This document shows positions 1 to 64,000 of a DNA stretch of 64,000 nt, piece by piece. The position numbers and the translations under genes were made by a program. Position 1 is the first letter of the stretch; each line of letters opens with the position of its first letter. Source of the DNA: Gloeobacterales cyanobacterium. Lineage in GTDB: Bacteria; Cyanobacteriota; Cyanobacteriia; Gloeobacterales; PMM-0068. The stretch spans positions 1 through 64,000 of the forward strand of contig JBBRSB010000027.1 in assembly GCA_038245785.1 (NCBI GenBank). Reading direction: 5' to 3'. The notes under the pieces were generated by a model. That model ran no database searches, had not been told where the DNA came from, and worked only from the letters and a program-made list of their open reading frames with translations.

Positions 1-9
1 GATCTAGCC

Positions 10-279
10 ATGAGCCAAATTTGGGTCGGGATTGATGTAGCCCTTCGACACGGCTCAGGGGCCACTAAAGCTCATCTCGACGTTGCCTTTCGCCCTACCG
101 GCGCTGCCCTGCATTTGGTAGGCAAGGGGAAGGCGAAGAAATTAGCGATAGTGGCTTGGATGCGCAAGTTGCTAACGATACTCAATGCCATGGTCAAACA
201 TGGAGAGTTGTGGAAGACGGCTGAGTTGGCAGAAGCGGGGATTTAAGGATTCAAGCTCTTGACTCTCAACACAGTCGCT
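10..279 (+). mobile_element. Internally deleted IS110-family transposase remnant with probable right end
   Basis: N-terminal IS110 motif WVGIDV..KAHLDVA fused directly to the C-terminal GK.KK.A.VA.MRKLL.ILNAM motif in only 78 aa; followed by TTGACTCTCAACACAGTCGCT, resembling IS110 ends. Confidence 0.8.
41..64 (+). repeat. 24-nt small dispersed repeat-like insertion (CCCTTCGACACGGCTCAGGGGCCA)
   Basis: Removing 41-64 restores GIDVAKAHLDVA; contains a CTTCGAC..GCTCAG core and CCCT/AGGG arms. Confidence 0.65.
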
Positions 280-313
280 CAGTCTTGGACCCCGCAGGGA
301 CTGAGGGGTATTC

Positions 314-1483
314 CTACACTTCAGGCAATTTATACTGTTCAACAATCTTCTTAGCAAAAGCCGGAACTTGTTGCTCAAATTTCCCTGGCTGGTTGCGCTT
401 GAGATATAGATAGTTGCGGACAAAGTGGGAATCAATCGAGAAACGACCATATTCTAGGCCTTTCGGACCGATTTTGTTAATCGCTACCCCCATGATTTGA
501 GCTAACCACATCGGTAAAGTAACACCTTGGTCATATATGGAGATCCCTTGCTGGACAGCAGCCTTGCGGTTTCCCTTGTCCACCATATCGGTGAATTCCA
601 GCTCATCCTTCACCAAGTCCATCAACTTTTGTCCTCGATCATTGCGGACTAAAAGCCATTGCCATTGAAAAGGGGCACCCATATAGCCCACCACGAGATC
701 GGCCAGGGCATTGGTGTAGTCAAAACAACTCAGGCAAGAAGGAGAAAAGACATCTTTGAGCTCTTTAGTATTCAGGCCAAAAAACGGCACCTTTTCGATG
801 TGGCCATCCTCATGCCTAAAGTGCACCTGGAAGTCCTGCATGAACTCATAGTGAACCACGGTAGAAGGAGAGTGGCTGGTAGTATCTAGAAACTTTTGCA
901 GGCCCTGACGATTGACATTATCAACACAGGGCGTTCCCAAGACATAAAGTTCTTCGAGACCGATTTTATCTTGTACCGTCCGTAGGGCCTGTATCTGACA
1001 ACCGACGCCAATGGCAAGCAATCGTTTAATTCCCTGTTTAGGAATTTCATCTAGAACCGAAAGATTGGGAGAAAGCGTTGGTTTGTTGACCCGTGCAGCG
1101 AGCACTTCGTCGGGGGTTCTGGCGAGAATAGGCTGGGGTTGAAAACGATCCTCAGGAGAAGCTTGCACACAGAGCACCGCATCAACCCAGCCTTGTTCAA
1201 GAGCACGCATCCCAATGGTACTGACAATTCCGGTCCACTGTGCACCGGGGATCGGATCTTTCCGACGAGCACTATGCATCGCCTGATGCACGCCAAAATA
1301 AAGTTGTTGTGGATTATCCAGAGCCCGAGATTTTCCGTGTACCTGCTCTTCTAGTTCTTCAATATGCTGGGTAATAAAAGCACAAGCCCATTTGGCATAG
1401 CGCAAGTAGGACGTATCACATAAACCACATTCGCTGCAGAGTTCAAGCGCAGGGCGATTTTTGGGCTTAGGATATGATTTCAT
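314..1483 (-). CDS. bciB: Ferredoxin-dependent 8-vinyl (divinyl chlorophyllide) reductase, F420 hydrogenase beta-subunit family
   Basis: CSECGLC Fe-S motif, GAQWTGIV, GVGCQ, GTPCVDN, SCLSCFDY motifs typical of cyanobacterial BciB/CvrA. Confidence 0.85.
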   Translation of the reverse strand: MKSYPKPKNRPALELCSECGLCDTSYLRYAKWACAFITQHIEELEEQVHGKSRALDNPQQLYFGVHQAMHSARRKDPIPGAQWTGIVSTIGMRALEQGWVDAVLCVQASPEDRFQPQPILARTPDEVLAARVNKPTLSPNLSVLDEIPKQGIKRLLAIGVGCQIQALRTVQDKIGLEELYVLGTPCVDNVNRQGLQKFLDTTSHSPSTVVHYEFMQDFQVHFRHEDGHIEKVPFFGLNTKELKDVFSPSCLSCFDYTNALADLVVGYMGAPFQWQWLLVRNDRGQKLMDLVKDELEFTDMVDKGNRKAAVQQGISIYDQGVTLPMWLAQIMGVAINKIGPKGLEYGRFSIDSHFVRNYLYLKRNQPGKFEQQVPAFAKKIVEQYKLPEV

Positions 1484-1677
1484 AGGTCGGCGTCATTGGC
1501 GGATGCGATGGGCATTGTACCCTCAATAAACTCAAAAAAAGAGATGCTGCCCGATACCTGAGAAAAATAATGAACCATTTCTCTCAGAAAATAAGCAAAT
1601 TAATGAACACTTTGTTAGTATCTAACGTATAGACAATAACGCTTCCCATCAAGGATATGCTGATCAATAACTAAATT

Positions 1678-2151
1678 ATGGACCTCCAGGAAGCCCTAGC
1701 CAAAATATGGGAGGACCCCCGTTATCAAACAAAGTCTCCCCTTGAAGCATTAAAGCATCTCAATGAAGAGGTGACAGAAGCTTTGATTGCCTGGCTGCGC
1801 AGCGATCAGATCCGTGCGCGGCAAGAACTTACAGAAGCGTTCCCCAAACTTTTGGTAGCATTACGCCTGTTGGATATTGACCCGATTGAACTGATTCAAG
1901 AGAAAGCTAAACAGGCTAACCGCCGTCAACGAATCATGTACATCGTCGGAAATCGTGTCGAAGTGCGTGTGGGTGATGAACTAAGAGGCAGCTGGACCGT
2001 ATGGTCTGAAGAAGACCTCAAAGAAGTCTATCGTTTGGCCGAAGAGTTCGATTGTCAGTTAATCCAAGCCCCCGAAGAATCGATCAATACTGCCTATGGC
2101 TACGGAACCAATGGCTATGACCGGCCTACGTCTTCAAAAATACCTCGCTAG
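1678..2151 (+). CDS. Hypothetical protein, possibly MazG-like all-alpha NTP pyrophosphatase domain
   Basis: LKHLNEEVTEA...QELTE pattern; leads an operon. Confidence 0.45.
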   Translation: MDLQEALAKIWEDPRYQTKSPLEALKHLNEEVTEALIAWLRSDQIRARQELTEAFPKLLVALRLLDIDPIELIQEKAKQANRRQRIMYIVGNRVEVRVGDELRGSWTVWSEEDLKEVYRLAEEFDCQLIQAPEESINTAYGYGTNGYDRPTSSKIPR

Positions 2152-2848
2152 CTGTGGGGTCAGTTCCCGACGCCAAGCGGAACACTTGATTCAAGCAGGC
2201 AAAGTCCAGGTCAATGGAAAACCAATCACAGAATTAGGAACCCGAGTTGACCCTGAGCAAGACCAAGTTCGGGTAGAGGGAAAACTGGTATACCCGGCGA
2301 CAAACAAAATTTATCTTCTATATCACAAGCCCAGGGGAGTTGTGAGTACATGCTCTGACCCGGAAGGGCGAAAAACAGTCTTAGACTCTTTGCCTTCTTC
2401 CATGGCTTCTCAAGGCATTCATCCCGTTGGACGACTTGATCAATACAGTAGTGGCGCTCTACTACTCACCAACGATGGAGACTTCACCCTGAGGCTGACC
2501 CATCCCCGCTATGGCTGTTCAAAGACTTATCATGTCTGGGTCCAGGGAAAGCCCACAGAGAGCGATTTGCGCCTGTGGGGAAAAGGAATTCTGTTGGGAA
2601 AAACACCCACGCTTTCTGCACAGATAAATATATTGCAACAGGACGAAGGAAACACACTAATAGAAGCTATCCTACAGGAAGGGAGGAACCGCCAGATTCG
2701 TCGCATTTGCGAACAGTTAGGTTATCCCGTTTTTTCCTTAACGCGGGTCGCTATTGGTACAATTTCACTAGGTGATTTACTGCCTGGAAATTATCGAAAT
2801 CTCTCCTCTAAAGAAGTTGCTGCACTCTTACCAAAGGCGTACTACTAA
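2096..2848 (+). CDS. rRNA pseudouridine synthase (RsuA/RluB family)
   Basis: S4 domain RLQKYLASCGVSSRR; HPVGRLD catalytic motif; EGRNRQIRR; true start may be a few codons later. Confidence 0.95.
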   Translation: MATEPMAMTGLRLQKYLASCGVSSRRQAEHLIQAGKVQVNGKPITELGTRVDPEQDQVRVEGKLVYPATNKIYLLYHKPRGVVSTCSDPEGRKTVLDSLPSSMASQGIHPVGRLDQYSSGALLLTNDGDFTLRLTHPRYGCSKTYHVWVQGKPTESDLRLWGKGILLGKTPTLSAQINILQQDEGNTLIEAILQEGRNRQIRRICEQLGYPVFSLTRVAIGTISLGDLLPGNYRNLSSKEVAALLPKAYY

Positions 2849-2856
2849 TACCCAAC

Positions 2857-3735
2857 ATGAACACTAACCAAGAGTCTTTTTCTTCTTCTGGTTCTCCTTC
2901 TTCCGGTCCAGTCTCTTCTGGTTCTACCTCTTCCTATGCAGCCCCTGGCGCCCAGCTACGCCAAGCCCGTGAGAGTCGTGGACTCTCCTTGGACGAAGTT
3001 TCCAGCAAAACCCGTGTCCAAAGGCGCTATTTGCAGGCTTTGGAAGAAGGTACGGTGGATAAACTGCCAGAACCTGTCTATGCTCGGGGATTCTTAAAAA
3101 GATACGCAGATTTCCTCGGTCTAGACAGTGCCGCGATTGCGGAACGCTACTTTCCCATGGCCGATATCCGCAAACAAGGTAGCTCCGGTCCTCTGTTGAT
3201 GCCGACCCCGCCTAAGCAGACCAACTGGTTGGGATATACCGTTGGGGTCGTAGTCGCTGTCCTCGGTCTTTCTACGTTTTTTGCCTTGAAAAATAGTAAT
3301 AGTACTGGTGCGCCTTCTATTCCGGCCGTGACCGCTCAAACTCCTGCTAAACTTAATTCATCCCCTGTGCCTAAGGGCACAAAGACTGCTTTGACTCCCT
3401 CACAAGCAGCAAAGCAGACGCAGCCCATTCTTACTCCTCCATCCGTGACCCCGGTTCCAACCCAAGCACAGCCTGTGCAAGTAGCAGTTAACGTGGCAGC
3501 AGACACCTGGGTGCGTGTCTCTGCAGACGGACGGACTGTTTTTCAGGGCGTTTTGCCTAAAGGAGCACAACGCAACTGGAGCGCAAAACAGTTCGTTAAG
3601 TTTCGCACAGGAAATGCGGGCGGAATTTTAGTCAGTCACAATCAAAAGGCTATTGGTCCCCTGGGTGCTCCTGGGAGGGTCGTTGAAAGGGTTTTCACCA
3701 AGAACCCGGCAACACCTACGCCGAAATCGCCTTAA
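2857..3735 (+). CDS. rodZ: RodZ-like HTH / TM / DUF4115 protein
   Basis: GAQLRQARE..LSLDEV..YLQALEEG..YARGF HTH, central TM, WVRVSADG..GNAGG C-domain; directly upstream of mreB. Confidence 0.8.
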   Translation: MNTNQESFSSSGSPSSGPVSSGSTSSYAAPGAQLRQARESRGLSLDEVSSKTRVQRRYLQALEEGTVDKLPEPVYARGFLKRYADFLGLDSAAIAERYFPMADIRKQGSSGPLLMPTPPKQTNWLGYTVGVVVAVLGLSTFFALKNSNSTGAPSIPAVTAQTPAKLNSSPVPKGTKTALTPSQAAKQTQPILTPPSVTPVPTQAQPVQVAVNVAADTWVRVSADGRTVFQGVLPKGAQRNWSAKQFVKFRTGNAGGILVSHNQKAIGPLGAPGRVVERVFTKNPATPTPKSP

Positions 3736-3790
3736 ATACGAACCCTTGTTCGCTATGTTACAATTTGCCCTGATCTGAGAAGGTGGAAGA

Positions 3791-4822
3791 GTGGCTTTTC
3801 TTGATCGTTTCTCGCGTGATATCGGTATTGATTTAGGTACGGCTAACACCCTGGTCTATGTGGCTGGGAAGGGCATTGTACTGTCGGAATCTTCAGTTGT
3901 AGCGATAGATGAAGCGAGTAAAACGCTTCTCGCTGTGGGAGAAGAAGCCAAGAGAATGTTGGGACGTACTCCCGGCAATATCAAGGCAGTCCGACCCCTG
4001 AGGGATGGAGTGATCGCTGACTTCGACATGGCAGCGCTCATGCTCCAAAACTTTATTCATCGAGTTCATGATGGCCGCTACCTGATTAATCCCCGCATTG
4101 TCATTGGCATTCCCTCTGGCGTGACGGGCGTTGAGCGGCGGGCTGTTATGGAAGCTGCGGCTCGGGCTGGGGCTCGGGAAGTGCATGTAGTGGAAGAACC
4201 CGTGGCGGCAGCGATTGGTGCAGGCCTCCCTGTATCCGAACCCACGGGCAACATGATTGTGGATATTGGCGGAGGAACTACGGAAGTGGCGGTGCTCTCC
4301 CTCAAAGGGATTGTGCTCTCAGAATCTGTGCGGGTGGCTGGGGATGAACTCAGTGAATCCATCTCTTCCTTTATGAAACGCGTCCATAACCTGGTCATCG
4401 GGGAACGTACCGCCGAAGAGATCAAAATCGCGATTGGTTCAGCCTATCCAGGTGGCGAAGAAGCGAAAATGGAAGTGCGGGGTCTGCATCTACTTTCTGG
4501 ATTACCCCGGACGGTGACCATTGCTGCTCCAGAAATTCGGGAAAGCATGGCAGAGCCTTTGGGTGTGATTGTGGAAGCGGTAAAACGGACTTTAGAGCGT
4601 ACTCCGCCAGAGTTAGCCGCTGACATCATTGACCGGGGGATCATGCTCGCTGGGGGTGGCGCTTTAATGAAAGGACTCGATGCGCTGATTAGCCACGAGA
4701 CGGGCATCATGGTTCACATCGCTGAGAATCCCTTGGACTGCGTGGTTCTAGGTACTGGCAAAGTCTTAGAAAACTTCAAGAGCTTGGAGCGGGTCCTCAG
4801 TGGCAGCTTCAAGGGAAGTTAA
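3791..4822 (+). CDS. mreB: Rod shape-determining protein MreB
   Basis: DIGIDLGTANT, DIGGGTTE, LAGGGA motifs. Confidence 0.98.
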   Translation: MAFLDRFSRDIGIDLGTANTLVYVAGKGIVLSESSVVAIDEASKTLLAVGEEAKRMLGRTPGNIKAVRPLRDGVIADFDMAALMLQNFIHRVHDGRYLINPRIVIGIPSGVTGVERRAVMEAAARAGAREVHVVEEPVAAAIGAGLPVSEPTGNMIVDIGGGTTEVAVLSLKGIVLSESVRVAGDELSESISSFMKRVHNLVIGERTAEEIKIAIGSAYPGGEEAKMEVRGLHLLSGLPRTVTIAAPEIRESMAEPLGVIVEAVKRTLERTPPELAADIIDRGIMLAGGGALMKGLDALISHETGIMVHIAENPLDCVVLGTGKVLENFKSLERVLSGSFKGS

Positions 4823-4875
4823 AGTTGGGCGGAAGGGCATAATCAATATTATGGGCTCTTTCGTAGGTCACCCTC

Positions 4876-5700
4876 ATGATGAATAGCCTCAGTGGACTCC
4901 GAAAGTGGTGGAGTCGCTCCAGTAGCCAACTTTTGGTTGTGCTATTTCTGCTGCTGGGTGTACTTTGGATGCGTCAGGAACGTTCTGGCTGGCTTGCCGA
5001 AGCCTTCTATTACGTGTCTTACCCTTTTACGCTGGACCGTCCTGCGCCCGAAGTTATAGCCCGTGGAGAAAAACAGGCTTTGGAAAGCAAAATCCAAAGT
5101 TTAGAGGAGGAAAATGCAACCCTCCGCACTCTGGCTAAAGCCGATCCCAATATCCCAGGCCAGCCTATTCTGGCTCGGGTGATTGGTCGTAGTGCTGACC
5201 ATTGGTGGCAACAAATGACGCTGAACCGTGGCAGTGCGGATGGGGTTGAAGAACAGGCGATGGTCATGGCAGCCAGTGGTCTGGTCGGCCAGGTGGTGAG
5301 CACAACGACCCATACCAGCCGCGTCCTTCTCCTGACCGATGCGAATAGTCGAGTGGGGGTAGTAGTCAATGGGGGCCGAGTCGCTGGCGTTCTCCAAGGA
5401 ATGGGGAATGGCACAGGCGTCGTTGAATTTTTTACCAAAGCGGTTCCTGTGAAAAAGGGAAACTTGGTAACGACTTCCGGCTTGAGTTCTCGATTCCTGC
5501 CAAACCTACCTGTAGGCAAAGTGGTGAGCTACGATGACACGCAGCCACCGCCTAAAGCAGGCATACAATTCCACGCGCCAACGGTTGGGCTAGCCTGGGT
5601 TAATATTTATCCGCCCGCTACCAAAGTAGAGCCTGAACCTGAACTAGACGCTACTCCGGCCAATAAACCGACCAACAAAAATGCTAAAAATCCCCTCTAA
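4876..5700 (+). CDS. mreC: Rod shape-determining protein MreC
   Basis: N-terminal TM, coiled coil, ARVIGR..LNRGS..GLVGQV..VTTSG; follows mreB. Confidence 0.93.
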   Translation: MMNSLSGLRKWWSRSSSQLLVVLFLLLGVLWMRQERSGWLAEAFYYVSYPFTLDRPAPEVIARGEKQALESKIQSLEEENATLRTLAKADPNIPGQPILARVIGRSADHWWQQMTLNRGSADGVEEQAMVMAASGLVGQVVSTTTHTSRVLLLTDANSRVGVVVNGGRVAGVLQGMGNGTGVVEFFTKAVPVKKGNLVTTSGLSSRFLPNLPVGKVVSYDDTQPPPKAGIQFHAPTVGLAWVNIYPPATKVEPEPELDATPANKPTNKNAKNPL

Positions 5701-6220
5701 GCCACAGTGGGTTTCCTGGGTTGGAACGTTTGGTTCTGCCCTTATCTGTTCTATGGCCCAATGGGGCTCTTTACCCGGTTGGGAGTTGGTGGGCGTCAAT
5801 GCTGATTGGAGCCTGATTTGGGTGATAGTTTGGAGCATAAAACGGCCTACATTTCAGGCAACCTCTGCCGGACTTTTAATGGGTTTAGTCCAAGATGGCA
5901 TGGTGGGTACTTTGCAATCAGGAGCCTTTCCAACCCACAGTTTCGGGCTGGCTTTGGTGGGATTGTTGACTTCTTTGCTCTATCACAAGCGACTGCTCCG
6001 TGAAGATGCAATCGTGTTGGTTCTGTTAACGTTCACGATGACCGTTCTCAATGAAACTACTCTTGCTATACAGCGGACCTTACTCGCTTCTCAGGAGATC
6101 GTTCAGGTCTGGAATCATCACCAAGAGGTGGCTTTAGCTTCAGCCCTGGTAAGTGCTCTGTGGGCTCCTTTGGTCTATTGGACTGCACAGCGCTGGAATA
6201 CCTTTCTAGGGACTGAGTAA
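5681..6220 (+). CDS. mreD: Rod shape-determining protein MreD
   Basis: Hydrophobic multi-TM protein, LIWVIVWS..GL.QD motif; follows mreC. Confidence 0.88.
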   Translation: MLKIPSKPQWVSWVGTFGSALICSMAQWGSLPGWELVGVNADWSLIWVIVWSIKRPTFQATSAGLLMGLVQDGMVGTLQSGAFPTHSFGLALVGLLTSLLYHKRLLREDAIVLVLLTFTMTVLNETTLAIQRTLLASQEIVQVWNHHQEVALASALVSALWAPLVYWTAQRWNTFLGTE

Positions 6221-6309
6221 GAAGTGTTTTGATATCAAAAACGATTTTATCTCTAGCCTCAATTTTCCTGATATGTCATATTTGACTCACTATCTTTTGA
6301 GCAAAACTT

Positions 6310-6477
6310 ATGACAGAAACTCTTCTCGTTCCCTGTGCCTGTGGCCACTGCTCCTGCACTATTGACATCACCAAAGCGTATGTCATGGATGAAAAAACCT
6401 ATTGCAGTGAAGCCTGTGCTAAGCACAAGCATGATACGCCATCTCCCTGCTGTGCGGAGGCTGGTTGCTGCGTATAG
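6310..6477 (+). CDS. smtA: Bacterial metallothionein (SmtA family), 55 aa, absent from ORF track
   Basis: Hand translation MTETLLVPCACGHCSCTIDITKAYVMDEKTYCSEACAKHKHDTPSPCCAEAGCCV; CAC..C.C and YCSEACA..H motifs. Confidence 0.9.
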   Translation: MTETLLVPCACGHCSCTIDITKAYVMDEKTYCSEACAKHKHDTPSPCCAEAGCCV

Positions 6478-6571
6478 CGGCTTAAATGTTTGCAGTTTCG
6501 CTAAAATCCTTATTACTGCGTACACTGGGTGCGGAATTTTGTCTTAATTGAAACTCAGGTTATCCAACACC

Positions 6572-7387
6572 TCATTTCTGCGCTAAGGCATACAAGACGT
6601 TGATATCCAGTGCATGAATTTCATTAGTCCGAAGGAATTGCAGATTCGCTTGTCGGACCCGTTCCCTTGTTGCCGAATCAAGTTGGTCGATCGTGCCTCG
6701 GAGCCCCCCACCCAAAACCATGGTCCACCAATCTTCTGGAGCAGCTAGTTCATGAGTGACGGCTTCTGCAAAAACCTCTACCTGATTCGCACCTCCCTCT
6801 TCCAGTAAGGCTTTGAGCGAGTCGGGTGCACTAATTCGGTCCCACGGCGTAAATTTCTTATACAAGTCTGGGCGTTCAGCTTCAATCGCACTCTAGAATA
6901 CTTGATTAGCAGGTTCAAAGACTTTCTCTCCCCAAGAGGTAATAGCTAGTTTCCCTCCAGGACGAACCATCCGCCAAAGTTCTCGCACGGCTGCCAGCAT
7001 ATCTGGAATGAAGAAAATCCCGAAAACACAAACAATCGCGTCAAAGCTTTCACTGGGGAAACCTAGATTTTCAAAATCGCCGTATTGAAACTCGATATTT
7101 TCTATACCTTGTTGCCGTGACTTGTTACGTGCCAGTTCTAGCAGGGATTCGGCGATATCTATCCCAAGTACCCGTCCATTGGCATCGACCAGAACTGCGG
7201 CTGGAATCGCGGAAGCACCCGTCCCACAGCAAACATCCAAAACCCGATCGCCAGGATAAAGTGAAATTCGATTGATGGTTTGTTGCCCAAAACGATTCCA
7301 GAAAGATAAAGCTGGTGCATCAAAGTAATCAGATGCGGCATTGAAAACTGTCTCTGCCTTGGCAAGTGCTTCTTCTTTATCAGTCAT
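6572..7387 (-). pseudogene. Class I SAM-dependent methyltransferase interrupted by one in-frame TAG
   Basis: VLDVCCGTG motif I; ORFs 6893-7387 and 6572-6865 share a frame, separated by TAG at 6893-6895 (likely TGG>TAG). Confidence 0.85.
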
Positions 7388-7621
7388 GTAAGCTCCTCCT
7401 TACTCTTGATGGAACGATATAACGACCCAGGTGTCAGCGGCGTGTAGCCTATGCCAAGGCACCCGAAAACCTTACTAGTACTGGCTGGGCGGAATACCCC
7501 GTTTGTACGCGGATATACGGCAAAATTTTGTATTAGATGCACACCATCCCTACCAGGCATTATTCTTGAACTATGACATCCGCCAAGAACTGCGGCGATC
7601 TCATAAGGAAGAGGCATCGCT

Positions 7622-8314
7622 ATGACTCTGGCAAAATCAGTCGAATCCATTATTTATCCAAGCTCAGACAACGAACCCGTGGCTGAAACTTATATTCATC
7701 TATATGCCATTCTCACGACCCTAGAAGTGCTTAAGCAGTATCTTGAAGGGCAACAAGCTACCGTACTTGCGAATCAGTTCCTCTACTACGCCCAAGGTTT
7801 TCCTAAGCTTCGGGTCGCTCCCGATGTCATGGTTATCTACAACGTCGCTCCTGGTGGACGAGACAACTACAAAATTTGGGAAGAGGGACAGGCACCCTCT
7901 GTAGTTTTTGAGATAACTTCTGCAGGCACGCGCGAGCAAGATAAAGGTTCTAAAAAATTGCTCTACGAGCAGATGGGTGTCCAAGAGTACTGGTTATTCG
8001 ACCCAAAAGGTGAGTGGATAGAAGGCCAACTCCAAGGATACCGCTTGGTCCCTGTCACGGTGGAGGGAGAAACAACAGCCTTGTATACACCGATTACCGA
8101 TGGACGCAGCGAAGTCTTGAAACTGCGAGTATCCGTAGAGGGTCAATTACTCGGGCTCTATCGAGAAGATACGGGCGAGAAGCTATTGCTACCCACAGAA
8201 TTAGCAGAAGAATTACGTCATACGGCGGCCTTACTGGAGCAGGCAGAACAACGTGCAGAACGCCTAGCTGAGAGACTTCGACAACTGGGAGAAGACCCTG
8301 AGAAGTATGTATAG
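7622..8314 (+). CDS. Uma2 (DUF820) family endonuclease
   Basis: YPSSDNEPVAET, VAPDVMV, PSVVFEITS, KKLLYEQMGVQEYWLFDP. Confidence 0.93.
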   Translation: MTLAKSVESIIYPSSDNEPVAETYIHLYAILTTLEVLKQYLEGQQATVLANQFLYYAQGFPKLRVAPDVMVIYNVAPGGRDNYKIWEEGQAPSVVFEITSAGTREQDKGSKKLLYEQMGVQEYWLFDPKGEWIEGQLQGYRLVPVTVEGETTALYTPITDGRSEVLKLRVSVEGQLLGLYREDTGEKLLLPTELAEELRHTAALLEQAEQRAERLAERLRQLGEDPEKYV

Positions 8315-8372
8315 CAAGCCTCTCTGAGCGACTGAACCATAGAATAGAAACAGAACCAAGCGAGTAGGCCGT

Positions 8373-8642
8373 ATGAATACTCAGCTAGTAGAGTCGATCG
8401 TCTAAGTCATCCACACGCTTTCCCCTGAAGAGCAAGCACTAGTGCGTCAAAAGCTCTCAACAGTGAGCCCTCCAGAACTTAATACAGTCCCCTCTTCCCT
8501 AGAGCAACGTCGTGCCTTTCTCCAAAAATCTCCCACAGAGCGTAGTCAAATCCTTGCCCAACAGGCAGATACCCTACTGGATCACTATCAACATTCCACT
8601 GAGTGGCGTGAACTCATCGCTGGAGACATCACTGATGACTGA
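8373..8642 (+). pseudogene. Probable antitoxin-position gene with early nonsense codon
   Basis: MNTQLVESIV*VIHTLSPEEQAL... (TAA at 8403-8405) continues in frame to 8642 and overlaps the toxin start. Confidence 0.55.
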
Positions 8643-8875
8643 TCCAGCCCTACCTCAACGCAGCGAGATTTGGCTGATTAATTTTGACCCTACTGTCGGA
8701 ACAGAAATTAAAAAGATCAGACCTGCTGTGGTCCTTAGCGCCAATGCCATCGGTAAATTACTTATTAAGCTAGTTGCTCCTGCCACCGATTGGAAGTCCT
8801 ACTTCGAGCAGAACCTTTAGCATATCAAAATAGAGTCCGATGCTACCAACGGGTTGAGTAAAGATTCGGCTAAAT
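8635..8875 (+). pseudogene. PemK/MazF-family toxin, nonsense-disrupted and truncated
   Basis: PQRSEIWLINFDPTVGTEIKKIRPAVVLS; TAG at 8818-8820, then HIKIESDATNGLSKDSA continues in frame before similarity stops. Confidence 0.85.
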
Positions 8876-9754
8876 GCCGCATACTAATGTCATCACGTTG
8901 ATTCCTGTGTGAGAAACAAGTGACTTATTCTAAAGATTTAGATTTATATAACTGACAGTGGCGCTGTGCGTATGTCTACGAGATATAAATAGCTCTACAG
9001 GCGTCATCCCTTTTCGAAAAGACTCATGTCTCGCTTGCTTTTAAACAATGCAGACTAGGCGTCGGCGCATTGCTTCTTGTATGAGGAGGAAGTACCTTAG
9101 TCCGAAATTTAGTTTTGGCTAGGTAAACGTAACGTTACTCGCAGGCTTACGAGAGTGACATCTGTATAAATGCTTAGTGAATTCAGTGAGCATTAATGCA
9201 AGCCCTCGCTTGAAATATTTTCCGGAAGGAAGGATGACAGTCTTTTCGTGGTGAAGTATTATGAGAACAGGTTAATAAATCTACACGTTCGAGGTTTTGC
9301 CATATGTTTTTCAAAGAAATAACACTGAGATAGGCAAGTAAGAACTCAATGCCTTTACTAGCGGCTTACGCCTTCAAACTGATACATGGAAAAGGCGATT
9401 GGCGATAGGAATGACAATCCGTTTTCTTTTACTTGATGCAACGTTCATTTTCTAAAATTTTGGTCGTAGAGCATCCGCTACATTTCATTTTGGATTATCG
9501 ACCCAAAATGACAATGCAACGACTTTGATGGACTCAGGGATAATATCAGCTTGCCACCAAAAGATTTATAGAAGCATCTCCCTGCAGGGGGGAGCGTCTG
9601 GTACCTGCTAAAGACCTGCTGCGGCTCAGGAAGGTACCCTGCTGTGAAACTACTCATTGGAACATTCAGCTGTGCCAGCCCAGAAGGCTCCGCTGGATTC
9701 GTTCCTGATTGACGATAGAACCAAATTCATGCTTACTACACGGAGACCACGTTA

Positions 9755-10651
9755 ATGATTGGAGTCTCTTTCGTACCTGGTTTTGCTTTCCTTGGAGCGC
9801 TCTTTGCCCAGGTCAATGTATCAAGTCCCTTGTCGTCGGCAGTGCAGTCGTTGACCTCCAACCAGTTCAATCTGGTTTACAACGCCTTCTCGTTTGCGAT
9901 CGCGGCAATGTTTGCATCAGCCCTCTTCTTCTTTAGCGCTCGGGCACAAGTTGGTCAGCGGTATCGACTGGCCCTGCTTATTTCAGCGATTGTTGTGAGT
10001 ATTGCCGGATACCACTACTTCCGGATATTCAATAGCTGGGATGCTGCCTACAGTTTGAAGAACGGCGTGTACTCCCCGACTGGTACCCCATTTAATGATG
10101 CTTATCGGTATGTAGATTGGTTATTGACTGTGCCTCTGCTACTTGTTGAGGCAGTCGCAGTGCTGGGGTTACCTGGAAAAGAGGGAAGACCTTTGCTGAT
10201 TAAACTGGCGGTGGCTGCGGTCTTGATGATTGCTGCGGGCTATCCCGGCGAGATTTCTTCTGACATTACGACTCGCGTCATCTGGGGCACAGTGAGTACG
10301 ATTCCCTTTGCTTACATCCTCTATGTACTGTGGGTTGAATTATCCAAGTCACTTGTGCGTCAGCCTGCGGCTGTGCAAACCTTAGTCCGCAACATGCGGT
10401 TGCTGCTGTTGCTCTCCTGGGGTGTATACCCAATCGCATACCTTCTACCCATGCTTGGGATATCAGGTACCTCTGCGACTGTTGGTGTTCAGCTTGGGTA
10501 CACGATTGCAGACGTGCTGGCAAAGCCCGTGTTTGGCCTTCTGATCTTTGCAATCGCAGTCGTAAAGACAAAGGTTGATCAGGAAAGTGGTGAGCCACAT
10601 GTTGCAGCAGATTCCGCTGCAAATCGATTGGGAGGCAGCCTGGTCTCCTAA
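9755..10651 (+). CDS. Gloeobacter-rhodopsin/xanthorhodopsin-type light-driven proton pump
   Basis: 7-TM protein; RYVDWLLTVPLLLVE (DTE motif), AGYHYF His, GYPGE, retinal-binding DVLAK; 298 aa. Confidence 0.95.
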   Translation: MIGVSFVPGFAFLGALFAQVNVSSPLSSAVQSLTSNQFNLVYNAFSFAIAAMFASALFFFSARAQVGQRYRLALLISAIVVSIAGYHYFRIFNSWDAAYSLKNGVYSPTGTPFNDAYRYVDWLLTVPLLLVEAVAVLGLPGKEGRPLLIKLAVAAVLMIAAGYPGEISSDITTRVIWGTVSTIPFAYILYVLWVELSKSLVRQPAAVQTLVRNMRLLLLLSWGVYPIAYLLPMLGISGTSATVGVQLGYTIADVLAKPVFGLLIFAIAVVKTKVDQESGEPHVAADSAANRLGGSLVS

Positions 10652-10679
10652 GAAAGGAATATAGGTGACTACTCCAGGG

Positions 10680-10729
10680 AGGGGGGAAAGAGAATGTTCC
10701 AGCAGGGACACACCTCTTTCCCCCCTTTT
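10680..10729 (+). terminator. Intrinsic terminator-like hairpin after rhodopsin
   Basis: AGGGGGGAAAGAG ... CTCTTTCCCCCCT inverted repeat followed by T-run. Confidence 0.6.
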
Positions 10730-11067
10730 CACACCTCACGGTACGGTAAATGTCGTCATTCTCACAGTATTTGTCGCGAGCAAAAGATAGGAATCTCTTG
10801 ATTGGCCCTAGCCCTACTTAGTAATGCTGGCTTACGTAAAGGCTTGAACGTTGTGTAAAGACCGAGGATGATCATTTTTTAGACAAAGTACAAGCTTGAA
10901 AGAAAGACAGGCTCTTCCACCTGTACTGACGGACTCCAAGAAACTGAACGGTATCTTGATTAGTACTCTCTATGATGCCTGGCCCGAATTGATAATGCCG
11001 CTAAAAGTGATAGCCGCTCAACTGCGCGAAAAGGTATCTACAATTAATTTTTAAGAAAGAGGTCTAA

Positions 11068-11283
11068 ATGATTTACACCGACTATATTCGATTCGTCCAC
11101 TTTTTGAAGATGGATTTACAAATTTCCGAACGGGCCATTGCGTTTGCCGAGCGTGTGTATAAAAGAATTTATCCCCTTGAGGAAAATCAAAGATCTAACC
11201 TGCTCTCGATAATTCTTTGGCAGCATGGTCTATTGACCATTGAACAGTTAAATCGCAGTTTTGTCTGGCTAGAAGATGTCTAA
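11068..11283 (+). CDS. DUF2949 family protein
   Basis: FL..DLQIS..AI...LSIILWQHGLLTIEQL...F.WL pattern. Confidence 0.75.
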   Translation: MIYTDYIRFVHFLKMDLQISERAIAFAERVYKRIYPLEENQRSNLLSIILWQHGLLTIEQLNRSFVWLEDV

Positions 11284-11286
11284 GAA

Positions 11287-11920
11287 GTGATAGCTTCTGC
11301 ATTTAATGTTAAAAATCTTAATGGAGGTTCTCCAGAGCTTGAAGTTCTTTGGAGAAAAGGCGCAAGCGTTAGATCTGCAAATCGTTCCGACTTTATAAAG
11401 ATACTATCTCCAATGCAAAAAATGCCCAAACTTGAATCTCTTGATAGTACGATACCCACTCATGTTTTCGCCAACTTTAATATTCAGATTCAGATATCGA
11501 TTCTGAATTTAAAACTAGATACATGTTTCTTCTGTTTCTGAAACCAGAGTAACTATTCCGTGCCATAAATGTAGTGCCTCAGTTGAAATTTTAGAAATAA
11601 ATAATATAGACCTAGAGAAAATATCTCTTCCTGTTTCAATGGTCGAAGTAATCCATGCTAACGAATATCTTTCTTATAAACTAGACTCTGTCAATATCTA
11701 ACCCTCAAGTACTCAACTCACTATAGATGGAGCCAATAAGATTATCCTTACAGGACAGGAAAAAATAAAAGCATATAGTATCAAAGTCCATGTAAAACTC
11801 ATGGCTGATGAAGCTGAACTTCTTATCCCAATTAGTATGACGTTTGTGAAATCACACTATAGTCAACCTAATCGACGTCAATGGGTCTTAGAACATCAGA
11901 GTCTTGGGAAGAATATCTAA
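11287..11920 (+). pseudogene. Degraded AT-rich gene of unknown family
   Basis: Frame from about 11550 to 11920 open except for TAA at 11699-11701, with CHKC motif; preceded by ORF 11287-11541 in another frame. Confidence 0.35.
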
Positions 11921-11959
11921 GAATTTCTTGGGAGATATCATTGAATAACCTCAAATACT

Positions 11960-13147
11960 CTAACTACTAGCCCAAGCTCTCAAATTACGAACCAAGGCAT
12001 CAGACAACCAGTTAACCCCCACTTGCCATTGATGCTTACTGCTGGGCATCCGTCCCAAATAGACTAAACGCCGCAAGATATGGGCCACAGAGCCGGAAAT
12101 ACCGTAACCCAGAATCGAAGCTGCTGCTTGCGTCGTACCCAGACTGATCAGCGTTCCTAACTCGAAGTAGCGGAAGTCGAGCAGAGGCCGACCGTGAATG
12201 CTAGCCCAAATATTCCAGGCACAAAAGTCTGCTTGTTGATAGGCAACCTGGGCGCTTATAGGTGCTTTTTTACCTTCGGGCAATGGACAATTGGCTAGGT
12301 CACCCAGAGCGAAAACGCGGGGATAGTTCGTAGATTGCAAGGTGCTTGTGGTTTGGATATAGCCTCGCTCATCTTGTTCCAAAGGCGATTGGGTAATCAG
12401 TTCTGGTACAGCCGTTCCCACCGTCCAAAGCACCAGACCCGCAGGCAAAGTCTCTGTCACCTCTCCGTCGACACTGCGATAAACAATACCCTCTTGTGTG
12501 ATTTCTTCAATCACTTTTTCCATCTTGAGATGAACATCCCGGTCCTCTAAGGCTTTGAGCGCTGGTTTGCGCAGATTTTCATCAAAATTGGGCAGGACAA
12601 TATCTGCGCGGTCTAGCAAGGTGATGATGCCCTTGGAGCCCAAACGGTCCCCAATTTTACAGGCCAGTTCTACGCCACTGGCTCCTGCTCCGACAATCGC
12701 CACTCGCACCGATTCTTTCTGTTCCAATTCTCGCAAGCGTTGCTCTACGCGCTGAGCATGAGCTAGAGACCGAAAAGGAATCGCATACTCAGATACCCCT
12801 TTAATGCCAAAGGAAGGAGTCTGTCCCCCAATAGCTACAACCAGATAATCCCCTTCTAGCGTCCGACCATCCGTCAACATACAGGATTGACTATCCGGGT
12901 CAATCGCTTTGATTTCACCCTGGATAAATTCTACGCCTGTTCCTTCCAGAACTTCGACCAGCGGAGGGGCAATTTCCCAAGTCTGGAGTTCACCCGTCAA
13001 AAGCTCATAGAGCAAGGGGACAAACAAAAAACGGTCTTCCCGGTCCACCAAAGTAATTTGAGGACGCTCTCCCTTCCAGGGATATTGAGAAAGGGCCAGG
13101 GCTGTATAGAGCCCTCCAAAACCTGCACCAAGGATGAGAATCTTCAT
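11960..13147 (-). CDS. ndbB: Type II NAD(P)H dehydrogenase family (NdbB-like)
   Basis: MKILILGAGFGGLY, F.PLLYELL, VGAGASGVELA, FALGD, AQVAYQQA..AWNIWA; start set at Met 13147. Confidence 0.8.
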   Translation of the reverse strand: MKILILGAGFGGLYTALALSQYPWKGERPQITLVDREDRFLFVPLLYELLTGELQTWEIAPPLVEVLEGTGVEFIQGEIKAIDPDSQSCMLTDGRTLEGDYLVVAIGGQTPSFGIKGVSEYAIPFRSLAHAQRVEQRLRELEQKESVRVAIVGAGASGVELACKIGDRLGSKGIITLLDRADIVLPNFDENLRKPALKALEDRDVHLKMEKVIEEITQEGIVYRSVDGEVTETLPAGLVLWTVGTAVPELITQSPLEQDERGYIQTTSTLQSTNYPRVFALGDLANCPLPEGKKAPISAQVAYQQADFCAWNIWASIHGRPLLDFRYFELGTLISLGTTQAAASILGYGISGSVAHILRRLVYLGRMPSSKHQWQVGVNWLSDALVRNLRAWASS

Positions 13148-13193
13148 ACTATCCAGGCTATCAAGGTTCCCTTCGGACGGCTCGTTTAGTTTT

Positions 13194-13661
13194 TTAGCTG
13201 TACTTGATCGCTCGGTCGATTTCTCGCTTGGCTTCCTTCTTCTTGAGGTCTTCCCGCTTGTCATAAAGTTTTTTCCCTCGGGCTATTCCTAGGTCTACTT
13301 TAATCCATCCATCTTTGAGGTATAGCTTGAGCGGGACAAGGGTCAGGCCCTTTTCATCCACCGAACCTAGGAGTTTGCGGATCTCAGCACGGTGCATCAG
13401 GAGTTTGCGGTCACGGGTGGGGTCATGGCCAAAGACCTGTCCTTGGGATACGGCCAACGGAGAAATATGCATATTGAGCAGATAGACTTCTCCCCTCCGT
13501 ATCCGAGCAAAAGCATCCCGCAGGTTGACCCTTCCTGCCCGAATCGATTTGACCTCGCTACCCTGAAGCTCAATCCCTGCCTGAAAAGTTTGTAAAATTT
13601 CAAAATCAGCGCGGGCTTTGCGGTTATCCGCGAGTATTTTAATGCCTTCTGTTTTTGCCAT
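13194..13661 (-). CDS. smpB: SsrA-binding protein SmpB
   Basis: [34 protein letters not shown]. Confidence 0.98.
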
Positions 13662-13866
13662 GACTCAAATAGACGCAGTGATCCATTGTAGAAGAGCGTA
13701 GTGCTTGCGCGATACAAGCGTACGATTCTGTCCTTTTCGTGAGCTGCCCCTTACCTAGTTGTATTGACCTGCTCTGGGTGCTGTATCGTTCAAACTGATG
13801 AGGCAGCTCTATACTCTGAAAAAGCAATCAGCGAGAAGATTACGAGGGTGGAGGAGGGGCGGACTC

Positions 13867-14145
13867 TTATAAGTTTTCTGGATTCGAGGTTACTTGAGTT
13901 GCGGCCTCAATTTCCTCTATAGGAAGATGCAGTGCTTGGGCTATTTGCTCCAAACTAAGGCCGAGCTTGAGCAATTCAGGCACGGTTTCCAGCTTGCCTT
14001 CTCGCTTACCTTCCCGTCTGCCTTCCAGCTTGCCTTCTTGCTTTCCTTCTAACCGGCCTTCCTGCTCTATTGACTGATAGAGCCTAGATTGCTTGAACTC
14101 GCTTTCTGTTATCGTCAGCATTTCCTCTATCTCCTCTTTGCTCAT
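13867..14145 (-). pseudogene. C-terminal fragment of Rpn/DUF2887-type protein
   Basis: SKEEIEEML..FKQSRLYQ..(EGxx)n..VPELLKLGLSLEQIAQAL; nuclease N-terminus absent. Confidence 0.7.
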
Positions 14146-14493
14146 ACTAGAAAACTATTAGTATGCTTGCTAATCCAATAGTGCCAACAAATGATACGAA
14201 AGGTTCAATGTTCCAGCACTTTATAGGCTCATTATTATCCATTCGTGACAAGTCCCTAATGTTTTTCACATCCCCTGAAGAATCCTTTACTAATATCCAT
14301 AGGCGAGGGAGTTTTATCCCTAGTAATAATTAGATTTCCCTTCTTTGTCCAATTTCCTTAGCTGTTCACATTTCGGCCTGAAGCAAAGCCACTTTCGGCT
14401 AATGGTGTCTGCCTTGCCAGAAAGTTTGGCTCGTTGCTTTGCGTTCAGCCTTATCGTTTCTGTTCCGTTCAACGAGAAGACGCTAACCCTATT

Positions 14494-15336
14494 TCAATCC
14501 CTAAATGGCTGCAACGCCGTCATCAGTTCCTGGCAGCTTTGGGGACGTTGGTGTGGGTCTAAAGCCGTGGCAGAGAGGATTATAGGAATCAGGGCGGAGG
14601 GAATGCCCGTCTCTTCTAAGCCCATCAGACTTCGTGCTCTCGGGTTGTAAAAATGGGTAGGCGGCTGTCGGGTGAGGAGGTAGACCAGCGTAGTACCGAT
14701 GCCATAAATATCGGATTGCAGACAAGGGCGTCCCTGATTCTGTTCTGGAGCGCCATAGCCGGGAGTTGCAATCCGAGTTCCGGGGGCACTTCCCACTTCT
14801 TTCACGGCTCCAAAGTCAATCAGCACAATTTGGCGAGGGCTATGGCGCAGGATAAGATTGGCGGGCTTGATATCACGGTGGATGACGCCCCGTTCGTGCA
14901 AATAACTCAAAATCTCGCAGGCTTCCAGCATCCAGCCCACAGCCTGCCCTACATCAACAGGCTGTATTTGCTCTAAGGTTGGTCCGTGGATCAGCTCCAT
15001 GACGAGGGAATAGTGTTCATCAGTGCAGAAAAAATCATAGAACTTGGGAATGCCAGGATGCTGTAGCGCTTGCAGGGCTTGGGCTTCCCGCATAAATAAC
15101 TCACGGGCTTTAGCCTTACGCGATAGGTCGGCATTGATCTCTTTCAGCACAGCCAACCGATGAACCTGGGGATTGTATACCCGATAGGTCGTACTCATCC
15201 CCCCTTGGACCAGAACATCTATAACTTCGTATTCCCAGCCTTTTTCAGGATTGCGCAGGGTTCCCTGGCTGTGCAACAGACGGCCACAGGTCCTACAGAA
15301 TCGAACCTCAGGAGGATTTAGCTGACAACATTCCAA
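14494..15336 (-). CDS. Ser/Thr protein kinase (soluble, N-terminal Cys motif), last gene of the CIS sheath-tube operon
   Basis: QGGMS, VLKE, HRDIKPAN, DFG, APE; AAGGAGG upstream of TTG start. Confidence 0.92.
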   Translation of the reverse strand: MECCQLNPPEVRFCRTCGRLLHSQGTLRNPEKGWEYEVIDVLVQGGMSTTYRVYNPQVHRLAVLKEINADLSRKAKARELFMREAQALQALQHPGIPKFYDFFCTDEHYSLVMELIHGPTLEQIQPVDVGQAVGWMLEACEILSYLHERGVIHRDIKPANLILRHSPRQIVLIDFGAVKEVGSAPGTRIATPGYGAPEQNQGRPCLQSDIYGIGTTLVYLLTRQPPTHFYNPRARSLMGLEETGIPSALIPIILSATALDPHQRPQSCQELMTALQPFRD

Positions 15337-15380
15337 AGCGGACCCTCCTTACTGGGTTTACCAGGGCGATAAGTCCTAAC

Positions 15381-15572
15381 CTACATAACATTCCAAATAT
15401 CTTCTGTGGATGAACTTTCTCCCTGTTGATTGATTCTACTGATTTGGGATACCCAGCGCTGACGATCGGGATGTTCTAAGTTCAGAATGTCATCCTGAGA
15501 CCAGTGGAAATGAAAAGCGATGAAGGCTACCTCCTCGTACAGTCGAGCGGAGGGGTAGCCTAAGATTCCCCC
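15381..15572 (-). CDS. DUF6760 family CIS protein (probable frameshift extension of tail chaperone)
   Basis: YP..RLYEEVAFIAFHFHWS..DILNLEH.DR.RWV..I..IN; frame is -1 to the upstream chaperone at GGGGGAA. Confidence 0.8.
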   Translation of the reverse strand, partial: GGILGYPSARLYEEVAFIAFHFHWSQDDILNLEHPDRQRWVSQISRINQQGESSSTEDIWNVM

Positions 15573-15940
15573 GATAGGGCAAGCTCCACATTGAAGTGGG
15601 CACTGCACTGAGGACATTGGGTTGGAATATGGGCCTCTCCCTGCTGATTGATTCGGTTATAGAACTCTCGCAAATAGGCAATGTCACGGGCGAATAAGCC
15701 TTCTAAAAGTTGGGGCGTCACCGCAGTTAAACTTCCTAATCGGGTAATCACCCGTGAAAGCATAACCAGGACGCTATAGGCAGCATTATCTTGAACCAAA
15801 CGGTCTTTTTGGACCAGAATTTCATCTTTGGCGGTGGACAAACGCATCACCCCCTGACGATGGACATGCCCTTGTGCATCCACCAATCCCCTCGGCAGGA
15901 TGAAATCAAATTCAGTTTGGAGTGTACTTTTACGGCGCAT
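15560..15940 (-). CDS. Phage-tail assembly chaperone (CIS), copy 2, with C-terminal CPQC
   Basis: LQTEFDFILPRGLVD..G.MRL.TAKDEI..LSRVITRLG..YLREFY.RIN; start at Met 15940. Confidence 0.85.
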   Translation of the reverse strand: MRRKSTLQTEFDFILPRGLVDAQGHVHRQGVMRLSTAKDEILVQKDRLVQDNAAYSVLVMLSRVITRLGSLTAVTPQLLEGLFARDIAYLREFYNRINQQGEAHIPTQCPQCSAHFNVELALSGES

Positions 15941-16001
15941 TGGATGGTTCCAAAATTGAACGAAGGTTTCCCCTATCAAGGGGAACTTGAGATTTAGCTG
16001 G

Positions 16002-16364
16002 TTACCCCTCCTTATTGCTAGGCGTAAGCCTTCCCGGAGGGTGGGGGACAGGGGGGATCTCTTTAGGCGCACCACCATCTAAATCATTAATATGGCGATA
16101 AAACTGCTGTAGGTAATTTAAATCTCCTGCAAAAAAACCTTCTACAACTGAGGGGGTTACCTCGTCTACGGCCCCTAGCTTAGTAATCACACGAGACAAA
16201 ATAATCACTGTCGCATAGGCAGGATTGGATTTAACCCGAGGGTCGCGCAAGGGAGCAATTTCATCCATCGCTCTGGATAGACGCATCACTCCTTTGCGGT
16301 GAAGATTACCTTCATCATCCAGGTAGCCTTTTGGAAGTGTAAATTCAAATTCAGTCTGGAGCAT
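16002..16364 (-). CDS. Phage-tail assembly chaperone (CIS), copy 1
   Basis: MLQTEFEFTLPKGYLD..GVMRL..DEI.PLRDPRV..NPAY; paralog of 15560-15940. Confidence 0.85.
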   Translation of the reverse strand: MLQTEFEFTLPKGYLDDEGNLHRKGVMRLSRAMDEIAPLRDPRVKSNPAYATVIILSRVITKLGAVDEVTPSVVEGFFAGDLNYLQQFYRHINDLDGGAPKEIPPVPHPPGRLTPSNKEG

Positions 16365-16370
16365 AAAAAC

Positions 16371-16883
16371 CTACACTTTGTCTCGGATTAACTCTTCAAC
16401 AGCAATCCCTAACTCTTCAATTTCAAACTCAGTGCTCTTTGCACTGACATCAGCAATTTTGAAAATAGTGGGCCAAGCTCTTTTGAACTGGAGCCTAGCG
16501 GTTTCTTTTCCTGCTTGGTTAAAGATAGTCAGAGAACCATCTTTTCGTTGCTTTCCTTCAGCCCACTCTCCTTTTTGGGTCTTTTCGAACCAATCCCAAA
16601 AAGTCATGGAATCACTTGTTCCTCGACGGAGAGTAATGTTGTCATACTTAGTATTTCCAGGAACTTTAGTGCGGACAACCTCTCCTTTATTGTTGCCTTT
16701 GCCCCATGGGCTGGGAGTTACTTCACAAATTTCAACCACCTGCTGGGTAGCTTTGAATCCTTTGCACTCGAAAAAAATGGCATCTACAGGGTCTTTTGAG
16801 CCATCAAGTTTTAGCTCTAGGTAAAAACGACAAGCAGTTAAGAACTCATAAGGTTTCTTTTCCATTGGAGATAGTTGTGCCAT
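16371..16883 (-). CDS. CIS tail tube protein (T4 gp19-like)
   Basis: RFYLEL..F.EC.G..KVPG..KY.NITLRRG..FWDWF..RKDGSL..AWP. Confidence 0.9.
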   Translation of the reverse strand: MAQLSPMEKKPYEFLTACRFYLELKLDGSKDPVDAIFFECKGFKATQQVVEICEVTPSPWGKGNNKGEVVRTKVPGNTKYDNITLRRGTSDSMTFWDWFEKTQKGEWAEGKQRKDGSLTIFNQAGKETARLQFKRAWPTIFKIADVSAKSTEFEIEELGIAVEELIRDKV

Positions 16884-16901
16884 GGCCTATCCATTCCTCA
16901 T

Positions 16902-17372
16902 CTACTGAACACGTTTGAAGGTCTCATAGGTTAGAACGACTGTTTCGATAGCCCATTCAGTCCCCGTTGCATTGAAATTAGGGCCTGAGTACTTACGAGG
17001 ATAACAATTCTGTAATTCCCAGATAGCTTCAACCGAGCCATCCTGTTTGAAAGCACTGATCTGAACCCGTTGTCGACCAGGATTGTCCTTCCACTTGTTC
17101 CCTTTGTCGTACTGATTCGTTTTGGAATACCATTGCCAAACGTCATCATCATTAGAGGAAACAAACTTAATCGTAACCTCACCGTTTTTCTCTAGCGTGG
17201 GTGTTGATTGCCAAACATGGGTTCCTGTTTTATCACAGCCAATGGGGTCCCCTTTGCCAGCAACGGGAGATTCCGTTGAAATATTGCTAATCTCCCGAAT
17301 CGCTTTTTCAGTAACTTTATCGCTCTGCCAATAAAAGCGACATTGAGTTAAAAATTCATCTGGTTTTGCCAC
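16902..17372 (-). CDS. CIS tail tube protein (gp19-like), divergent paralog
   Basis: Paralog of 17389-17847; EFLT.CRFY..WELQNCYPRKYSGP.F.A..IETVVL.YE. Confidence 0.85.
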   Translation of the reverse strand: MAKPDEFLTQCRFYWQSDKVTEKAIREISNISTESPVAGKGDPIGCDKTGTHVWQSTPTLEKNGEVTIKFVSSNDDDVWQWYSKTNQYDKGNKWKDNPGRQRVQISAFKQDGSVEAIWELQNCYPRKYSGPNFNATGTEWAIETVVLTYETFKRVQ

Positions 17373-17388
17373 AGTTTCATCCCCTTAT

Positions 17389-17847
17389 TTACATGACACG
17401 TTTGATACCTTCATGGACCAATTCCAGGGTTTCATTAGCCATGTCCCCGGTGGAGGCGCTGAAGGTTGGACCGACATACTTGCAGGGGTAGGCATTGACT
17501 ATTTCCCAGCGAGCTTGCATCGTGCCCGCTTGGTCATAGGCCGTTACTGAAGCTGCTTTGCGGCTACTCTTCCAAGAAGAGCCCCCTGCATCGTTTTTGT
17601 TACACTTCTCATACCACTGATAGAGATCCATCTCATTAGTAGCGATTAGTTTAACGGTGACATTATTGAACTTTTCATTGGTGGGCGTGGCTTGGCGGGC
17701 TTTGACCCCACCTTTACCAGAACCATGAGGCTGAGCACCTCCACCGACGGGAGATTCCGAAGCAAGACCGTAAATCTCCCGAATCATCTTGTCAGTGATG
17801 CCATCGGCTTCAAAGTAGAACTTACAACTGGTTAAAAATTCAGCCAT
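17389..17847 (-). CDS. CIS tail tube protein (gp19-like), probable major tube
   Basis: KFYFEADG..LYQWY..RK..SVTAYDQ..RWEI.NAYP.KY.GP..ETLELVHEG; adjacent to sheath. Confidence 0.88.
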   Translation of the reverse strand: MAEFLTSCKFYFEADGITDKMIREIYGLASESPVGGGAQPHGSGKGGVKARQATPTNEKFNNVTVKLIATNEMDLYQWYEKCNKNDAGGSSWKSSRKAASVTAYDQAGTMQARWEIVNAYPCKYVGPTFSASTGDMANETLELVHEGIKRVM

Positions 17848-17894
17848 GGATTGACTCCTGGGATTAACTCCTGTTTACGTACTTGTTCGTTCAC

Positions 17895-19565
17895 TTATTC
17901 GTTCTCCTCACGGCCACTCCACTGGGTGATCCGGAAGATGATGAATTCTGCGGGTCGGACGGGACAAACTCCAATCTCCACATACAAGCGACCCAAAATC
18001 ATCGTTTCAGGCGTGTTCAGCTCTGCATCACATTTGACATAGAACGCTTCTTCCGGCGTGGACCCGAACAGGGCTCCTTCCCGCCAGATCCGCTCTAGGA
18101 AATTGCTAATCGTCCGCTTGACACGCATCCAGAGGTCTTCATCGTTAGGTTCAAAGACTGCCCACTGAGTACCAAGTTCAATCGATTTTTCGATGTAGCT
18201 AATCAGTCGACGAACGCTGATATAACGCCATTCCGTCTTGTCCGGTTCGACGAGCGTCCTCGCTCCCCAAATACGGATGCCTCGGTTCGGGAAAGAACGA
18301 ATGCAGTTAATCCCAATCGGGTTGAGCAGTTCTTGTTCGCGGAAGTTGACTTCATAGCCTAGGCCAAGGACACCCCGTGGCACTTCGTTGGCTGGCGCTT
18401 TGTAGACGCCTCGGGTTTCATCGGTACGGCCCCAAACACCCATCATGTGGCCGCAGGGAGGGACAAGAATTGGTCTACCGTTATTGCGCGGATTGGCCAC
18501 TTTAATCCACGGGTAGTAGAGAGCCGCAAACATAGAACGGCGGTTAAAGGCACTCAACCACTGGACTACATCCTGAGGTTTGGTGCGGTCTGGAGGTGGA
18601 TCGAGCAAGACCATCCGGTTTGGCGGGTTGGGCACATCGCCATTGGCAGCCCCTTCGCACAGACTGACCATCAGTTCCATGATGCCGTGGACCTGTTCCA
18701 AATCTAGAAGCTCTGCTTCATAGGCCCGCATCAGGTCTGGGCAAGCCAGCATCGTGATTTCATCAATCTCAAAAATGCCGCGTACACCCGTGCGGTCATC
18801 CCGCGCTCCTTCAACATTCCGCGAAAAGCGCTCTGGGGAGGAGGCAACTGGAGGCGGACTCAGCTCATAGACCCCATTGCCAGGTCTGCGGGCCAAAGGC
18901 CGTCCGGTTTGAGAGAGATCCTGGACCGATATATAGGCAGAAGTTTGCAGGGCCGTAGCCACATAGGTCGCCACCTGCGCGGCAGCTTCTCGGTTCATTG
19001 TCAGGTGGTCAAATCTTTCTAGGACTTGGTCTTCCCGACGAATGATGACAGAAAAGTATTCACCCGTGTTGGCGGGCGCTTCTGCTTCTGGGGTTTCTGT
19101 CCCTTCAGGCAGCGCACGCGGTCCGCTATCCGCAATCGCTACAGCAACGGGGCCAAAAGCCGCCTGTTCAGGCCGCAGACCAAAGCTAAGCGAGGGACGG
19201 TTGCCCCGGCTTTGAATCTGTAACCCCGTATAGGTTGATTCCCGAGGCTGGACTGTACCCGGCAGCTGGGTACCAACACTGGTAATCCAACAGCGGCCTC
19301 CACCATTGAGGAAGTAGCCATATACCGCAAAGGGCAAGTAGGCATTGAAATCGGTAAAGCCATCAGAACCGGCACGGGCGAAATAGTTTTGATACTGAGT
19401 CCAGGTGGTGACCAGCATCGGTTTGAAGAGTTCGGCACCACCGCGTACATCTTCCGTAAAACCGACAAAGCCAGCAATAGCCGTACTGACTCCTTCAATC
19501 GGGCGACTGCCCCGGTCTATCTCTTCAACGTAGACGCCAGGGGCAAAGTAATCCAGTCTTGGCAT
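17895..19565 (-). CDS. CIS contractile tail sheath protein
   Basis: Y.APGVYVEE..PIEGVST..AGFVG; AALYYPWI; GVYKAPANE; WGART; FEPND; PVRPAEF. Confidence 0.97.
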   Translation of the reverse strand: MPRLDYFAPGVYVEEIDRGSRPIEGVSTAIAGFVGFTEDVRGGAELFKPMLVTTWTQYQNYFARAGSDGFTDFNAYLPFAVYGYFLNGGGRCWITSVGTQLPGTVQPRESTYTGLQIQSRGNRPSLSFGLRPEQAAFGPVAVAIADSGPRALPEGTETPEAEAPANTGEYFSVIIRREDQVLERFDHLTMNREAAAQVATYVATALQTSAYISVQDLSQTGRPLARRPGNGVYELSPPPVASSPERFSRNVEGARDDRTGVRGIFEIDEITMLACPDLMRAYEAELLDLEQVHGIMELMVSLCEGAANGDVPNPPNRMVLLDPPPDRTKPQDVVQWLSAFNRRSMFAALYYPWIKVANPRNNGRPILVPPCGHMMGVWGRTDETRGVYKAPANEVPRGVLGLGYEVNFREQELLNPIGINCIRSFPNRGIRIWGARTLVEPDKTEWRYISVRRLISYIEKSIELGTQWAVFEPNDEDLWMRVKRTISNFLERIWREGALFGSTPEEAFYVKCDAELNTPETMILGRLYVEIGVCPVRPAEFIIFRITQWSGREENE

Positions 19566-19593
19566 GAGGGTCTCCCTTTAAATTAGGTCTAAG

Positions 19594-20427
19594 TTAGGTC
19601 GGGGTGAGTAGCACTTCTTTGAAGGCATAGCTTTGACCATCGACCAGAACATTGCACCGTTGCGGCATATAGCCAGAGCGGCGCAGCTCCAGGATGTGGT
19701 GGCCCAAAGCAAGGTTTTCGAAATAAAACAGTCCGTCTTCGTTGCTCGTGGCCATCTTTTCGGTGCCGACAAGCACGACTTCTGTCGCCTCTAAAGGCAA
19801 GGTGGAAACAGCACTCTTCACTAAGCCTGCCACCGCTACTTTCTTGGTGCGTATGGTGGCTCCTCCAGGCTCACTCTGCAGTTGGAGTATGCGTTCCCAA
19901 ACCAGAGGAATAGGAGGCGTACTTTGGAGACCGAAAGGAGTGGTCACTGTCACCTGCACCGCCGGTCGTAACGGAATACCGAGGGCATTCCAAAGCGCTC
20001 CCATATCGATCGGTTGCACCGCAGAAACCGTCATCGATAGGTTGCCTTGACCGCGTAAGGCCGGGGCTAAAAGGTCTTCGCGCAGCAAGCGATGACGCAG
20101 CAAGAGGGTCAAGGCTTCCGATAACAGATGATGTTCTCCCAGCGATGTCCGGTCCCAGGCCGTTATCAAGAATGAAACATCAAACCAAGCAGGAGCCCAG
20201 CCGATGCTGGCTGATTGGGGACCCTCTTGCGTAGCCCTGCGGTCTACCTGCCGACCCGAGTGTTGCATTTGAGCACTTTCTCGGAGGTCATAGAAATACA
20301 GATTCAAAGAAGGTCCCGTCGTCTCCTGGCGGGCACTGGGAAACTCGAAGCTAATTTGCTCTGTACTGGTAAGAGAAGTTCCACCAGCCAGGATTTCTGC
20401 CAGAGTCTGAACAACAGCGGGAATCAT
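19594..20427 (-). CDS. DUF4255/Pvc16-like cap (tail terminator) with C-terminal carboxypeptidase-regulatory-like domain
   Basis: LNLYFYDLRE..FLITAW..EHHLLS..LW.ALG..LRP; C-terminal G.V..A.V..T..DG.F.F.NL. Confidence 0.85.
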   Translation of the reverse strand: MIPAVVQTLAEILAGGTSLTSTEQISFEFPSARQETTGPSLNLYFYDLRESAQMQHSGRQVDRRATQEGPQSASIGWAPAWFDVSFLITAWDRTSLGEHHLLSEALTLLLRHRLLREDLLAPALRGQGNLSMTVSAVQPIDMGALWNALGIPLRPAVQVTVTTPFGLQSTPPIPLVWERILQLQSEPGGATIRTKKVAVAGLVKSAVSTLPLEATEVVLVGTEKMATSNEDGLFYFENLALGHHILELRRSGYMPQRCNVLVDGQSYAFKEVLLTPT

Positions 20428-20580
20428 AGAACCGCCGACATAGGCTGTACAGGCAATAGCGTAGATATAGAAAGAGCATAGGGTTACTAGACTTTGGTCG
20501 AGATTTTGAGTGCAAGGCTGACTGTGTGTGATTCTGAGTGGTTTGTCAGCCGTTTAATTCTTGGCGAAACCTTTTTTAAA

Positions 20581-20637
20581 ATTACTTTTTCATACCCAGT
20601 TCAGGCTATGGCCTGAAAACCTATCACTTTTTCCTAC
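20581..20637 (+). promoter_or_regulatory. Tandem candidate operator pair in the divergent cap/histidine-kinase promoter
   Basis: ATTACTTTTTCATAC (20581) and ATCACTTTTTCCTAC (20623); motif recurs at three other CIS promoter regions. Confidence 0.6.
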
Positions 20638-20913
20638 TGTGAAGAGTTGATGAAGTTTTTAGAGTGAAGGTAAGCATGACTCAAATGAGGTCAAAACATG
20701 GTTATTGATATGTGCGTCGTGAAAAACTGTTTGTAGCTCTAAAGCTGGGATGCAGATGAACGTAATTTAGCAAGTCCCAATCTGCATCATATTAATACAA
20801 GTTCTATAAACGTAAATAAATTTCATACCCCTAGGAAGTCCACCGATAAATCTGGAACTATACTTGTGCCAGGTTCGCCCAGGATTCGTCACTAAACACT
20901 AATTGGCAAGGAA

Positions 20914-22104
20914 ATGAATATCGATGCGGTGCTTGGGGAGAAAGCGGTTTCTAAGAAAACTTTACCCTTAGAATTGTCAAGGATTAAGCCTTCTTTCAGC
21001 CCTGCCGTAATTCCTATTTATTCTCCTCAACAAGAACTGCGTGATTACTGTGAGCTTCAGGCAGAGCAGTTAATCATGCAACAGTCTATAGTTTCTGTCT
21101 GGATTGTCTATCGTACTGGAGAGCAGGCAGAACGTGAATGGATTATGCATTATGCTCCTCAGCAATTGACTTTTTCCGCAGAAGTTTTAGCCAATCTCAA
21201 ATCGGAAACCTGGCTAAATGATATTCAGTCGAACCTAGAATTCAATGAGCTAAAATCACGAGAATTGTCCTTAGATGAGAAAATAAGTAGCTATGTGTGT
21301 TTTATCGACCGTAGAGAGCAAGAATCTGCTTACGTGCTTATATTTGCAGATGAGCCGCTTCCTCAAGCTCAGCAACAGTATGTGAAGCGGTGTGTGCAAA
21401 TGATTAGAAAATACCTTGATATTCACCAAAAGCACATGCGACAGCAAACAGAGATTCAACTACTAGAACAGATCATTCAAAAAGCAGCACACCAGCTCCG
21501 CAACCCCTTAGCTTTAGTAGGTTTATACGCTGAAAATTTACGCTTATCCTTATCCACGAATAACTTGCAGGAACAAGCCAATATAATCTGTGAGACACTC
21601 CGAGATCTGGATAGCAATCTCAATGACTTAATCTACTGTGGGCAGCGATCAAAATTGCGCTTTGCCCTTCAGGATTTAAGGTCCATTTTTTTAGAAAGTA
21701 TCAGTGGATTGAGGCTTTTAATTGAGCAAAAGAAAGTACATATAACCTATCCAGAAAAGTCAGTCAATCTGACTGTTGACTATCTGCAAATAAAGCAAGT
21801 TTTTGACAATTTGCTCTGTAATGCAATCCAGTTTAGTCCTGACGATGGACAGATTCGCTTTCATTGGAGTGTCTTCCAGCATGAGGTCTTAATTGAAATC
21901 TATGACCAAGGGCCAGGACTTTCTGAAGAGGACCTCCAACAAATATTTACGCCTTTCTACTCCCGTCGTCCCAGTGGAACGGGTTTAGGACTATCGATTG
22001 CTCGCAAGATTGTTCTGGACCACCAGGGCAGTATCTGGGCACAAAACATTCCAGGAGGAGGGGCACAATTTTCAATCACACTGCCTCGGGCCATTTCTTT
22101 TTGA
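20914..22104 (+). CDS. Sensor histidine kinase (no obvious TM)
   Basis: AHQLRNPL H-box, QVFDNLL.NA, DQGPG, GTGLGL. Confidence 0.93.
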   Translation: MNIDAVLGEKAVSKKTLPLELSRIKPSFSPAVIPIYSPQQELRDYCELQAEQLIMQQSIVSVWIVYRTGEQAEREWIMHYAPQQLTFSAEVLANLKSETWLNDIQSNLEFNELKSRELSLDEKISSYVCFIDRREQESAYVLIFADEPLPQAQQQYVKRCVQMIRKYLDIHQKHMRQQTEIQLLEQIIQKAAHQLRNPLALVGLYAENLRLSLSTNNLQEQANIICETLRDLDSNLNDLIYCGQRSKLRFALQDLRSIFLESISGLRLLIEQKKVHITYPEKSVNLTVDYLQIKQVFDNLLCNAIQFSPDDGQIRFHWSVFQHEVLIEIYDQGPGLSEEDLQQIFTPFYSRRPSGTGLGLSIARKIVLDHQGSIWAQNIPGGGAQFSITLPRAISF

Positions 22105-22123
22105 GTTTAAAAGGACAAAAATC

Positions 22124-22819
22124 ATGGTTACCGCTTTAGAAAATTGCACAATCCAACAAAAAGTCTCCCTCCTCTTGGTCGATGACGAAGCCCGCTTTCG
22201 GCAGGGACTACGCACCCTCCTTAATTTTTATAGTGACGATACCCTAGCTTTTGAAGTGGTTGGGGAAGCAGCTTCCGTGGAACAAGCCGTAAGCTTAGCC
22301 AAAGAGCAACGACCGACCCTCATTCTCTTAGACCTGGAATTAGCTCAAGGAGATGGCGTCACTGCGCTGAATCGCTTGCGAGAAATTTCTTACTCCGGCA
22401 AAGTCCTGGTTCTCTCTGCCCATCAAGAGGAGGATTGGATCTTCCGGGCAATGCAGGCAGGTGCTTCTGGCTACGTCTTCAAAAATCATCTGGCCAGTCA
22501 ACTCTGTCAAGCGATCACCACGGTGATGAATCACGAAGTCTATTTGCCCGCCGAAGTCGCCACCCGCTTTTTCCGCTTATTTCACTTTTACTCAGGCCGT
22601 TCCTTACAGGCTGCTCAATCTGTTCATCTGACGGAAAGAGAACAAGAAGTGCTGCATTGGTTAGTCCAAGGAGCTTCCAATGAAGAGATTGCTAAGCATC
22701 TCTACATCACAACCGCCACGGTAAAAGCTCATTTGACTGCTATTTTCACCAAGTTAAATGTCACCAGTCGTACCCAGGCGATTGTCAGTGCCTTAAAACT
22801 TGGGTTGGTTCAGGCATGA
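22124..22819 (+). CDS. NarL/LuxR-family response regulator
   Basis: LLVDD..LILLD..GYVFK receiver; LTEREQEVL..GASNEEIA..TVKAHL HTH; start at Met 22124. Confidence 0.95.
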   Translation: MVTALENCTIQQKVSLLLVDDEARFRQGLRTLLNFYSDDTLAFEVVGEAASVEQAVSLAKEQRPTLILLDLELAQGDGVTALNRLREISYSGKVLVLSAHQEEDWIFRAMQAGASGYVFKNHLASQLCQAITTVMNHEVYLPAEVATRFFRLFHFYSGRSLQAAQSVHLTEREQEVLHWLVQGASNEEIAKHLYITTATVKAHLTAIFTKLNVTSRTQAIVSALKLGLVQA

Positions 22820-22885
22820 TGGGCGTCATGCTGCTGTTGAGTTGTCCAAGTACGCAATCACATTAACTAAGAAAGGAGAAAAATC

Positions 22886-23413
22886 ATGTCTATCCATCAA
22901 AAAAGAGATCCAGAAACGGGCCAAGTCATCATTGAAGGCGACGCAGCGGCAGATAATATTCATGTGAAACCTCGCATGACTGAGGAAGGTGAAGATGGAG
23001 TCATTGTTGAGAGTCTAGATAGGGATGGTAATGCAATCCGAAGCTATGAATTGAATGCTGAAGAAGTGAGACAAGGAGGAGGATTATCCATTAAAAGTGG
23101 AGAGGGCAACGATTATATTGACGTTGATGAAAGTGTTCATTCTGATTTAATTCTAGATGGCGGTGGAGGCAATGATACGGTCTTAGGCGGTGGGGGGAAT
23201 GATATCGTGTCTGGCGGTACAGGCGATGATCTCGTATATGGCGGTGGAGGACGTGATCATGTGTTTGGTAATGCAGGAGACGATGAATTATATGGTGGTG
23301 AGGGCGCTGATGTTGTTTACCCTGACGAAGAAGACTCAATTGTATCTCCAGGGTTTGGTCCAGTTGGAGAACCTGGAGATAAAAGCGTCTATGGGAACAT
23401 TACTGTTCAATAG
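22886..23413 (+). CDS. Acidic RTX-type (GGxGxD) Ca2+-binding protein
   Basis: Multiple GGGGND/GGTGDD/GNAGDD nonapeptide repeats; AAGGAG RBS. Confidence 0.85.
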   Translation: MSIHQKRDPETGQVIIEGDAAADNIHVKPRMTEEGEDGVIVESLDRDGNAIRSYELNAEEVRQGGGLSIKSGEGNDYIDVDESVHSDLILDGGGGNDTVLGGGGNDIVSGGTGDDLVYGGGGRDHVFGNAGDDELYGGEGADVVYPDEEDSIVSPGFGPVGEPGDKSVYGNITVQ

Positions 23414-23527
23414 TTTAAATCTGAAAATTTGCTTTTAGTTCAGACGAATGTCTAACTTTGCGCCAACAAGTAAATCGACAGAAATAGAACTATAATCGAA
23501 TTGCTTTGAGAAGAAGGAAGCAGGCAA

Positions 23528-23920
23528 ATGCTAGACCAGCAACGAGACCCGGAAACGGGGGAGATCGTTCTTGAAGGGGGAGAGGGCAGTGACCATATCC
23601 AAGTCCTGCCCAACCCTGACGGGGGCGTGATCGTCAAAGCTTACGACAGTAATCATCAGGAAATTTTTAGCCGTAGCTATAGTGCAGATGAAGCGCAACA
23701 TCTTCGCATCGAAGGTGGTCAAGGGGATGACCATATTGCTGTTAGCCAAAACATTCTATATAGGATGCATATTGACGGTGGAGAAGGAGATGATTTTCTC
23801 TGGGGCGGCAGTGGGAATGACCGGATTACAGGCGGAGCTGGAGACGACACCATCTCTGGTGGGAAAGGTGATGACCAGATCAGTGGTGGTGTTGGAGATG
23901 ACTGGATAATAATAGACTAG
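23528..23920 (+). CDS. RTX-type Ca2+-binding protein, paralog of 22886
   Basis: QRDPETGE N-terminus similar to 22886 (KRDPETGQ); GGEGDD/GGSGND/GGAGDD/GGKGDD repeats. Confidence 0.85.
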   Translation: MLDQQRDPETGEIVLEGGEGSDHIQVLPNPDGGVIVKAYDSNHQEIFSRSYSADEAQHLRIEGGQGDDHIAVSQNILYRMHIDGGEGDDFLWGGSGNDRITGGAGDDTISGGKGDDQISGGVGDDWIIID

Positions 23921-24000
23921 CGTATAGATATGATGAGTATAGCCATCCAAAAATTGGAATGTCCTGCTCAGAAAAAAGGATACAGACAGCCTCAGCGCAA

Positions 24001-24179
24001 ACGCAGACGCCAACTTACTCGCTGTGGTCTTCGATCAGGTGCCACTGCATGCACTGCGTGATGGTGAGGACGGCAGCAATAGTGCATACACCTACGGCGT
24101 AGGGGGCGGCTTTCCCACCAAAAGCTATAATGTCAGCAACTACTGGATCGATGTCGAATTCCAGCCTAGTCAGTATTGA
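24001..24179 (+). pseudogene. DUF4082 domain relic
   Basis: Frame from 24042 reads PLHALRDGEDGSNSAYTYGVGGGFPTKSYNVSNYWIDVEFQP, the DUF4082 C-terminal pattern; no intact N-terminus. Confidence 0.6.
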
Positions 24180-24309
24180 TGCAATGCCCAGAATGTCCGT
24201 CCACGCACATCCGTTTTAGTTAAGAAAATCCGCTTTGGCTCCGGTATCAGCGTCGCTATATTTACCCCAATCACCAACAAGCTACGTGCGTAGGCTAGTG
24301 CTGGTGCCC

Positions 24310-24864
24310 TTAGCTTGCTGAAATAGAGCATCGCTTGAGAACAAAAAAGAAAGGTTGAGGTAAGTTTTTAAAATCCATAATTCCTAGCACAGTATTGTCA
24401 TCTACCTTCCGAAAAGAGTCATTCATCGGCAAATAATCATAGATCATCGTGGCACTGACTTTTCCTCGATATTCCATCATGCGCAGTCTTGCTTGACTTG
24501 TCTCTGTTTCCATCAAGGAATTAGTCAGCATCAGCAGAGGTTTCAGAGACTCATTTTTGAGGATTGGAGATTTTAAAACCCAGTTCATGGCAGTGGGATT
24601 GGGTGAAACCTTAAAAATTTTTCCCTTACTATCTAAAAATAATAAAGGGTGTACATTCTCAGGATCGACAAATTCTTTCCCATACCAATTAGATGCTTCT
24701 AATAAGCCATCCATTGGGTGATCTGTATGAAGTCCAGAGCCTTGCCAACGACCGAGCATAAAGTTTAAATTCACGGTTTCGAGAGCGTCAAACACTTGTA
24801 AAGCTCTTTCGGTTGTGGTTTTGCCAGCTCTAAGAATTGACTGGTAACTCTCTATTCTTTCCAT
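24310..24864 (-). CDS. GXWXG + DUF4334 domain protein
   Basis: MLGRWQGSG..HPMDG.L...WYGK.F; ARLRMMEYRGKVSATMIYD.LP..D.FRKVD. Confidence 0.88.
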   Translation of the reverse strand: MERIESYQSILRAGKTTTERALQVFDALETVNLNFMLGRWQGSGLHTDHPMDGLLEASNWYGKEFVDPENVHPLLFLDSKGKIFKVSPNPTAMNWVLKSPILKNESLKPLLMLTNSLMETETSQARLRMMEYRGKVSATMIYDYLPMNDSFRKVDDNTVLGIMDFKNLPQPFFFVLKRCSISAS

Positions 24865-25007
24865 TAGGCCTCCTGCATGAATCCCAAAAGGTAATACCAG
24901 ATGATATTTATCCATTTTGAAAAAACGGTTTTGCATGTCAGAACACAAATCATTGGAACATTTTGTTGGGACATTTTTGCCGATGGTATGGTGGCATTTT
25001 CGGTGTT

Positions 25008-25037
25008 CGTAGGGGCGATTTGCAAATCGCCCCTACG
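25008..25037. repeat. GTAG-type REP-like perfect palindrome
   Basis: CGTAGGGGCGATTTGCAAATCGCCCCTACG is its own reverse complement. Confidence 0.75.
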
Positions 25038-25367
25038 ACGTTGATGGTTTGATGCCACAATCCTGTGCACCGGGTGTTACTGCAATCAAGATACCGTATT
25101 GAGAATAAAAAATCTTAAAGCCTTTACAGGATAAGGAACATTGGAAAAATGGTTGATCTAGCAACAACTACGCATACCTCTCAGCTTGCTAAGATTGTAC
25201 TTTTGATTGTCCGCATCAGCCGCGCTGCATAGCCATGACAGCAGGAGCGATTTGATGCGCTCGGCAGATTTCGGCTAGGGTCTTGGGGCTCTCAATTCCT
25301 TCTTAAATAATAAGTTTGGCTTATCGCTAATTAGGATGACCTACGCTCAAATCAGAAGAGCAAATGG

Positions 25368-25796
25368 ATGTTAGGTCCAGATCTACCAAAAGGATGGCAG
25401 TTACCAGGGGGGAACAGGAAAGTGAAGAATAATCTATTCAGAGCGCTATCCATTATCTTCTGTGTGGTTGCCCTAGGGGTAAGTCTGGTTACGTTGAATC
25501 GAGTATTTTTCACAGCTCCTCAGGCAGAGACTTTACCTGTTCGCTCAGTAGACACAGAGGTAGCGTCCAAACTAAGCGAGCCTATTTTGATAAAACGTTC
25601 GCCCGTAGCTCTAAATAAAATACTTGAATCTGATGCGGCTTTAGGATTTGAGTCAAGGGTACGAGATGGACAATTTATAGAGTTGGTAACCAAGTTTAGG
25701 CGCAAATCAGGGTTTTTACAGTACTACAACGGAAAGGCTTGGAAAATCCCAAGTGAGCAAGCAGTACTCCAAAAAGGATATAAAAGATCTAACTGA
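25368..25796 (+). CDS. Hypothetical protein with N-terminal TM/signal segment
   Basis: 142-aa ORF; hydrophobic LSIIFCVVALGVSLV. Confidence 0.5.
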   Translation: MLGPDLPKGWQLPGGNRKVKNNLFRALSIIFCVVALGVSLVTLNRVFFTAPQAETLPVRSVDTEVASKLSEPILIKRSPVALNKILESDAALGFESRVRDGQFIELVTKFRRKSGFLQYYNGKAWKIPSEQAVLQKGYKRSN

Positions 25797-25872
25797 AATA
25801 TGCTAGACCAGCGGAGCAATCCAGAAACGGGAGAGAATAATGTTAACCAATAGTTAACAACTAGCTTTCAAC

Positions 25873-26838
25873 TTACCGCAGGAAAAAAAACCAAACGGCT
25901 CCTGCCACTGTAGCTAATCCCAAAGCAATAGGAACCCAAGGAATGGTGCGAGGGTTTGGGGAATCCTGCAAGATCGTTGCGCCTGTATCTTCCACCGGAG
26001 ATGAAGCTCCCTGAAAAACGGTGCTTCCTGGATCAGACTCTGCCCCTTGGAAATAGGTTGCATCCGAACGGGCAGACTCAGGTGTGCGGGGGGGAATTTC
26101 TTGGAAAATAGTTTCGCCACTTTCTGGAGACGGTACGGCCTTGGATGATGGGGCTTGGAATATCGTTTCTCCGCCCGTAGAGGGAGTGGGGTTGAGCGGC
26201 GACTGAAAAACGGTTTCTCCCCCTGTAACATTATGTGGCCGAGAGGAAGGGGCTTGAAAAACTGTTGCATCTGAAGAGGCACGGATTACTTCCTCCCCCT
26301 GTGATGCTTTTTCGGCAGGGGTTTGCCTAGGGGGCGCTTTGGGCAGCGGAGGCGTGGGAGAAACCTGAGCCCCATCTATGCCTTGGAGGATAGTACTATC
26401 GGCCGTGGGTCTTGGAGAAGGAGGGGGTGAACCCGGCTGCATCACGGTGGACGGGGGTGTGGAAGCCACAGCAGCTTGGGGCATAGCGGCCCGATCTAGC
26501 CTATCTGTATCTATAACAGTGAGCAGGCGGAATCCAACTTTTAAACGGGGACCATTTTTACCCCCTAGCTGTAGTTCATCCTCTGGCTGCAGTTCAATCG
26601 TTGCACCTTGAATTTTTTCTCCTCTAGCCAGCGTTCCCCCACGACTTTGGTCCGTATAGTAAATGCGTTCATCCCGCACAAGAATCATGCCATGGTTGCG
26701 GGAAACAGCCGTGTCCGTATCTAAAAAGTCAATATCTTTTTTCTGCTGTTCTCCCCGGCCCAAACTAATCTCTGGCTGGTCAAACTTAAGAGTTTTTCCC
26801 GCCAGGGAACCGGATAAACATTGAATCGTGATCTGCAT
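25873..26838 (-). CDS. FHA-domain protein with Pro-rich T-x-F-Q repeat linker and C-terminal membrane anchor
   Basis: LGRG..VSRNH..D.SRGGT FHA; nine T-[VIY]-[FLM]-Q units; C-terminal TM. Confidence 0.85.
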   Translation of the reverse strand: MQITIQCLSGSLAGKTLKFDQPEISLGRGEQQKKDIDFLDTDTAVSRNHGMILVRDERIYYTDQSRGGTLARGEKIQGATIELQPEDELQLGGKNGPRLKVGFRLLTVIDTDRLDRAAMPQAAVASTPPSTVMQPGSPPPSPRPTADSTILQGIDGAQVSPTPPLPKAPPRQTPAEKASQGEEVIRASSDATVFQAPSSRPHNVTGGETVFQSPLNPTPSTGGETIFQAPSSKAVPSPESGETIFQEIPPRTPESARSDATYFQGAESDPGSTVFQGASSPVEDTGATILQDSPNPRTIPWVPIALGLATVAGAVWFFFLR

Positions 26839-26957
26839 CCTTCATCTCAAAGTGATGCTGTTTATTGCGAGTCCACTATAGTTTATTTTCTAGCGTTAAA
26901 GTAGAGATGAAATGACTATGCACTATTGCGCCTGCATGTTGCAGAGGAGAGCATCAG

Positions 26958-29078
26958 GTGCCTGATCCCCTGTACAAAGAGTATTTTTGTTCTCGCAATA
27001 ACCCCCTAGGCTGTGACCAGCCTCAAAAAACCTTAGAAGAAGTTCCAGGGGCTAAGTTTTGTCTGGAGTGTGGTTTTCCTACACCCCTTGCGGAGAAAGC
27101 GGAAATCCGGGGTAGTCGAGGGACCTACCGAGTGCTCAAGGCCTTGGGCAAACGGGGTATGGGCCGCCTATATCAAGGCATCCAACTCAATGATGGTCAA
27201 CCCATCGTTATTAAAGAATATATACTGCCCAACCGTTGTTTCAATAAACAGGAAACTCGTCAGCGGAAAGATGCTTTTATCCGTTTGGCGGGCGTAAGTC
27301 CAGCCGATGGAAAAACCCAAGATTTCCGTTTGCTGAGCACCTGGGAAGCAATCGCCGATGAACGGGATGAACGCTGCTATCTAATTACTCGAGGCACGCT
27401 GAATGCATCCCCAAGCTTGAGAGCCTATCTTGCGGATTTACAGAGCAAAGCGCTGCAAGAAGCTCCTGAGAATCTGATTCAAACTTCGATGACAGCCGTT
27501 GAGGTGCGCGAAGTCCTGAACCAAGTCCTGCAAACGCTGGAATTTCTACACGGTCAAAAATTTCGTTTTCCTTCCGGTCAAGTGCAGCAAGGCTTAGCCC
27601 ATGGCAACCTCAATCTCGATAGCCTCTTGCTCTTTAGGGCTCAAAGCGATCAGCCCTTCTTTATTTATGTTGGAGACTTGGCTATTTGGGAGAATCTGTT
27701 TCATCCACCGCTCACAGAGATAGCGAGTCCTTCTTCCTCTGATGACTTGGTGGCGCTAGGATATATTGGGTTTTACCTCTTGGTGGGTCGGGAACTAGAC
27801 CCGAATACAGGACAGCGACTGGATCCGAAGGATGTACAACAGTGGCCAGCTACAGCTCCTGCGCTGAAGGAGTTGCTCTTGCGGCTCATGGGGTTGGATG
27901 TACCGTTTGCTCAGGCAGCAGATGCCCGTCAAGCTCTATTCCAATTGCCCAAAGAAGATCAGAGGGCGGCTTCTGTAGCGCCTCTCATTCCTGAAGTAGA
28001 AGAAAAAGTTTCACGAAAGCCTTTTCTGATTTTGGGCGTTTTAGCGTTACTGTTTACAGCGGGGATTCTTTGGAATACCTTCTCAAGGTCCGATGATAGC
28101 GCTGACTCCAATACCTCTCGTCTACTGCCCGACTTTGCCTCTGTGGCTGGAGTCCCTCAGGGGACCTTCTTCTATGTGGCCGAGCGCGACGGAACCTGGA
28201 ATTTTGCCCTTCAGCTGCGGCCAGAGTCGAATGAACGGCTTGAGAAAACGCTGCAACAGCCGAAGAAGAATGTGCAAATGCGCTACCGTCCTGTTGTTTC
28301 TCCCAACATAGAAGAAGCTAGTGCTGTGGTAGAAGCAGTTCGACAGGGCACAGCTGATTTTGCCATCACCAGTTTGGCGGATAAATTACCGGATAGTGAT
28401 TTGGATATCAAACCGATAGCCTATGATGGCCTCCTTGTCTTCGTGGCCTCTAGTAAAAAAGCCAACAGCCTGCCCCGTGCTCTCAAAGGACAAATTAGCT
28501 TTGAGCAGTTGCGCCAACTTTATACCGGCAAGATTCAGAACTGGCAGGAGCTGGGAGGTCCTGATTTGCCTGTGAAACTCTTCATTCCTACGGAACCAGA
28601 AGCGGTGCATTTATTTCAGCAGCGCGTATTTAAGAATAACCCCCAACAGATAGCCACCTTCAAAACCTCGGTTACTCGCCTCCCCACCAGTGCAGCCCAG
28701 AATCAAATATTCCAGGATTTTGACCGGGAGCAAGCGGGGGGCATTAGTTTTGGAATTCTTAGCAAAACGTTCGACCAGTGTTCCGGTTATCCCTTAGCTT
28801 TAGTAGAGGGCAATAAACCTGTCCAAGGACTTATTCAACCGAATGGGCGGCCCGTGGATCCTGAAGTAAATCTCTGCGCCAAAAACGCTCGACCCGATGT
28901 CCAAGCCTTTGTCTCCAAGAGCTATCCTTTGGGGTATCCTCTGGTCGTGGTCTATCCCAAAGATAATCAGCGCTCGTTGCCAGGGATTAAGTTTGCCGAA
29001 TTGCTGACAACCCAACAAGGCCAGCTTTTGCTCAGTAAAACAGGACTTGTTCCCCTACAACCCTTGCCGAAGAACTAA
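26958..29078 (+). CDS. Membrane pseudokinase fused to PstS-like substrate-binding domain
   Basis: Zn-ribbon, LGKRGMG, VIKE, HGNLNLDSLL in place of HRD; TM; IAYDGLLVFV..LRQLYTGKI.NWQELGGPDLP..YPL.YPL PBP motifs. Confidence 0.8.
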   Translation: MPDPLYKEYFCSRNNPLGCDQPQKTLEEVPGAKFCLECGFPTPLAEKAEIRGSRGTYRVLKALGKRGMGRLYQGIQLNDGQPIVIKEYILPNRCFNKQETRQRKDAFIRLAGVSPADGKTQDFRLLSTWEAIADERDERCYLITRGTLNASPSLRAYLADLQSKALQEAPENLIQTSMTAVEVREVLNQVLQTLEFLHGQKFRFPSGQVQQGLAHGNLNLDSLLLFRAQSDQPFFIYVGDLAIWENLFHPPLTEIASPSSSDDLVALGYIGFYLLVGRELDPNTGQRLDPKDVQQWPATAPALKELLLRLMGLDVPFAQAADARQALFQLPKEDQRAASVAPLIPEVEEKVSRKPFLILGVLALLFTAGILWNTFSRSDDSADSNTSRLLPDFASVAGVPQGTFFYVAERDGTWNFALQLRPESNERLEKTLQQPKKNVQMRYRPVVSPNIEEASAVVEAVRQGTADFAITSLADKLPDSDLDIKPIAYDGLLVFVASSKKANSLPRALKGQISFEQLRQLYTGKIQNWQELGGPDLPVKLFIPTEPEAVHLFQQRVFKNNPQQIATFKTSVTRLPTSAAQNQIFQDFDREQAGGISFGILSKTFDQCSGYPLALVEGNKPVQGLIQPNGRPVDPEVNLCAKNARPDVQAFVSKSYPLGYPLVVVYPKDNQRSLPGIKFAELLTTQQGQLLLSKTGLVPLQPLPKN

Positions 29079-29083
29079 CGCCT

Positions 29084-29617
29084 ATGTCTGCTCCCAAGTG
29101 TCCCAATCCCCAGTGCGAATACTTCAATCGTACGCTCCCCAACAGTGCTCAAGTTTGCCCGATGTGTGGAACCCCGCTGGGCAATGTAGTGGCTCGCCCT
29201 GCAGCTCTGCCAGCCTACCAGGCTCCTGCTAGCGCCCAACCGGCTGTTGTGGGAGCAACTCCCTATTCACCCATCAGTACCACGCGCCCTATTCTCAAAC
29301 TAATGCATGCGTCCGGTCGAGAGTTCACCCTGCGCGGAGAGGAAGCTTATATCGGTCGTCGGGGAGGAACCGTTAAACCGAAACCGGAAATTGATTTAAC
29401 CGGAATTCCCAATGACCAGGTAGTTTCGCGCCCCCATGCCCGTGTTTACTGGGACCAGACCTATAGCACCTACACCTTTGTCGATAGCGGCAGCCGCAAT
29501 GGTAGCTATCTCAATGGTCATCTTTTAACGGCAGGAGAACCCTACCAACTGATCAATGGCGATGTCCTCCAACTCGGAAAAGAGAACCTGGTGCAGTTCA
29601 CGATCTCAATTGCGTAA
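29084..29617 (+). CDS. Zn-ribbon + FHA domain protein
   Basis: CPNPQC..CPMCG; IGRR..VSRPHA..D.GSRNGS.LNG. Confidence 0.9.
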   Translation: MSAPKCPNPQCEYFNRTLPNSAQVCPMCGTPLGNVVARPAALPAYQAPASAQPAVVGATPYSPISTTRPILKLMHASGREFTLRGEEAYIGRRGGTVKPKPEIDLTGIPNDQVVSRPHARVYWDQTYSTYTFVDSGSRNGSYLNGHLLTAGEPYQLINGDVLQLGKENLVQFTISIA

Positions 29618-29782
29618 TTTTGTGAAAAATCGCAAAAATTTTGAATAGGAAGCACGAAAATAGGACCTAAAGGTCTAAAACAAGAACTTCTTTGCTTAGG
29701 CCTTGGATGTGAATATCTCGACAGATTAGGGGCTACAGATAGGTAGCTACCTTAAGTTCTTGTGCAGAAACTCTTCTTCAAA

Positions 29783-29849
29783 ATCACTTTTTCATACTTT
29801 AGTGCGCGAATGGCTTAATCTTGCCGAAAATAACCTTACTTTTTTTCAC
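29783..29849 (+). promoter_or_regulatory. Tandem candidate operator pair upstream of the tube/spike operon
   Basis: ATCACTTTTTCATAC (29783) and CTTACTTTTTTTCAC (29835). Confidence 0.6.
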
Positions 29850-29913
29850 TGAGGACGAAGCGTAAATTCTCTATCTTGTAAGCATAGATAACGCTAAAGA
29901 GCATTTATGGACG

Positions 29914-30135
29914 GTGAGGGCGATAGTGATGGCACCCAATCAGCGGAAGCAAAATTTTTCTAATTCAGGGCATCCTTCTAAGGCTGCTATCTCAGAAAAT
30001 CTGACTGACTTGATGTTGGCCCTCTGGACCCTCTCCTTACTGGTGCTTTTACCGATCATTGTCCCGACCCCCTTCGTTGGAGTATGGTTCGCATTCCTAC
30101 TGCTGATTACCCACTTTCTGTTCATCAGAACTTGA
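29914..30135 (+). CDS. Small two-TM membrane protein
   Basis: Two hydrophobic stretches separated by PTP; first ORF after the operator pair; start may be ATG 29929. Confidence 0.5.
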   Translation: MRAIVMAPNQRKQNFSNSGHPSKAAISENLTDLMLALWTLSLLVLLPIIVPTPFVGVWFAFLLLITHFLFIRT

Positions 30136-30181
30136 TTTCATTGGTCGCACCCACGCTTGAAACTAACCCAAGGAGAAAATC

Positions 30182-31015
30182 ATGAGCCGCCCCAGACTGG
30201 ATATTGACGAAGAGCACCAACTCACCGGGAATGAAGATCTCTCTGAACCAGCTATCTCTACAAACCAATACACTACCGATGAGGATGGAGGTGGTCAGGT
30301 CCATTCGGTCAGTGCTGATCGAGACCATGATGGAGAAGCGGATGCTTTTGAATACACCCAACGTCGCAATGATGGCACTAGCGTGCGGGCAATGGACGAA
30401 ACCCATGAAGATGGCTCTGTTTATAACCGTAGCGCCGAGATGGATCGGTCTGGCCGGGTCAAGAGCATGTATGAGCAGGAGTTCGATGATAAGGGTAAGC
30501 AGACTTCTGGACGCTATGACGATGATGGGGATGGCAAAATTGACCGAGAACTCAGAGACCTGGATGGTGATGGAGAACTGGACGAAGTCCGAGTTAACAA
30601 CCGTAAAGGCAAAGCTAGTCAATTTGATGTCGAAGCCAAAGGCGAATGGGATGTGGATGCCGATGGTGATGGGAAGACTGATTGGCGGTCGAGCCTGCAG
30701 GCTGGTCGTTCAGGCTTAGACCATAAAGTGGATGTCTTGGAAGACGGAGACGTGGTTGCTCGTGATCAGAGCCATATGGACCGAGCAGGAAACAGCCATG
30801 ATATTAGGATCGACAACGACCGAGACCATATCTTGGATGAACGTGATGTAACTCGTGCTGATGCGAGTGGTCATCGTACCTATGCCGAACGAGACCGAGC
30901 CGAGGGCATGGATATCGTTGACAAAAAAATTGATCGGGATGGCGATGGTACCGTAGACACCTGGCAGAATGACTACGACCGGGACGGCGACATGGATGAC
31001 GTCCGCATCAGATAG
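30182..31015 (+). CDS. Asp-rich protein with DxDGDG Ca2+-binding loops (candidate cargo)
   Basis: DDDGDGKID, DLDGDGELD, DADGDGKTD, DRDGDGTVD; CAAGGAG RBS; no signal peptide. Confidence 0.75.
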   Translation: MSRPRLDIDEEHQLTGNEDLSEPAISTNQYTTDEDGGGQVHSVSADRDHDGEADAFEYTQRRNDGTSVRAMDETHEDGSVYNRSAEMDRSGRVKSMYEQEFDDKGKQTSGRYDDDGDGKIDRELRDLDGDGELDEVRVNNRKGKASQFDVEAKGEWDVDADGDGKTDWRSSLQAGRSGLDHKVDVLEDGDVVARDQSHMDRAGNSHDIRIDNDRDHILDERDVTRADASGHRTYAERDRAEGMDIVDKKIDRDGDGTVDTWQNDYDRDGDMDDVRIR

Positions 31016-31042
31016 ACGCTAAAGCTTCGACTTTCGGCTACT

Positions 31043-31093
31043 ACCCAGTACCACACCCTCTTTCTACACTGACGGTCAGTACTGGGTCTTTTT
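31043..31093 (+). terminator. Hairpin plus T-tract after 30182 gene
   Basis: ACCCAGTAC ... GTACTGGGT followed by CTTTTT. Confidence 0.45.
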
Positions 31094-31276
31094 ATGCCTA
31101 CTCGCCGGACACGCCCTGCTCAAGACCAAGAGGATGATTCAGCTCCACGTTCAAAAACCGAAATCTTACGAGATCCTGCGATGCTGCAAGCACTCAGTGA
31201 AAGGGTCTATGAATTATTGCTGGAAGATTTGCGTATTCAAAGAGAACGTAATAGAAATTATGGGGGGTGGTACTGA
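31094..31276 (+). CDS. Small CIS-associated protein (L..RVY.LL..L..RER motif)
   Basis: Stop overlaps the tube-gene start (TGATG); motif shared with C-terminus of 31806-34799. Confidence 0.65.
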   Translation: MPTRRTRPAQDQEDDSAPRSKTEILRDPAMLQALSERVYELLLEDLRIQRERNRNYGGWY

Positions 31277-31773
31277 TGGCTAATGTACTACAGTACGTGA
31301 CAGCAAACCGTTTTTACGTAGAAATCGAACAAACGATCAAAGCCTCGTTTAGTGAGTGTTCGGGCTTGGGAGCAAAGATAGCACATAAGCCATATATGGA
31401 AGGCGGTGTTAATGATCAACAACGTATCTTGTTAAGCCAGACGACATTTGACCCTGTGATTCTCAAACGCGGTCTGAGTGATGATGTTGAATTTTGGAGT
31501 TGGATCAGTGAGCTGTGGAAGGATTATAAAACCCGTCGTAATGTCCATATTCTTATCTTCAACCAAGCAGGAGAACAAATGCAGTGCTGGACTCTAATCG
31601 GTGCAATTCCTGTTGCGTGGAAAGTGCCGACATTGAAAGCAGATTCGAACACGATGGCTATTGAGCAGTTGACCTTAGCCTATGAGGGTTTAAAAGTAGC
31701 TAAAGAAGGTGGCGGGGGTGCCACTATCAAGATCTCACGGAATGACAAATCGGGCGACTTCCCAAGCAACTAG
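31276..31773 (+). CDS. CIS tube protein (Afp5/Pvc5-like, baseplate-proximal)
   Basis: NRFYVEI..FSECSGL..EGGVND..LKRG..FWSW..RRNV.I..FNQAG..W.L.GA.PV.W. Confidence 0.9.
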   Translation: MANVLQYVTANRFYVEIEQTIKASFSECSGLGAKIAHKPYMEGGVNDQQRILLSQTTFDPVILKRGLSDDVEFWSWISELWKDYKTRRNVHILIFNQAGEQMQCWTLIGAIPVAWKVPTLKADSNTMAIEQLTLAYEGLKVAKEGGGGATIKISRNDKSGDFPSN

Positions 31774-31805
31774 GTCATTGTGAAGCCCTGATCTGCAGGA
31801 AGGTT

Positions 31806-34799
31806 ATGGATACACTATCTGACGATGAAGTACTACTCCCTCTGGGCTTAGCTAATCCCTTGCTTCCTCCCGAACCGCTTGGGCAGGAGCCACTGTATCC
31901 CCAGTTTTTGATGCCTGTTGCCACAGTACCTTTGATGGCAGCCAATCCTGCTGTGTTTTTCCCAGAGGGGCTACCAGGCTACCAGCCACCTGATAATACC
32001 TTCCAAGAATCTCCTTTCTTTATCCAAGCAAGAGAAGCCCTGAGGCCCAGGCCAATAGAAGTTCTGCCGGAAGTTTCCCCAAGAGCCCCTCGCCCTCCAC
32101 GCTCCGAATTGCTGAATGAATTGGCTCCTCCAGAGAACTTCGAAACCTTCTTGGAAGCTCCAGAGATAGAGGCAGAGTTAACAAGCCCTCTTATAGAAGA
32201 GCTTGAAGCTCCAAATCTTGAAAACATTCCAGCCCTAGAAGAATTAGCAGAAGTAGAGTCGAATGTTATTTCTGAAGCGATAGAAGTAGAAGAACCGTCA
32301 GCAGTGCAACCTGCGATAGACACGCCTTCTCTTTCTCCAGAGACTACTTCCACGCCTATATCCGGCCCAGAAGAAAACCTCATCTCTGATCCTTTGCTCA
32401 CAGAACCGATAACGACTAATCCGATTCCTGAGGAAGCAGAACTATTGCCTGCTGGGGAGTTATCGGCTGTTCTCACGGAGCCTGAGTTCCCCCAAGTTGT
32501 AGAAACGCCGGAAGTCCTAGAACCAGAAATAACCGCTGAGCTTCCTGCGCTACCTATCGAGGCAGAGGAACCAGTTTCCCAAGAAGCAGCGTTAACCTCA
32601 GAGATTCCCGTTTCTTTTATCCCTACGGAAGAAGTGGGAGAAACAACAGAAGTAGTGACCGATGTTATCAATCCAGAACCAGAGCTTCTATCAGGCTTGC
32701 AACTGGAGACATCAACGGAAAATAGTCAGCTTGAGGAGATTGCTCTTGAAGCGGAAGAAACGCTCCAGGCTCCCGAACCTGCTGTAGTGCAAACCGTGGT
32801 GGCAGAGACAGAAGAACCCATCCTGGAATCCCCAGCCGTTGAGAATACTGAACTTTTAGAATCCCCAGTGCTTCCAGAAATTGAAGTGCCCGAAGAGGTT
32901 CCCCTGGCTGCGTCTTCTTCTGAAGGAGCTGAGCCTCTTTCCGAACTCCCTGAGGAACCCCCGATCGAGTCTGAAGGGCCAATCCTGGCTACCCCAGAGA
33001 TCGAGAATGCTGAACTTTTAGAATCTCCAGTTCTTTTAGAAATTGAAGTACCAGAAGAAATTCCTCCAATAGCAGCATCTTCTCCCGAAGAAGCGCCTCC
33101 TGAAGTACTAGAAACGCCTATTGCCACTTCTGAGATAATTCCCAAAGAACAAAAAGAAATAGGTATTGTTTCAGAATCATCGCCTCTGGAAGAAGAAGCA
33201 GAAGGTGCAGTGAGTACTTCAGAAGCGGCAACATCATTACCCGTCGAAATAACAGCTGAAGCCTCGCAAAGCGCAGAGACCGCTCCGCCAGAAACCTATG
33301 AAGAGCAATTACTAATCACCGAAGAGGTTCCAATCAACATAGAAAGTGAGGAACCTCCTGTCACTCCAAAAGTAGAACCAATTGCAGCGGAGCAAAACGT
33401 ACCCGAAGAAACTATAGCGAGTAGTGTTGAATCTTTGGCCGCCCGTGTTCAAGAAATGGCCACACCCATAGTTGAACAGGGTCTTGAAAATGAGCCGGAG
33501 ACAGAAGCCAGTCCCCTGATTTCCAGACGTCAAGAATTTTTAGAAGAGCAAATTGAAGTCTCTAGTGGGCTGGAACCAGAAGAGTTAGGTGTAAAAGAAG
33601 CGGCCTTTGTCCCAGAGAATGTGAGTCCAGAAGTCCATCAAGAGAGCAGCGCTAACCCAGAAACAGAGATAGCAGAAACCCCTCTCTTAGAAATCCCTGG
33701 TCCTGTCCTTGTGCCCACAGAGGCTTCTGCTGCCGCCCCTGAAAATCCCTTGGTTGAAGAAGAACAGGAAAACCTATCCGTTCCCAATCAACCAGAAATG
33801 TTGAGAGCACCAGCAGTAGAAAACTTGGAAGTCATTCCTTCACTACCGACTATGCTTGAAGATTTAGGAATTCTTACTTCCTTAATCACTGCTTCCCCCC
33901 TCACGCAACTATCCAATTTTCTGCCGACTTCCTCTGAGCCATTCTCCTCTGGGCGTCAGATGGGAATGCCTTTTGGATTAGAACAGCCGATGACCTTTGC
34001 CTCACCTAATGTCCCGCGTCAAACTATTACACGCAGGGAAGAGGATTCTGTGGCACCCACTCCAACTCCCGAACCGAGCCTATTAACCACTCCTAACTCA
34101 CCCGAACCTTCAGAACAAAATTCACCTAGAGAGAATCAATCAGCAGAAAATACACAAGAGACTGTCAATGCTGAAACCACAAAAACAGATGGAAACATAA
34201 CAGCGGAAGCATTGGTTTCCCCCAGACAAGAGGCGCTATTGCAGTCTCTTGAAGAAGAAATTCAGTTACCCATAGTTAATGCTCCATCCGTGATGCGCAG
34301 CAATGGTAATTATATCCCTCTAACCTTTGCCTCTAAACCTACACCCAGATCACGCAGCACGGCCCAACAAGAAAGAGCACCCAGTTTTTCAACTGAAGAA
34401 AATATACCCACTGAATGGTCCAGCATAGAGGAATTAATTAGAGGGAATTCATCTTCAAGAAGTGAAGAATTGATTTCATCTCTTATGAATCCAGAATCAA
34501 CGAACTTTGACAATTGGGAAAATCTGATATCGTATGGTTCTAATAGAAACTATACTTCACCAGAAGGTAATGAAGAGCAAGGATACTCTTCTACTTTTAT
34601 GCCCCTAGAACAAAGCAATGAAGAAACTACAGAAACCTTAAAAGGGAATGATGAATTCTCACTAGAAAATATTAATGAAGAGGAAATGGATGAACTGGAA
34701 CTTGAAGTTTTAGCACGAAAAATCTATAGTTTTCTACAGCAAAAGTTAGCTATAGAAAGAGAGCGTAAGGGATTGTATATAGGTCGTTTGCCTTGGTAA
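31806..34799 (+). CDS. Glu/Pro-rich low-complexity CIS protein (possible tape-measure/lumen protein)
   Basis: 997 aa, very acidic; conserved-looking C-terminus LEVLARKIY..L..KL.IERERKG; internal duplication at about 32817 and 32979. Confidence 0.65.
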   Translation: MDTLSDDEVLLPLGLANPLLPPEPLGQEPLYPQFLMPVATVPLMAANPAVFFPEGLPGYQPPDNTFQESPFFIQAREALRPRPIEVLPEVSPRAPRPPRSELLNELAPPENFETFLEAPEIEAELTSPLIEELEAPNLENIPALEELAEVESNVISEAIEVEEPSAVQPAIDTPSLSPETTSTPISGPEENLISDPLLTEPITTNPIPEEAELLPAGELSAVLTEPEFPQVVETPEVLEPEITAELPALPIEAEEPVSQEAALTSEIPVSFIPTEEVGETTEVVTDVINPEPELLSGLQLETSTENSQLEEIALEAEETLQAPEPAVVQTVVAETEEPILESPAVENTELLESPVLPEIEVPEEVPLAASSSEGAEPLSELPEEPPIESEGPILATPEIENAELLESPVLLEIEVPEEIPPIAASSPEEAPPEVLETPIATSEIIPKEQKEIGIVSESSPLEEEAEGAVSTSEAATSLPVEITAEASQSAETAPPETYEEQLLITEEVPINIESEEPPVTPKVEPIAAEQNVPEETIASSVESLAARVQEMATPIVEQGLENEPETEASPLISRRQEFLEEQIEVSSGLEPEELGVKEAAFVPENVSPEVHQESSANPETEIAETPLLEIPGPVLVPTEASAAAPENPLVEEEQENLSVPNQPEMLRAPAVENLEVIPSLPTMLEDLGILTSLITASPLTQLSNFLPTSSEPFSSGRQMGMPFGLEQPMTFASPNVPRQTITRREEDSVAPTPTPEPSLLTTPNSPEPSEQNSPRENQSAENTQETVNAETTKTDGNITAEALVSPRQEALLQSLEEEIQLPIVNAPSVMRSNGNYIPLTFASKPTPRSRSTAQQERAPSFSTEENIPTEWSSIEELIRGNSSSRSEELISSLMNPESTNFDNWENLISYGSNRNYTSPEGNEEQGYSSTFMPLEQSNEETTETLKGNDEFSLENINEEEMDELELEVLARKIYSFLQQKLAIERERKGLYIGRLPW

Positions 34800-34832
34800 T
34801 AATTCAAACGTTTTGAGAGGATAAATATCACT

Positions 34833-35408
34833 ATGAAACTTGAGAAAGCTAGCCTTATTCCAGTCGATGGGGAAAAGGCTGATCCTATAAAATTTATGTT
34901 TAATCCAACGCAGCTTAGTTTTTCTCGTAAAGCTGAATGGAAAGATAAAAAAGGTGCTCGGGGTGATGATGATGTCTTGTCTACCACAGATTTCACCGGG
35001 GTCGTGCCCTATGTCCTTAATATCAAGAAGATTATTTTTGATACTTATGAAAGTAGCGAAGATGTCCTAGAGCAGTACTTAAATAGGCTTAAGCAATCTG
35101 TCACACCGACAGAACATACTAATTCTAGTAAAGGTGCTAGTGGTCAAAGTGCAACAAAAAATCGGAAACGCCCACCTGTATATATATTTACTTGGGGAGA
35201 GCTGGGAAAGCGGGAAAAGGAGGGAAAACTGATTGAATTCCGATGTGTTGTGACCACTCTTGCGTATAACTTAACTATGTTCTTACCTAATGGCATACCC
35301 GTCCGCGCTGAAGTAGACCTGACCTTAAAGGAGGTAGATAAAGAAAGGCAAAATCAATCTGGGACTCCTCAGCCTACTTCTAAGCAACGAGAGGAAGGAG
35401 GAAGGTAA
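34833..35408 (+). CDS. CIS tube initiator (Afp7/Pvc7-like)
   Basis: LEKA..I.FMFNP.QL..FDTYE..RPP..F.WG..TMF..NG.PVRA.V.LTLKE. Confidence 0.85.
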   Translation: MKLEKASLIPVDGEKADPIKFMFNPTQLSFSRKAEWKDKKGARGDDDVLSTTDFTGVVPYVLNIKKIIFDTYESSEDVLEQYLNRLKQSVTPTEHTNSSKGASGQSATKNRKRPPVYIFTWGELGKREKEGKLIEFRCVVTTLAYNLTMFLPNGIPVRAEVDLTLKEVDKERQNQSGTPQPTSKQREEGGR

Positions 35409-35523
35409 AAACTAAGGGATTAAGCAAGAAGAGGAACGAAGTAGGAATAAGACTGGTTATCTTGACGTTTGAATAATTGATGAAAGTTTGAGTTGGCCAC
35501 ATAAGAAATACTTAGGTGCATTT

Positions 35524-37335
35524 ATGCCAAGTAATGAGAGCCGCTATATCTCTCGCCTCTCCATTCAATTAGAAGGTTTGAAGCGAGAAAAACAGCAAAA
35601 ATTGAGTCAGGATGTACTTCAGTTATTTATTGAAGAAAGTCTCCACTTGCCAGCTATGTTTACAATCATTTTGCATAATCCTTTCACTACTGGACGCAGC
35701 CAAGATGAGCATCCCTGGTTGGAAAATAATACTCTGGCTATTGGTAAGTGGATCAAGTTTGGTTTTCATACTGCTACTACGGAGGCTCAAGAATTCCAAA
35801 CAGAAAAATCTATTGACTGTATTTTTGAAGGCGAGATTACTGCGATTGAAGCTCATTTTACGGAGGGTGGGGATGCGCCAATTGTAATTCGAGGTTATGA
35901 CGCATCTCATCGTCTCCATCGGGGACGCTATAACCGCTCCTTTGTGAATATGACTGATAGCGACATCGTTAAGAAAATTGCTAATGAAGTAAGCATTAGA
36001 AAAGGCAAAATCGATGATAGTGGTGCTCCTCATGACTATGTTTTCCAGGAGAACCAGACGAACATGGCTTTTTTACGGGAAAGGGCAGCTCGAATCGGCT
36101 TTGAACTCTTTGTTCTCTATGACAGCGAAGAAAAAGAGAATAAACTGCATTTCCGTAAACCCCAGACAGATCAATCTCTAGACCTGAAATGGCTCGTGGA
36201 TATCCATAGTTTCCGCACTCGCATAACCAGCGCAGAGCAGGTGAGTTCGGTAGAAGTCCGGGGATGGGATTACGGGGAAAAAAAAGCAATTGTCTCTACT
36301 GCTAGGCGCGAACGCCTAATTACTGAAACAGGAAGCCAACAGGGAAGCCAGACCAGTACAAAATTCCGTCTCGATAGCCAACCTCCTAAGATGATTGTGG
36401 TAGATCAGCCTGTATTCAGTCCAAAAGAAGCAGACACCATGGCTCAGGCTCTATGCGATGAACTAGGTGGTGAATTTGTCTATGCTGATGCAAAAGGTCA
36501 GGGGAATCCAGATATCCGTCCAGGCCGGGTGGTGAAGCTCCAAGGTATGGGGGAACGTTATAACGGTGAATACTACATCACTGAAGCTCGCCATATCTTT
36601 CATGAGAACGTATATACCACCGAATTTAGTGTGCGAGGTTTGCGCGGGGGCAGCCTATTCGATACCTTATCCCCTCAAACTCACCTCAAACCAGGACAGA
36701 CTTTTCTAGTTGGAATTGTCACTAATAATAAAGATCCAAAAGGTTGGGGCCGGGTCAAAGTCAAATTTCCAACGCTAACAGAAGATCATGAAAGTCATTG
36801 GGCCAGAGTTGTAGGCGTCGGTGCCGCCAATCATCGGGGGTTCGATTGCTTGCCCGAAGTGGATGATGAGGTACTGGTTGCTTTTGAACATGGAGATATT
36901 CATCGGCCTTATATCTTGGGTGGAGTTTGGAATGGGAAAGATGCTCCTCCTGAGAAGGTAGATGATTCTGTTCAAGATGGCAAGGTGCGCCTACGAACGA
37001 TTAAAACGCGCACCGGGCACGTCCTCCAATTCGTGGAAGAAGATAAAGGGGGCAGCAAGGCAGGGATTTACATCACAACTTCCGGTGGACACAAAGTGCG
37101 AATCAATGACAGCGACCGCAAAGTTGAAATTGAAACTAATGGCGGTCATACCCTGACGATGGATGATCATGGAGTAGGAAGTATCAGCATGAGTTCCACG
37201 GGCAGCATCAGCATCGAAGCCAGGACCAGTATTGATATCAAGGCCAACACCAGTATCAGTATCAATGGAGCCACGATTAGCATTAAAGGAACAGGTCCTG
37301 TCACCGTTCAAGGAACCCCAATTGCGCTTAACTAG
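35524..37335 (+). CDS. vgrG: VgrG-like spike (Afp8/Pvc8)
   Basis: gp27-like N-part (F.GEITA.E, RGYD..HRL.RG, Q.NQT..FL..RA.R.G), gp5 OB fold (DP..GRVKVKFP, LPEVDDEVLV.F..GD..P), beta-helix C-terminus. Confidence 0.93.
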   Translation: MPSNESRYISRLSIQLEGLKREKQQKLSQDVLQLFIEESLHLPAMFTIILHNPFTTGRSQDEHPWLENNTLAIGKWIKFGFHTATTEAQEFQTEKSIDCIFEGEITAIEAHFTEGGDAPIVIRGYDASHRLHRGRYNRSFVNMTDSDIVKKIANEVSIRKGKIDDSGAPHDYVFQENQTNMAFLRERAARIGFELFVLYDSEEKENKLHFRKPQTDQSLDLKWLVDIHSFRTRITSAEQVSSVEVRGWDYGEKKAIVSTARRERLITETGSQQGSQTSTKFRLDSQPPKMIVVDQPVFSPKEADTMAQALCDELGGEFVYADAKGQGNPDIRPGRVVKLQGMGERYNGEYYITEARHIFHENVYTTEFSVRGLRGGSLFDTLSPQTHLKPGQTFLVGIVTNNKDPKGWGRVKVKFPTLTEDHESHWARVVGVGAANHRGFDCLPEVDDEVLVAFEHGDIHRPYILGGVWNGKDAPPEKVDDSVQDGKVRLRTIKTRTGHVLQFVEEDKGGSKAGIYITTSGGHKVRINDSDRKVEIETNGGHTLTMDDHGVGSISMSSTGSISIEARTSIDIKANTSISINGATISIKGTGPVTVQGTPIALN

Positions 37336-37359
37336 ACCTCTATTCAAGGAGAAATTGCT

Positions 37360-37803
37360 ATGGCGGGTAGACCTGCTGCTCGAATTACAGACCTTACAGC
37401 TCATGGTGCACCGCTATTACCAGGGCCGGGGAGTCCCAACGTGATTATTGGAGGACTTCTGGCCTGGCGGGGAGTGCCCGCAGCGATGGGACAGCAAATG
37501 AAACAGCTCTCTGAACAGAATCAACGGGAGATTGATTTGGCTGTCGCTCCTCCTGCCAAGGCTGCGGCGATAGCAAAAGGATTAGCAGCTGGTTCGCTCA
37601 TGGCTGCAGCCTTCCCCTGTGATAAAAATCTCTGTCCACCGCCCCCTATCCCAACAATTCATGGCATTGGTGTAGTGATTGATGGGAGCCAAACAGTTCT
37701 TATCAATAACCTGCCTGCCTGCCGCATGGGCGACACCGTTCAGGAAGCTACTAGTACGAATAAGATTGCGTTTGGCTTACCCACGGTTCTGATTGGTGGC
37801 TAG
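37360..37803 (+). CDS. PAAR spike-tip protein
   Basis: PAARITD..HG; GSQTVLINNLPACRMGD; TVLIGG. Confidence 0.93.
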   Translation: MAGRPAARITDLTAHGAPLLPGPGSPNVIIGGLLAWRGVPAAMGQQMKQLSEQNQREIDLAVAPPAKAAAIAKGLAAGSLMAAAFPCDKNLCPPPPIPTIHGIGVVIDGSQTVLINNLPACRMGDTVQEATSTNKIAFGLPTVLIGG

Positions 37804-39860
37804 AACGAATAAACAGCCCGCAGAGTGCCGATCCATAACGTAGGATTACTGCTGATATTTCCTGGTTGAGAAATGAACAACAGATCGGGGGTGATCGTCA
37901 TTCGGTCATTGACTCGGAAACTATAGTAAGCCTCAATATCGGTCTCCGTTCCGTTATTCAAGTTAGGCAACGCATAATTTCCCGTGATCGATGCCTTGGT
38001 TGAGCGTGGTGGCTGCCCGATAGAGATGGCTCCGACATTTCCGATGGTGAAAAGATCGGGGAAAGAAAAGCCAAACTGCCAGGTAGTGGCATCGAAACTA
38101 AACGTGTCTTTGTTGCTGCCATTAGAACTAGTAATGCTCCCATTGCCTGTAAAGCGCAAAGTTCCAGAACCAAAGCCATAGCGCCCAAATATAGCAACAT
38201 TAGGCGTAAGCGCCCATTCCGCATTGACGCCAAAATTATCGCTTTGCAGGTTATCCCCGGCCCCAAAAATTGGGAAATTGCCGCCTGTTAATTTATCAGG
38301 GAAAAGAGGACGTTCTCCTGTGAGTCCAGCTTGGAAATTTCGCGTGAAATGGGAGTATTGCAAACGGATAGCAGCAGTAGGTGAGGGTAGAAATTCAAAC
38401 TCTGTCACCAGGGTCGTGTTTCCTCCTGTGAGGCCACCATTACCGAAGCCAAAAGATTGCCCTCCACTAGCTGCAATATATGAGCCCCTCCAGGAAAATT
38501 GAGGAGCAATAGTCCAGTCAAAACCGAAGCCAGGACCAGCAAAACCGATGTCTTGATTGACCGTCTTTGCTCCATTTGCATCCACAATAGGTAGTGCAAT
38601 AGTCCGGGTGATCAATTGATTTTTCAGCAGAGAAGTAGCAGAAAAATCGACTTCTTCATTACTGGCATAGCTATTGTTATCAATTAATTCAAATAGCTGG
38701 GTGCGGGGTCCAACATAGAAACGGAAGTTATCCCCAAAGAGCGGGGCTACATAGCGAACTTTGTCGAAGGTGACGGTAGCATTGCCATTGGTTCCGACGG
38801 AGGCCCTAGAAGCAACGGAACCATCAGCGATTCCGGCAAAGAATAAGCTCCCAGGGTCAGTCGCTGAGTTGTTCCCAAAGGTGAAGGAAGCATCTTGACC
38901 TGTAACACCACTTAAACGAACTAAGAGTTCATCTTTGCCTGTAAAAGTTGTGCGTAGATTGAGACGGGTACGACCTACAAAAGTAGTATTTCCACCAGAG
39001 CCGGGGACTGCGCTGGATATGACCCCTCCGGTTGGAGTAGCACAAGGACTGTCAAGGCCAGACACAGCTTGTGCAATCAAGAGCGGATTGGGTACATCGG
39101 TGTTTAGGAGATTATCTGTTAAAGCAGATGCCACCAGCACGGAGGGCTGGGCTATGCGATTAAAGCCAATCGGTCCCCCTGTTACAGGCGGCGGCTGAGA
39201 AATAGGGATCTGAGGAATAGGTATTTGAGGAGGAATACAGCCAGCTGAACTGAAGACACTACCCGATAATCCACCAAAAGGACCGCCAAGGGTTACATCA
39301 CCACTAGCGCCGCCGCCTGTAACGGCCATAACTACCGAACCATCAAGCTTGGTCGTCGTGGAAAATTGATGGGCTTCCAGTTCTTTCGTTTTCGCTTCTA
39401 GAGCATCAGTACGGCCTTTGAGGGTTGCCAGTTCTGTCTTGAATTCTTCTTGCATTCGTTGAACAATGGCTAAGTCTTCTTTGGTAGCAAGCGAAGCCGT
39501 GGCTGCCGCAATTTGTTCCCCTACTTTGTCAAGACAAGCATTCAAACCTGCCGCAAATTCATAACGGCTGAGCGGTCTATTCCCTAAATATTTCTTACTG
39601 GGATAGCCTTCAATACAACCATAGCGTTCGACCAGAGATTTAAGAGCTTGAAAGGCCCAGCTATTTGGGTCTACATCAGTTAATTCTGAGACAGAAGACA
39701 CCTGAGATATGCTATCCCTAGAATTGATCATGCCAGAAACAGAAGTGTCCGGAGTAGCTAATGCTGGAACAGCAAGAATACTCAGAGACAAGGAACCAGA
39801 AAGCCCTAAAAGATGAGCAAAGCTAAATCGTGTACCCCACATAACAATTCGACTCCTCAC
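37800..39860 (-). CDS. Cyanobacterial outer-membrane porin (SLH + OprB/iron-uptake porin family)
   Basis: Signal peptide; DVDPNSWAFQALKSLVERYGCI.GYP SLH; QFSTTTKL.G; C-terminal GTLRAVYSF. Confidence 0.92.
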   Translation of the reverse strand: MRSRIVMWGTRFSFAHLLGLSGSLSLSILAVPALATPDTSVSGMINSRDSISQVSSVSELTDVDPNSWAFQALKSLVERYGCIEGYPSKKYLGNRPLSRYEFAAGLNACLDKVGEQIAAATASLATKEDLAIVQRMQEEFKTELATLKGRTDALEAKTKELEAHQFSTTTKLDGSVVMAVTGGGASGDVTLGGPFGGLSGSVFSSAGCIPPQIPIPQIPISQPPPVTGGPIGFNRIAQPSVLVASALTDNLLNTDVPNPLLIAQAVSGLDSPCATPTGGVISSAVPGSGGNTTFVGRTRLNLRTTFTGKDELLVRLSGVTGQDASFTFGNNSATDPGSLFFAGIADGSVASRASVGTNGNATVTFDKVRYVAPLFGDNFRFYVGPRTQLFELIDNNSYASNEEVDFSATSLLKNQLITRTIALPIVDANGAKTVNQDIGFAGPGFGFDWTIAPQFSWRGSYIAASGGQSFGFGNGGLTGGNTTLVTEFEFLPSPTAAIRLQYSHFTRNFQAGLTGERPLFPDKLTGGNFPIFGAGDNLQSDNFGVNAEWALTPNVAIFGRYGFGSGTLRFTGNGSITSSNGSNKDTFSFDATTWQFGFSFPDLFTIGNVGAISIGQPPRSTKASITGNYALPNLNNGTETDIEAYYSFRVNDRMTITPDLLFISQPGNISSNPTLWIGTLRAVYSF

Positions 39861-40052
39861 AATTGTGCTGAGTATCGTAGCACGGCCATAAAAAAGCGAA
39901 TGCCAAAAAATATTGAGAATTCGATCTTTATCACCTATTAGGGGCTAGTTTGGCGAAAATTGGGCCTGAATAGGTAACCAGTTTGCATAGGTTAATCCGA
40001 TACCTTTATTCACTATAGATGCTGATCTTAATTTGTTCTTAGGCTGTCTTGT

Positions 40053-40901
40053 CTAAGTGACTTTATCTATCTGAAACTTACCGTCACTGGTAATCAACCA
40101 TTCCTCTAATTCAAATCGAAAACAGACCTTGTTATCCTGTCCCAGGCAAATGATATCTCCTGGTTTTAGTTGGCATCCAGGAGGCAACCCTGGATCGATC
40201 GGTTTCCCATTGAGATAAGTACCGTTACTGCTACCAGCATCCTCCAAAAAATAGGATTTGCCTTTGACGGTGAGGAGGGCATGAACCCGAGAAACAATAC
40301 TGCAAGAGGGTAGATAAGAAACATCTATATCAGGAGGATGTCTTTCATTGGGTCTACCGATATAGACTACAGACTTTCCAAGCGCAACTCTTAAGCGTTC
40401 ATTGGTTTCTATATGGACCAAAACTGCTTGAGTTTGCTGCCGCACCGTACTGGAAGAATTAGATAATCCTTGAACTTGGGTCGACAGAGGTTTAGCTATT
40501 TCCTGCTGAATAAAGGGCGTATCTTTTTGCCTCAGCTCAATCTGTTTTCTTCGAAAAACTGTTAAGAAGTTACTCTTTGTGACCTTTTCTCCAAGGGCAT
40601 CAGAGAGTATCTGCCATACTTTAGCGCCAATCGTTTTAATATATTCATCATCGTAGCCAGCTTTTTCTGCAATTTCGGAATAGGATTTACTCTCCCAACA
40701 CTGACGGAATACAAGCTCTTGAATATTGGTCAGCTTAGCTGGAGTTAGCACTGTATCAATGATGCTCAGTGCCTGCTCAATCGTCATACTACTTAGATAT
40801 CTTGACTCCATAAGTACGGAAAGCTCTATAGTGAGACCTTGATACATCCCAATCTCTTCATTGGCTGAATAAATACACAATAATTCACTGACGATCCACA
40901 A
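40053..40901 (-). CDS. HTH + FHA domain protein
   Basis: N-terminal LT..QE.VF...W...SY.EIA...GY...YIK..G..W..LS..LGEKVTK.N; C-terminal IGRPN..VSRVHA..LEDAGSSNGTYLNG; true start probably about 40784. Confidence 0.82.
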   Translation of the reverse strand: MWIVSELLCIYSANEEIGMYQGLTIELSVLMESRYLSSMTIEQALSIIDTVLTPAKLTNIQELVFRQCWESKSYSEIAEKAGYDDEYIKTIGAKVWQILSDALGEKVTKSNFLTVFRRKQIELRQKDTPFIQQEIAKPLSTQVQGLSNSSSTVRQQTQAVLVHIETNERLRVALGKSVVYIGRPNERHPPDIDVSYLPSCSIVSRVHALLTVKGKSYFLEDAGSSNGTYLNGKPIDPGLPPGCQLKPGDIICLGQDNKVCFRFELEEWLITSDGKFQIDKVT

Positions 40902-42729
40902 AGATAATATTCAGCGGACTTAAAGCATAAAAAGCAGGCAAGTCTCCTGCCGGAAGAACTGTAATTCTAAAAGGATAATTACCTCCTATACTTGGATTGC
41001 GAATACCCTGCACCTCAACGGTCATCGAACTGCCTGGAGAAACCGCATCTTTGAGTTTGATATCAAATTCTTGGCCATTCAAATCGACTTTCTGCAGTTT
41101 AATTGGGTTGTTATTGGCTAAGACTCTGATGCTGCCTGCACTAGGAGGTGCAATACTTGCTGGAAATTCTAACAATATCTGTCCAATGCCTCTATTCGCC
41201 TCGCGGGGTAAATCGACGGTAAAGCGATAGGTGGCATTGAGGCTACGAGCTACCCGTAGAGAAGAAGTTGCTCCCGTAGCATGAGGAATTCCTTCAATAT
41301 TAAAGAAGGTCGGAATCTGCAGATCAAAAGGTTCATCAGGTTCTATCGCAGCTTGAGCAATTGTCAAGTCTTCCATCGCCTCTGCTTTGCTATTCCCATC
41401 ATCCGCTACACTTTTTAACTGATAAGGACGTCCAGGGATGAGGTCAGCCGTTTCCTGCCCGGAAAGTCCTCCTTGAAAGAGGACATTCCCTTTAGCCATC
41501 AGCGTAATCGTCTTGAATAATGCCTCCTTGTCTAAAAGTTGCGTGCTGATTGCTACCTTCTCTGGCTGAGGAGCCGTAACCATCATTTCCACATTTAAAG
41601 ATTGGCCTGGAATAATTTGGTCACTGGTTTGGTCTGAAAAAGCAATTTGGACCGGAATAGAAGATTGGGTTGCGATAGGTTCAGGTAAAGCTTCTACAGG
41701 TTTTTCACCCGTTGGCTTATTCTTAAGAATAGACTGATTCACGGGTTCTACAACTGGTATTTTTGGCTCAGGAACAGATGGTTTTGCTAAAGGTTGTTCC
41801 TGGGTGCTTTGAGAAAGTATTGGATTAGTATCAGGAGCAGATTCAGCTGAGGTCGTTTTAGCTGACGGTTCTTGCGGAGTTTTAACAGTTGGCTTGGATT
41901 TAGTGTTAGAGGGCTTTTCTAGCCCTTGCTTTGCCTGTGCAGGCTTAACCGCAACAGGTATAGGCACTACTTGCACTGCTTGGCGGATGGTACTGAATAG
42001 CTCACCATCACTGGCAATAGTCCGCAAACTATAACGAACTTTCGGATTGAGTCTACTCGTAACGTCAGGCCCGAAGGTGGCGGTGTACAGGCTAGCCCCT
42101 TTCGATCGGATTGCGACGAGAACTTTTTCCCCTTCTAAAAGCTGGATGGTCGCCTGGGTTTTAGCGGGTGTTTTGTCTTTTACCCGTACCGCTACTTTCA
42201 GCGGTTGATTGATCTGTATTTTTTGACTGGTGCTGCGTTCAAACTGGAGGCGAGGCGCTTTATTGGCTGGTGGAACAGCCTGGGTTGCCGGAGTGGAGGG
42301 TTTACTGGCTACCGCAGGGTTGGTTGGCTCCATGGCATATACCTGGACCTTTTTGAAGTAGTCTGCCAGCGTCATCTTCCCGGTTGCCATGGAAATCAAC
42401 AGCGGTGCAGAAATATCGGTGCCCCAAGGCTTAGACTGTATCCCCAGATTGCCTCGGAATAGAGGTTGATAACGGAGGACGATCAGAGCTGCCTGGGTAG
42501 AAGTTTTTTTAAACAGCGGTCCGCTCTCTGGCCCTCCTTTTTGGGCTTGGAGTAACCAGCGTCGTTCTTGCTCTGTCAGGAGACGGTAGGGACCATAGAC
42601 CGCCAAGCGACCATCACTATTTAAAGATTCGGTAATGCTCTGAGGACTAACTCCAGCATGGACCGGAAAAGCCCCAACCAAGACGAAACCAAGGCAGAGG
42701 CTAAGGGAGAAGGTTTTAGAACAGAACAT
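40885..42729 (-). CDS. Secreted DUF2808-domain protein
   Basis: Signal peptide; C-terminal ATYRFTV.LP..V.PG...TV....IRNP..GG.Y.F; N-terminal domain shared with 42740-44842. Confidence 0.7.
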   Translation of the reverse strand: MFCSKTFSLSLCLGFVLVGAFPVHAGVSPQSITESLNSDGRLAVYGPYRLLTEQERRWLLQAQKGGPESGPLFKKTSTQAALIVLRYQPLFRGNLGIQSKPWGTDISAPLLISMATGKMTLADYFKKVQVYAMEPTNPAVASKPSTPATQAVPPANKAPRLQFERSTSQKIQINQPLKVAVRVKDKTPAKTQATIQLLEGEKVLVAIRSKGASLYTATFGPDVTSRLNPKVRYSLRTIASDGELFSTIRQAVQVVPIPVAVKPAQAKQGLEKPSNTKSKPTVKTPQEPSAKTTSAESAPDTNPILSQSTQEQPLAKPSVPEPKIPVVEPVNQSILKNKPTGEKPVEALPEPIATQSSIPVQIAFSDQTSDQIIPGQSLNVEMMVTAPQPEKVAISTQLLDKEALFKTITLMAKGNVLFQGGLSGQETADLIPGRPYQLKSVADDGNSKAEAMEDLTIAQAAIEPDEPFDLQIPTFFNIEGIPHATGATSSLRVARSLNATYRFTVDLPREANRGIGQILLEFPASIAPPSAGSIRVLANNNPIKLQKVDLNGQEFDIKLKDAVSPGSSMTVEVQGIRNPSIGGNYPFRITVLPAGDLPAFYALSPLNIIFVDRQ

Positions 42730-42739
42730 GGTGATGACC

Positions 42740-44842
42740 TTATCTGCGGTTTACTTCTTGAAAACTCATCCTGCCAAAACCAACAAATTGCTTGACTGGT
42801 TTGCTGCCGATGGGAAAGGCATTAATTTCAAAGAGATAGGTTCCTGCCTGACCGGGATTGCGGATTGGCTTGAAATCTACTGCCACGGTTTGATTGGGCT
42901 GTATCGGTTGGTCAAAGTTTATAACGACGGTTCGACCCTCCAAGGTGACCTGAGCGGGGAGGACGCGTGCAGGAAGAAAGGCGCCGTCACTATCTGGATT
43001 GGAAGGAATATATGCTTTTACATCTCCTGGATTGGGGACATTTGCTCCAAACGCTCCAAAGTTATCAGGAATATTAATCGTAAGACGGGCCAAGGGCTGA
43101 TTGGCTTCAGGGGGAATTTTGATACCAAATTGGTAGGTGGAAGGATAGTAGTCTACGATTCTGTATAAGTTATTTGATTTTTTGAGCTGTAGGGCTGTGG
43201 CAAAAGCGGTGGGCAGTTCATAGAAAGCAGGTAAATCGCCTGCGGGAAGCACGGTAACCGCAATACTATTAGCACTGCCCGATGAGGCTGCTTTACGAAT
43301 CTCAGGGATTTTGACAGTTACTTCTGTGCCCGCAGGAACTGGCTTTTCAAAGGTGATGTCATAGGTTTTCCCCTTTAACTCCGCACTTTTAACAGGGATG
43401 GACGTATTGTTCATTGCAAGCAGTACCTGGTCGGAACTAGGCGGTGTAAACCCTTCAGGGAAGTCCACGAGAATTTGGCCCATATCTTTCCCCGCTCCTT
43501 TTGGAAGAGCGACGGTGAACTGATAGGTAGCACTGGGATTGGCCGGGTCGCCTCCGGGGGTCCAGCTGGTTTGTGAAACCTTGAGATTGGTGCCCGGATT
43601 AAAAAAGGTTGGAACTTGCAAGTTGAAGCCAGCATCCTCCGTAGCGACCTTGGCCACAATCAGGTCTTCCAGGGCCTCTGCGCTTTCTTTACCCTCTGCC
43701 AAGCCTTTCAACTGATAGGAGCGGCCTGGAGTGAGATCAGCAGTTGTCTGTTCTGGAAACGTTCCTTGGAAGATGCCTTGACTTTGATAGGTAAGGGGCA
43801 GCGTGGCGACGACTTTATCCTTATCTAAAAGCTGTACCGTAACTTTGACATTTTCTGGCTGGGGAGCGGTGACGAGCGTCTCTATCTTCAGCGCTTCTCC
43901 TGGAATAATTTGTTCACTGGTCTGTTCAGAAAAAGCAATCTGGGTAGGAGTACTGGATGTAGTTGGCTGCGTCGCTACAGGTTCTTGAGTTTCAGGTGGT
44001 TTAGACGATACTTCCGGTTTGGGTTTCTTCGGTGGTACGGTAACTGGAAGCTTACTCGCAGGCTGGACAGGTTGAATCACCTGAAGCCCTTGACGGACAT
44101 TCCCAAAAAGTTCACCATCACTGACAATTGTTCGCAGACTATAACGAGCTTTTGGATTCAGCCTTTTGCTTATTTCAGGCCCAAATTTAACAACGTATAG
44201 ATTGGATTGTTTTTGAAAAACTGGCTTCACCGCCACGAATACTTTATCGCCTTCTAGCAGTTGAACAATGGCCTGTATTTTCGTAGGTGTTTCATCTTTG
44301 ACCCGAAAAGCGACCGTTATCGGCTGTCCCGACTGCACCTGTTGACTGGTACTACGATCGAACTGTGGACGCGGAGCTTTATTGGGCGGCGGTGTTGGTG
44401 GCGTAGTCGTTTTAGGCGTAACGTCTTTGGATGCAACGGGCTCGGTGGCATTGATTGATATTTTCTTGAAATAATCAGCAAGGGTTATCTTGCCTGTTGC
44501 CATGGACAACAATACAGCGGTAGAAATATCTGCTGCCCAAGGTTTAGATTGAATACCAAGATTGCCCTGGAAATCAGGACGAAAACGCAACACGATCAAC
44601 GCCGCTTGAGTCGATGTTTTTTGAAAAAATGGCTTACTTTCTGGTCCCCCTTTCTCTGCGAACAGGAGCCAGCGCTGTTCTTGTTCGGTCTGTAAACGAT
44701 AAGGGCCAAAGGTTTTTAGTCGGCCATCACTATTGAGGGTATCGGTGATCGCCCTGGGGCTAGTTCCTGCTTGGGCAGGGGTTAAAGTACCTATGCTTAA
44801 ACCGAGCAAAAGGCATAGTAGCAGTGGCTTATTTGAGTGCAT
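42740..44842 (-). CDS. Secreted protein with tandem DUF2808-like domains
   Basis: Signal peptide from MHSNKP; FDQPIQP.QTV.V...PIRNP..AGTYLF..AFP.G..F.G.GR.F. Confidence 0.75.
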   Translation of the reverse strand: MHSNKPLLLCLLLGLSIGTLTPAQAGTSPRAITDTLNSDGRLKTFGPYRLQTEQEQRWLLFAEKGGPESKPFFQKTSTQAALIVLRFRPDFQGNLGIQSKPWAADISTAVLLSMATGKITLADYFKKISINATEPVASKDVTPKTTTPPTPPPNKAPRPQFDRSTSQQVQSGQPITVAFRVKDETPTKIQAIVQLLEGDKVFVAVKPVFQKQSNLYVVKFGPEISKRLNPKARYSLRTIVSDGELFGNVRQGLQVIQPVQPASKLPVTVPPKKPKPEVSSKPPETQEPVATQPTTSSTPTQIAFSEQTSEQIIPGEALKIETLVTAPQPENVKVTVQLLDKDKVVATLPLTYQSQGIFQGTFPEQTTADLTPGRSYQLKGLAEGKESAEALEDLIVAKVATEDAGFNLQVPTFFNPGTNLKVSQTSWTPGGDPANPSATYQFTVALPKGAGKDMGQILVDFPEGFTPPSSDQVLLAMNNTSIPVKSAELKGKTYDITFEKPVPAGTEVTVKIPEIRKAASSGSANSIAVTVLPAGDLPAFYELPTAFATALQLKKSNNLYRIVDYYPSTYQFGIKIPPEANQPLARLTINIPDNFGAFGANVPNPGDVKAYIPSNPDSDGAFLPARVLPAQVTLEGRTVVINFDQPIQPNQTVAVDFKPIRNPGQAGTYLFEINAFPIGSKPVKQFVGFGRMSFQEVNRR

Positions 44843-47276
44843 TGTTCCATTCTTTAATGAGTTTTTCTGATTCAGGATAACGCTTAGCTTCAGGAGGAAC
44901 TTGGGTGGCGGTAGCCACCGCTTGACGTAACAAAGTAGCATCTTCATTCAACATGCCAAGGTTGCCATTTGAGGTGGCTCCCTGCAGCAGTTCATCAGCC
45001 CAAGTGTCACTAACTTTTTGCAGTAATTGCTTGGCCTGAGTCGTTTCAGGTGCTTTGGGAGCCAAGGAAAGCAAGCGTTTGATATCCTCATAGCTTTCTT
45101 TCCACTGCTGCTGTTGTGCATGGTCCTGAGCCAATACAAACTGGCCAGTACTGCATTGCTTCACCAAAACCTGTAAGGGGTCTTCGATATTTTTAGGAAC
45201 CGTCAGTCCTTGCAATTGATTGATTTGTTGCAAGCAATCTCCCCAGCGTTTCTCTTTGGCTGCTTGTTGCGTATCTTCAAGCAATTTCCTTGCTAAGGGG
45301 TCGGAGCCTCCTTTGTCGACAATAGCTGGGGGAGCGTTGAATTGGGGCAGAACAAAAACTGCGGTTGCCAGGGCCAGGGCCACGAATGCACCCCCGATCC
45401 ACAGTCCAATGGAGGGTTGAGGCTTGGTGAAGGTATCCTGAGCAGGCGAAGAGGGTTGAAACTCTGTGCGGTCTAGGGTTGTAGATACAGACCGACCTTC
45501 CTCCACATAGGTTTGGGCTCGCTGCTGGGCCAGCTCCGCTTTCCATGCTGCCTGTTTGTTTTGCGCTTCAGATTCAAACACGGTCCCAGAAACTACGGTG
45601 GCTGCTCGACTAATCGCTTCATCATACTTTTTCTCAGCAGCTAGTCTTTCAGCTTGCTCCAAGGCTTGCTTGGCCTGGATTTCTTTCAGCCACAGGGGTC
45701 TACGTTGTAAAGCCCGTGGCTGACTCACCGTTCCCGCCGGAATGCTTGCCAACTGTTTGACCGCTTGTTCCCAACGCCGCTCTGCTGCCAGAGATTCTGC
45801 CCTGCGCAAAATATCAGCTGCTTGTTGTTCCTTTTTCCACTGGGATATCAGCGGGTTCAAACGCTGACTGACTCCCGGCAGCTTGTTAATCAGTTCCGCT
45901 CTCTGTAGCGCTTCAGACCATTTCTCTCCGCGCGCTAAATCTTCCGCCGATTCCAGGACTTTTTCGATCCAGCGTTGGGATTCTGGTTGGGCCGTACTGT
46001 ACACCACAGAGTTGGAAGGAATCGTTCCGACGGTGGATACAGCCCGGACCAAACTGCTGATTTCTCCTTCTTGAGCCATCTGGCGAGCCTGTTCTAAAAC
46101 CCGCTGGTACTCAGCTTCTAGCTGCCAGCTTTTCAAGAAGTTCTGGGCTTCCGCATAGACCGGAGAGCTATAGCTAATGTGCTGAACCAGGGAGCTAGCT
46201 TCAGCCCAGCGACCTTGAGCGGTCAATTGGAGGGCACTGTTCAGAACTTGTTGGTCCTGCTGCCGGAGACTGTCTTCCTGGAGGCGTCGTACCGCTCGTT
46301 CTAACTGCTGGCTGATTTCGACACTGCTCTTTGGACGGTCTTGGGGATTTTTCTCAAGACACTTGAGGATAACGTGCTCTATCTCAGCGGGTACCGGGCG
46401 GTCGGGATTAGCTTGTGCCATCGGTCGCGGAGACTGCTCATTGTGCGCCCGATACCAGGAGGCAAAGGAATCATCTTCCACCGCAAAAGGCTTAGCTCCA
46501 GAAAACAACTCATATAGAATCAGCCCCAAACTATAGAGGTCCGAACGCAGGTCTATCTCCCTACCCTGCAGTTGCTCTGGAGAAGAATAGCGTGGAGTGC
46601 CCATGTAGCCCTGGGTCAAAGGTCCTGTCTGCGCTAGAGCTGCATCCCGCAAAAATTTGGCAATACCGAAATCCAAAATCTTCACCCGCTCTCCCCGTTG
46701 CGCATCGGGGATGAGATAGATATTGCTCGGTTTCAGGTCACGATGAATAACACCCTGTTCATGGGCTACCTGGAGCCCTTCGCAGAGTTGCTGCACGATG
46801 GAGACTATTTGTTCTAGTTCCAGGTGGGCATCGGGTCGAATCAATTCTTCCAAATCGCGGCCCTGGAGAAATTCCATGGCGTAGTAAGGAAGGTCTAGCT
46901 CATCGAGAATGCCATAGTCGCGGATTTGGACAATATTGGGGCTGCGGTCTCCTAGGCGGGCACAAATCGAGGCTTCATCTCGGAACCGCTGACGCAAAGC
47001 ATCATTATCGACACAGCTCTGGGCCAGTAGTTTGATTGCCACCACCAAGTCAGGAATCTCTGTGTGCACCCCTTTGTAGACAGAACCCATGCCGCCTGCA
47101 CCAATCTTTTCAACGAGTTGGTAGCGACCAACCGTACGGTTGAGGAAAGTATCGCGACGGGTATAGGGTTGAGACACAGGTGGAAACAGAAAAAGTGAAT
47201 AATTGTTTTGTCCACAATATGGCATATTTCCAGGAAATAGTGGATATTCAGTTACCGTAAGTAGCAATAACATCAC
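44829..47276 (-). CDS. Transmembrane Ser/Thr protein kinase with helical (TPR-like) repeats
   Basis: IGAGGMGSVY, VAIK, HRDLKPSN, DFG, GTPRYSSPEQ; helical repeats; TM WIGGAFVALALATAVFV; start uncertain. Confidence 0.92.
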   Translation of the reverse strand: MMLLLLTVTEYPLFPGNMPYCGQNNYSLFLFPPVSQPYTRRDTFLNRTVGRYQLVEKIGAGGMGSVYKGVHTEIPDLVVAIKLLAQSCVDNDALRQRFRDEASICARLGDRSPNIVQIRDYGILDELDLPYYAMEFLQGRDLEELIRPDAHLELEQIVSIVQQLCEGLQVAHEQGVIHRDLKPSNIYLIPDAQRGERVKILDFGIAKFLRDAALAQTGPLTQGYMGTPRYSSPEQLQGREIDLRSDLYSLGLILYELFSGAKPFAVEDDSFASWYRAHNEQSPRPMAQANPDRPVPAEIEHVILKCLEKNPQDRPKSSVEISQQLERAVRRLQEDSLRQQDQQVLNSALQLTAQGRWAEASSLVQHISYSSPVYAEAQNFLKSWQLEAEYQRVLEQARQMAQEGEISSLVRAVSTVGTIPSNSVVYSTAQPESQRWIEKVLESAEDLARGEKWSEALQRAELINKLPGVSQRLNPLISQWKKEQQAADILRRAESLAAERRWEQAVKQLASIPAGTVSQPRALQRRPLWLKEIQAKQALEQAERLAAEKKYDEAISRAATVVSGTVFESEAQNKQAAWKAELAQQRAQTYVEEGRSVSTTLDRTEFQPSSPAQDTFTKPQPSIGLWIGGAFVALALATAVFVLPQFNAPPAIVDKGGSDPLARKLLEDTQQAAKEKRWGDCLQQINQLQGLTVPKNIEDPLQVLVKQCSTGQFVLAQDHAQQQQWKESYEDIKRLLSLAPKAPETTQAKQLLQKVSDTWADELLQGATSNGNLGMLNEDATLLRQAVATATQVPPEAKRYPESEKLIKEWNNALK

Positions 47277-47427
47277 AAATCTATAGAGTGGTTAGGTTGA
47301 AGTACAGAGCTCAAGCGTATGAACAGCCCTAAGCATCTTGTCAATGGACAATCTTTCGGCTCGATTGGACATTTTTTCGATCGCTGTTTTTAGACCAGCC
47401 TGCTCGACGGTAATCCTTGGCGATAGA

Positions 47428-47470
47428 GTTACCCCTGTCAAGAATGTTTAGTTTCTCTGACATGGGTAAC
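47428..47470 (-). terminator. Stem-loop at end of acidic-ORF array
   Basis: GTTACCCCTGTCA ... TGACATGGGTAAC (12/13 paired) just downstream of the 47480 stop. Confidence 0.5.
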
Positions 47471-47479
47471 TGCTACGCT

Positions 47480-47668
47480 CTAATGAATACTATCAGGGCC
47501 TTCAGAATCTGATTCTTCTGGTAGTGCTAAAGGTGGGTCCAACGGTTCTATGAGGATCTGGTTTGGAGCAAGTGTCGCTTCTAGATTCCAGCCATTTTCC
47601 TCTTCCATTTGTTGTTGAAGATCTTGCCATTCTTGTTGTTGTTGAAAATCTGGCAGTCCGGGGTCCAT
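47480..47668 (-). CDS. Small acidic Gln-rich orphan (candidate cargo)
   Basis: CAAGGAGA RBS 6 nt before ATG; composition like neighbours. Confidence 0.65.
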   Translation of the reverse strand: MDPGLPDFQQQQEWQDLQQQMEEENGWNLEATLAPNQILIEPLDPPLALPEESDSEGPDSIH

Positions 47669-47829
47669 AGTTCATCTCCTTGTCATTGTTTATTGTGAAT
47701 AGACTCACGGTTTCTTTGACTATTAGAAAAGTAGTGACTTTAGACCTGGATACTGCTGCTAGTCACTATAATTCAAGAGTCTTTGACACTATCTGCATAA
47801 ATGTTGTTTGAAACACTGAAAACATGATT

Positions 47830-48234
47830 CTAAGCTGCTGGAGCAGTCATTGGCCCGCCGTGATTTTCATCCTCGGATTCATAATCACCCGAGTATGGAG
47901 GCTGGTATTCAGAATAATTTTCTGGAGTAGGTTCAAAAAGTTCAGGCTCTGGATTGTTATCTATCTCAGCTCTTAAACCAAAACTCGTTTCCAGTACTTC
48001 CTGATCTTCTCCATTTGGATAAGGAGGAGTTTCCTCTATAATCACATCTCCGTCAGCATCTAGAGGGAAATGGGGACTTTCCCCTTCTTCCATGATGATG
48101 TCTTCGTCAAGCAGAAAAGGGTCTTGATCCACATCTTCATGAGCGATAAGGCTATCTTCATCTTGTGTTTCTGTACTTGCTTCTTCAACGGGAACTTCAG
48201 AAGATTCTAAAGGCTCATACTCGTTTTCTTCCAT
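47830..48234 (-). CDS. Acidic low-complexity orphan (candidate cargo)
   Basis: CAAGGAGA RBS before MEENEY; Glu/Asp/Pro rich. Confidence 0.7.
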   Translation of the reverse strand: MEENEYEPLESSEVPVEEASTETQDEDSLIAHEDVDQDPFLLDEDIIMEEGESPHFPLDADGDVIIEETPPYPNGEDQEVLETSFGLRAEIDNNPEPELFEPTPENYSEYQPPYSGDYESEDENHGGPMTAPAA

Positions 48235-48436
48235 GGTGCTTCTCCTTGTAGTTAGTTGACGAACCAATGATTGTGTAGCCAGTGACTGCAATCTTTGTTT
48301 CTGTCCTACATACGTCGGAGGATATTAGATGGATCACTAAGGTGGGCAAAATTTTTTGAGCCCTTAAAATAAATAGAGCATTGTTGTTATAGCAATGCTC
48401 TGCACTGACCAGACGCCATAGAACGATGGACAGGGT

Positions 48437-49474
48437 CTATCCCATGTCAGTATCTTCTGGGGGCATGGGATAATCGCCCAAGGGATGCTGTTCTTGCTCT
48501 TGTATCTTTAGCCGTTCATCCCGTTCTCTTTGCCAATTAGGGTCATCATTGTCTGTATTAACGCCAACGCCTCCACTACTTGGCTGATAAAAAGAGCCCA
48601 CTGTGCTATCTAAGGCTGTATGAGCATCGCTTTCAGCATTATCTCGATGGGCGAGGTAGCTATTCATCATTTCAGTACTGGCCGATGCTGCTGCCTGATC
48701 CGAACCACGGATTAAGTTGCTATTACTATCCAAAGGGACTTCATCAAAAGCTTCTACGTGGGTATCGTCTGCCCCAAAGCCCACGGGATTGAAAACATTA
48801 ATGCTCTCAACAGGAGCATGGGGGTCTGCGGTATTACTCGTGTCGCGGAACATATGGGCGTTGCTGTAGCTGTCTTCGAGGGCATGGGTAGCCTGTCCCA
48901 GGTCGCGCATCTCTTGCGCTTGCAGATCTGCCTTCGAAACTCCATTCCAGTCATCTATTCCAGGGTCATCATGCAGATCTTCGATAGAGTCTTGGTTATC
49001 CTTCAAATTCGAGGCAGCTCGCCCTGTGAGTACACTACGCTGAATTCCCTGGTTAATCTCCTCGTGTGACAGAAATCCATCACGGTTGCTGTCCAGTTTA
49101 TCGAAGTTTTTGAGGGCGTCATGGTCTGCCTTCGCAGTCTCTAATTCATCTGTGACAAAGTTGCGAATATCTGCCAAATTCTGTTCACCAGATTTATTTG
49201 GATCAGCCATACTATGCTCTCGTTGGGCATCACGGGCCGCCCAATATGGCTTCCAGGTATCTCCCCCACCGAAAGTACTATCCTCACCAAAAAACTCGTT
49301 TACGATCGGGGCACCCGGACTGCGGTCAGCATATTTCTGACCTTCATCTAAAGCGGCATAAAACTGGTCAAAATTCATCCCATCTACTTGACCATCAACA
49401 GCTCTCGCGGCAAAGAGCTGTCGCGCCGCTTCTTGTGTAATTGCATGGTGACCAGCATCTTTCTTTTGGTCCAT
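48437..49474 (-). CDS. Putative Zn-dependent phospholipase C/P1 nuclease (HET-C-like) fold protein with EF-hand insertion; candidate effector
   Basis: HHAITQEA, YADR, EHSM, LGQATHALEDSYSNAH metal-ligand pattern; DSNRDGFLSHEE EF-hand. Confidence 0.6.
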   Translation of the reverse strand: MDQKKDAGHHAITQEAARQLFAARAVDGQVDGMNFDQFYAALDEGQKYADRSPGAPIVNEFFGEDSTFGGGDTWKPYWAARDAQREHSMADPNKSGEQNLADIRNFVTDELETAKADHDALKNFDKLDSNRDGFLSHEEINQGIQRSVLTGRAASNLKDNQDSIEDLHDDPGIDDWNGVSKADLQAQEMRDLGQATHALEDSYSNAHMFRDTSNTADPHAPVESINVFNPVGFGADDTHVEAFDEVPLDSNSNLIRGSDQAAASASTEMMNSYLAHRDNAESDAHTALDSTVGSFYQPSSGGVGVNTDNDDPNWQRERDERLKIQEQEQHPLGDYPMPPEDTDMG

Positions 49475-49526
49475 TTTTTGTAGAGCTCCTTGTTAGTATG
49501 TACAGAACATAGGTTCGCGGTTAAAA

Positions 49527-49961
49527 CTAAGCCCAAGTTGGATCTTCTGGTGGCATTGGATAATCCCCAGGCTCAGAAGGCGTCGAATCATCTGTCGGAA
49601 TTTCAGGATACTCTTCTGGCTGCGCATTCAGAATCACAGGTTTTCCTGTGAGCGGGTCATGAATAATCATCGGTGGCTGAGGGTGCATCTGTTCGTTGGC
49701 TTTCCGAATCGAGCGAGTAACCGGATCTTCTTCAGAAATTGTTGGAAGAGGATCGGGCTTCCACCATTCATGAGGTCCTTGCTCACCCCGACGTTGGGCT
49801 TCTCGTTTATCCTCTTCCTCTTGTTCCGCTCGTCGACGTTTTTCTGGATCGTCATAGCGGTCACTGGTGCTTCCCTTTGGCGTGACCCCAATCTGCCAAT
49901 CTCCCACAGTCACACCAAGACCCGTATCGTTTATTTCTAGTTCATCTTCGTCAGGATTCAT
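49527..49961 (-). CDS. Acidic Pro-rich orphan (candidate cargo)
   Basis: AAGGAG RBS; ends GDYPMPPEDPTWA. Confidence 0.7.
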   Translation of the reverse strand: MNPDEDELEINDTGLGVTVGDWQIGVTPKGSTSDRYDDPEKRRRAEQEEEDKREAQRRGEQGPHEWWKPDPLPTISEEDPVTRSIRKANEQMHPQPPMIIHDPLTGKPVILNAQPEEYPEIPTDDSTPSEPGDYPMPPEDPTWA

Positions 49962-50063
49962 TCTGTATCTCCTTTGACTTTTAAATAAATAATCAGGTGA
50001 TTTGAAACTTCCTCCCAGTAGTCACCCTCGATTTCATCATCCACAATCTAGCCATCGATTTCA

Positions 50064-50110
50064 GTAGGAAAAAGTGAGAACGTTCTCTTGCAAAGGTTTT
50101 AAAAAGTAAT
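50064..50110 (-). promoter_or_regulatory. Candidate operator pair upstream of 49961
   Basis: Minus strand ATTACTTTTTAAAAC (50096-50110) and CTCACTTTTTCCTAC (50064-50078). Confidence 0.5.
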
Positions 50111-59445: not shown

Positions 59446-61401
59446 ATGCAGGCAAAACAAAGCCCCGTGGCCCTGATCCTCAATCCCACCGGAATGCAGT
59501 CGGTGATGCCTGGGTCTACCCTTGAACTCTACGTGACGGTGAGCAATCAAGGCCCACAGAGTGCCGTGATTGACTTGTTTATTGATGAAGCTTCTCAGAC
59601 TTTGCGTCAATGGTGTGAAACGCCCCGTGAGCGATTGGCTCTCGGACCGCAGCAGAGCAGTGAGGTGGTTTTCCGCTTTCAGATTCCTGTCCAGGCTTTT
59701 CCGGGAATTTATGACTATGTCCTGGTCGTGGATGCACCCCAGCACTACCCAGAAGATACGCCGATTCAGCGCCCGCGTCAGATCCAGGTCTTGCCCCTAG
59801 AACAGGCTGCCGTCAAAGTCAATGACCCCACCTTTAGCCTGAAGCCCGTTACCAATCCGACGCAACCAGCTGTACTGAAACTGGGCCAACCCTTGCCGAT
59901 GCAAGTCCTCGTGCACAACCGCTCTGACCGGGTAGACCGTTTCCGGGTGAGCTGTCCAGATTTAGAGGAAGACTGGTTTAGCGTGCGCTACGCGGCAGGT
60001 TTAGAAGGGCCAGGACTGCTTGCGGGCAGTGACGGTTTAGGGCTTAACCCTGGTGCCCAAGGCCCGATTTCTCTGCTCTTTCAGCCTCCTCCTACTACCC
60101 TGGCGGGTAGCTATTCGCCGACCATCCGCGTACACTCCGCCAACAATCCAGACCTTGTGCTGTTGGACCTTGTCTATATCCAGATTCCAGCCTTTTTTCG
60201 CCTAAATGTAGAACTGGATACCCTCCTCGGCAAAGTCACCCACAGCGCTGGACAGTATGAAATTAAATTGACCAATGAAGGCAATACGATTCGGGAACTG
60301 TCGGTTCGCGCAAAAAGCCGTGATGAAGAAGATCTCTGCACCTATACCTGTGCGCCGGAAGAGGTAAGGGTTCTACCAGGAAAAACCACCAGTGTCAGTC
60401 TCCAGGTAAAACCGACTAAATGGTGGCGTCAACCACTTTATGGAAACCCGTTAGACCTCAACTTTCAGATTGAAGTGGAAGATAGTAAGCAACTTCCCCT
60501 TCCCAAAGAACTACCCCAAGGACTTCTCTTTTGGCAGCCGCGCCCTTGGTGGCAATTGTTGCTATTGGCTTTCTCGGTCTTCGTAGCTATCCTCGGCTTG
60601 GTTTTACTGATCTGGCAAATCTATTTCAAACCGCCACCTCCCCCCAAACTGCTTAGTTTTCAACCGGATAGTCCTGTCTATCGGGAGGCTGCTGGTGACC
60701 GTATTCGGCTCAACTGGCAAATCCGCAATGATGACCAAATTCAAAAAGTTACGATAGCTGGTAAAGCAGGACCAGCCAGCCAAGAAGTTGCCTACGACTT
60801 CAGCAAGGGTATTCCCAAAGATCTGGCAGCCCAATGTCAGAGTCAACAAAAAGTTTTGACCTGCAGCCATGTGCCAACCGATGCCAAGCAAGCTGGTAAA
60901 TACATTTTTGAGATCCAGGTCTTTCCCCGCTCTAAAGGAGATGGGGATGGAGAGCCGCTGACAAAAACGACCGACCTGAGTGAAATTATTCCTCGGCCCG
61001 TTAAACCGGAAGTGGCTCCCAAGATTATCTTTTTCAAACTGAATGGAATCAATGCTCCCGCCAAAGTATCGCTACCGATCAAGACGCCAACGGCATCGGG
61101 CAAAGGCTTGAATCTGACCTGGAAAATCGAAGGCAAAGACACTATCGTCGAGATTCCACCCTATGGGAGCTTTGGGACTACGGGCAAGCTATCTTTGCCT
61201 GCTTACCAGCAGGTCACGGGCGATACGATTACGCTCAAAGCGACGAATAAGTCCGGTCAAGTCACCCGTGGGTTTTCGATCGAAACCTACGACCCGACGC
61301 CACCGCCTCCCGTATCTTTGCCCCCTGTTATTCCGATTCCACCGCTGACGCCGCCTGTTTCTCCAGCTACAAAGCCTGTTTCACCACCACCTTCGCCCTA
61401 G
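59446..61401 (+). CDS. Bitopic membrane protein with tandem Ig-like domains (CisA-like adaptor candidate)
   Basis: VHNRSDRVDRF..W..L.L.PG..G..L.F.PP...AG.Y; NEGN; TM WWQLLLLAFSVFVAILGLVLLIW; Pro-rich tail. Confidence 0.75.
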   Translation: MQAKQSPVALILNPTGMQSVMPGSTLELYVTVSNQGPQSAVIDLFIDEASQTLRQWCETPRERLALGPQQSSEVVFRFQIPVQAFPGIYDYVLVVDAPQHYPEDTPIQRPRQIQVLPLEQAAVKVNDPTFSLKPVTNPTQPAVLKLGQPLPMQVLVHNRSDRVDRFRVSCPDLEEDWFSVRYAAGLEGPGLLAGSDGLGLNPGAQGPISLLFQPPPTTLAGSYSPTIRVHSANNPDLVLLDLVYIQIPAFFRLNVELDTLLGKVTHSAGQYEIKLTNEGNTIRELSVRAKSRDEEDLCTYTCAPEEVRVLPGKTTSVSLQVKPTKWWRQPLYGNPLDLNFQIEVEDSKQLPLPKELPQGLLFWQPRPWWQLLLLAFSVFVAILGLVLLIWQIYFKPPPPPKLLSFQPDSPVYREAAGDRIRLNWQIRNDDQIQKVTIAGKAGPASQEVAYDFSKGIPKDLAAQCQSQQKVLTCSHVPTDAKQAGKYIFEIQVFPRSKGDGDGEPLTKTTDLSEIIPRPVKPEVAPKIIFFKLNGINAPAKVSLPIKTPTASGKGLNLTWKIEGKDTIVEIPPYGSFGTTGKLSLPAYQQVTGDTITLKATNKSGQVTRGFSIETYDPTPPPPVSLPPVIPIPPLTPPVSPATKPVSPPPSP

Positions 61402-61413
61402 GGAGTTTCAACG

Positions 61414-62124
61414 ATGTCCATTACCTGTCCAGAATGCGGTAGTGCCAATCCCCCGGAGTCCCAGTATTGCGGGGAATGTGGCATTGAATTGTCCAAGGTA
61501 GCGGTAACGCCAGAACCGATCGCCGAAAAAGCAGCGCCCAATCCACGCCCCCCGAAAGCCGCTAAAGGTTCTGCATCTCCTGAAGAAAAACTGAAAGCAG
61601 AAGAGAAACTCAAAGCTGAAGAAAAACCCAAATCAGAGCCGGTAGCACCCCCAGAAGCAATTCCAGAGAGTCCTCCACCCCGTCCGTCCATTCTTGCGTC
61701 ATCACCGCCTGCTTCACCCCCCACTCCCGTACCACCTCCCCCTTCACGCCCCACACCCATGCCAATAGCAGGCACGCGCTTACAGCTCACCCAGGCATTC
61801 CTGGTGCATACGGGCACCGGCGAACGCTTTGAATTGCCGATTGGTCGTTCTCTGGTTTATATCGGTAAACCGAATGAGCAACTGCCGCCTGATATTGATG
61901 TATCGCATCTGCTTGATACCGATGTTGTTTCCCGCATACATGCCACCATTTGTGTGGAAGGAGAGCAATACGCGCTGGAAGATGCTGGCAGTAGCAATGG
62001 CACCTATCTGAATGGAGAACTCATCCGTGCGGGTGCTCGATTCCGTCGTCCCCTAAACGCTGGCGACACTATTTCCCTGGGCAAAGGGGATAAGGTCAGT
62101 TTCCGTTTCGAACTGGAAGAGTAG
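61414..62124 (+). CDS. Zn-ribbon + Pro-rich linker + FHA protein
   Basis: CPECG..CGECG; IGKPN..VSRIHA..LEDAGSSNGTYLNG. Confidence 0.92.
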   Translation: MSITCPECGSANPPESQYCGECGIELSKVAVTPEPIAEKAAPNPRPPKAAKGSASPEEKLKAEEKLKAEEKPKSEPVAPPEAIPESPPPRPSILASSPPASPPTPVPPPPSRPTPMPIAGTRLQLTQAFLVHTGTGERFELPIGRSLVYIGKPNEQLPPDIDVSHLLDTDVVSRIHATICVEGEQYALEDAGSSNGTYLNGELIRAGARFRRPLNAGDTISLGKGDKVSFRFELEE

Positions 62125-62126
62125 CT

Positions 62127-63542
62127 ATGTATTACCTGGCTGTGGGTGATTGCTCTTCTCTACCCAATCGCTATCAGATGACTGGGGAAGCCAAGCAGCC
62201 CAAGATTATTGAAGATGCGGAGCCAGAACTCGCTCCAGACCCTAACCCGCAAGTGATGCCTGCTCTTTGTCGCCCCTATCAGCGTTTAAATGCTTTTCGC
62301 TGGGCAATACCGGGTGTACACACTTATTTCGGTCCTAAAGAAGCTCCCTGCGTTCTTTTAGAAGAGGTTCCGATAACAGCCGATGGTTGCCTTTGGCCTA
62401 GTTTAGAAGAAGCGTGGGTCGAGGCAACGCTCCTCCATCAACTGGGATGGCTCCTACAGATTGCCCGCCTTTGGGACCCCTGCCTTCAAGAAGGCGTGGC
62501 GCTATCTCTATTGCAACCAGAAAATATTCGGGTTCAAGGTTGGCAGGCCCGTCTCTCTTTTTTGGAACACGATACTTCTGTTCCCTCTCTACAGGAGCTA
62601 GGAAGCTCTTGGCAGCAGCAGTTGACCCCGATGGTGCTCTCCCTGCAAATGCTGACTCAATCTTTAGCAGAAGGAAAAATGACTCGGGTGGGAGACCTGA
62701 TAGGGGAATTGGAATCTCTGGCTTTGCAGTATGGCAGTAGCGCGAAGGTGGAAGGGATTGCGGGGGCGACCGATCCCGGCAGGCGCGAGAATAACGAAGA
62801 CACTTTTGCCTATGATCCTGAAGGGCACTATGGCATTGTTTGCGATGGCATGGGAGGCCATGAAGGAGGAGAAGTAGCAAGTAACTTAGCCGTTCAGAGC
62901 CTGGCACAAAATGCTGTTTCCCTGGCGCAGCAAACGTTTTCCGCACTCCAGCTCCGCCAAGGCTTGGCCGATGCGCTCTATCAGGCCAACCAACAAATTT
63001 TTGAACTCAACGAACAGCAGGGACGAGACCGCTATCGGAAGATGGGAACAACTGCTGTTGCCTATTGTTTGACAGGACCCCTCCTGCATCTTGCTCATGT
63101 CGGAGACAGTCGCATCTACCTCATCGACCAACAGCATTGTCAGCAGGTAACGGTGGATGATGATATCGCCAATTTAGAAATCAGCCTTGCCCGGACTACC
63201 CGCAGTGCTATTCGCTCCATAGCCTCTGGCGGTGCGCTCACGCAAGCGCTTGGTGTGATTGATAATCACTCGCTACAGCCAACGGTGCAGACGTTTGTTC
63301 TACCCGAAGATTGCCTGGTTCTACTGTGTAGTGATGGTTTATGCGATGGTTCTCTCGTCGAACAGCATTGGCAAGATGCCTTCCTGCCCCTTTTGCATCA
63401 AGACCTGAGCGATAAAACGCAGGGTTTAATCGAATTAGCCCTCAAAGAATTAGGGCATGACAATATCACTTTTGTCCTTCTGCAATATTCCACAGGACAA
63501 GCTCAGGTTGGCAAACGGAGTACCACTGACCTACAGGACTGA
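62127..63542 (+). CDS. PP2C-family Ser/Thr phosphatase with extended N-terminal domain
   Basis: TDPGRRENNED, VCDGMGGHEGGEVAS, MGTT, HVGDSR, LCSDG, GHDNIT. Confidence 0.93.
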   Translation: MYYLAVGDCSSLPNRYQMTGEAKQPKIIEDAEPELAPDPNPQVMPALCRPYQRLNAFRWAIPGVHTYFGPKEAPCVLLEEVPITADGCLWPSLEEAWVEATLLHQLGWLLQIARLWDPCLQEGVALSLLQPENIRVQGWQARLSFLEHDTSVPSLQELGSSWQQQLTPMVLSLQMLTQSLAEGKMTRVGDLIGELESLALQYGSSAKVEGIAGATDPGRRENNEDTFAYDPEGHYGIVCDGMGGHEGGEVASNLAVQSLAQNAVSLAQQTFSALQLRQGLADALYQANQQIFELNEQQGRDRYRKMGTTAVAYCLTGPLLHLAHVGDSRIYLIDQQHCQQVTVDDDIANLEISLARTTRSAIRSIASGGALTQALGVIDNHSLQPTVQTFVLPEDCLVLLCSDGLCDGSLVEQHWQDAFLPLLHQDLSDKTQGLIELALKELGHDNITFVLLQYSTGQAQVGKRSTTDLQD

Positions 63543-63715
63543 ATTGATGTTCTTCTGTTGGGCGTTGTTGGAGACCCATCGAGCGGGCCAGAATGGGTGG
63601 TGTAACGTTTGGTCTTGGCCGGTCACGTTGAAGGTTCTACCGATATCTAGGCAATTTTATATTTCTGGAATGGCGCACCGTTCCACCTAATCGCAATTAT
63701 CCCCTGTTTGCGTAC

Positions 63716-63745
63716 GGTAGAGACGCGATATATCGCGTCTCTACC
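63716..63745. repeat. GTAG-type REP-like perfect palindrome
   Basis: GGTAGAGACGCGATATATCGCGTCTCTACC is its own reverse complement. Confidence 0.75.
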
Positions 63746-64000
63746 CGACGTATGGTGAAATGTTTTGCGATATTCAGAATGGGACCCAATCATGAACCTT
63801 CAGGCAAAATGTTGGAACCCACATCTTTGATTAAGGTTTCAAGTTTTATTCACTTAGGGATATGAATGGGTGTTCTAACCGTGTCATGCTGCAATATCTC
63901 GTGGTTAGCACAAAGATAATCGATTGCTGCCTTGAAGTATCGTTTTTCTTGTGGCCCATATATCTTGTTCTTGATATCGCTTTGCGTGAGCCGAGCCTGC

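Follow-up and report, generated by a model that had tools for sequence, protein, structure and literature searches.

A Streptomyces-type contractile injection system encoded among signaling and membrane protein genes in a Gloeobacterales cyanobacterium

Which type of contractile injection system (CIS) is encoded in a 64,000-nucleotide stretch of Gloeobacterales DNA (the window), and do the signaling and membrane protein genes interleaved with it belong to it? Pfam and NCBIfam searches revealed a complete, single-copy CIS at positions 14494 to 63542, followed by a convergent glycosyltransferase gene, with each CIS gene present once in the 5.0-Mb assembly (Table 1). Every CIS part named in a preliminary description of this DNA was found in its place, and the interleaved genes were as described there: a two-component system, Hanks kinases, FHA proteins, a PP2C phosphatase, single-pass proteins with Ig-like regions, and acidic ORFs.

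Table 1. Predicted features of the CIS cluster in order of position in the window
Feature	Coordinates	Strand	Matches and remarks
kin280, Zn-ribbon and Hanks Ser/Thr kinase	14494-15336	-	Pkinase 1.7e-35; last gene of sheath operon
DUF6760 frame	15381-15617	-	PF20546 2.2e-14; -1 frame relative to chapB
chapB	15560-16078	-	Tail-assembly-chaperone-like; conserved part from ~Met47 (~15940)
chapA	16002-16364	-	chapB paralogue, 49% identical
tube3, gp19-type	16371-16883	-	PF06841; TIGR02241
tube2, gp19-type	16902-17372	-	PF06841; TIGR02241
tube1, gp19-type	17389-17847	-	PF06841; TIGR02241
Sheath (Cis2-like)	17895-19565	-	PF17482 (Phage_sheath_1C 3.9e-18), PF04984
Cap/terminator, Pvc16_N (DUF4255)	19594-20427	-	PF14065 9.4e-23
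Histidine kinase, cytoplasmic	20914-22104	+	HATPase_c, HisKA; divergent from cap-sheath operon
LuxR/GerE response regulator	21998-22819 (conserved part from ~22124)	+	Response_reg, GerE; divergent from cap-sheath operon
fha321: N-terminal FHA, Pro-rich repeat linker, C-terminal TM anchor	25873-26838	-	FHA 4.2e-08; TM 302-320
pbp706: Zn-ribbon, Hanks-fold pseudokinase, TM, periplasmic PstS-like PBP	26958-29078	+	PBP_like_2 7.5e-11; TM 356-374
fha177: Zn-ribbon and FHA	29084-29617	+	FHA 8e-14; starts 6 nt past pbp706
p60, small protein	31094-31276	+	C-terminal motif common to acid997
Tube adaptor, fourth gp19 (Cis5-like; tube5)	31267-31773	+	PF06841 7.3e-38
acid997, 997 aa, Pro/Glu-rich, pI 4.05	31806-34799	+	Tape-measure position; conserved C-terminal motif
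CIS_tube initiator, Cis7	34833-35408	+	PF19266 7.1e-19
VgrG spike	35488-37335	+	Phage_base_V, Phage_GPD; VgrG_rel NF033848 8.8e-107
PAAR	37360-37803	+	PAAR 3.8e-13
Lineage-specific insertion, 13.9 kb	37800-51700		PAAR and gp25 adjacent in G008 (L101)
gp25, baseplate wedge	51732-52154	+	Pfam/NCBIfam
Baseplate J/Cis11	52157-54361	+	TIGR02243 1.6e-234
gpI/Cis12	54364-55446	+	Pfam/NCBIfam; N-terminal Ig-like extension
cis13like, tail-fibre position	55463-56674	+	C-terminal DUF4159 1.8e-18
p149, basic, Gln/Pro-rich repeats	56787-57236	+	Orthologues in G001, G013
wd40: three Ig-like domains, TM 352-370, WD40 propeller	57303-59444	+	WD40 2.6e-26
ig657: Ig-like domains, TM 377-395, Ig-like C-terminal part	59428-61401	+	Sub-threshold Ig-family matches
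fha236: Zn-ribbon, Pro-rich linker, FHA	within 61414-63542	+	FHA 5.4e-14
PP2C phosphatase, 216-aa N-terminal region	62127-63542	+	PP2C_2 5.3e-14; Stp1_PP2C 3.5e-47

Type of system and distribution in cyanobacteria

The predicted sheath matched the sheath of the Streptomyces coelicolor CIS, a sequence found in 8bky and 9gtp, over its full length (residues 5 to 551; E = 5.1e-124), whereas the match to All3325 of the Anabaena tCIS was restricted to the C-terminal domain (E = 3.7e-56). Baseplate J likewise matched 9GTP, which is the S. coelicolor CIS, over its full length (chain 9gtp_1K; E = 4.7e-123), and residues 162 to 253 of gpI matched the 190-aa chain 9gtp_E. Identity to the corresponding proteins of an IId cluster on a Streptomyces plasmid was 37 to 56% for the sheath, chaperone, DUF6760, gp25, and J and 30% for VgrG. 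In a sheath tree, a branch with an SH-aLRT support of 100 separated 31 cyanobacterial sheaths from three actinobacterial ones. Judged from these sequences, the CIS is a cyanobacterial sub-lineage of the Streptomyces-type (subtype IId) cytoplasmic CIS, as the preliminary description had held in setting it apart from tCIS. Cyanobacterial IId loci are already cataloged in the available text of Chen 2019 (PMC6899500); the phospho-wiring of these loci appears to be undescribed.

It is hardly credible that the locus is a prophage tail remnant or an R-type tailocin. The core proteins are all members of families known from phage tails, and a frameshift chaperone of the gpE/E′ type, discussed below, is a phage trait too, but no capsid, portal, terminase, integrase, or lysis family was matched among the 60 ORFs scanned. 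The sheath scored only 2.6e-11 against the pyocin sheath and 2.3e-04 against a phage sheath, and the cluster is conserved across the phylum, with sheaths 73 to 82% identical across Nostocales, Chroococcidiopsis, Chamaesiphon, and Gloeobacter. A prophage or R-pyocin origin was disfavored on these grounds, in agreement with the preliminary description.

The host was a Gloeobacterales cyanobacterium, as had been proposed, and thereby an early-branching member of its phylum, and no match to the CurT/CAAD family was found in its genome (98% complete). The system had also been tied to the absence of thylakoids, but the same gene set, including accessory genes, occurs in Nostocales and other thylakoid-bearing orders. 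Sheath orthologues 73 to 96% identical were present in 80 cyanobacterial loci. Across these loci, which were taken as ±10 kb and many of which were clipped by contig ends, accessory genes were counted for fha177-like proteins (57), the histidine kinase (55), the response regulator (53), pbp706 (50), kinases (32 to 33), wd40 (21), and ig657 (20). Full compact clusters were found in Calothrix NIES-2100 and Rivularia; this arrangement is the ancestral one, which lineage-specific insertions have split into three modules here. The operon running gp25-J-gpI-cis13like-p149-wd40-ig657-fha236-PP2C was kept in G013. Evidence from RNA was weak: three libraries of a single study yielded contigs that covered the cap gene of a relative at 96% identity, and carry-over of DNA is possible.

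The insertion between PAAR and gp25 contained ORFs predicted to encode an OprB/SLH porin, fha282, two secreted DUF2808 proteins, the bitopic kinase STK815, and five acidic proteins (47830 to 51182). Its genes had no homologues near a CIS in the other loci compared, and homologues of two of the putative cargo genes, ef345 and acid151, lay far from the sheath and J (>300 kb from CIS modules) in three Gloeobacter-family genomes (G009, G011, and G013). The FHA domain of fha282 was 57% identical to that of fha236. What had been called an "orphan cargo array" is, on this comparison, part of a lineage-specific insertion that also holds the OprB and DUF2808 genes and is unlinked to the CIS in Gloeobacter.

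Structural, chaperone-like, and lumen candidate genes

PF06841 E-values listed for the three gp19 tubes at 16371 to 17847 were 2.1e-28, 3.6e-25, and 2.9e-30. The tube adaptor also matched Afp5, Pvc5, and, under the cut-off, CIS5_fam (5.5e-26), and the cap carried a C-terminal CarboxypepD_reg-like domain (PF13620, 29.6 bits, under the cut-off of 32.3). The chaperone label of chapA and chapB is based only on position, on 50 to 56% identity to the same-place gene in actinobacterial clusters, and on a weak match of chapB to Phage_TAC_7 (E = 0.093). chapA was found in 78 of the 80 related loci, and chapB was 51% identical to a single gene at the same place in S. cadmiisoli. The C terminus of chapB (...GES*) falls directly past a GGGGGA run, a conserved -1 frameshift site that would join chapB to DUF6760, which was itself 52% identical to the gene of the Streptomyces plasmid cluster. 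The DUF6760 frame is probably translated by way of chapB, as an extension reached by frameshifting.

The ORF for acid997 had no Pfam or NCBIfam family match. Conservation with its relatives in Calothrix (1144 aa), Rivularia, Nostoc, and G008 was confined to the C terminus, and the same motif was found in 1009- and 1243-aa proteins encoded after DUF6760 in actinobacterial clusters. We regard acid997 as a candidate lumen protein or cargo and as a better cargo candidate than the acidic ORFs of the insertion. Matches to p60 were found in 17 of the 80 loci, lying upstream of tube5 in Calothrix, Rivularia, Nostoc C117, and G008. p149 had no Pfam family match.

A Nostocales query retrieved no full-length Cis15-like WHD-AAA ATPase from G000 (98% complete), G001, G002, G007, G009, G011, or G013, and therefore assembly or recycling may differ or be impaired; a copy is linked to the cluster in Calothrix. 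The window contained no AAA+ ATPase.

Orthologues of cis13like (61 to 95% identical) followed gpI in all eight regions mapped. This position, together with an N terminus weakly like the CIS13 family (CIS13_fam 8.5e-11, residues 20 to 118, far under the cut-off), would fit a classical extracellular CIS, whose lysis-released particles attack grazers or competitors and whose signaling genes merely time production; most characterized non-IId relatives are extracellular in the available part of PMC6899500. We consider this reading quite unlikely for the present locus. cis13like ends in a DUF4159 domain and no fibre-like protein was recognized, no holin or endolysin family was matched in the window, and the occurrence of the dedicated bitopic membrane proteins follows that of the sheath strictly. 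The IId structure of S. coelicolor, as described in excerpts of PMC12237407 and PMC10066040, has no fibres, and its particles are not released.

Signaling genes

The histidine kinase had no predicted TM segment, and a response regulator gene adjoins the cap gene in Streptomyces clusters too. kin280 appeared active (HRD and DFG present in VIHRDIKPANL and IDFG), and Gloeobacterales loci L001, L006, L043, L099, and L100 have an orthologue at this place; a second active-looking Hanks kinase was encoded at 44829 to 47276. In pbp706, the HRD aspartate is replaced by asparagine, with H215-G216-N217 and D240 invariant and K86 nearly invariant in an alignment of 17 sequences; its model (pLDDT 80) matched kinase folds with a Foldseek probability of 1.00. 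In the mapped loci, a fha177-like gene lay beside the orthologue of pbp706. An orthologue of fha321 was found only in a genome of the same genus, and the Calothrix cluster encodes N-terminal-FHA proteins of 554 and 325 aa. The last genes of the baseplate operon, fha236 and PP2C, had the same order in G013, and fha236 also followed ig657 in G008.

These kinases, FHA proteins, PP2C, and two-component proteins might be ordinary regulators that happen to lie beside the CIS and control, e.g., the envelope or cell cycle. Kinases are common elsewhere in the host genome (at least 10 loci), STK815 and fha282 lie within the lineage-specific insertion, and PP2C and kin280 were CIS-linked only in Gloeobacterales among the loci examined, and therefore the exact wiring varies by lineage. 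This explanation is nevertheless very improbable: pbp706 was present in 19 of the 21 sheath-bearing genomes and none of the 280 others among 301 sampled genomes of the phylum, which are kin to one another and hence non-independent. The four FHA-domain matches in the genome are all located in the window, FHA and PP2C genes share an operon with baseplate genes in G013 and G000, and synteny is maintained from Gloeobacterales to Nostocales. The mere-neighbor explanation was disfavored on this evidence, and synteny and phyletic co-occurrence bear out the earlier proposal that the signaling and membrane genes are part of the system. On sequence comparison, the set conserved with the CIS across orders is the histidine kinase and LuxR-type response regulator, the pseudokinase-PBP and Zn-ribbon FHA proteins, one or more active Hanks kinases, further FHA proteins, the pair of proteins with an Ig-TM-X layout, and, in Gloeobacterales, a PP2C.

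Membrane proteins and proposed mechanism

Among the proteins of the cluster, five are predicted to cross the membrane once. The N-terminal regions of wd40 and ig657 are related (E = 9e-07), and all of their matches to Ig families in Pfam were sub-threshold; a model (pLDDT 79) gave ASH/hydin-like matches. Neither protein has a signal peptide, and the charges flanking the TM segment are ambiguous, allowing either topology. A profile of the wd40 N-domain found the family in 20 of the 21 sheath-bearing genomes and 1 of the 280 others. The N-terminal Ig-like extension of gpI is cyanobacteria specific and resembles the Ig repeat of wd40 and ig657. Contact between cis13like and wd40 (residues 1 to 350) was weakly supported by complex prediction (median, 0.44 [0.49, 0.01, and 0.44]; best of three controls, 0.00), with contact agreement between runs of at least 0% and a partner pLDDT of at least 79. 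Of the 157 solved complexes used for calibration, 116 reached the mark, as did 2 of 215 mismatched pairs; scores of 0.60 or less were those of only 18 of the 157 and of both mismatches.

The kinase, phosphatase, and membrane protein genes that accompany the CIS, here as in many other cyanobacteria, suggest that phosphorylation switches firing. With moderate confidence, we propose a signal-gated CIS whose docking and firing at the plasma membrane would be phospho-switched and self-directed, ending in death or lysis; plasma-membrane docking and signal gating are what we infer from the gene content. The histidine kinase-response regulator pair would set transcription of the divergent cap-sheath operon, and particles would assemble in the cytoplasm, aided by a gpG/GT-like pair (chapB and chapB-DUF6760) arising from the -1 frameshift, with acid997 held in the hub via its conserved C terminus. 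The pseudokinase-PBP may sense a periplasmic cue and activate a partner kinase, whose phosphothreonine marks would be read by FHA proteins and erased by PP2C. This switch would permit the fibre-less baseplate (the Cis12 Ig extension and the Cis13-like protein) to dock on the Ig-TM proteins, followed by firing. By analogy with the Streptomyces CISSc, the likeliest outcome would be that a stressed producing cell dies or lyses in a regulated way.

The same genes could instead be read as a T6SS-like device in which the Ig-TM proteins hold the baseplate to the plasma membrane, a phospho-switch triggering the contact-dependent injection of cargo outward through the envelope into neighbors. FHA, Hanks kinase, and PP2C form the posttranslational switch of some T6SSs, and the cluster encodes this trio along with VgrG, PAAR, and the five single-pass proteins; three FHA proteins also had sub-threshold matches to the TagH-type model TIGR03354. 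We judge outward injection unlikely: among the window ORFs scanned, there was no Pfam or NCBIfam match to a TssJLM-like trans-envelope complex or a ClpV-like recycling ATPase, no effector-immunity pairs were recognized, and the nearest characterized relative, in the available parts of its descriptions, works within its own cell.

PpkA-Fha1-PppA is the phospho-switch of the Pseudomonas H1-T6SS and was taken as the model for the kinase-FHA-PP2C set proposed here. The architecture of wd40 and ig657 is that of Streptomyces Sco4256 to Sco4258, which in excerpts of PMC10066040 and PMC12237407 have a similar N terminus, one TM segment, and a variable C terminus; proteins of this layout in Streptomyces and Kitasatospora clusters were matched weakly, with E-values of 5e-08 and 1e-05 against a database of only three actinobacterial loci. 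Sco4256 to Sco4258 are termed effectors in the available text of Casu 2023, and that of Vladimirov 2023 already reports that IId loci of cyanobacteria have homologues. Going by this homologous layout, the Ig-TM proteins may be effectors instead of docking sites, which weakens their earlier designation as bitopic adaptors. Streptomyces CIS particles are cytoplasmic and bring about stress-induced death (excerpts of PMC10066040 and PMC12237407); the sheath and J of the S. coelicolor system match those of the window from end to end, whereas likeness to the Anabaena tCIS stops at the sheath C-terminal domain.

Gene content, class, and host of the locus

The near-complete CIS gene inventory claimed in the preliminary description for positions 14494 to 63542 was borne out by ORF listing and by Pfam and NCBIfam scans of 43, 17, and 16 window ORFs, and the genes fell into three modules (see the table). 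Each CIS gene was present in one copy in the 5.0-Mb, 98%-complete assembly, and all FHA-domain matches of the genome (4 of 4) were inside the window. Adjacent capsid or terminase genes had been named in advance as evidence against this interpretation; none was present among the 60 window ORFs scanned, in which head, terminase, integrase, and lysis families had no match.

Modules, flanks, insertions, and smaller features of the locus (window coordinates)
Feature	Position	Strand	Content
Module A	14494-20427	-	cap (Pvc16_N/DUF4255), sheath, three gp19 tubes, two chaperone-like paralogues (chapA, chapB), DUF6760, small Zn-ribbon Hanks kinase (kin280)
HK and LuxR-type RR			divergent from the cap gene
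Module B	26958-37803	+	706-aa membrane protein (pbp706), Zn-ribbon FHA, acidic 277-aa ORF, 60-aa ORF (p60), Cis5-like tube (tube5), acid997, Cis7, VgrG, PAAR
Module C	51732-63542	+	gp25, J, gpI, DUF4159 protein (cis13like), basic repeat protein, two single-pass Ig-like membrane proteins (wd40, ig657), Zn-ribbon FHA, PP2C
Left flank	left of 14494		housekeeping genes: FrhB-family oxidoreductase, rluB, rodZ, mreBCD, rhodopsin, NDH-2, smpB
Right flank	right of 63542		convergent glycosyltransferase; contig end at 66356
Insertion	22820-26957		two RTX proteins, GXWXG/DUF4334, small TM protein, fha321
Insertion	29618-31093		acidic 277-aa ORF
Insertion	37800-51700		OprB, fha282, two DUF2808 proteins, Hanks kinase STK815, five acidic ORFs
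chapB-DUF6760 junction	15560-15620	-	start of conserved DUF6760 part at chapB end
Four-Cys Zn-ribbons	15280-15336, 26958-27080, 29084-29180, 61414-61500		starts of kin280, pbp706, fha177, fha236
Large-protein C-terminal motif	31190-31276, 34690-34799
gpI/Cis12	54364-54840		155-aa N-terminal extension
Tandem secreted paralogues	40885-44947		DUF2808 pair
Acidic ORF array	47830-51182
Uma2-family nuclease gene	7622-8314
PemK/MazF-like ORF	8512-8820
Bacteriorhodopsin-family gene	9755-10651

In the left flank, an intact bacteriorhodopsin-family gene (Bac_rhodopsin, 2.6e-42; 90% cluster of only 7 members) was located between a MazF/PemK fragment region and NDH-2/smpB. The PemK/MazF-like ORF matched positions 2 to 47 of the 109-position model only and is therefore possibly a toxin remnant. 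Within the third insertion, the two tandem secreted paralogues (43 to 48% identical) had DUF2808 domain(s) at the C terminus, preceded by a long N-terminal region; they were flanked by an FHA protein with an HTH-like N-domain and by a bitopic kinase.

Compared to all PDB sequences, of which 18 were matched, the sheath aligned end to end with the 8BKY/9GTP sequence (5.1e-124; query residues 5 to 551 versus residues 3 to 527 of 534) and with the 8BL4/9GTS variant (2.6e-121), and J matched 9gtp_1K at 4.7e-123. Structure 9GTP is the S. coelicolor CIS baseplate and has been described as the first subtype IId structure (PMC12237407). Alignments with All3325 of the Anabaena thylakoid-anchored CIS (tCIS) (3.7e-56), Pvc2-4, Afp2-4, and the pyocin sheath (2.6e-11) were restricted to the C-terminal domain, and the bit score of All3325 was below those of five other PDB sheaths. 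Three annotated actinobacterial plasmid clusters (S. cadmiisoli, S. clavuligerus, and Kitasatospora) had in common with the window the order cap, sheath, tube, chaperone-like gene, and DUF6760, followed in those clusters by a large protein, tubes, VgrG, gp25, J, and gpI. Identities between window proteins and the S. cadmiisoli cluster were 42% for the sheath, 51 to 56% for the chaperones, 52% for DUF6760, 42% for gp25, and 37% for J.

Published criteria for subtype IId (PMC6899500) include only one Afp11/J gene and a VgrG ORF in which gp27 and gp5 are contiguous, and the window contained one J gene and a 615-aa ORF carrying both Phage_GPD and Phage_base_V. Sheath homology to the IId type sheath was full length, identity to Streptomyces plasmid sheaths was 42%, PAAR (Afp10) was matched at 3.8e-13, and a chaperone-like gene followed by DUF6760 was accompanied by a DUF4255 cap, as annotated likewise in S. 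cadmiisoli, S. clavuligerus, and Kitasatospora. Tape-measure (Afp14) and fiber (Afp13) families had no match in the Pfam and NCBIfam scans of window ORFs, as IId expects. The sheath, tube, and baseplate proteins were not orthologous to All3325, All3324, and the other tCIS components, and nothing pointed to a prophage or R-type tailocin: the 60 ORFs scanned included no head, terminase, or lysis genes, and the closest sheath relatives were not those of phages or pyocins. The PDB alignments, together with the gene order and identity in common with actinobacterial clusters, show that the earlier assignment as Streptomyces-type, and not tCIS or prophage, was right. The locus is a real system, namely, an IId CIS variant that is spread across cyanobacteria and has a phospho-signaling layer of its own.

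An Afp15-type AAA+ ATPase is listed for CIS lineages I and II (PMC6899500). None was encoded in the window, and a cluster-linked Nostocales WHD-AAA ATPase query gave only generic AAA-domain matches in the genome carrying the window (G000) and in G001, G002, G007, G009, G011, and G013 of the same order. Full-length homologues were found in G003 to G005, and six full-length paralogues (50 to 58% identical to the query) were found at six places between 1.2 and 2.5 Mb of contig G008:C1, none beside CIS modules, so the family is not CIS specific. The G008 copies also led to rejection of an absence of Cis15 across all Gloeobacterales. In the Calothrix cluster, a second Pvc16_N gene was followed by the WHD-AAA ATPase gene, and the same pair occurred in S. 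clavuligerus. A double-AAA protein (G000:C28:50383-52338) was rejected as a displaced Cis15, as it was CDC48-like, had no CIS neighbors, and was unlike the cluster-linked WHD-AAA ATPase.

The host had been taken to be probably a thylakoid-less cyanobacterium, and its placement in the Gloeobacterales was upheld by the nearest locus (sheath 96% identical), from a metagenome-assembled genome (MAG) titled Gloeobacterales cyanobacterium, and by the 90%-identity cluster of the window MreB, one member of which was labeled Gloeobacterales cyanobacterium. The CurT/CAAD marker agreed, as CAAD/CurT (PF14159) had no match in the genome at 98% completeness, and the control was matched in Synechococcus elongatus. 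Gloeobacter is not known to have CurT.

Distribution of the sheath and of accessory genes

Sheath relatives were not confined to Gloeobacterales. Searching word-indexed proteins, 8,000 candidates were scored, of which 7,990 had E values of ≤1e-20; the best 120 of these were 76 to 96% identical to the window sheath and included sequences from Gloeobacter violaceus (Glr4100, 81% identical), G. kilaueensis, Nostoc, Calothrix, Scytonema, Chroococcidiopsis, Chamaesiphon, and Leptolyngbyaceae. Of 277 pattern matches in species-representative genomes, 223 encoded sheath relatives, and 80 loci were retained. When 301 genomes (132 genera) were sampled evenly across the phylum, sheaths at E ≤1e-100 occurred in 21 genomes and 17 genera. 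Within the order of the window, 10 of the 13 other genomes had a match, one of which was of a different, C-terminal-only type. The suggestion that related clusters might exist in other cyanobacteria was confirmed by the 80 loci kept and by compact clusters in Calothrix NIES-2100 and Rivularia. The proposed tie to thylakoid-less cells failed, given the related sheaths in Nostoc, Calothrix, Scytonema, Chroococcidiopsis, Chamaesiphon, and Leptolyngbyaceae.

A quick maximum-likelihood tree of 34 sheaths was built from 30 of the 80 loci, chosen to span diverse taxa (the other 50 omitted), two Gloeobacterales regions, the window, and three actinobacterial rows. A long branch (SH-aLRT, 100) set all 31 cyanobacterial rows apart; among them, the Gloeobacterales rows formed a basal grade, and 22 rows made up a crown clade with a support of 100. 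The tree is consistent with an old presence of the CIS in the phylum, with a root that rests on three long outgroup branches. A sheath operon from a contig titled Aphanocapsa lilacina MAG (locus L042), including a kin280 orthologue, grouped with Gloeobacter-family rows by tree and synteny; its placement may reflect binning error or gene transfer.

All window proteins were compared by tblastn with the 80 loci (±10 kb each, many cut by contig ends). Matches to fha177-like genes were found at 57 loci, to the HK at 55, to the RR at 53, to pbp706 at 50, and to the kinases at 32 to 33, followed by wd40 (21), ig657 (20), p60 (17), the RTX proteins (2), fha321 (1), and DUF2808 (1). Over the same flanks, many of them cut by contig ends, the acidic ORFs of the array, OprB, and GXWXG were matched at 0 of 80 loci. 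In Calothrix NIES-2100 and on a Rivularia chromosome, the entire system formed a single compact cluster. One side of this cluster comprised cis13like, gpI, J, gp25, (one variable gene), VgrG, Cis7, the large protein, tube5, p60, FHA, pseudokinase-PBP, RR, and HK, and the divergent side comprised cap, sheath, tubes, chapA, chapB, DUF6760, FHA, and STK and, after further genes, Ig-TM, Ig-TM-WD40, the second Pvc16_N, WHD-AAA ATPase, and FHA. Modules were dispersed in Gloeobacterales, with sheath-J distances of 0.4 to 2.8 Mb in G008, G009, G011, and G013; G013 kept the order of module C through fha236 and PP2C, and G008 had an uninterrupted run from the large protein through PAAR and gp25 to ig657 and fha236. 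From the compact clusters and the Gloeobacterales module order, the window layout is the ancestral cluster, split by insertions.

Phyletic profiles in the same 301 genomes (cutoffs of E ≤1e-40 for pbp706 and E ≤1e-20 for the wd40 N-terminal-region profile) followed the sheath closely. The pbp706 gene was present in 19 genomes, corresponding to 19 of 21 sheath-bearing genomes and 0 of 280 others; in the two sheath-bearing genomes without it, the sheath matches were N-terminally truncated. The wd40 profile matched 21 genomes, 20 of them sheath bearing, and the one outside (G192) had a partial match in a 190-contig assembly. Such near-exclusive co-occurrence is hard to explain by neighborhood alone, with the sampled genomes being related and not independent. 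The signaling and membrane genes had been described as wired to the CIS locus, which the tblastn counts, compact clusters, and co-occurrence corroborate; judged from these sequence comparisons, they belong to the CIS system.

RNA contigs from three libraries of one microbial-mat study covered the cap gene of a relative (19601 to 20372; 28 differences in 772, 96% identical) and sheath-gene fragments. As these contigs came without a DNA carry-over control, contig depth is no proof of transcription, and the uncovered parts of 14494 to 20427 are uninformative, they give a weak hint of expression of a relative's cap gene.

Assembly, cargo, docking, and signaling candidates

The conserved part of DUF6760 (GGILGYP...) started exactly at the end of chapB (...GES*), in the -1 frame. 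This junction was compared in the window and 75 loci (76 in total, from within the range L002 to L080), and the actinobacterial clusters L092 to L094 were also examined. GGGGGA was present at 75 of 76 junctions, the exception being GGAAAAG; the chaperone-frame stop lay 0 to 5 codons beyond the junction in all 76, and at 39 the stretch from the last in-frame stop to the conserved Gly-Gly of DUF6760 had no ATG, GTG, or TTG. The three actinobacterial junctions were alike (GGGGGAATC and then an overlapping TGA), with an annotated CTG start right after the G run in two of the three. Phage P2 gpE/E+E' and lambda gpG/GT are pairs of tail assembly chaperone products that arise by a -1 frameshift shortly ahead of the stop codon ending the first ORF. 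The chapB-DUF6760 pair resembles them in its -1 junction near the first stop and in its placement between the tube genes and the tape-measure position; it differs in having a G run (GGG-GGA) instead of the canonical X-XXY-YYZ heptamer and a DUF6760-family extension. The pair looks like a candidate programmed -1 frameshift of the gpG/GT or P2 E/E+E' type, in which DUF6760 would be the extension domain of a tail assembly chaperone. The GGGGGA motif alone is no proof of a frameshift, because two overlapping conserved frames also constrain these nucleotides. In the literature searched, there was no mention of DUF6760 and no link among CIS, tail assembly chaperones, and frameshifting.

The acidic ORFs of the array had been described as a cargo array. 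As a conserved CIS feature, this claim was abandoned, and the array was rejected as such (0 of 80 loci), because same-place synteny was found only within the genus (G007). Homologues of the 345-aa acidic ORF occurred in 6 of 14 genomes of the order, at >300 kb from both the sheath and J in the Gloeobacter-family genomes G009, G011, and G013, and homologues of the 151-aa ORF occurred in 4 of 14, also unlinked to the CIS. The array ORFs were mutually related: the 345-aa and 144-aa proteins ended in ...GDYPMPPED..., and the 151-aa and 161-aa proteins had D-T-V-S-D-type repeats. The 151-aa protein also had an N-terminal Gly/Ala-rich (glycine-zipper-like) hydrophobic stretch. Given the motifs in common among them, these ORFs could still have a local function.

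A better cargo candidate is acid997, a 997-aa, extremely acidic, Pro-rich protein encoded between tube5 and Cis7, with no family match in Pfam or NCBIfam. Its last ~35 residues (...LARKIYSFLQQKLAIERERKG...) were conserved in same-position large proteins of Calothrix (1,144 aa) and G008 (971 aa), and the motif also occurred in the 60-aa ORF upstream of tube5. The C terminus was recognizable, too, at the C termini of the 1,009-aa (S. cadmiisoli) and 1,243-aa (Kitasatospora) proteins after DUF6760, the latter annotated as DUF4157 containing. The motif L-A-x-x-[VIL]-[YHF]...L...E-x-E-R-x-G was found at the two window positions tabulated and in proteins L082:9859-13293(-), L092:22683-25712, and L094:22635-26366. 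It may be a hub-anchoring or loading signal. Tape-measure-related, DUF4157-linked effectors are loaded in the Streptomyces CIS (Nagakubo 2024, 2026).

The wd40 and ig657 proteins were tandem paralogues whose N-terminal regions matched at an E value of 9e-07. In the wd40 model (pLDDT, 79), a TM helix (355 to 370) came after three Ig-like domains, all of them beta; its top structural matches, hydin-type ASH-domain arrays and integrin legs, agreed with subthreshold Pfam HYDIN_VesB_CFA65-like_Ig matches. Searched against 1.84 billion representatives, the wd40 N-domain profile gave 538 matches at E ≤0.001, of which the best 150 were all strong. In S. coelicolor, Sco4256-58 combine a "highly similar N terminus" with a single TM and a C-terminal domain that varies, and the lumen was mostly empty in the triple mutant (Casu 2023, PMC10066040); their N-domain is like pilus chaperones, and homologues occur in IId loci of filamentous cyanobacteria (Vladimirov 2023). 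The wd40/ig657 layout is that of Sco4256-58 (N-terminal PapD/Ig-like region, one TM, variable C-terminal domain, IId cluster), and BLASTP gave weak matches to same-layout cluster proteins (5e-08 in S. clavuligerus and 1e-05 in Kitasatospora) in a database of three loci.

The N-terminal extension of gpI (Cis12) was absent from the 190-aa Streptomyces Cis12 and resembled one Ig repeat of wd40/ig657 (hhalign probability, 64%, E 6e-05; BLASTP, 4e-07), which are encoded 2 to 5 kb downstream of gpI. Complex prediction for cis13like, the DUF4159 protein at the fiber position, with wd40 residues 1 to 350 gave a median of 0.44 (runs of 0.49, 0.01, and 0.44; best control, 0.00); the runs had at least 0% of contacts in common, and the partner pLDDT was at least 79. 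On calibration, 116 of 157 solved complexes reached the mark, as did 2 of 215 mismatches, with values of ≤0.60 in only 18 of the 157 and in both mismatches. Given the weak complex score and the Cis12 Ig likeness, docking of the baseplate on wd40/ig657 is a thinly supported hypothesis; by analogy, the two proteins could alternatively be effectors.

The pbp706 protein consisted of an N-terminal four-Cys ribbon (C11, C19, C35, and C38, invariant in a 17-sequence alignment), a domain of ~280 aa, one TM (356 to 374), and a PBP_like_2 domain. The N-domain model (pLDDT, 80; pTM, 0.80) matched Hanks kinases (GAK, PknB, Stk1, and PknI) with a Foldseek probability of 1.00. The catalytic-loop HRD was replaced by H-G-N in 17 of 17 sequences, with the beta3 Lys nearly invariant and the DFG-position Asp invariant. 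By this fold match and the HGN replacing HRD, pbp706 is a conserved pseudokinase with an extracytoplasmic ligand-binding domain. The kinases kin280 and STK815 retained HRD and DFG. Four-Cys Zn-ribbons also began kin280, fha177, and fha236, and the fha236 ribbon matched proteins after gpI in the Streptomyces and Kitasatospora clusters; a Cys-rich region is reported in Sco4242/CisA (Vladimirov 2023). In CisA, a TM connects the cytoplasmic N terminus to a C-terminal domain that is periplasmic and substrate-binding-like (PMC12237407). Compared by description, its topology class is like that of pbp706, with the difference that the cytoplasmic part of pbp706 is a folded pseudokinase and that of CisA is disordered.

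Proposed function and comparison with named systems

Cyanobacterial IId loci are already in print for Calothrix NIES-4101 (Chen 2019, PMC6899500), as are cyanobacterial homologues of Sco4256 (Vladimirov 2023). The words "kinase" and "FHA" are absent from Gaisin 2026 (PMC12998442) and Chen 2019 (PMC6899500), and "kinase" is absent from Casu 2023 (PMC10066040). The literature searched contained nothing relevant on CIS with FHA, with the supplementary tables of Vladimirov 2023 and Chen 2019 possibly listing these loci and genes, and a search for contractile injection in Gloeobacter returned a toxin database only. So far as these searches reach, what is new is the conserved and almost exclusive tie of the CIS to a sensor pseudokinase, kinases, FHA proteins, PP2C, and HK, along with the Cis12 Ig extension, the Cis13-like DUF4159 protein, the large-protein C-terminal motif, and the frameshift junction.

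We tentatively offer, as the boldest and a rather doubtful reading, an ancient phylum-wide machine fired by a Ser/Thr phospho-switch. A sheath-exclusive, periplasm-sensing pseudokinase would read an outside cue, and via the kinases, FHA proteins, and PP2C, a fiberless baseplate would dock on plasma-membrane Ig-TM proteins; the machine would be built with a frameshifted chapB-DUF6760 product and a disordered acidic protein at the tape-measure position and, in Gloeobacterales, without a Cis15 ATPase. If true, the frameshifted chaperone and the acidic tape-measure-position protein would apply also to the Streptomyces CIS, the published cluster description of which has no tape-measure gene, and the predicted frameshift and C-terminal motif would revise the parts list of all IId systems, including those of Streptomyces. 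The locus spells out directly testable trigger candidates for intracellular (IId) CIS, for which only the membrane adaptor CisA, required for firing, is known in Streptomyces. These candidates are a sensor pseudokinase whose periplasmic domain is of the ligand-binding type, kinases, proteins that would read phosphothreonine, and a phosphatase, and all of them are conserved alongside the machine between Gloeobacterales and Nostoc. Since carriers include cultured, genetically tractable cyanobacteria, regulated cell death in mats and filaments would be open to genetic study.

The S. coelicolor CISSc (8BKY, 9GTP, and 9GTS; Casu 2023, Vladimirov 2023, Casu 2025) is homologous to the window system in full-length sheath and J and likewise has a single J, a contiguous VgrG, a response regulator beside the cap, and neither fiber nor recognizable tape measure. 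Both have tandem membrane proteins with a common N-terminal Ig-like region, one TM, and a variable C terminus, as well as a bitopic protein whose periplasmic domain is substrate-binding-like (CisA in S. coelicolor, pbp706 in the window), and the cap-sheath-tube-chaperone-DUF6760 order of the actinobacterial plasmid clusters is alike, with chaperone and DUF6760 50 to 56% identical. However, sheath identity is ~42% across a long separating branch; the window has two chaperone copies, three tandem tubes, a 360-aa Cis12 with an Ig-like extension (versus 190 aa), and an added Cis13-like DUF4159 protein; its large protein comes after tube5, not after DUF6760, and has no DUF4157; G000 has no cluster-linked AAA ATPase; and the host is diderm. 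The window system further has an HK, a pseudokinase, active kinases, FHA proteins, and PP2C; these had no match in the three actinobacterial clusters examined, except for the Zn-ribbons and the response regulator.

The tCIS of Anabaena sp. PCC 7120 (7B5H/7B5I; Weiss 2022), a cell-internal CIS for which a role in cell death under stress has been proposed (Weiss 2022; PMC10066040), is similar in having a cyanobacterial host but belongs to another lineage: All3325 matched sheath residues 363 to 547 only, and tubes All3323 and All3324 scored 1e-08 to 1e-10. Subtype Ib loci occur in Cyanobacteria (Chen 2019, PMC6899500), whereas the window CIS groups with IId; no second sheath was found in G000. 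The CIS of Roseiflexus and of Chloroflexota-Deinococcota, in the IId clade, form unanchored intracellular particles, and no close cisA homologue is reported for them (Gaisin 2026, PMC12998442). Like the window CIS, they are a IId lineage outside Actinobacteria, and Deinococcus plasmid sheaths were 41 to 43% identical to the window sheath.

The H1-T6SS of P. aeruginosa is controlled by a threonine-phosphorylation pathway of PpkA, PppA, Fha1, and TagQRST. It resembles the window system in that FHA proteins, PP2C, and a bitopic (pseudo)kinase of the Hanks type that has a sensor domain in the periplasm are encoded beside a contractile machine, but the machine here is a IId CIS, and the likeness is one of shared domains only. 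The sensor here is a pseudokinase that carries a PstS-like domain, an HK-RR pair joins the set, and of the four FHA proteins, two have Zn-ribbons and one is tail anchored.

What the first reader, a model, noticed from the sequence alone, without database searches (positions are those of the whole stretch)
48437..49474. EF-hand-interrupted Zn-phospholipase C/P1-nuclease-like protein: probable Ca2+-gated effector
Seen: HHAIT, YADR, EHS and LGQATHALEDSYSNAH occur in the order of the metal ligands of the phospholipase C/P1 nuclease (HET-C-related) fold. A canonical EF-hand loop (DSNRDGFLSHEE) is inserted between them. Inference: a membrane- or nucleic-acid-degrading effector activated by Ca2+ after delivery, which might explain the lack of an obvious immunity gene.
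Basis: partly seen in the sequence, partly recalled or inferred. Interest (0 to 1): 0.7.

Follow-up and report, generated by a model that had tools for sequence, protein, structure and literature searches.

The report
Zinc phospholipase-C-fold protein with EF-hand insert
This gene of an early-branching cyanobacterium encodes a leaderless enzyme with the fold and metal-binding residues of bacterial zinc phospholipase C and P1 nuclease, interrupted by a calcium-binding EF-hand module; it looks like a toxin-type hydrolase, but its link to the neighbouring injection machine is weak.

Summary
ORF 48437..49474 (-) encodes a 345-aa acidic protein with no signal peptide and a good ribosome-binding site. 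Two independent AlphaFold models were searched against 48,161 PDB chains: the target (pLDDT 85) and an insert-less homologue (pLDDT 92). In both, the same six top hits appeared: B. cereus PLC (Z 11.3/10.6), Listeria PLC, alpha-toxin and three S1/P1-type nucleases. The next unrelated hit scored Z 4.7-5.6.

Eight His/Asp residues (H9, D50, H87, H197, D201, H207, H239, D244) are kept in 55-60 of 60 homologues. They lie in the order of the PLC tri-zinc ligands.

Residues ~117-186 are one EF-hand-pair module, present only in Gloeobacterales. Loop 1 is canonical and conserved in 11 of 11 insert-bearing sequences. Loop 2 is degenerate.

No Pfam model reaches its threshold. The nearest family is VWA7_N/HET-C.

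The effector reading is only partly supported. The gene lies near the gp25/baseplate-J genes in this genus only. In three complete Gloeobacter genomes the orthologue lies 0.36-3 Mb from every injection-system gene block. Six of seven distant homologues sit next to a TPR-bPH membrane protein instead.

Calcium gating is plausible but untested. This is a new variant of a known superfamily.

The parts
48437..49474 (-). Whole ORF, 345 aa plus stop. pI 4.3, no Cys, no signal peptide or TM segment. Single copy in the genome.
49486..49491 (-). Shine-Dalgarno AAGGAG, 11 nt upstream of the ATG.
49127..49474 (-). Core part 1 (residues 1-116). It holds the conserved N-terminus M-D-Q and the candidate metal ligands H9 (49448..49450), D50 (49325..49327) and H87 (49214..49216).
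   Evidence: model residue 1 aligns with residues 1-3 of mature B. cereus PLC
48917..49126 (-). Inserted EF-hand-pair module (residues ~117-186), Gloeobacterales-specific. It is homologous to a ~70-aa unit repeated 8 times in a 1193-aa multi-EF-hand protein.
   Evidence: (Z 5.9, 57 aligned, model 121..186)
49058..49093 (-). EF-hand loop 1, DSNRDGFLSHEE (residues 128-139). Canonical; the liganding positions are conserved in 11/11.
48926..48967 (-). EF-hand loop 2 (residues 170-183). Non-canonical: with V179 at position 8, positions 1 and 5 are G and W. Probably no canonical Ca2+ site.
   Evidence: sequence reading
48485..48916 (-). Core part 2 (residues 187-330). It holds H197-x3-D201-x5-H207 (motif 48854..48901) and H239...D244 (48743..48760).
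48440..48484 (-). Disordered acidic/proline C-terminal tail with GDYPMPPED, a motif shared with the C-terminus of the upstream ORF 49527..49961.
   Evidence: pLDDT < 50 for residues 332-345
49527..49961 (-). Upstream acidic ORF C (144 aa), probably co-transcribed. It ends in GDYPMPPEDPTWA. It is conserved next to the target only in the same genus.
47830..48291 (-). Downstream acidic ORF D (153 aa, pI 4.05). No family hit, and no homologue in any of the 10 related loci searched. Not a conserved immunity candidate.
51732..54361 (+). Context: gp25-like and baseplate-J-like genes of the contractile injection system, on the opposite strand about 2.3 kb away, beyond three further small ORFs.

Best explanation
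The gene encodes a leaderless, very acidic metal-dependent phosphodiesterase. It belongs to an unnamed family in the zinc phospholipase C / S1-P1 nuclease / HET-C (VWA7_N-like) fold superfamily.

Shown: the fold; eight conserved His/Asp residues in the order and, for H-x3-D-x5-H, the spacing of the PLC tri-metal site; a domain that starts at residue 1, as mature PLC does; and a ~70-residue EF-hand pair inserted at the tip of the helical hairpin whose second helix carries H197 and D201.

Inferred: EF loop 1 binds Ca2+. The enzyme is a toxin-type hydrolase that works outside the producer's cytoplasm, more likely on membrane phospholipid than on nucleic acid. Ca2+ occupancy (and Zn2+ supply) makes it active or stable only there, so it stays harmless in the low-Ca2+ cytoplasm.

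The export route is open. In this genus the gene lies near the baseplate operon of a contractile injection system, but that link is not conserved.
For: Fold. VIA-align of the target model (pLDDT 85.3, pTM 0.86) against 48,161 chains gave six top hits that are all from one superfamily: 1ah7 PLC Z 11.3 (168 aligned, rmsd 3.6), 8cqm 10.8, 1olp alpha-toxin 10.6, 8qjl 8.4, 3w52 7.5, 5fb9 7.4. A second model, of the insert-less homologue P0030 (pLDDT 91.9), gave the same six at Z 10.6-7.4, and the next hit was Z 4.7.

Ligands. Conservation is 55-60 of 60, and the motif matches the alpha-toxin H126/D130/H136 stretch.

Superfamily link by sequence. Homologues P0018, P0019 and P0055 hit Pfam VWA7_N at E 9e-6, 3.6e-4 and 8e-3. 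The ESM Atlas neighbours include VWA7_N (0.90), Zn_dep_PLPC (0.87) and HET-C (0.86) clusters.

EF-hand..

Toxin-like traits of the family:
- No signal peptide, with the domain at the N-terminus.
- Fusions to M23 peptidase in 2 of 46 representatives scanned.
- Gly-zipper inserts in Gloeobacter orthologues.
- Tox-HET-C was described in PVC-type and T6SS toxin systems, cyanobacteria included (passages of PMC3482391).

PLC hits score higher than nuclease hits in both searches.
Against: No Pfam, NCBIfam or PDB sequence model reaches significance for the catalytic part. My profile-profile comparison with thin PF00882 alignments was not significant, E 0.15-0.47. Foldseek found nothing at E <= 0.001.

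I could not read model coordinates, so clustering of the eight residues in space is inferred from the fold match, not measured. The tool warns that Z below ~13 can arise by chance for helical proteins.

EF loop 2 is degenerate. The insert is ~14 helical residues from the nearest ligand, so gating is not implied by the anatomy. Substrate and localisation are untested. No RNA data were available.
Confidence: 0.55

Rival explanations
1. It is dedicated cargo of the adjacent contractile injection system. It would be loaded into or onto the particle and switched on by Ca2+ after delivery.
For: It lies in a run of six acidic, Cys-free small ORFs (pI 4.05-4.34) on the opposite strand from gp25/baseplate J. 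The same order of genes recurs in a second genome of the genus. All 6 genomes with the gene also have the sheath gene. No signal peptide. HET-C-type toxins are reported in PVC-like systems. ORFs A and B weakly resemble tape-measure repeats (PHROGs E 3e-4 to 0.04), and a similar repeat forms the C-terminal tail of homologue P0017.
Against: In three complete Gloeobacter genomes the orthologue lies 0.36-3 Mb from the sheath, baseplate-J and VgrG genes, among housekeeping genes. The slot next to gp25 there also holds housekeeping genes.

Eleven of 17 sheath-positive relatives lack the gene. The six genomes with the gene belong to two genera, so the co-occurrence is not independent.

Seven distant loci show no injection-system gene among the 37 ORFs scanned, though the contigs are short. 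No PF13699 domain is found in the protein or the genome.
Confidence: 0.3
2. It is an S1/P1-type nuclease or another phosphoesterase rather than a phospholipase.
For: The same fold and ligand set serve nucleases. Three of the six top structural hits are nucleases at Z 7.4-8.4, and S1 nuclease ranks 2-6 in Foldseek for the insert-less model. Zhang et al. leave both activities open for HET-C.
Against: PLCs score about 2-3 Z units higher in both searches. Gly-zipper inserts occur in some orthologues, and amphipathic repeat tails with weak Phasin/Perilipin hits in some homologues; both point to membranes or lipid surfaces. None of this is decisive.
Confidence: 0.25
3. The EF-hand pair is a structural or targeting appendage and not a switch, for instance for Ca2+-dependent folding or membrane docking. 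This would be like the Ca2+-binding C-terminal domain of alpha-toxin (recalled knowledge). The enzyme itself would be constitutive.
For: The insert sits at the distal tip of a helical hairpin. In the insert-less model that hairpin closes with a 2-residue turn, helices 84-104 and 107-124 (compare). Loop 2 is degenerate. The module is a mobile repeat unit found in unrelated multi-EF-hand proteins.
Against: The exiting helix of EF-hand 2 runs straight into the helix that bears H197 and D201. A change in the angle between the EF-hand helices could therefore reach the metal site.
Confidence: 0.4
4. It is an intracellular housekeeping or signalling enzyme of Gloeobacterales, for example Ca2+-responsive lipid or phosphate turnover, and has nothing to do with attack.
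For: It is leaderless. The Gloeobacter orthologues sit among metabolic genes. No conserved immunity gene was found.
Against: Tri-zinc enzymes of this fold with known function are extracytoplasmic (established knowledge, recalled). The family shows M23-peptidase fusions and long low-complexity tails. It has a patchy distribution: 1 strong match in 401 genomes of the phylum, but many hits in soil metagenomes.
Confidence: 0.15

Closest known systems
Zinc-dependent phospholipase C: B. cereus PC-PLC (1ah7), Listeria PlcB (8cqm), clostridial alpha-toxin N-domain (1olp, 1qm6)
   Same: - All-alpha fold: Z 9.8-11.3 with 158-171 residues aligned.
- The domain starts at the very N-terminus.
- Same order of candidate ligands: H, D, H, H-x3-D-x5-H, H...D/E.
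- The LG.A.H...D.....H motif matches the alpha-toxin stretch printed.
   Different: - No sequence-level match: no PF00882 hit at E <= 1 and no PDB hit.
- No signal peptide.
- N-terminal M-D-Q instead of Trp1.
- H239-x4-D244 instead of H-x3-E.
- An extra beta-hairpin between H207 and H239.
- An EF-hand pair inserted between H87 and H197.
- No PLAT/C2-like C-domain.
S1/P1 nucleases (5fb9, 3w52, 8qjl)
   Same: Same fold and the same tri-metal ligand logic, Z 7.4-8.4.
   Different: Lower structural scores than the PLCs. No PF02265 hit. Nucleoside-binding residues not assessed.
Tox-HET-C / Pfam Het-C (PF07217) and VWA7_N (PF25107)
   Same: These are the nearest families by sequence. VWA7_N hits homologues at E 9e-6 to 8e-3, and the Atlas neighbours agree. 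HET-C was predicted to be PLC/S1-P1-like and is associated with PVC-type, T6SS and T2SS toxins, also in cyanobacteria (PMC3482391, passages read).
   Different: The target itself does not hit either model at E <= 1, and the best homologue stays under the cut-off, 25.6 against 27.5 bits. The published HET-C signature HxD ... HxxxDxxxH differs from HxxxD ... HxxxDxxxxxH here. No PVC-metallopeptidase/DUF4157 domain. The domain is N-terminal, not a C-terminal toxin cassette.
EF-hand Ca2+-binding effectors and modules (e.g. NCBIfam XopAW T3SS effector; multi-EF-hand/calpain proteins P0056, P0069)
   Same: Canonical 12-residue loop. The pair fold matches at Z 5-5.9 on model 121..186. There is 29-37% identity to each of the 8 repeats of P0056.
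   Different: Here a single module is embedded inside a catalytic domain. The XopAW match is negligible, 16 bits against a cut-off of 120.

Membership tests
Zn_dep_PLPC (Pfam PF00882) | Score over the Pfam gathering threshold | tested here: not met
   No hit at E <= 1 for the target. None among the 55 homologues scanned at E <= 0.01 to 1.
Zn_dep_PLPC / PLC-P1 fold superfamily | All-alpha PLC/P1 fold | tested here: met
   The six top hits of 48,161 chains are PLCs and S1/P1 nucleases in two independent models, Z 11.3-7.4 and 10.6-7.4. The next unrelated hits are Z 5.6 and 4.7.
Zn_dep_PLPC / PLC-P1 fold superfamily | Tri-metal site: N-terminus plus H, D, H, H, D, H, H, D/E brought together in space | tested here: inconclusive
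   Eight conserved residues in the right order, with one motif matching alpha-toxin. Model coordinates were not readable, so no distances were measured. Metal content is not testable here.
S1-P1_nuclease (Pfam PF02265) | Score over the Pfam gathering threshold | tested here: not met
   No hit at E <= 1.
VWA7_N (PF25107) / Het-C (PF07217) | Score over the Pfam gathering threshold | tested here: not met
   Target: no hit. Best homologue P0018: 25.6 bits against a cut-off of 27.5, E 9.3e-6. Het-C: no hit in any scan.
Tox-HET-C (Zhang et al. 2012) | Signature H, [DE], HxD, HxxxDxxxH, Nxx[DE], [ST]G | tested here: not met
   The target has H87-x3-D91 and H197-x3-D201-x5-H207. The signature is taken from the table passage.
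EF-hand | 12-residue loop with O-ligands at positions 1, 3, 5 and 12, Gly at 6 and a hydrophobic residue at 8, flanked by helices and paired with a second hand | tested here: met
   D128, N130, D132, G133, L135, E139, with helices on both sides. Conserved in 11/11. Pair fold Z 5.9. Pfam scores are under the cut-offs: 20.1 bits against 25.9 for EF-hand_5. The loop rule itself is recalled knowledge.
EF-hand | Ca2+ binding | not testable with these tools
   Needs ITC, 45Ca overlay or a structure.
Contractile-injection-system cargo | Encoded in or next to the CIS gene cluster across relatives | tested here: not met
   Near the baseplate genes in 2 genomes of one genus. Unlinked in 3 complete Gloeobacter genomes.
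Contractile-injection-system cargo | eCIS_core/DUF4157 (PF13699) marker domain, or physical presence in particles | tested here: not met
   No PF13699 in the protein or in the genome, which is 98% complete. Presence in particles is not testable here.

The most novel reading that the evidence does not exclude
A leaderless tri-zinc phospholipase whose helical hairpin has captured an EF-hand pair as a built-in Ca2+ switch. It would be inert at cytoplasmic Ca2+/Zn2+ levels, so it would need no immunity protein. It would become active only once the contractile injection system of thylakoid-less cyanobacteria releases it. That would make it the first lipid-targeting cargo, and the first self-safing mechanism, known for a cyanobacterial injection system.
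Probability: 0.12. Interest if true: 0.75.

Novelty: new variant of a known kind. Interest (0 to 1): 0.45.

Why it matters
It defines an unannotated family with at least 68 clusters (50% identity) at E <= 1e-10. The family links the zinc PLC / P1 nuclease fold to HET-C/VWA7-type toxin domains.

It also shows a natural domain insertion: a Ca2+ sensor module sits between two ligand-bearing helices of a metalloenzyme. My two literature searches found no paper that combines an EF-hand with zinc-dependent phospholipase C, or with contractile-injection effectors.

If Ca2+ does control activity, it would be a compact example of a toxin made safe by cofactor availability rather than by an immunity protein. 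It would also give a candidate payload for the poorly understood injection systems of cyanobacteria, where the passages read from one paper (PMC8894136) name only DUF4157 proteins as putative effectors. If Ca2+ does not control activity, this is one more hypothetical hydrolase family with a decorative insert.

Tried and rejected
- **Sequence searches for the catalytic part gave nothing.** Pfam, NCBIfam, PADLOC and PHROGs found nothing on the target. phmmer and hmmsearch against PDB sequences with the protein, A1 and A2 gave only EF-hand or chance hits.
- **Foldseek against the PDB.** No hit at E <= 0.001 for either model. For the insert-less model the PLC and S1 entries led the non-significant list.
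- **Profile-profile comparison.** hhalign of A2 against small PF00882 alignments built from 12 ORFs of the phylum gave E 0.15-0.47. Three of the four best local alignments did place LG..H...D on the PLC G..H...D motif.
- **PF25107 search.** Among 201 genomes of the phylum only 2 members were over the cut-off, too few to build a profile.
- **Metagenome locus scan.** It failed with A2 because no conserved stretch was found, and I repeated it with A1.
- **TPR-bPH_2 partner in the own genome.** Only generic TPR hits and one unrelated bPH_2 gene on another contig.
- **Gly-zipper likeness between ORF A and Gloeobacter orthologues.** Not detectable by BLASTP.
- **RNA evidence.** No RNA holder was listed for the locus.
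- **Earlier scan notes.** None concerned this locus.
- **Supplements.** Those of the cited papers were not opened. The toxin tables of Zhang 2012 and Geller 2021 could list related proteins.
Full report
**What is there.** The ORF at 48437..49474 on the minus strand is open. It encodes 345 residues and is preceded by AAGGAG 11 nt before the ATG. The protein is acidic (pI 4.34; 68 D+E against 27 K+R), has no Cys, has no hydrophobic N-terminal stretch, and is single copy in the 5.0-Mb assembly.

**Relatives.**
- A word-indexed search found 22 proteins at E <= 0.01 among 3970 candidates. The named ones are from Gloeobacterales, including G. violaceus Gll3319 and G. kilaueensis.
- I aligned 19 of the 22 as A1. 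I left out P0003, P0004 and P0006, which are close to P0002 or shortened.
- The exhaustive search of 1.84 billion representatives gave 130 hits at E <= 1e-3, 68 at <= 1e-10 and 21 at <= 1e-30.
- Most strong hits match the query in two stretches, ~1-116 and ~186-330. A separate set of weaker hits matches only residues ~118-191; these are multi-EF-hand proteins, some with calpain or LysM domains.
- For A2 I took 56 full-domain hits without the long insert plus 4 insert-bearing Gloeobacterales rows. I left out short fragments and the EF-hand-only hits.

**The catalytic domain.** No curated sequence model recognises it:
- Pfam gives only sub-threshold EF-hand hits.
- NCBIfam gives nothing useful.
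- PDB sequence searches with the protein, A1 and A2 give EF-hand or chance hits only.

Structure prediction settles the fold.
- The target model (19-row alignment, pLDDT 85.3, pTM 0.86) has no significant Foldseek hit.
- The exhaustive VIA-align pass over 48,161 chains ranks six members of one superfamily first: B. cereus PLC Z 11.3 (168 aligned, rmsd 3.6), Listeria PlcB 10.8, C. absonum alpha-toxin 10.6, SmNuc1 8.4, a plant bifunctional nuclease 7.5 and S1 nuclease 7.4. EF-hand domains follow at Z 5-5.9 on residues 121-186 only. The best unrelated hit is Z 5.6.
- The tool warns that helical models can reach Z ~13 by chance. I therefore folded an insert-less homologue separately (P0030, 269 aa, 51-row alignment A3, pLDDT 91.9, pTM 0.92).
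- The same six entries lead again at Z 10.6, 10.0, 9.8, 8.2, 7.8 and 7.4, and the seventh hit drops to 4.7.
- Foldseek for this second model is still non-significant (best E 0.2), but its first rows are Listeria PLC, S1 nuclease, alpha-toxin and PC-PLC.
- In both alignments model residue 1 pairs with residues 1-3 of the mature enzymes. This fits the strongly conserved N-terminus of the family: M1 40/60, D2 43/60, Q3 50/60.

**The metal site.** In A2 the residues H9, D50, H87, H197, D201, H207, H239 and D244 are kept in 55, 58, 59, 59, 60, 58, 58 and 57 of 60 rows.

The order H, D, H, H-x3-D-x5-H, H...D is that of the eight side-chain ligands of PC-PLC and alpha-toxin; the ligand list itself is recalled knowledge. 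The PDB alignment printed shows the alpha-toxin stretch around H126, D130 and H136 with the same spacing and the same LG.A.H...D.....H pattern as residues 191-207 here, with 6 of 17 positions identical. In insert-less homologues H68 to H116 (P0021 numbering) spans 48 residues, close to the 49 between H69 and H118 recalled for PC-PLC.

I could not read coordinates, so spatial clustering is inferred and not measured.

Sequence-level bridges to known families exist but are weak:
- VWA7_N hits P0018 (E 9.3e-6, 25.6 bits, cut-off 27.5), P0019 (3.6e-4) and P0055 (8e-3).
- The ESM Atlas neighbours include VWA7_N, Zn_dep_PLPC and HET-C clusters at 0.86-0.90.
- hhalign against thin PF00882 alignments was not significant.

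Zhang et al. 2012 predicted that HET-C shares the fold and active site of PLC and S1-P1 nucleases. They listed it with T2SS, T6SS and PVC-type delivery, cyanobacteria included (passages read). Their signature differs in spacing from the one here.

**The EF-hand.** Residues 128-139 (DSNRDGFLSHEE) satisfy the canonical loop rule, which is recalled knowledge. Positions 1, 3, 5, 8 and 12 are conserved in 11 of 11 insert-bearing sequences, and Gly6 in 8 of 11.

The model shows helix-loop-helix twice, with the short beta bridges typical of paired loops at residues 134 and 179. Residues 121-186 superpose on solved EF-hand pairs at Z 5.9, 57 aligned, rmsd 3.0. The whole ~70-residue unit is 29-37% identical to each of eight tandem repeats of a 1193-aa protein that passes the Pfam EF-hand models. 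It therefore looks like one copy of a mobile module.

The second loop is non-canonical. In this lineage it has drifted further from the module consensus: ELSNDEWGDENDGVT has become DLHDDPGIDDWNGVS.

The module is absent from 8 of 19 rows of A1, and 56 of 60 rows of A2 have at most 20 residues at that place. In the insert-less model the two helices it separates (84-104 and 107-124) are joined by a two-residue turn. So the insert sits at the tip of a hairpin, and the exiting helix of the second hand runs on into the helix that carries H197 and D201, 14 residues after D183. This anatomy allows a lever-type Ca2+ effect on the metal site, but it suits a docking or stabilising appendage equally well.

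**Context.** The window holds contractile-injection genes in three blocks:
- Pvc16/sheath/three tube genes at 15.5-20.4 kb.
- Tube/997-aa ORF/CIS_tube/VgrG/PAAR at 31.2-37.8 kb.
- gp25/baseplate J/P2_I at 51.7-55.4 kb.

These blocks are interspersed with five FHA proteins, two Ser/Thr kinases and a PP2C phosphatase.

The target lies in a minus-strand run of six acidic, Cys-free ORFs (47480..51182) that is transcribed away from gp25. A terminator-like hairpin follows the second of these ORFs. The upstream ORF C and the target share a C-terminal GDYPMPPED motif.

A second genome of the same genus keeps baseplate J, gp25, a Gly-rich ORF at the place of ORF A (no sequence match found), ORF B, ORF C and the target in the same order.

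Beyond that genus the link disappears:
- In three complete Gloeobacter genomes the orthologue is 0.36 to about 3 Mb from the sheath, baseplate-J and VgrG genes.
- In the two of these that I scanned with Pfam, its neighbours are housekeeping genes such as a sulfate permease, aminotransferase, MalQ, an amidase and a Zn transporter.
- The slot beside gp25 holds Uma2, Coq4, TetR and MacB, or PhoD, radical SAM and MnmE.
- Among 31 relatives, 6 have a strong match to the gene (a seventh row, G017, is a weak partial hit at E 1e-4) and all 6 have the sheath. However, 17 of the 31 have the sheath, and the 6 belong to two genera.
- In 401 genomes of the phylum only the window's own genome gave a strong match.
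- Seven distant loci from metagenomes (L024-L030) carry no injection-system gene among the 37 ORFs scanned; the contigs are only 1.8-10.4 kb.
- Six of those seven have an adjacent gene with TPR repeats and/or a bPH_2 domain: TPR plus bPH_2 in four, TPR only in one, bPH_2 only in one. I read two of the TPR-bPH_2 proteins, and both show two transmembrane helices before the bPH_2 domain. That partner is not found in this genome.
- The eCIS cargo marker PF13699, present in the putative Anabaena effectors, is not found in this 98%-complete genome.

**Reading.** I take the protein to be a metal-dependent phosphodiesterase of the PLC/P1/HET-C fold with a functional first EF-hand.

The family looks offensive rather than metabolic:
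- It is leaderless, although the known enzymes of this fold work outside the cytoplasm (recalled).
- It is patchily distributed.
- It carries long low-complexity tails.
- It is fused to M23 peptidase in 2 of 46 representatives scanned.
- Gly-zipper segments are inserted in Gloeobacter orthologues.

Phospholipid is the likelier substrate because PLCs outscore nucleases and the accessory segments point to membranes. A nuclease cannot be excluded.

Ca2+ control, and delivery by the neighbouring injection system, remain hypotheses at about 0.4 and 0.3. No conserved immunity candidate exists: ORF D has no homologue in any of the 10 related loci searched. This is compatible with, but does not show, cofactor-limited self-protection.

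**Novelty.** The fold, the toxin-domain concept and its occasional association with PVC-like systems are already in print. What is new is an unnamed family close to VWA7_N with PLC-type motif spacing, and the EF-hand pair embedded in it. [quoted passage not shown] The main text of Geller et al. 2021 mentions no phospholipase or HET-C. Supplements were not read.

Noticed in passing
window 50727..51182 (-) and 50158..50643 (-): Two acidic ORFs next to the divergent gp25 promoter. ORF A has a Gly-zipper-like hydrophobic stretch followed by SDAYDTVSDAASD repeats. ORF B has VWDTVSD-type repeats. Both weakly hit phage tape-measure PHROGs, E 3e-4 to 0.04. ORF A's repeats resemble the C-terminal tail of target homologue P0017: 61% over 28 aa, E 1e-4, low complexity.
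   Followed up: partly
window 48440..48484 (-) and 49527..49570 (-): The target and the upstream ORF C end in the same GDYPMPPED motif, and it is kept in the sister genome L001. It could be a shared recognition tag. Function unknown.
   Followed up: no
loci L024, L025, L026, L027, L028, L030: Insert-less homologues from soil-type metagenomes are paired with a gene carrying TPR repeats and/or a bPH_2 domain, in 6 of 7 distant loci. The two partner proteins I read (L024, L028) have TPR repeats, two transmembrane helices and a bPH_2 domain. In L030 an M23 peptidase gene follows. This looks like a conserved two-gene module of unknown role.
   Followed up: partly
window 15560..20427, 31267..37803, 51732..55446: The contractile-injection-system genes are split into three blocks, interleaved with five FHA-domain proteins, two Ser/Thr kinases (14494..15336, 44829..47276) and a PP2C phosphatase (62127..63542). 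This recalls the threonine-phosphorylation control of T6SS. The blocks are dispersed megabases apart in Gloeobacter.
   Followed up: partly
window 31806..34799 (+): A 997-aa ORF between two tube genes has no Pfam hit. By position it is a candidate tape-measure or other large injection-system component.
   Followed up: no
window 22886..23413 (+) and 23528..23920 (+): Two small proteins with RTX nonapeptide (HemolysinCabind) repeats lie downstream of a two-component system. They are further Ca2+-binding secreted-type proteins near the injection-system genes.
   Followed up: no
window 9755..10651 (+): A bacteriorhodopsin-like ORF, PF01036 at E 2.6e-42.
   Followed up: no
L001 11280..12494 (+): In the sister genome a long ORF that looks like a transposase (judged by eye from its sequence, not scanned) directly follows the target homologue, where this window has ORF D.
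   Followed up: no
Gloeobacter orthologues P0009-P0012, P0014, P0023: A second lineage-specific insert of about 47-54 residues with Gly-zipper character sits between the beta-hairpin and H239. It is absent from the window's protein.
   Followed up: partly
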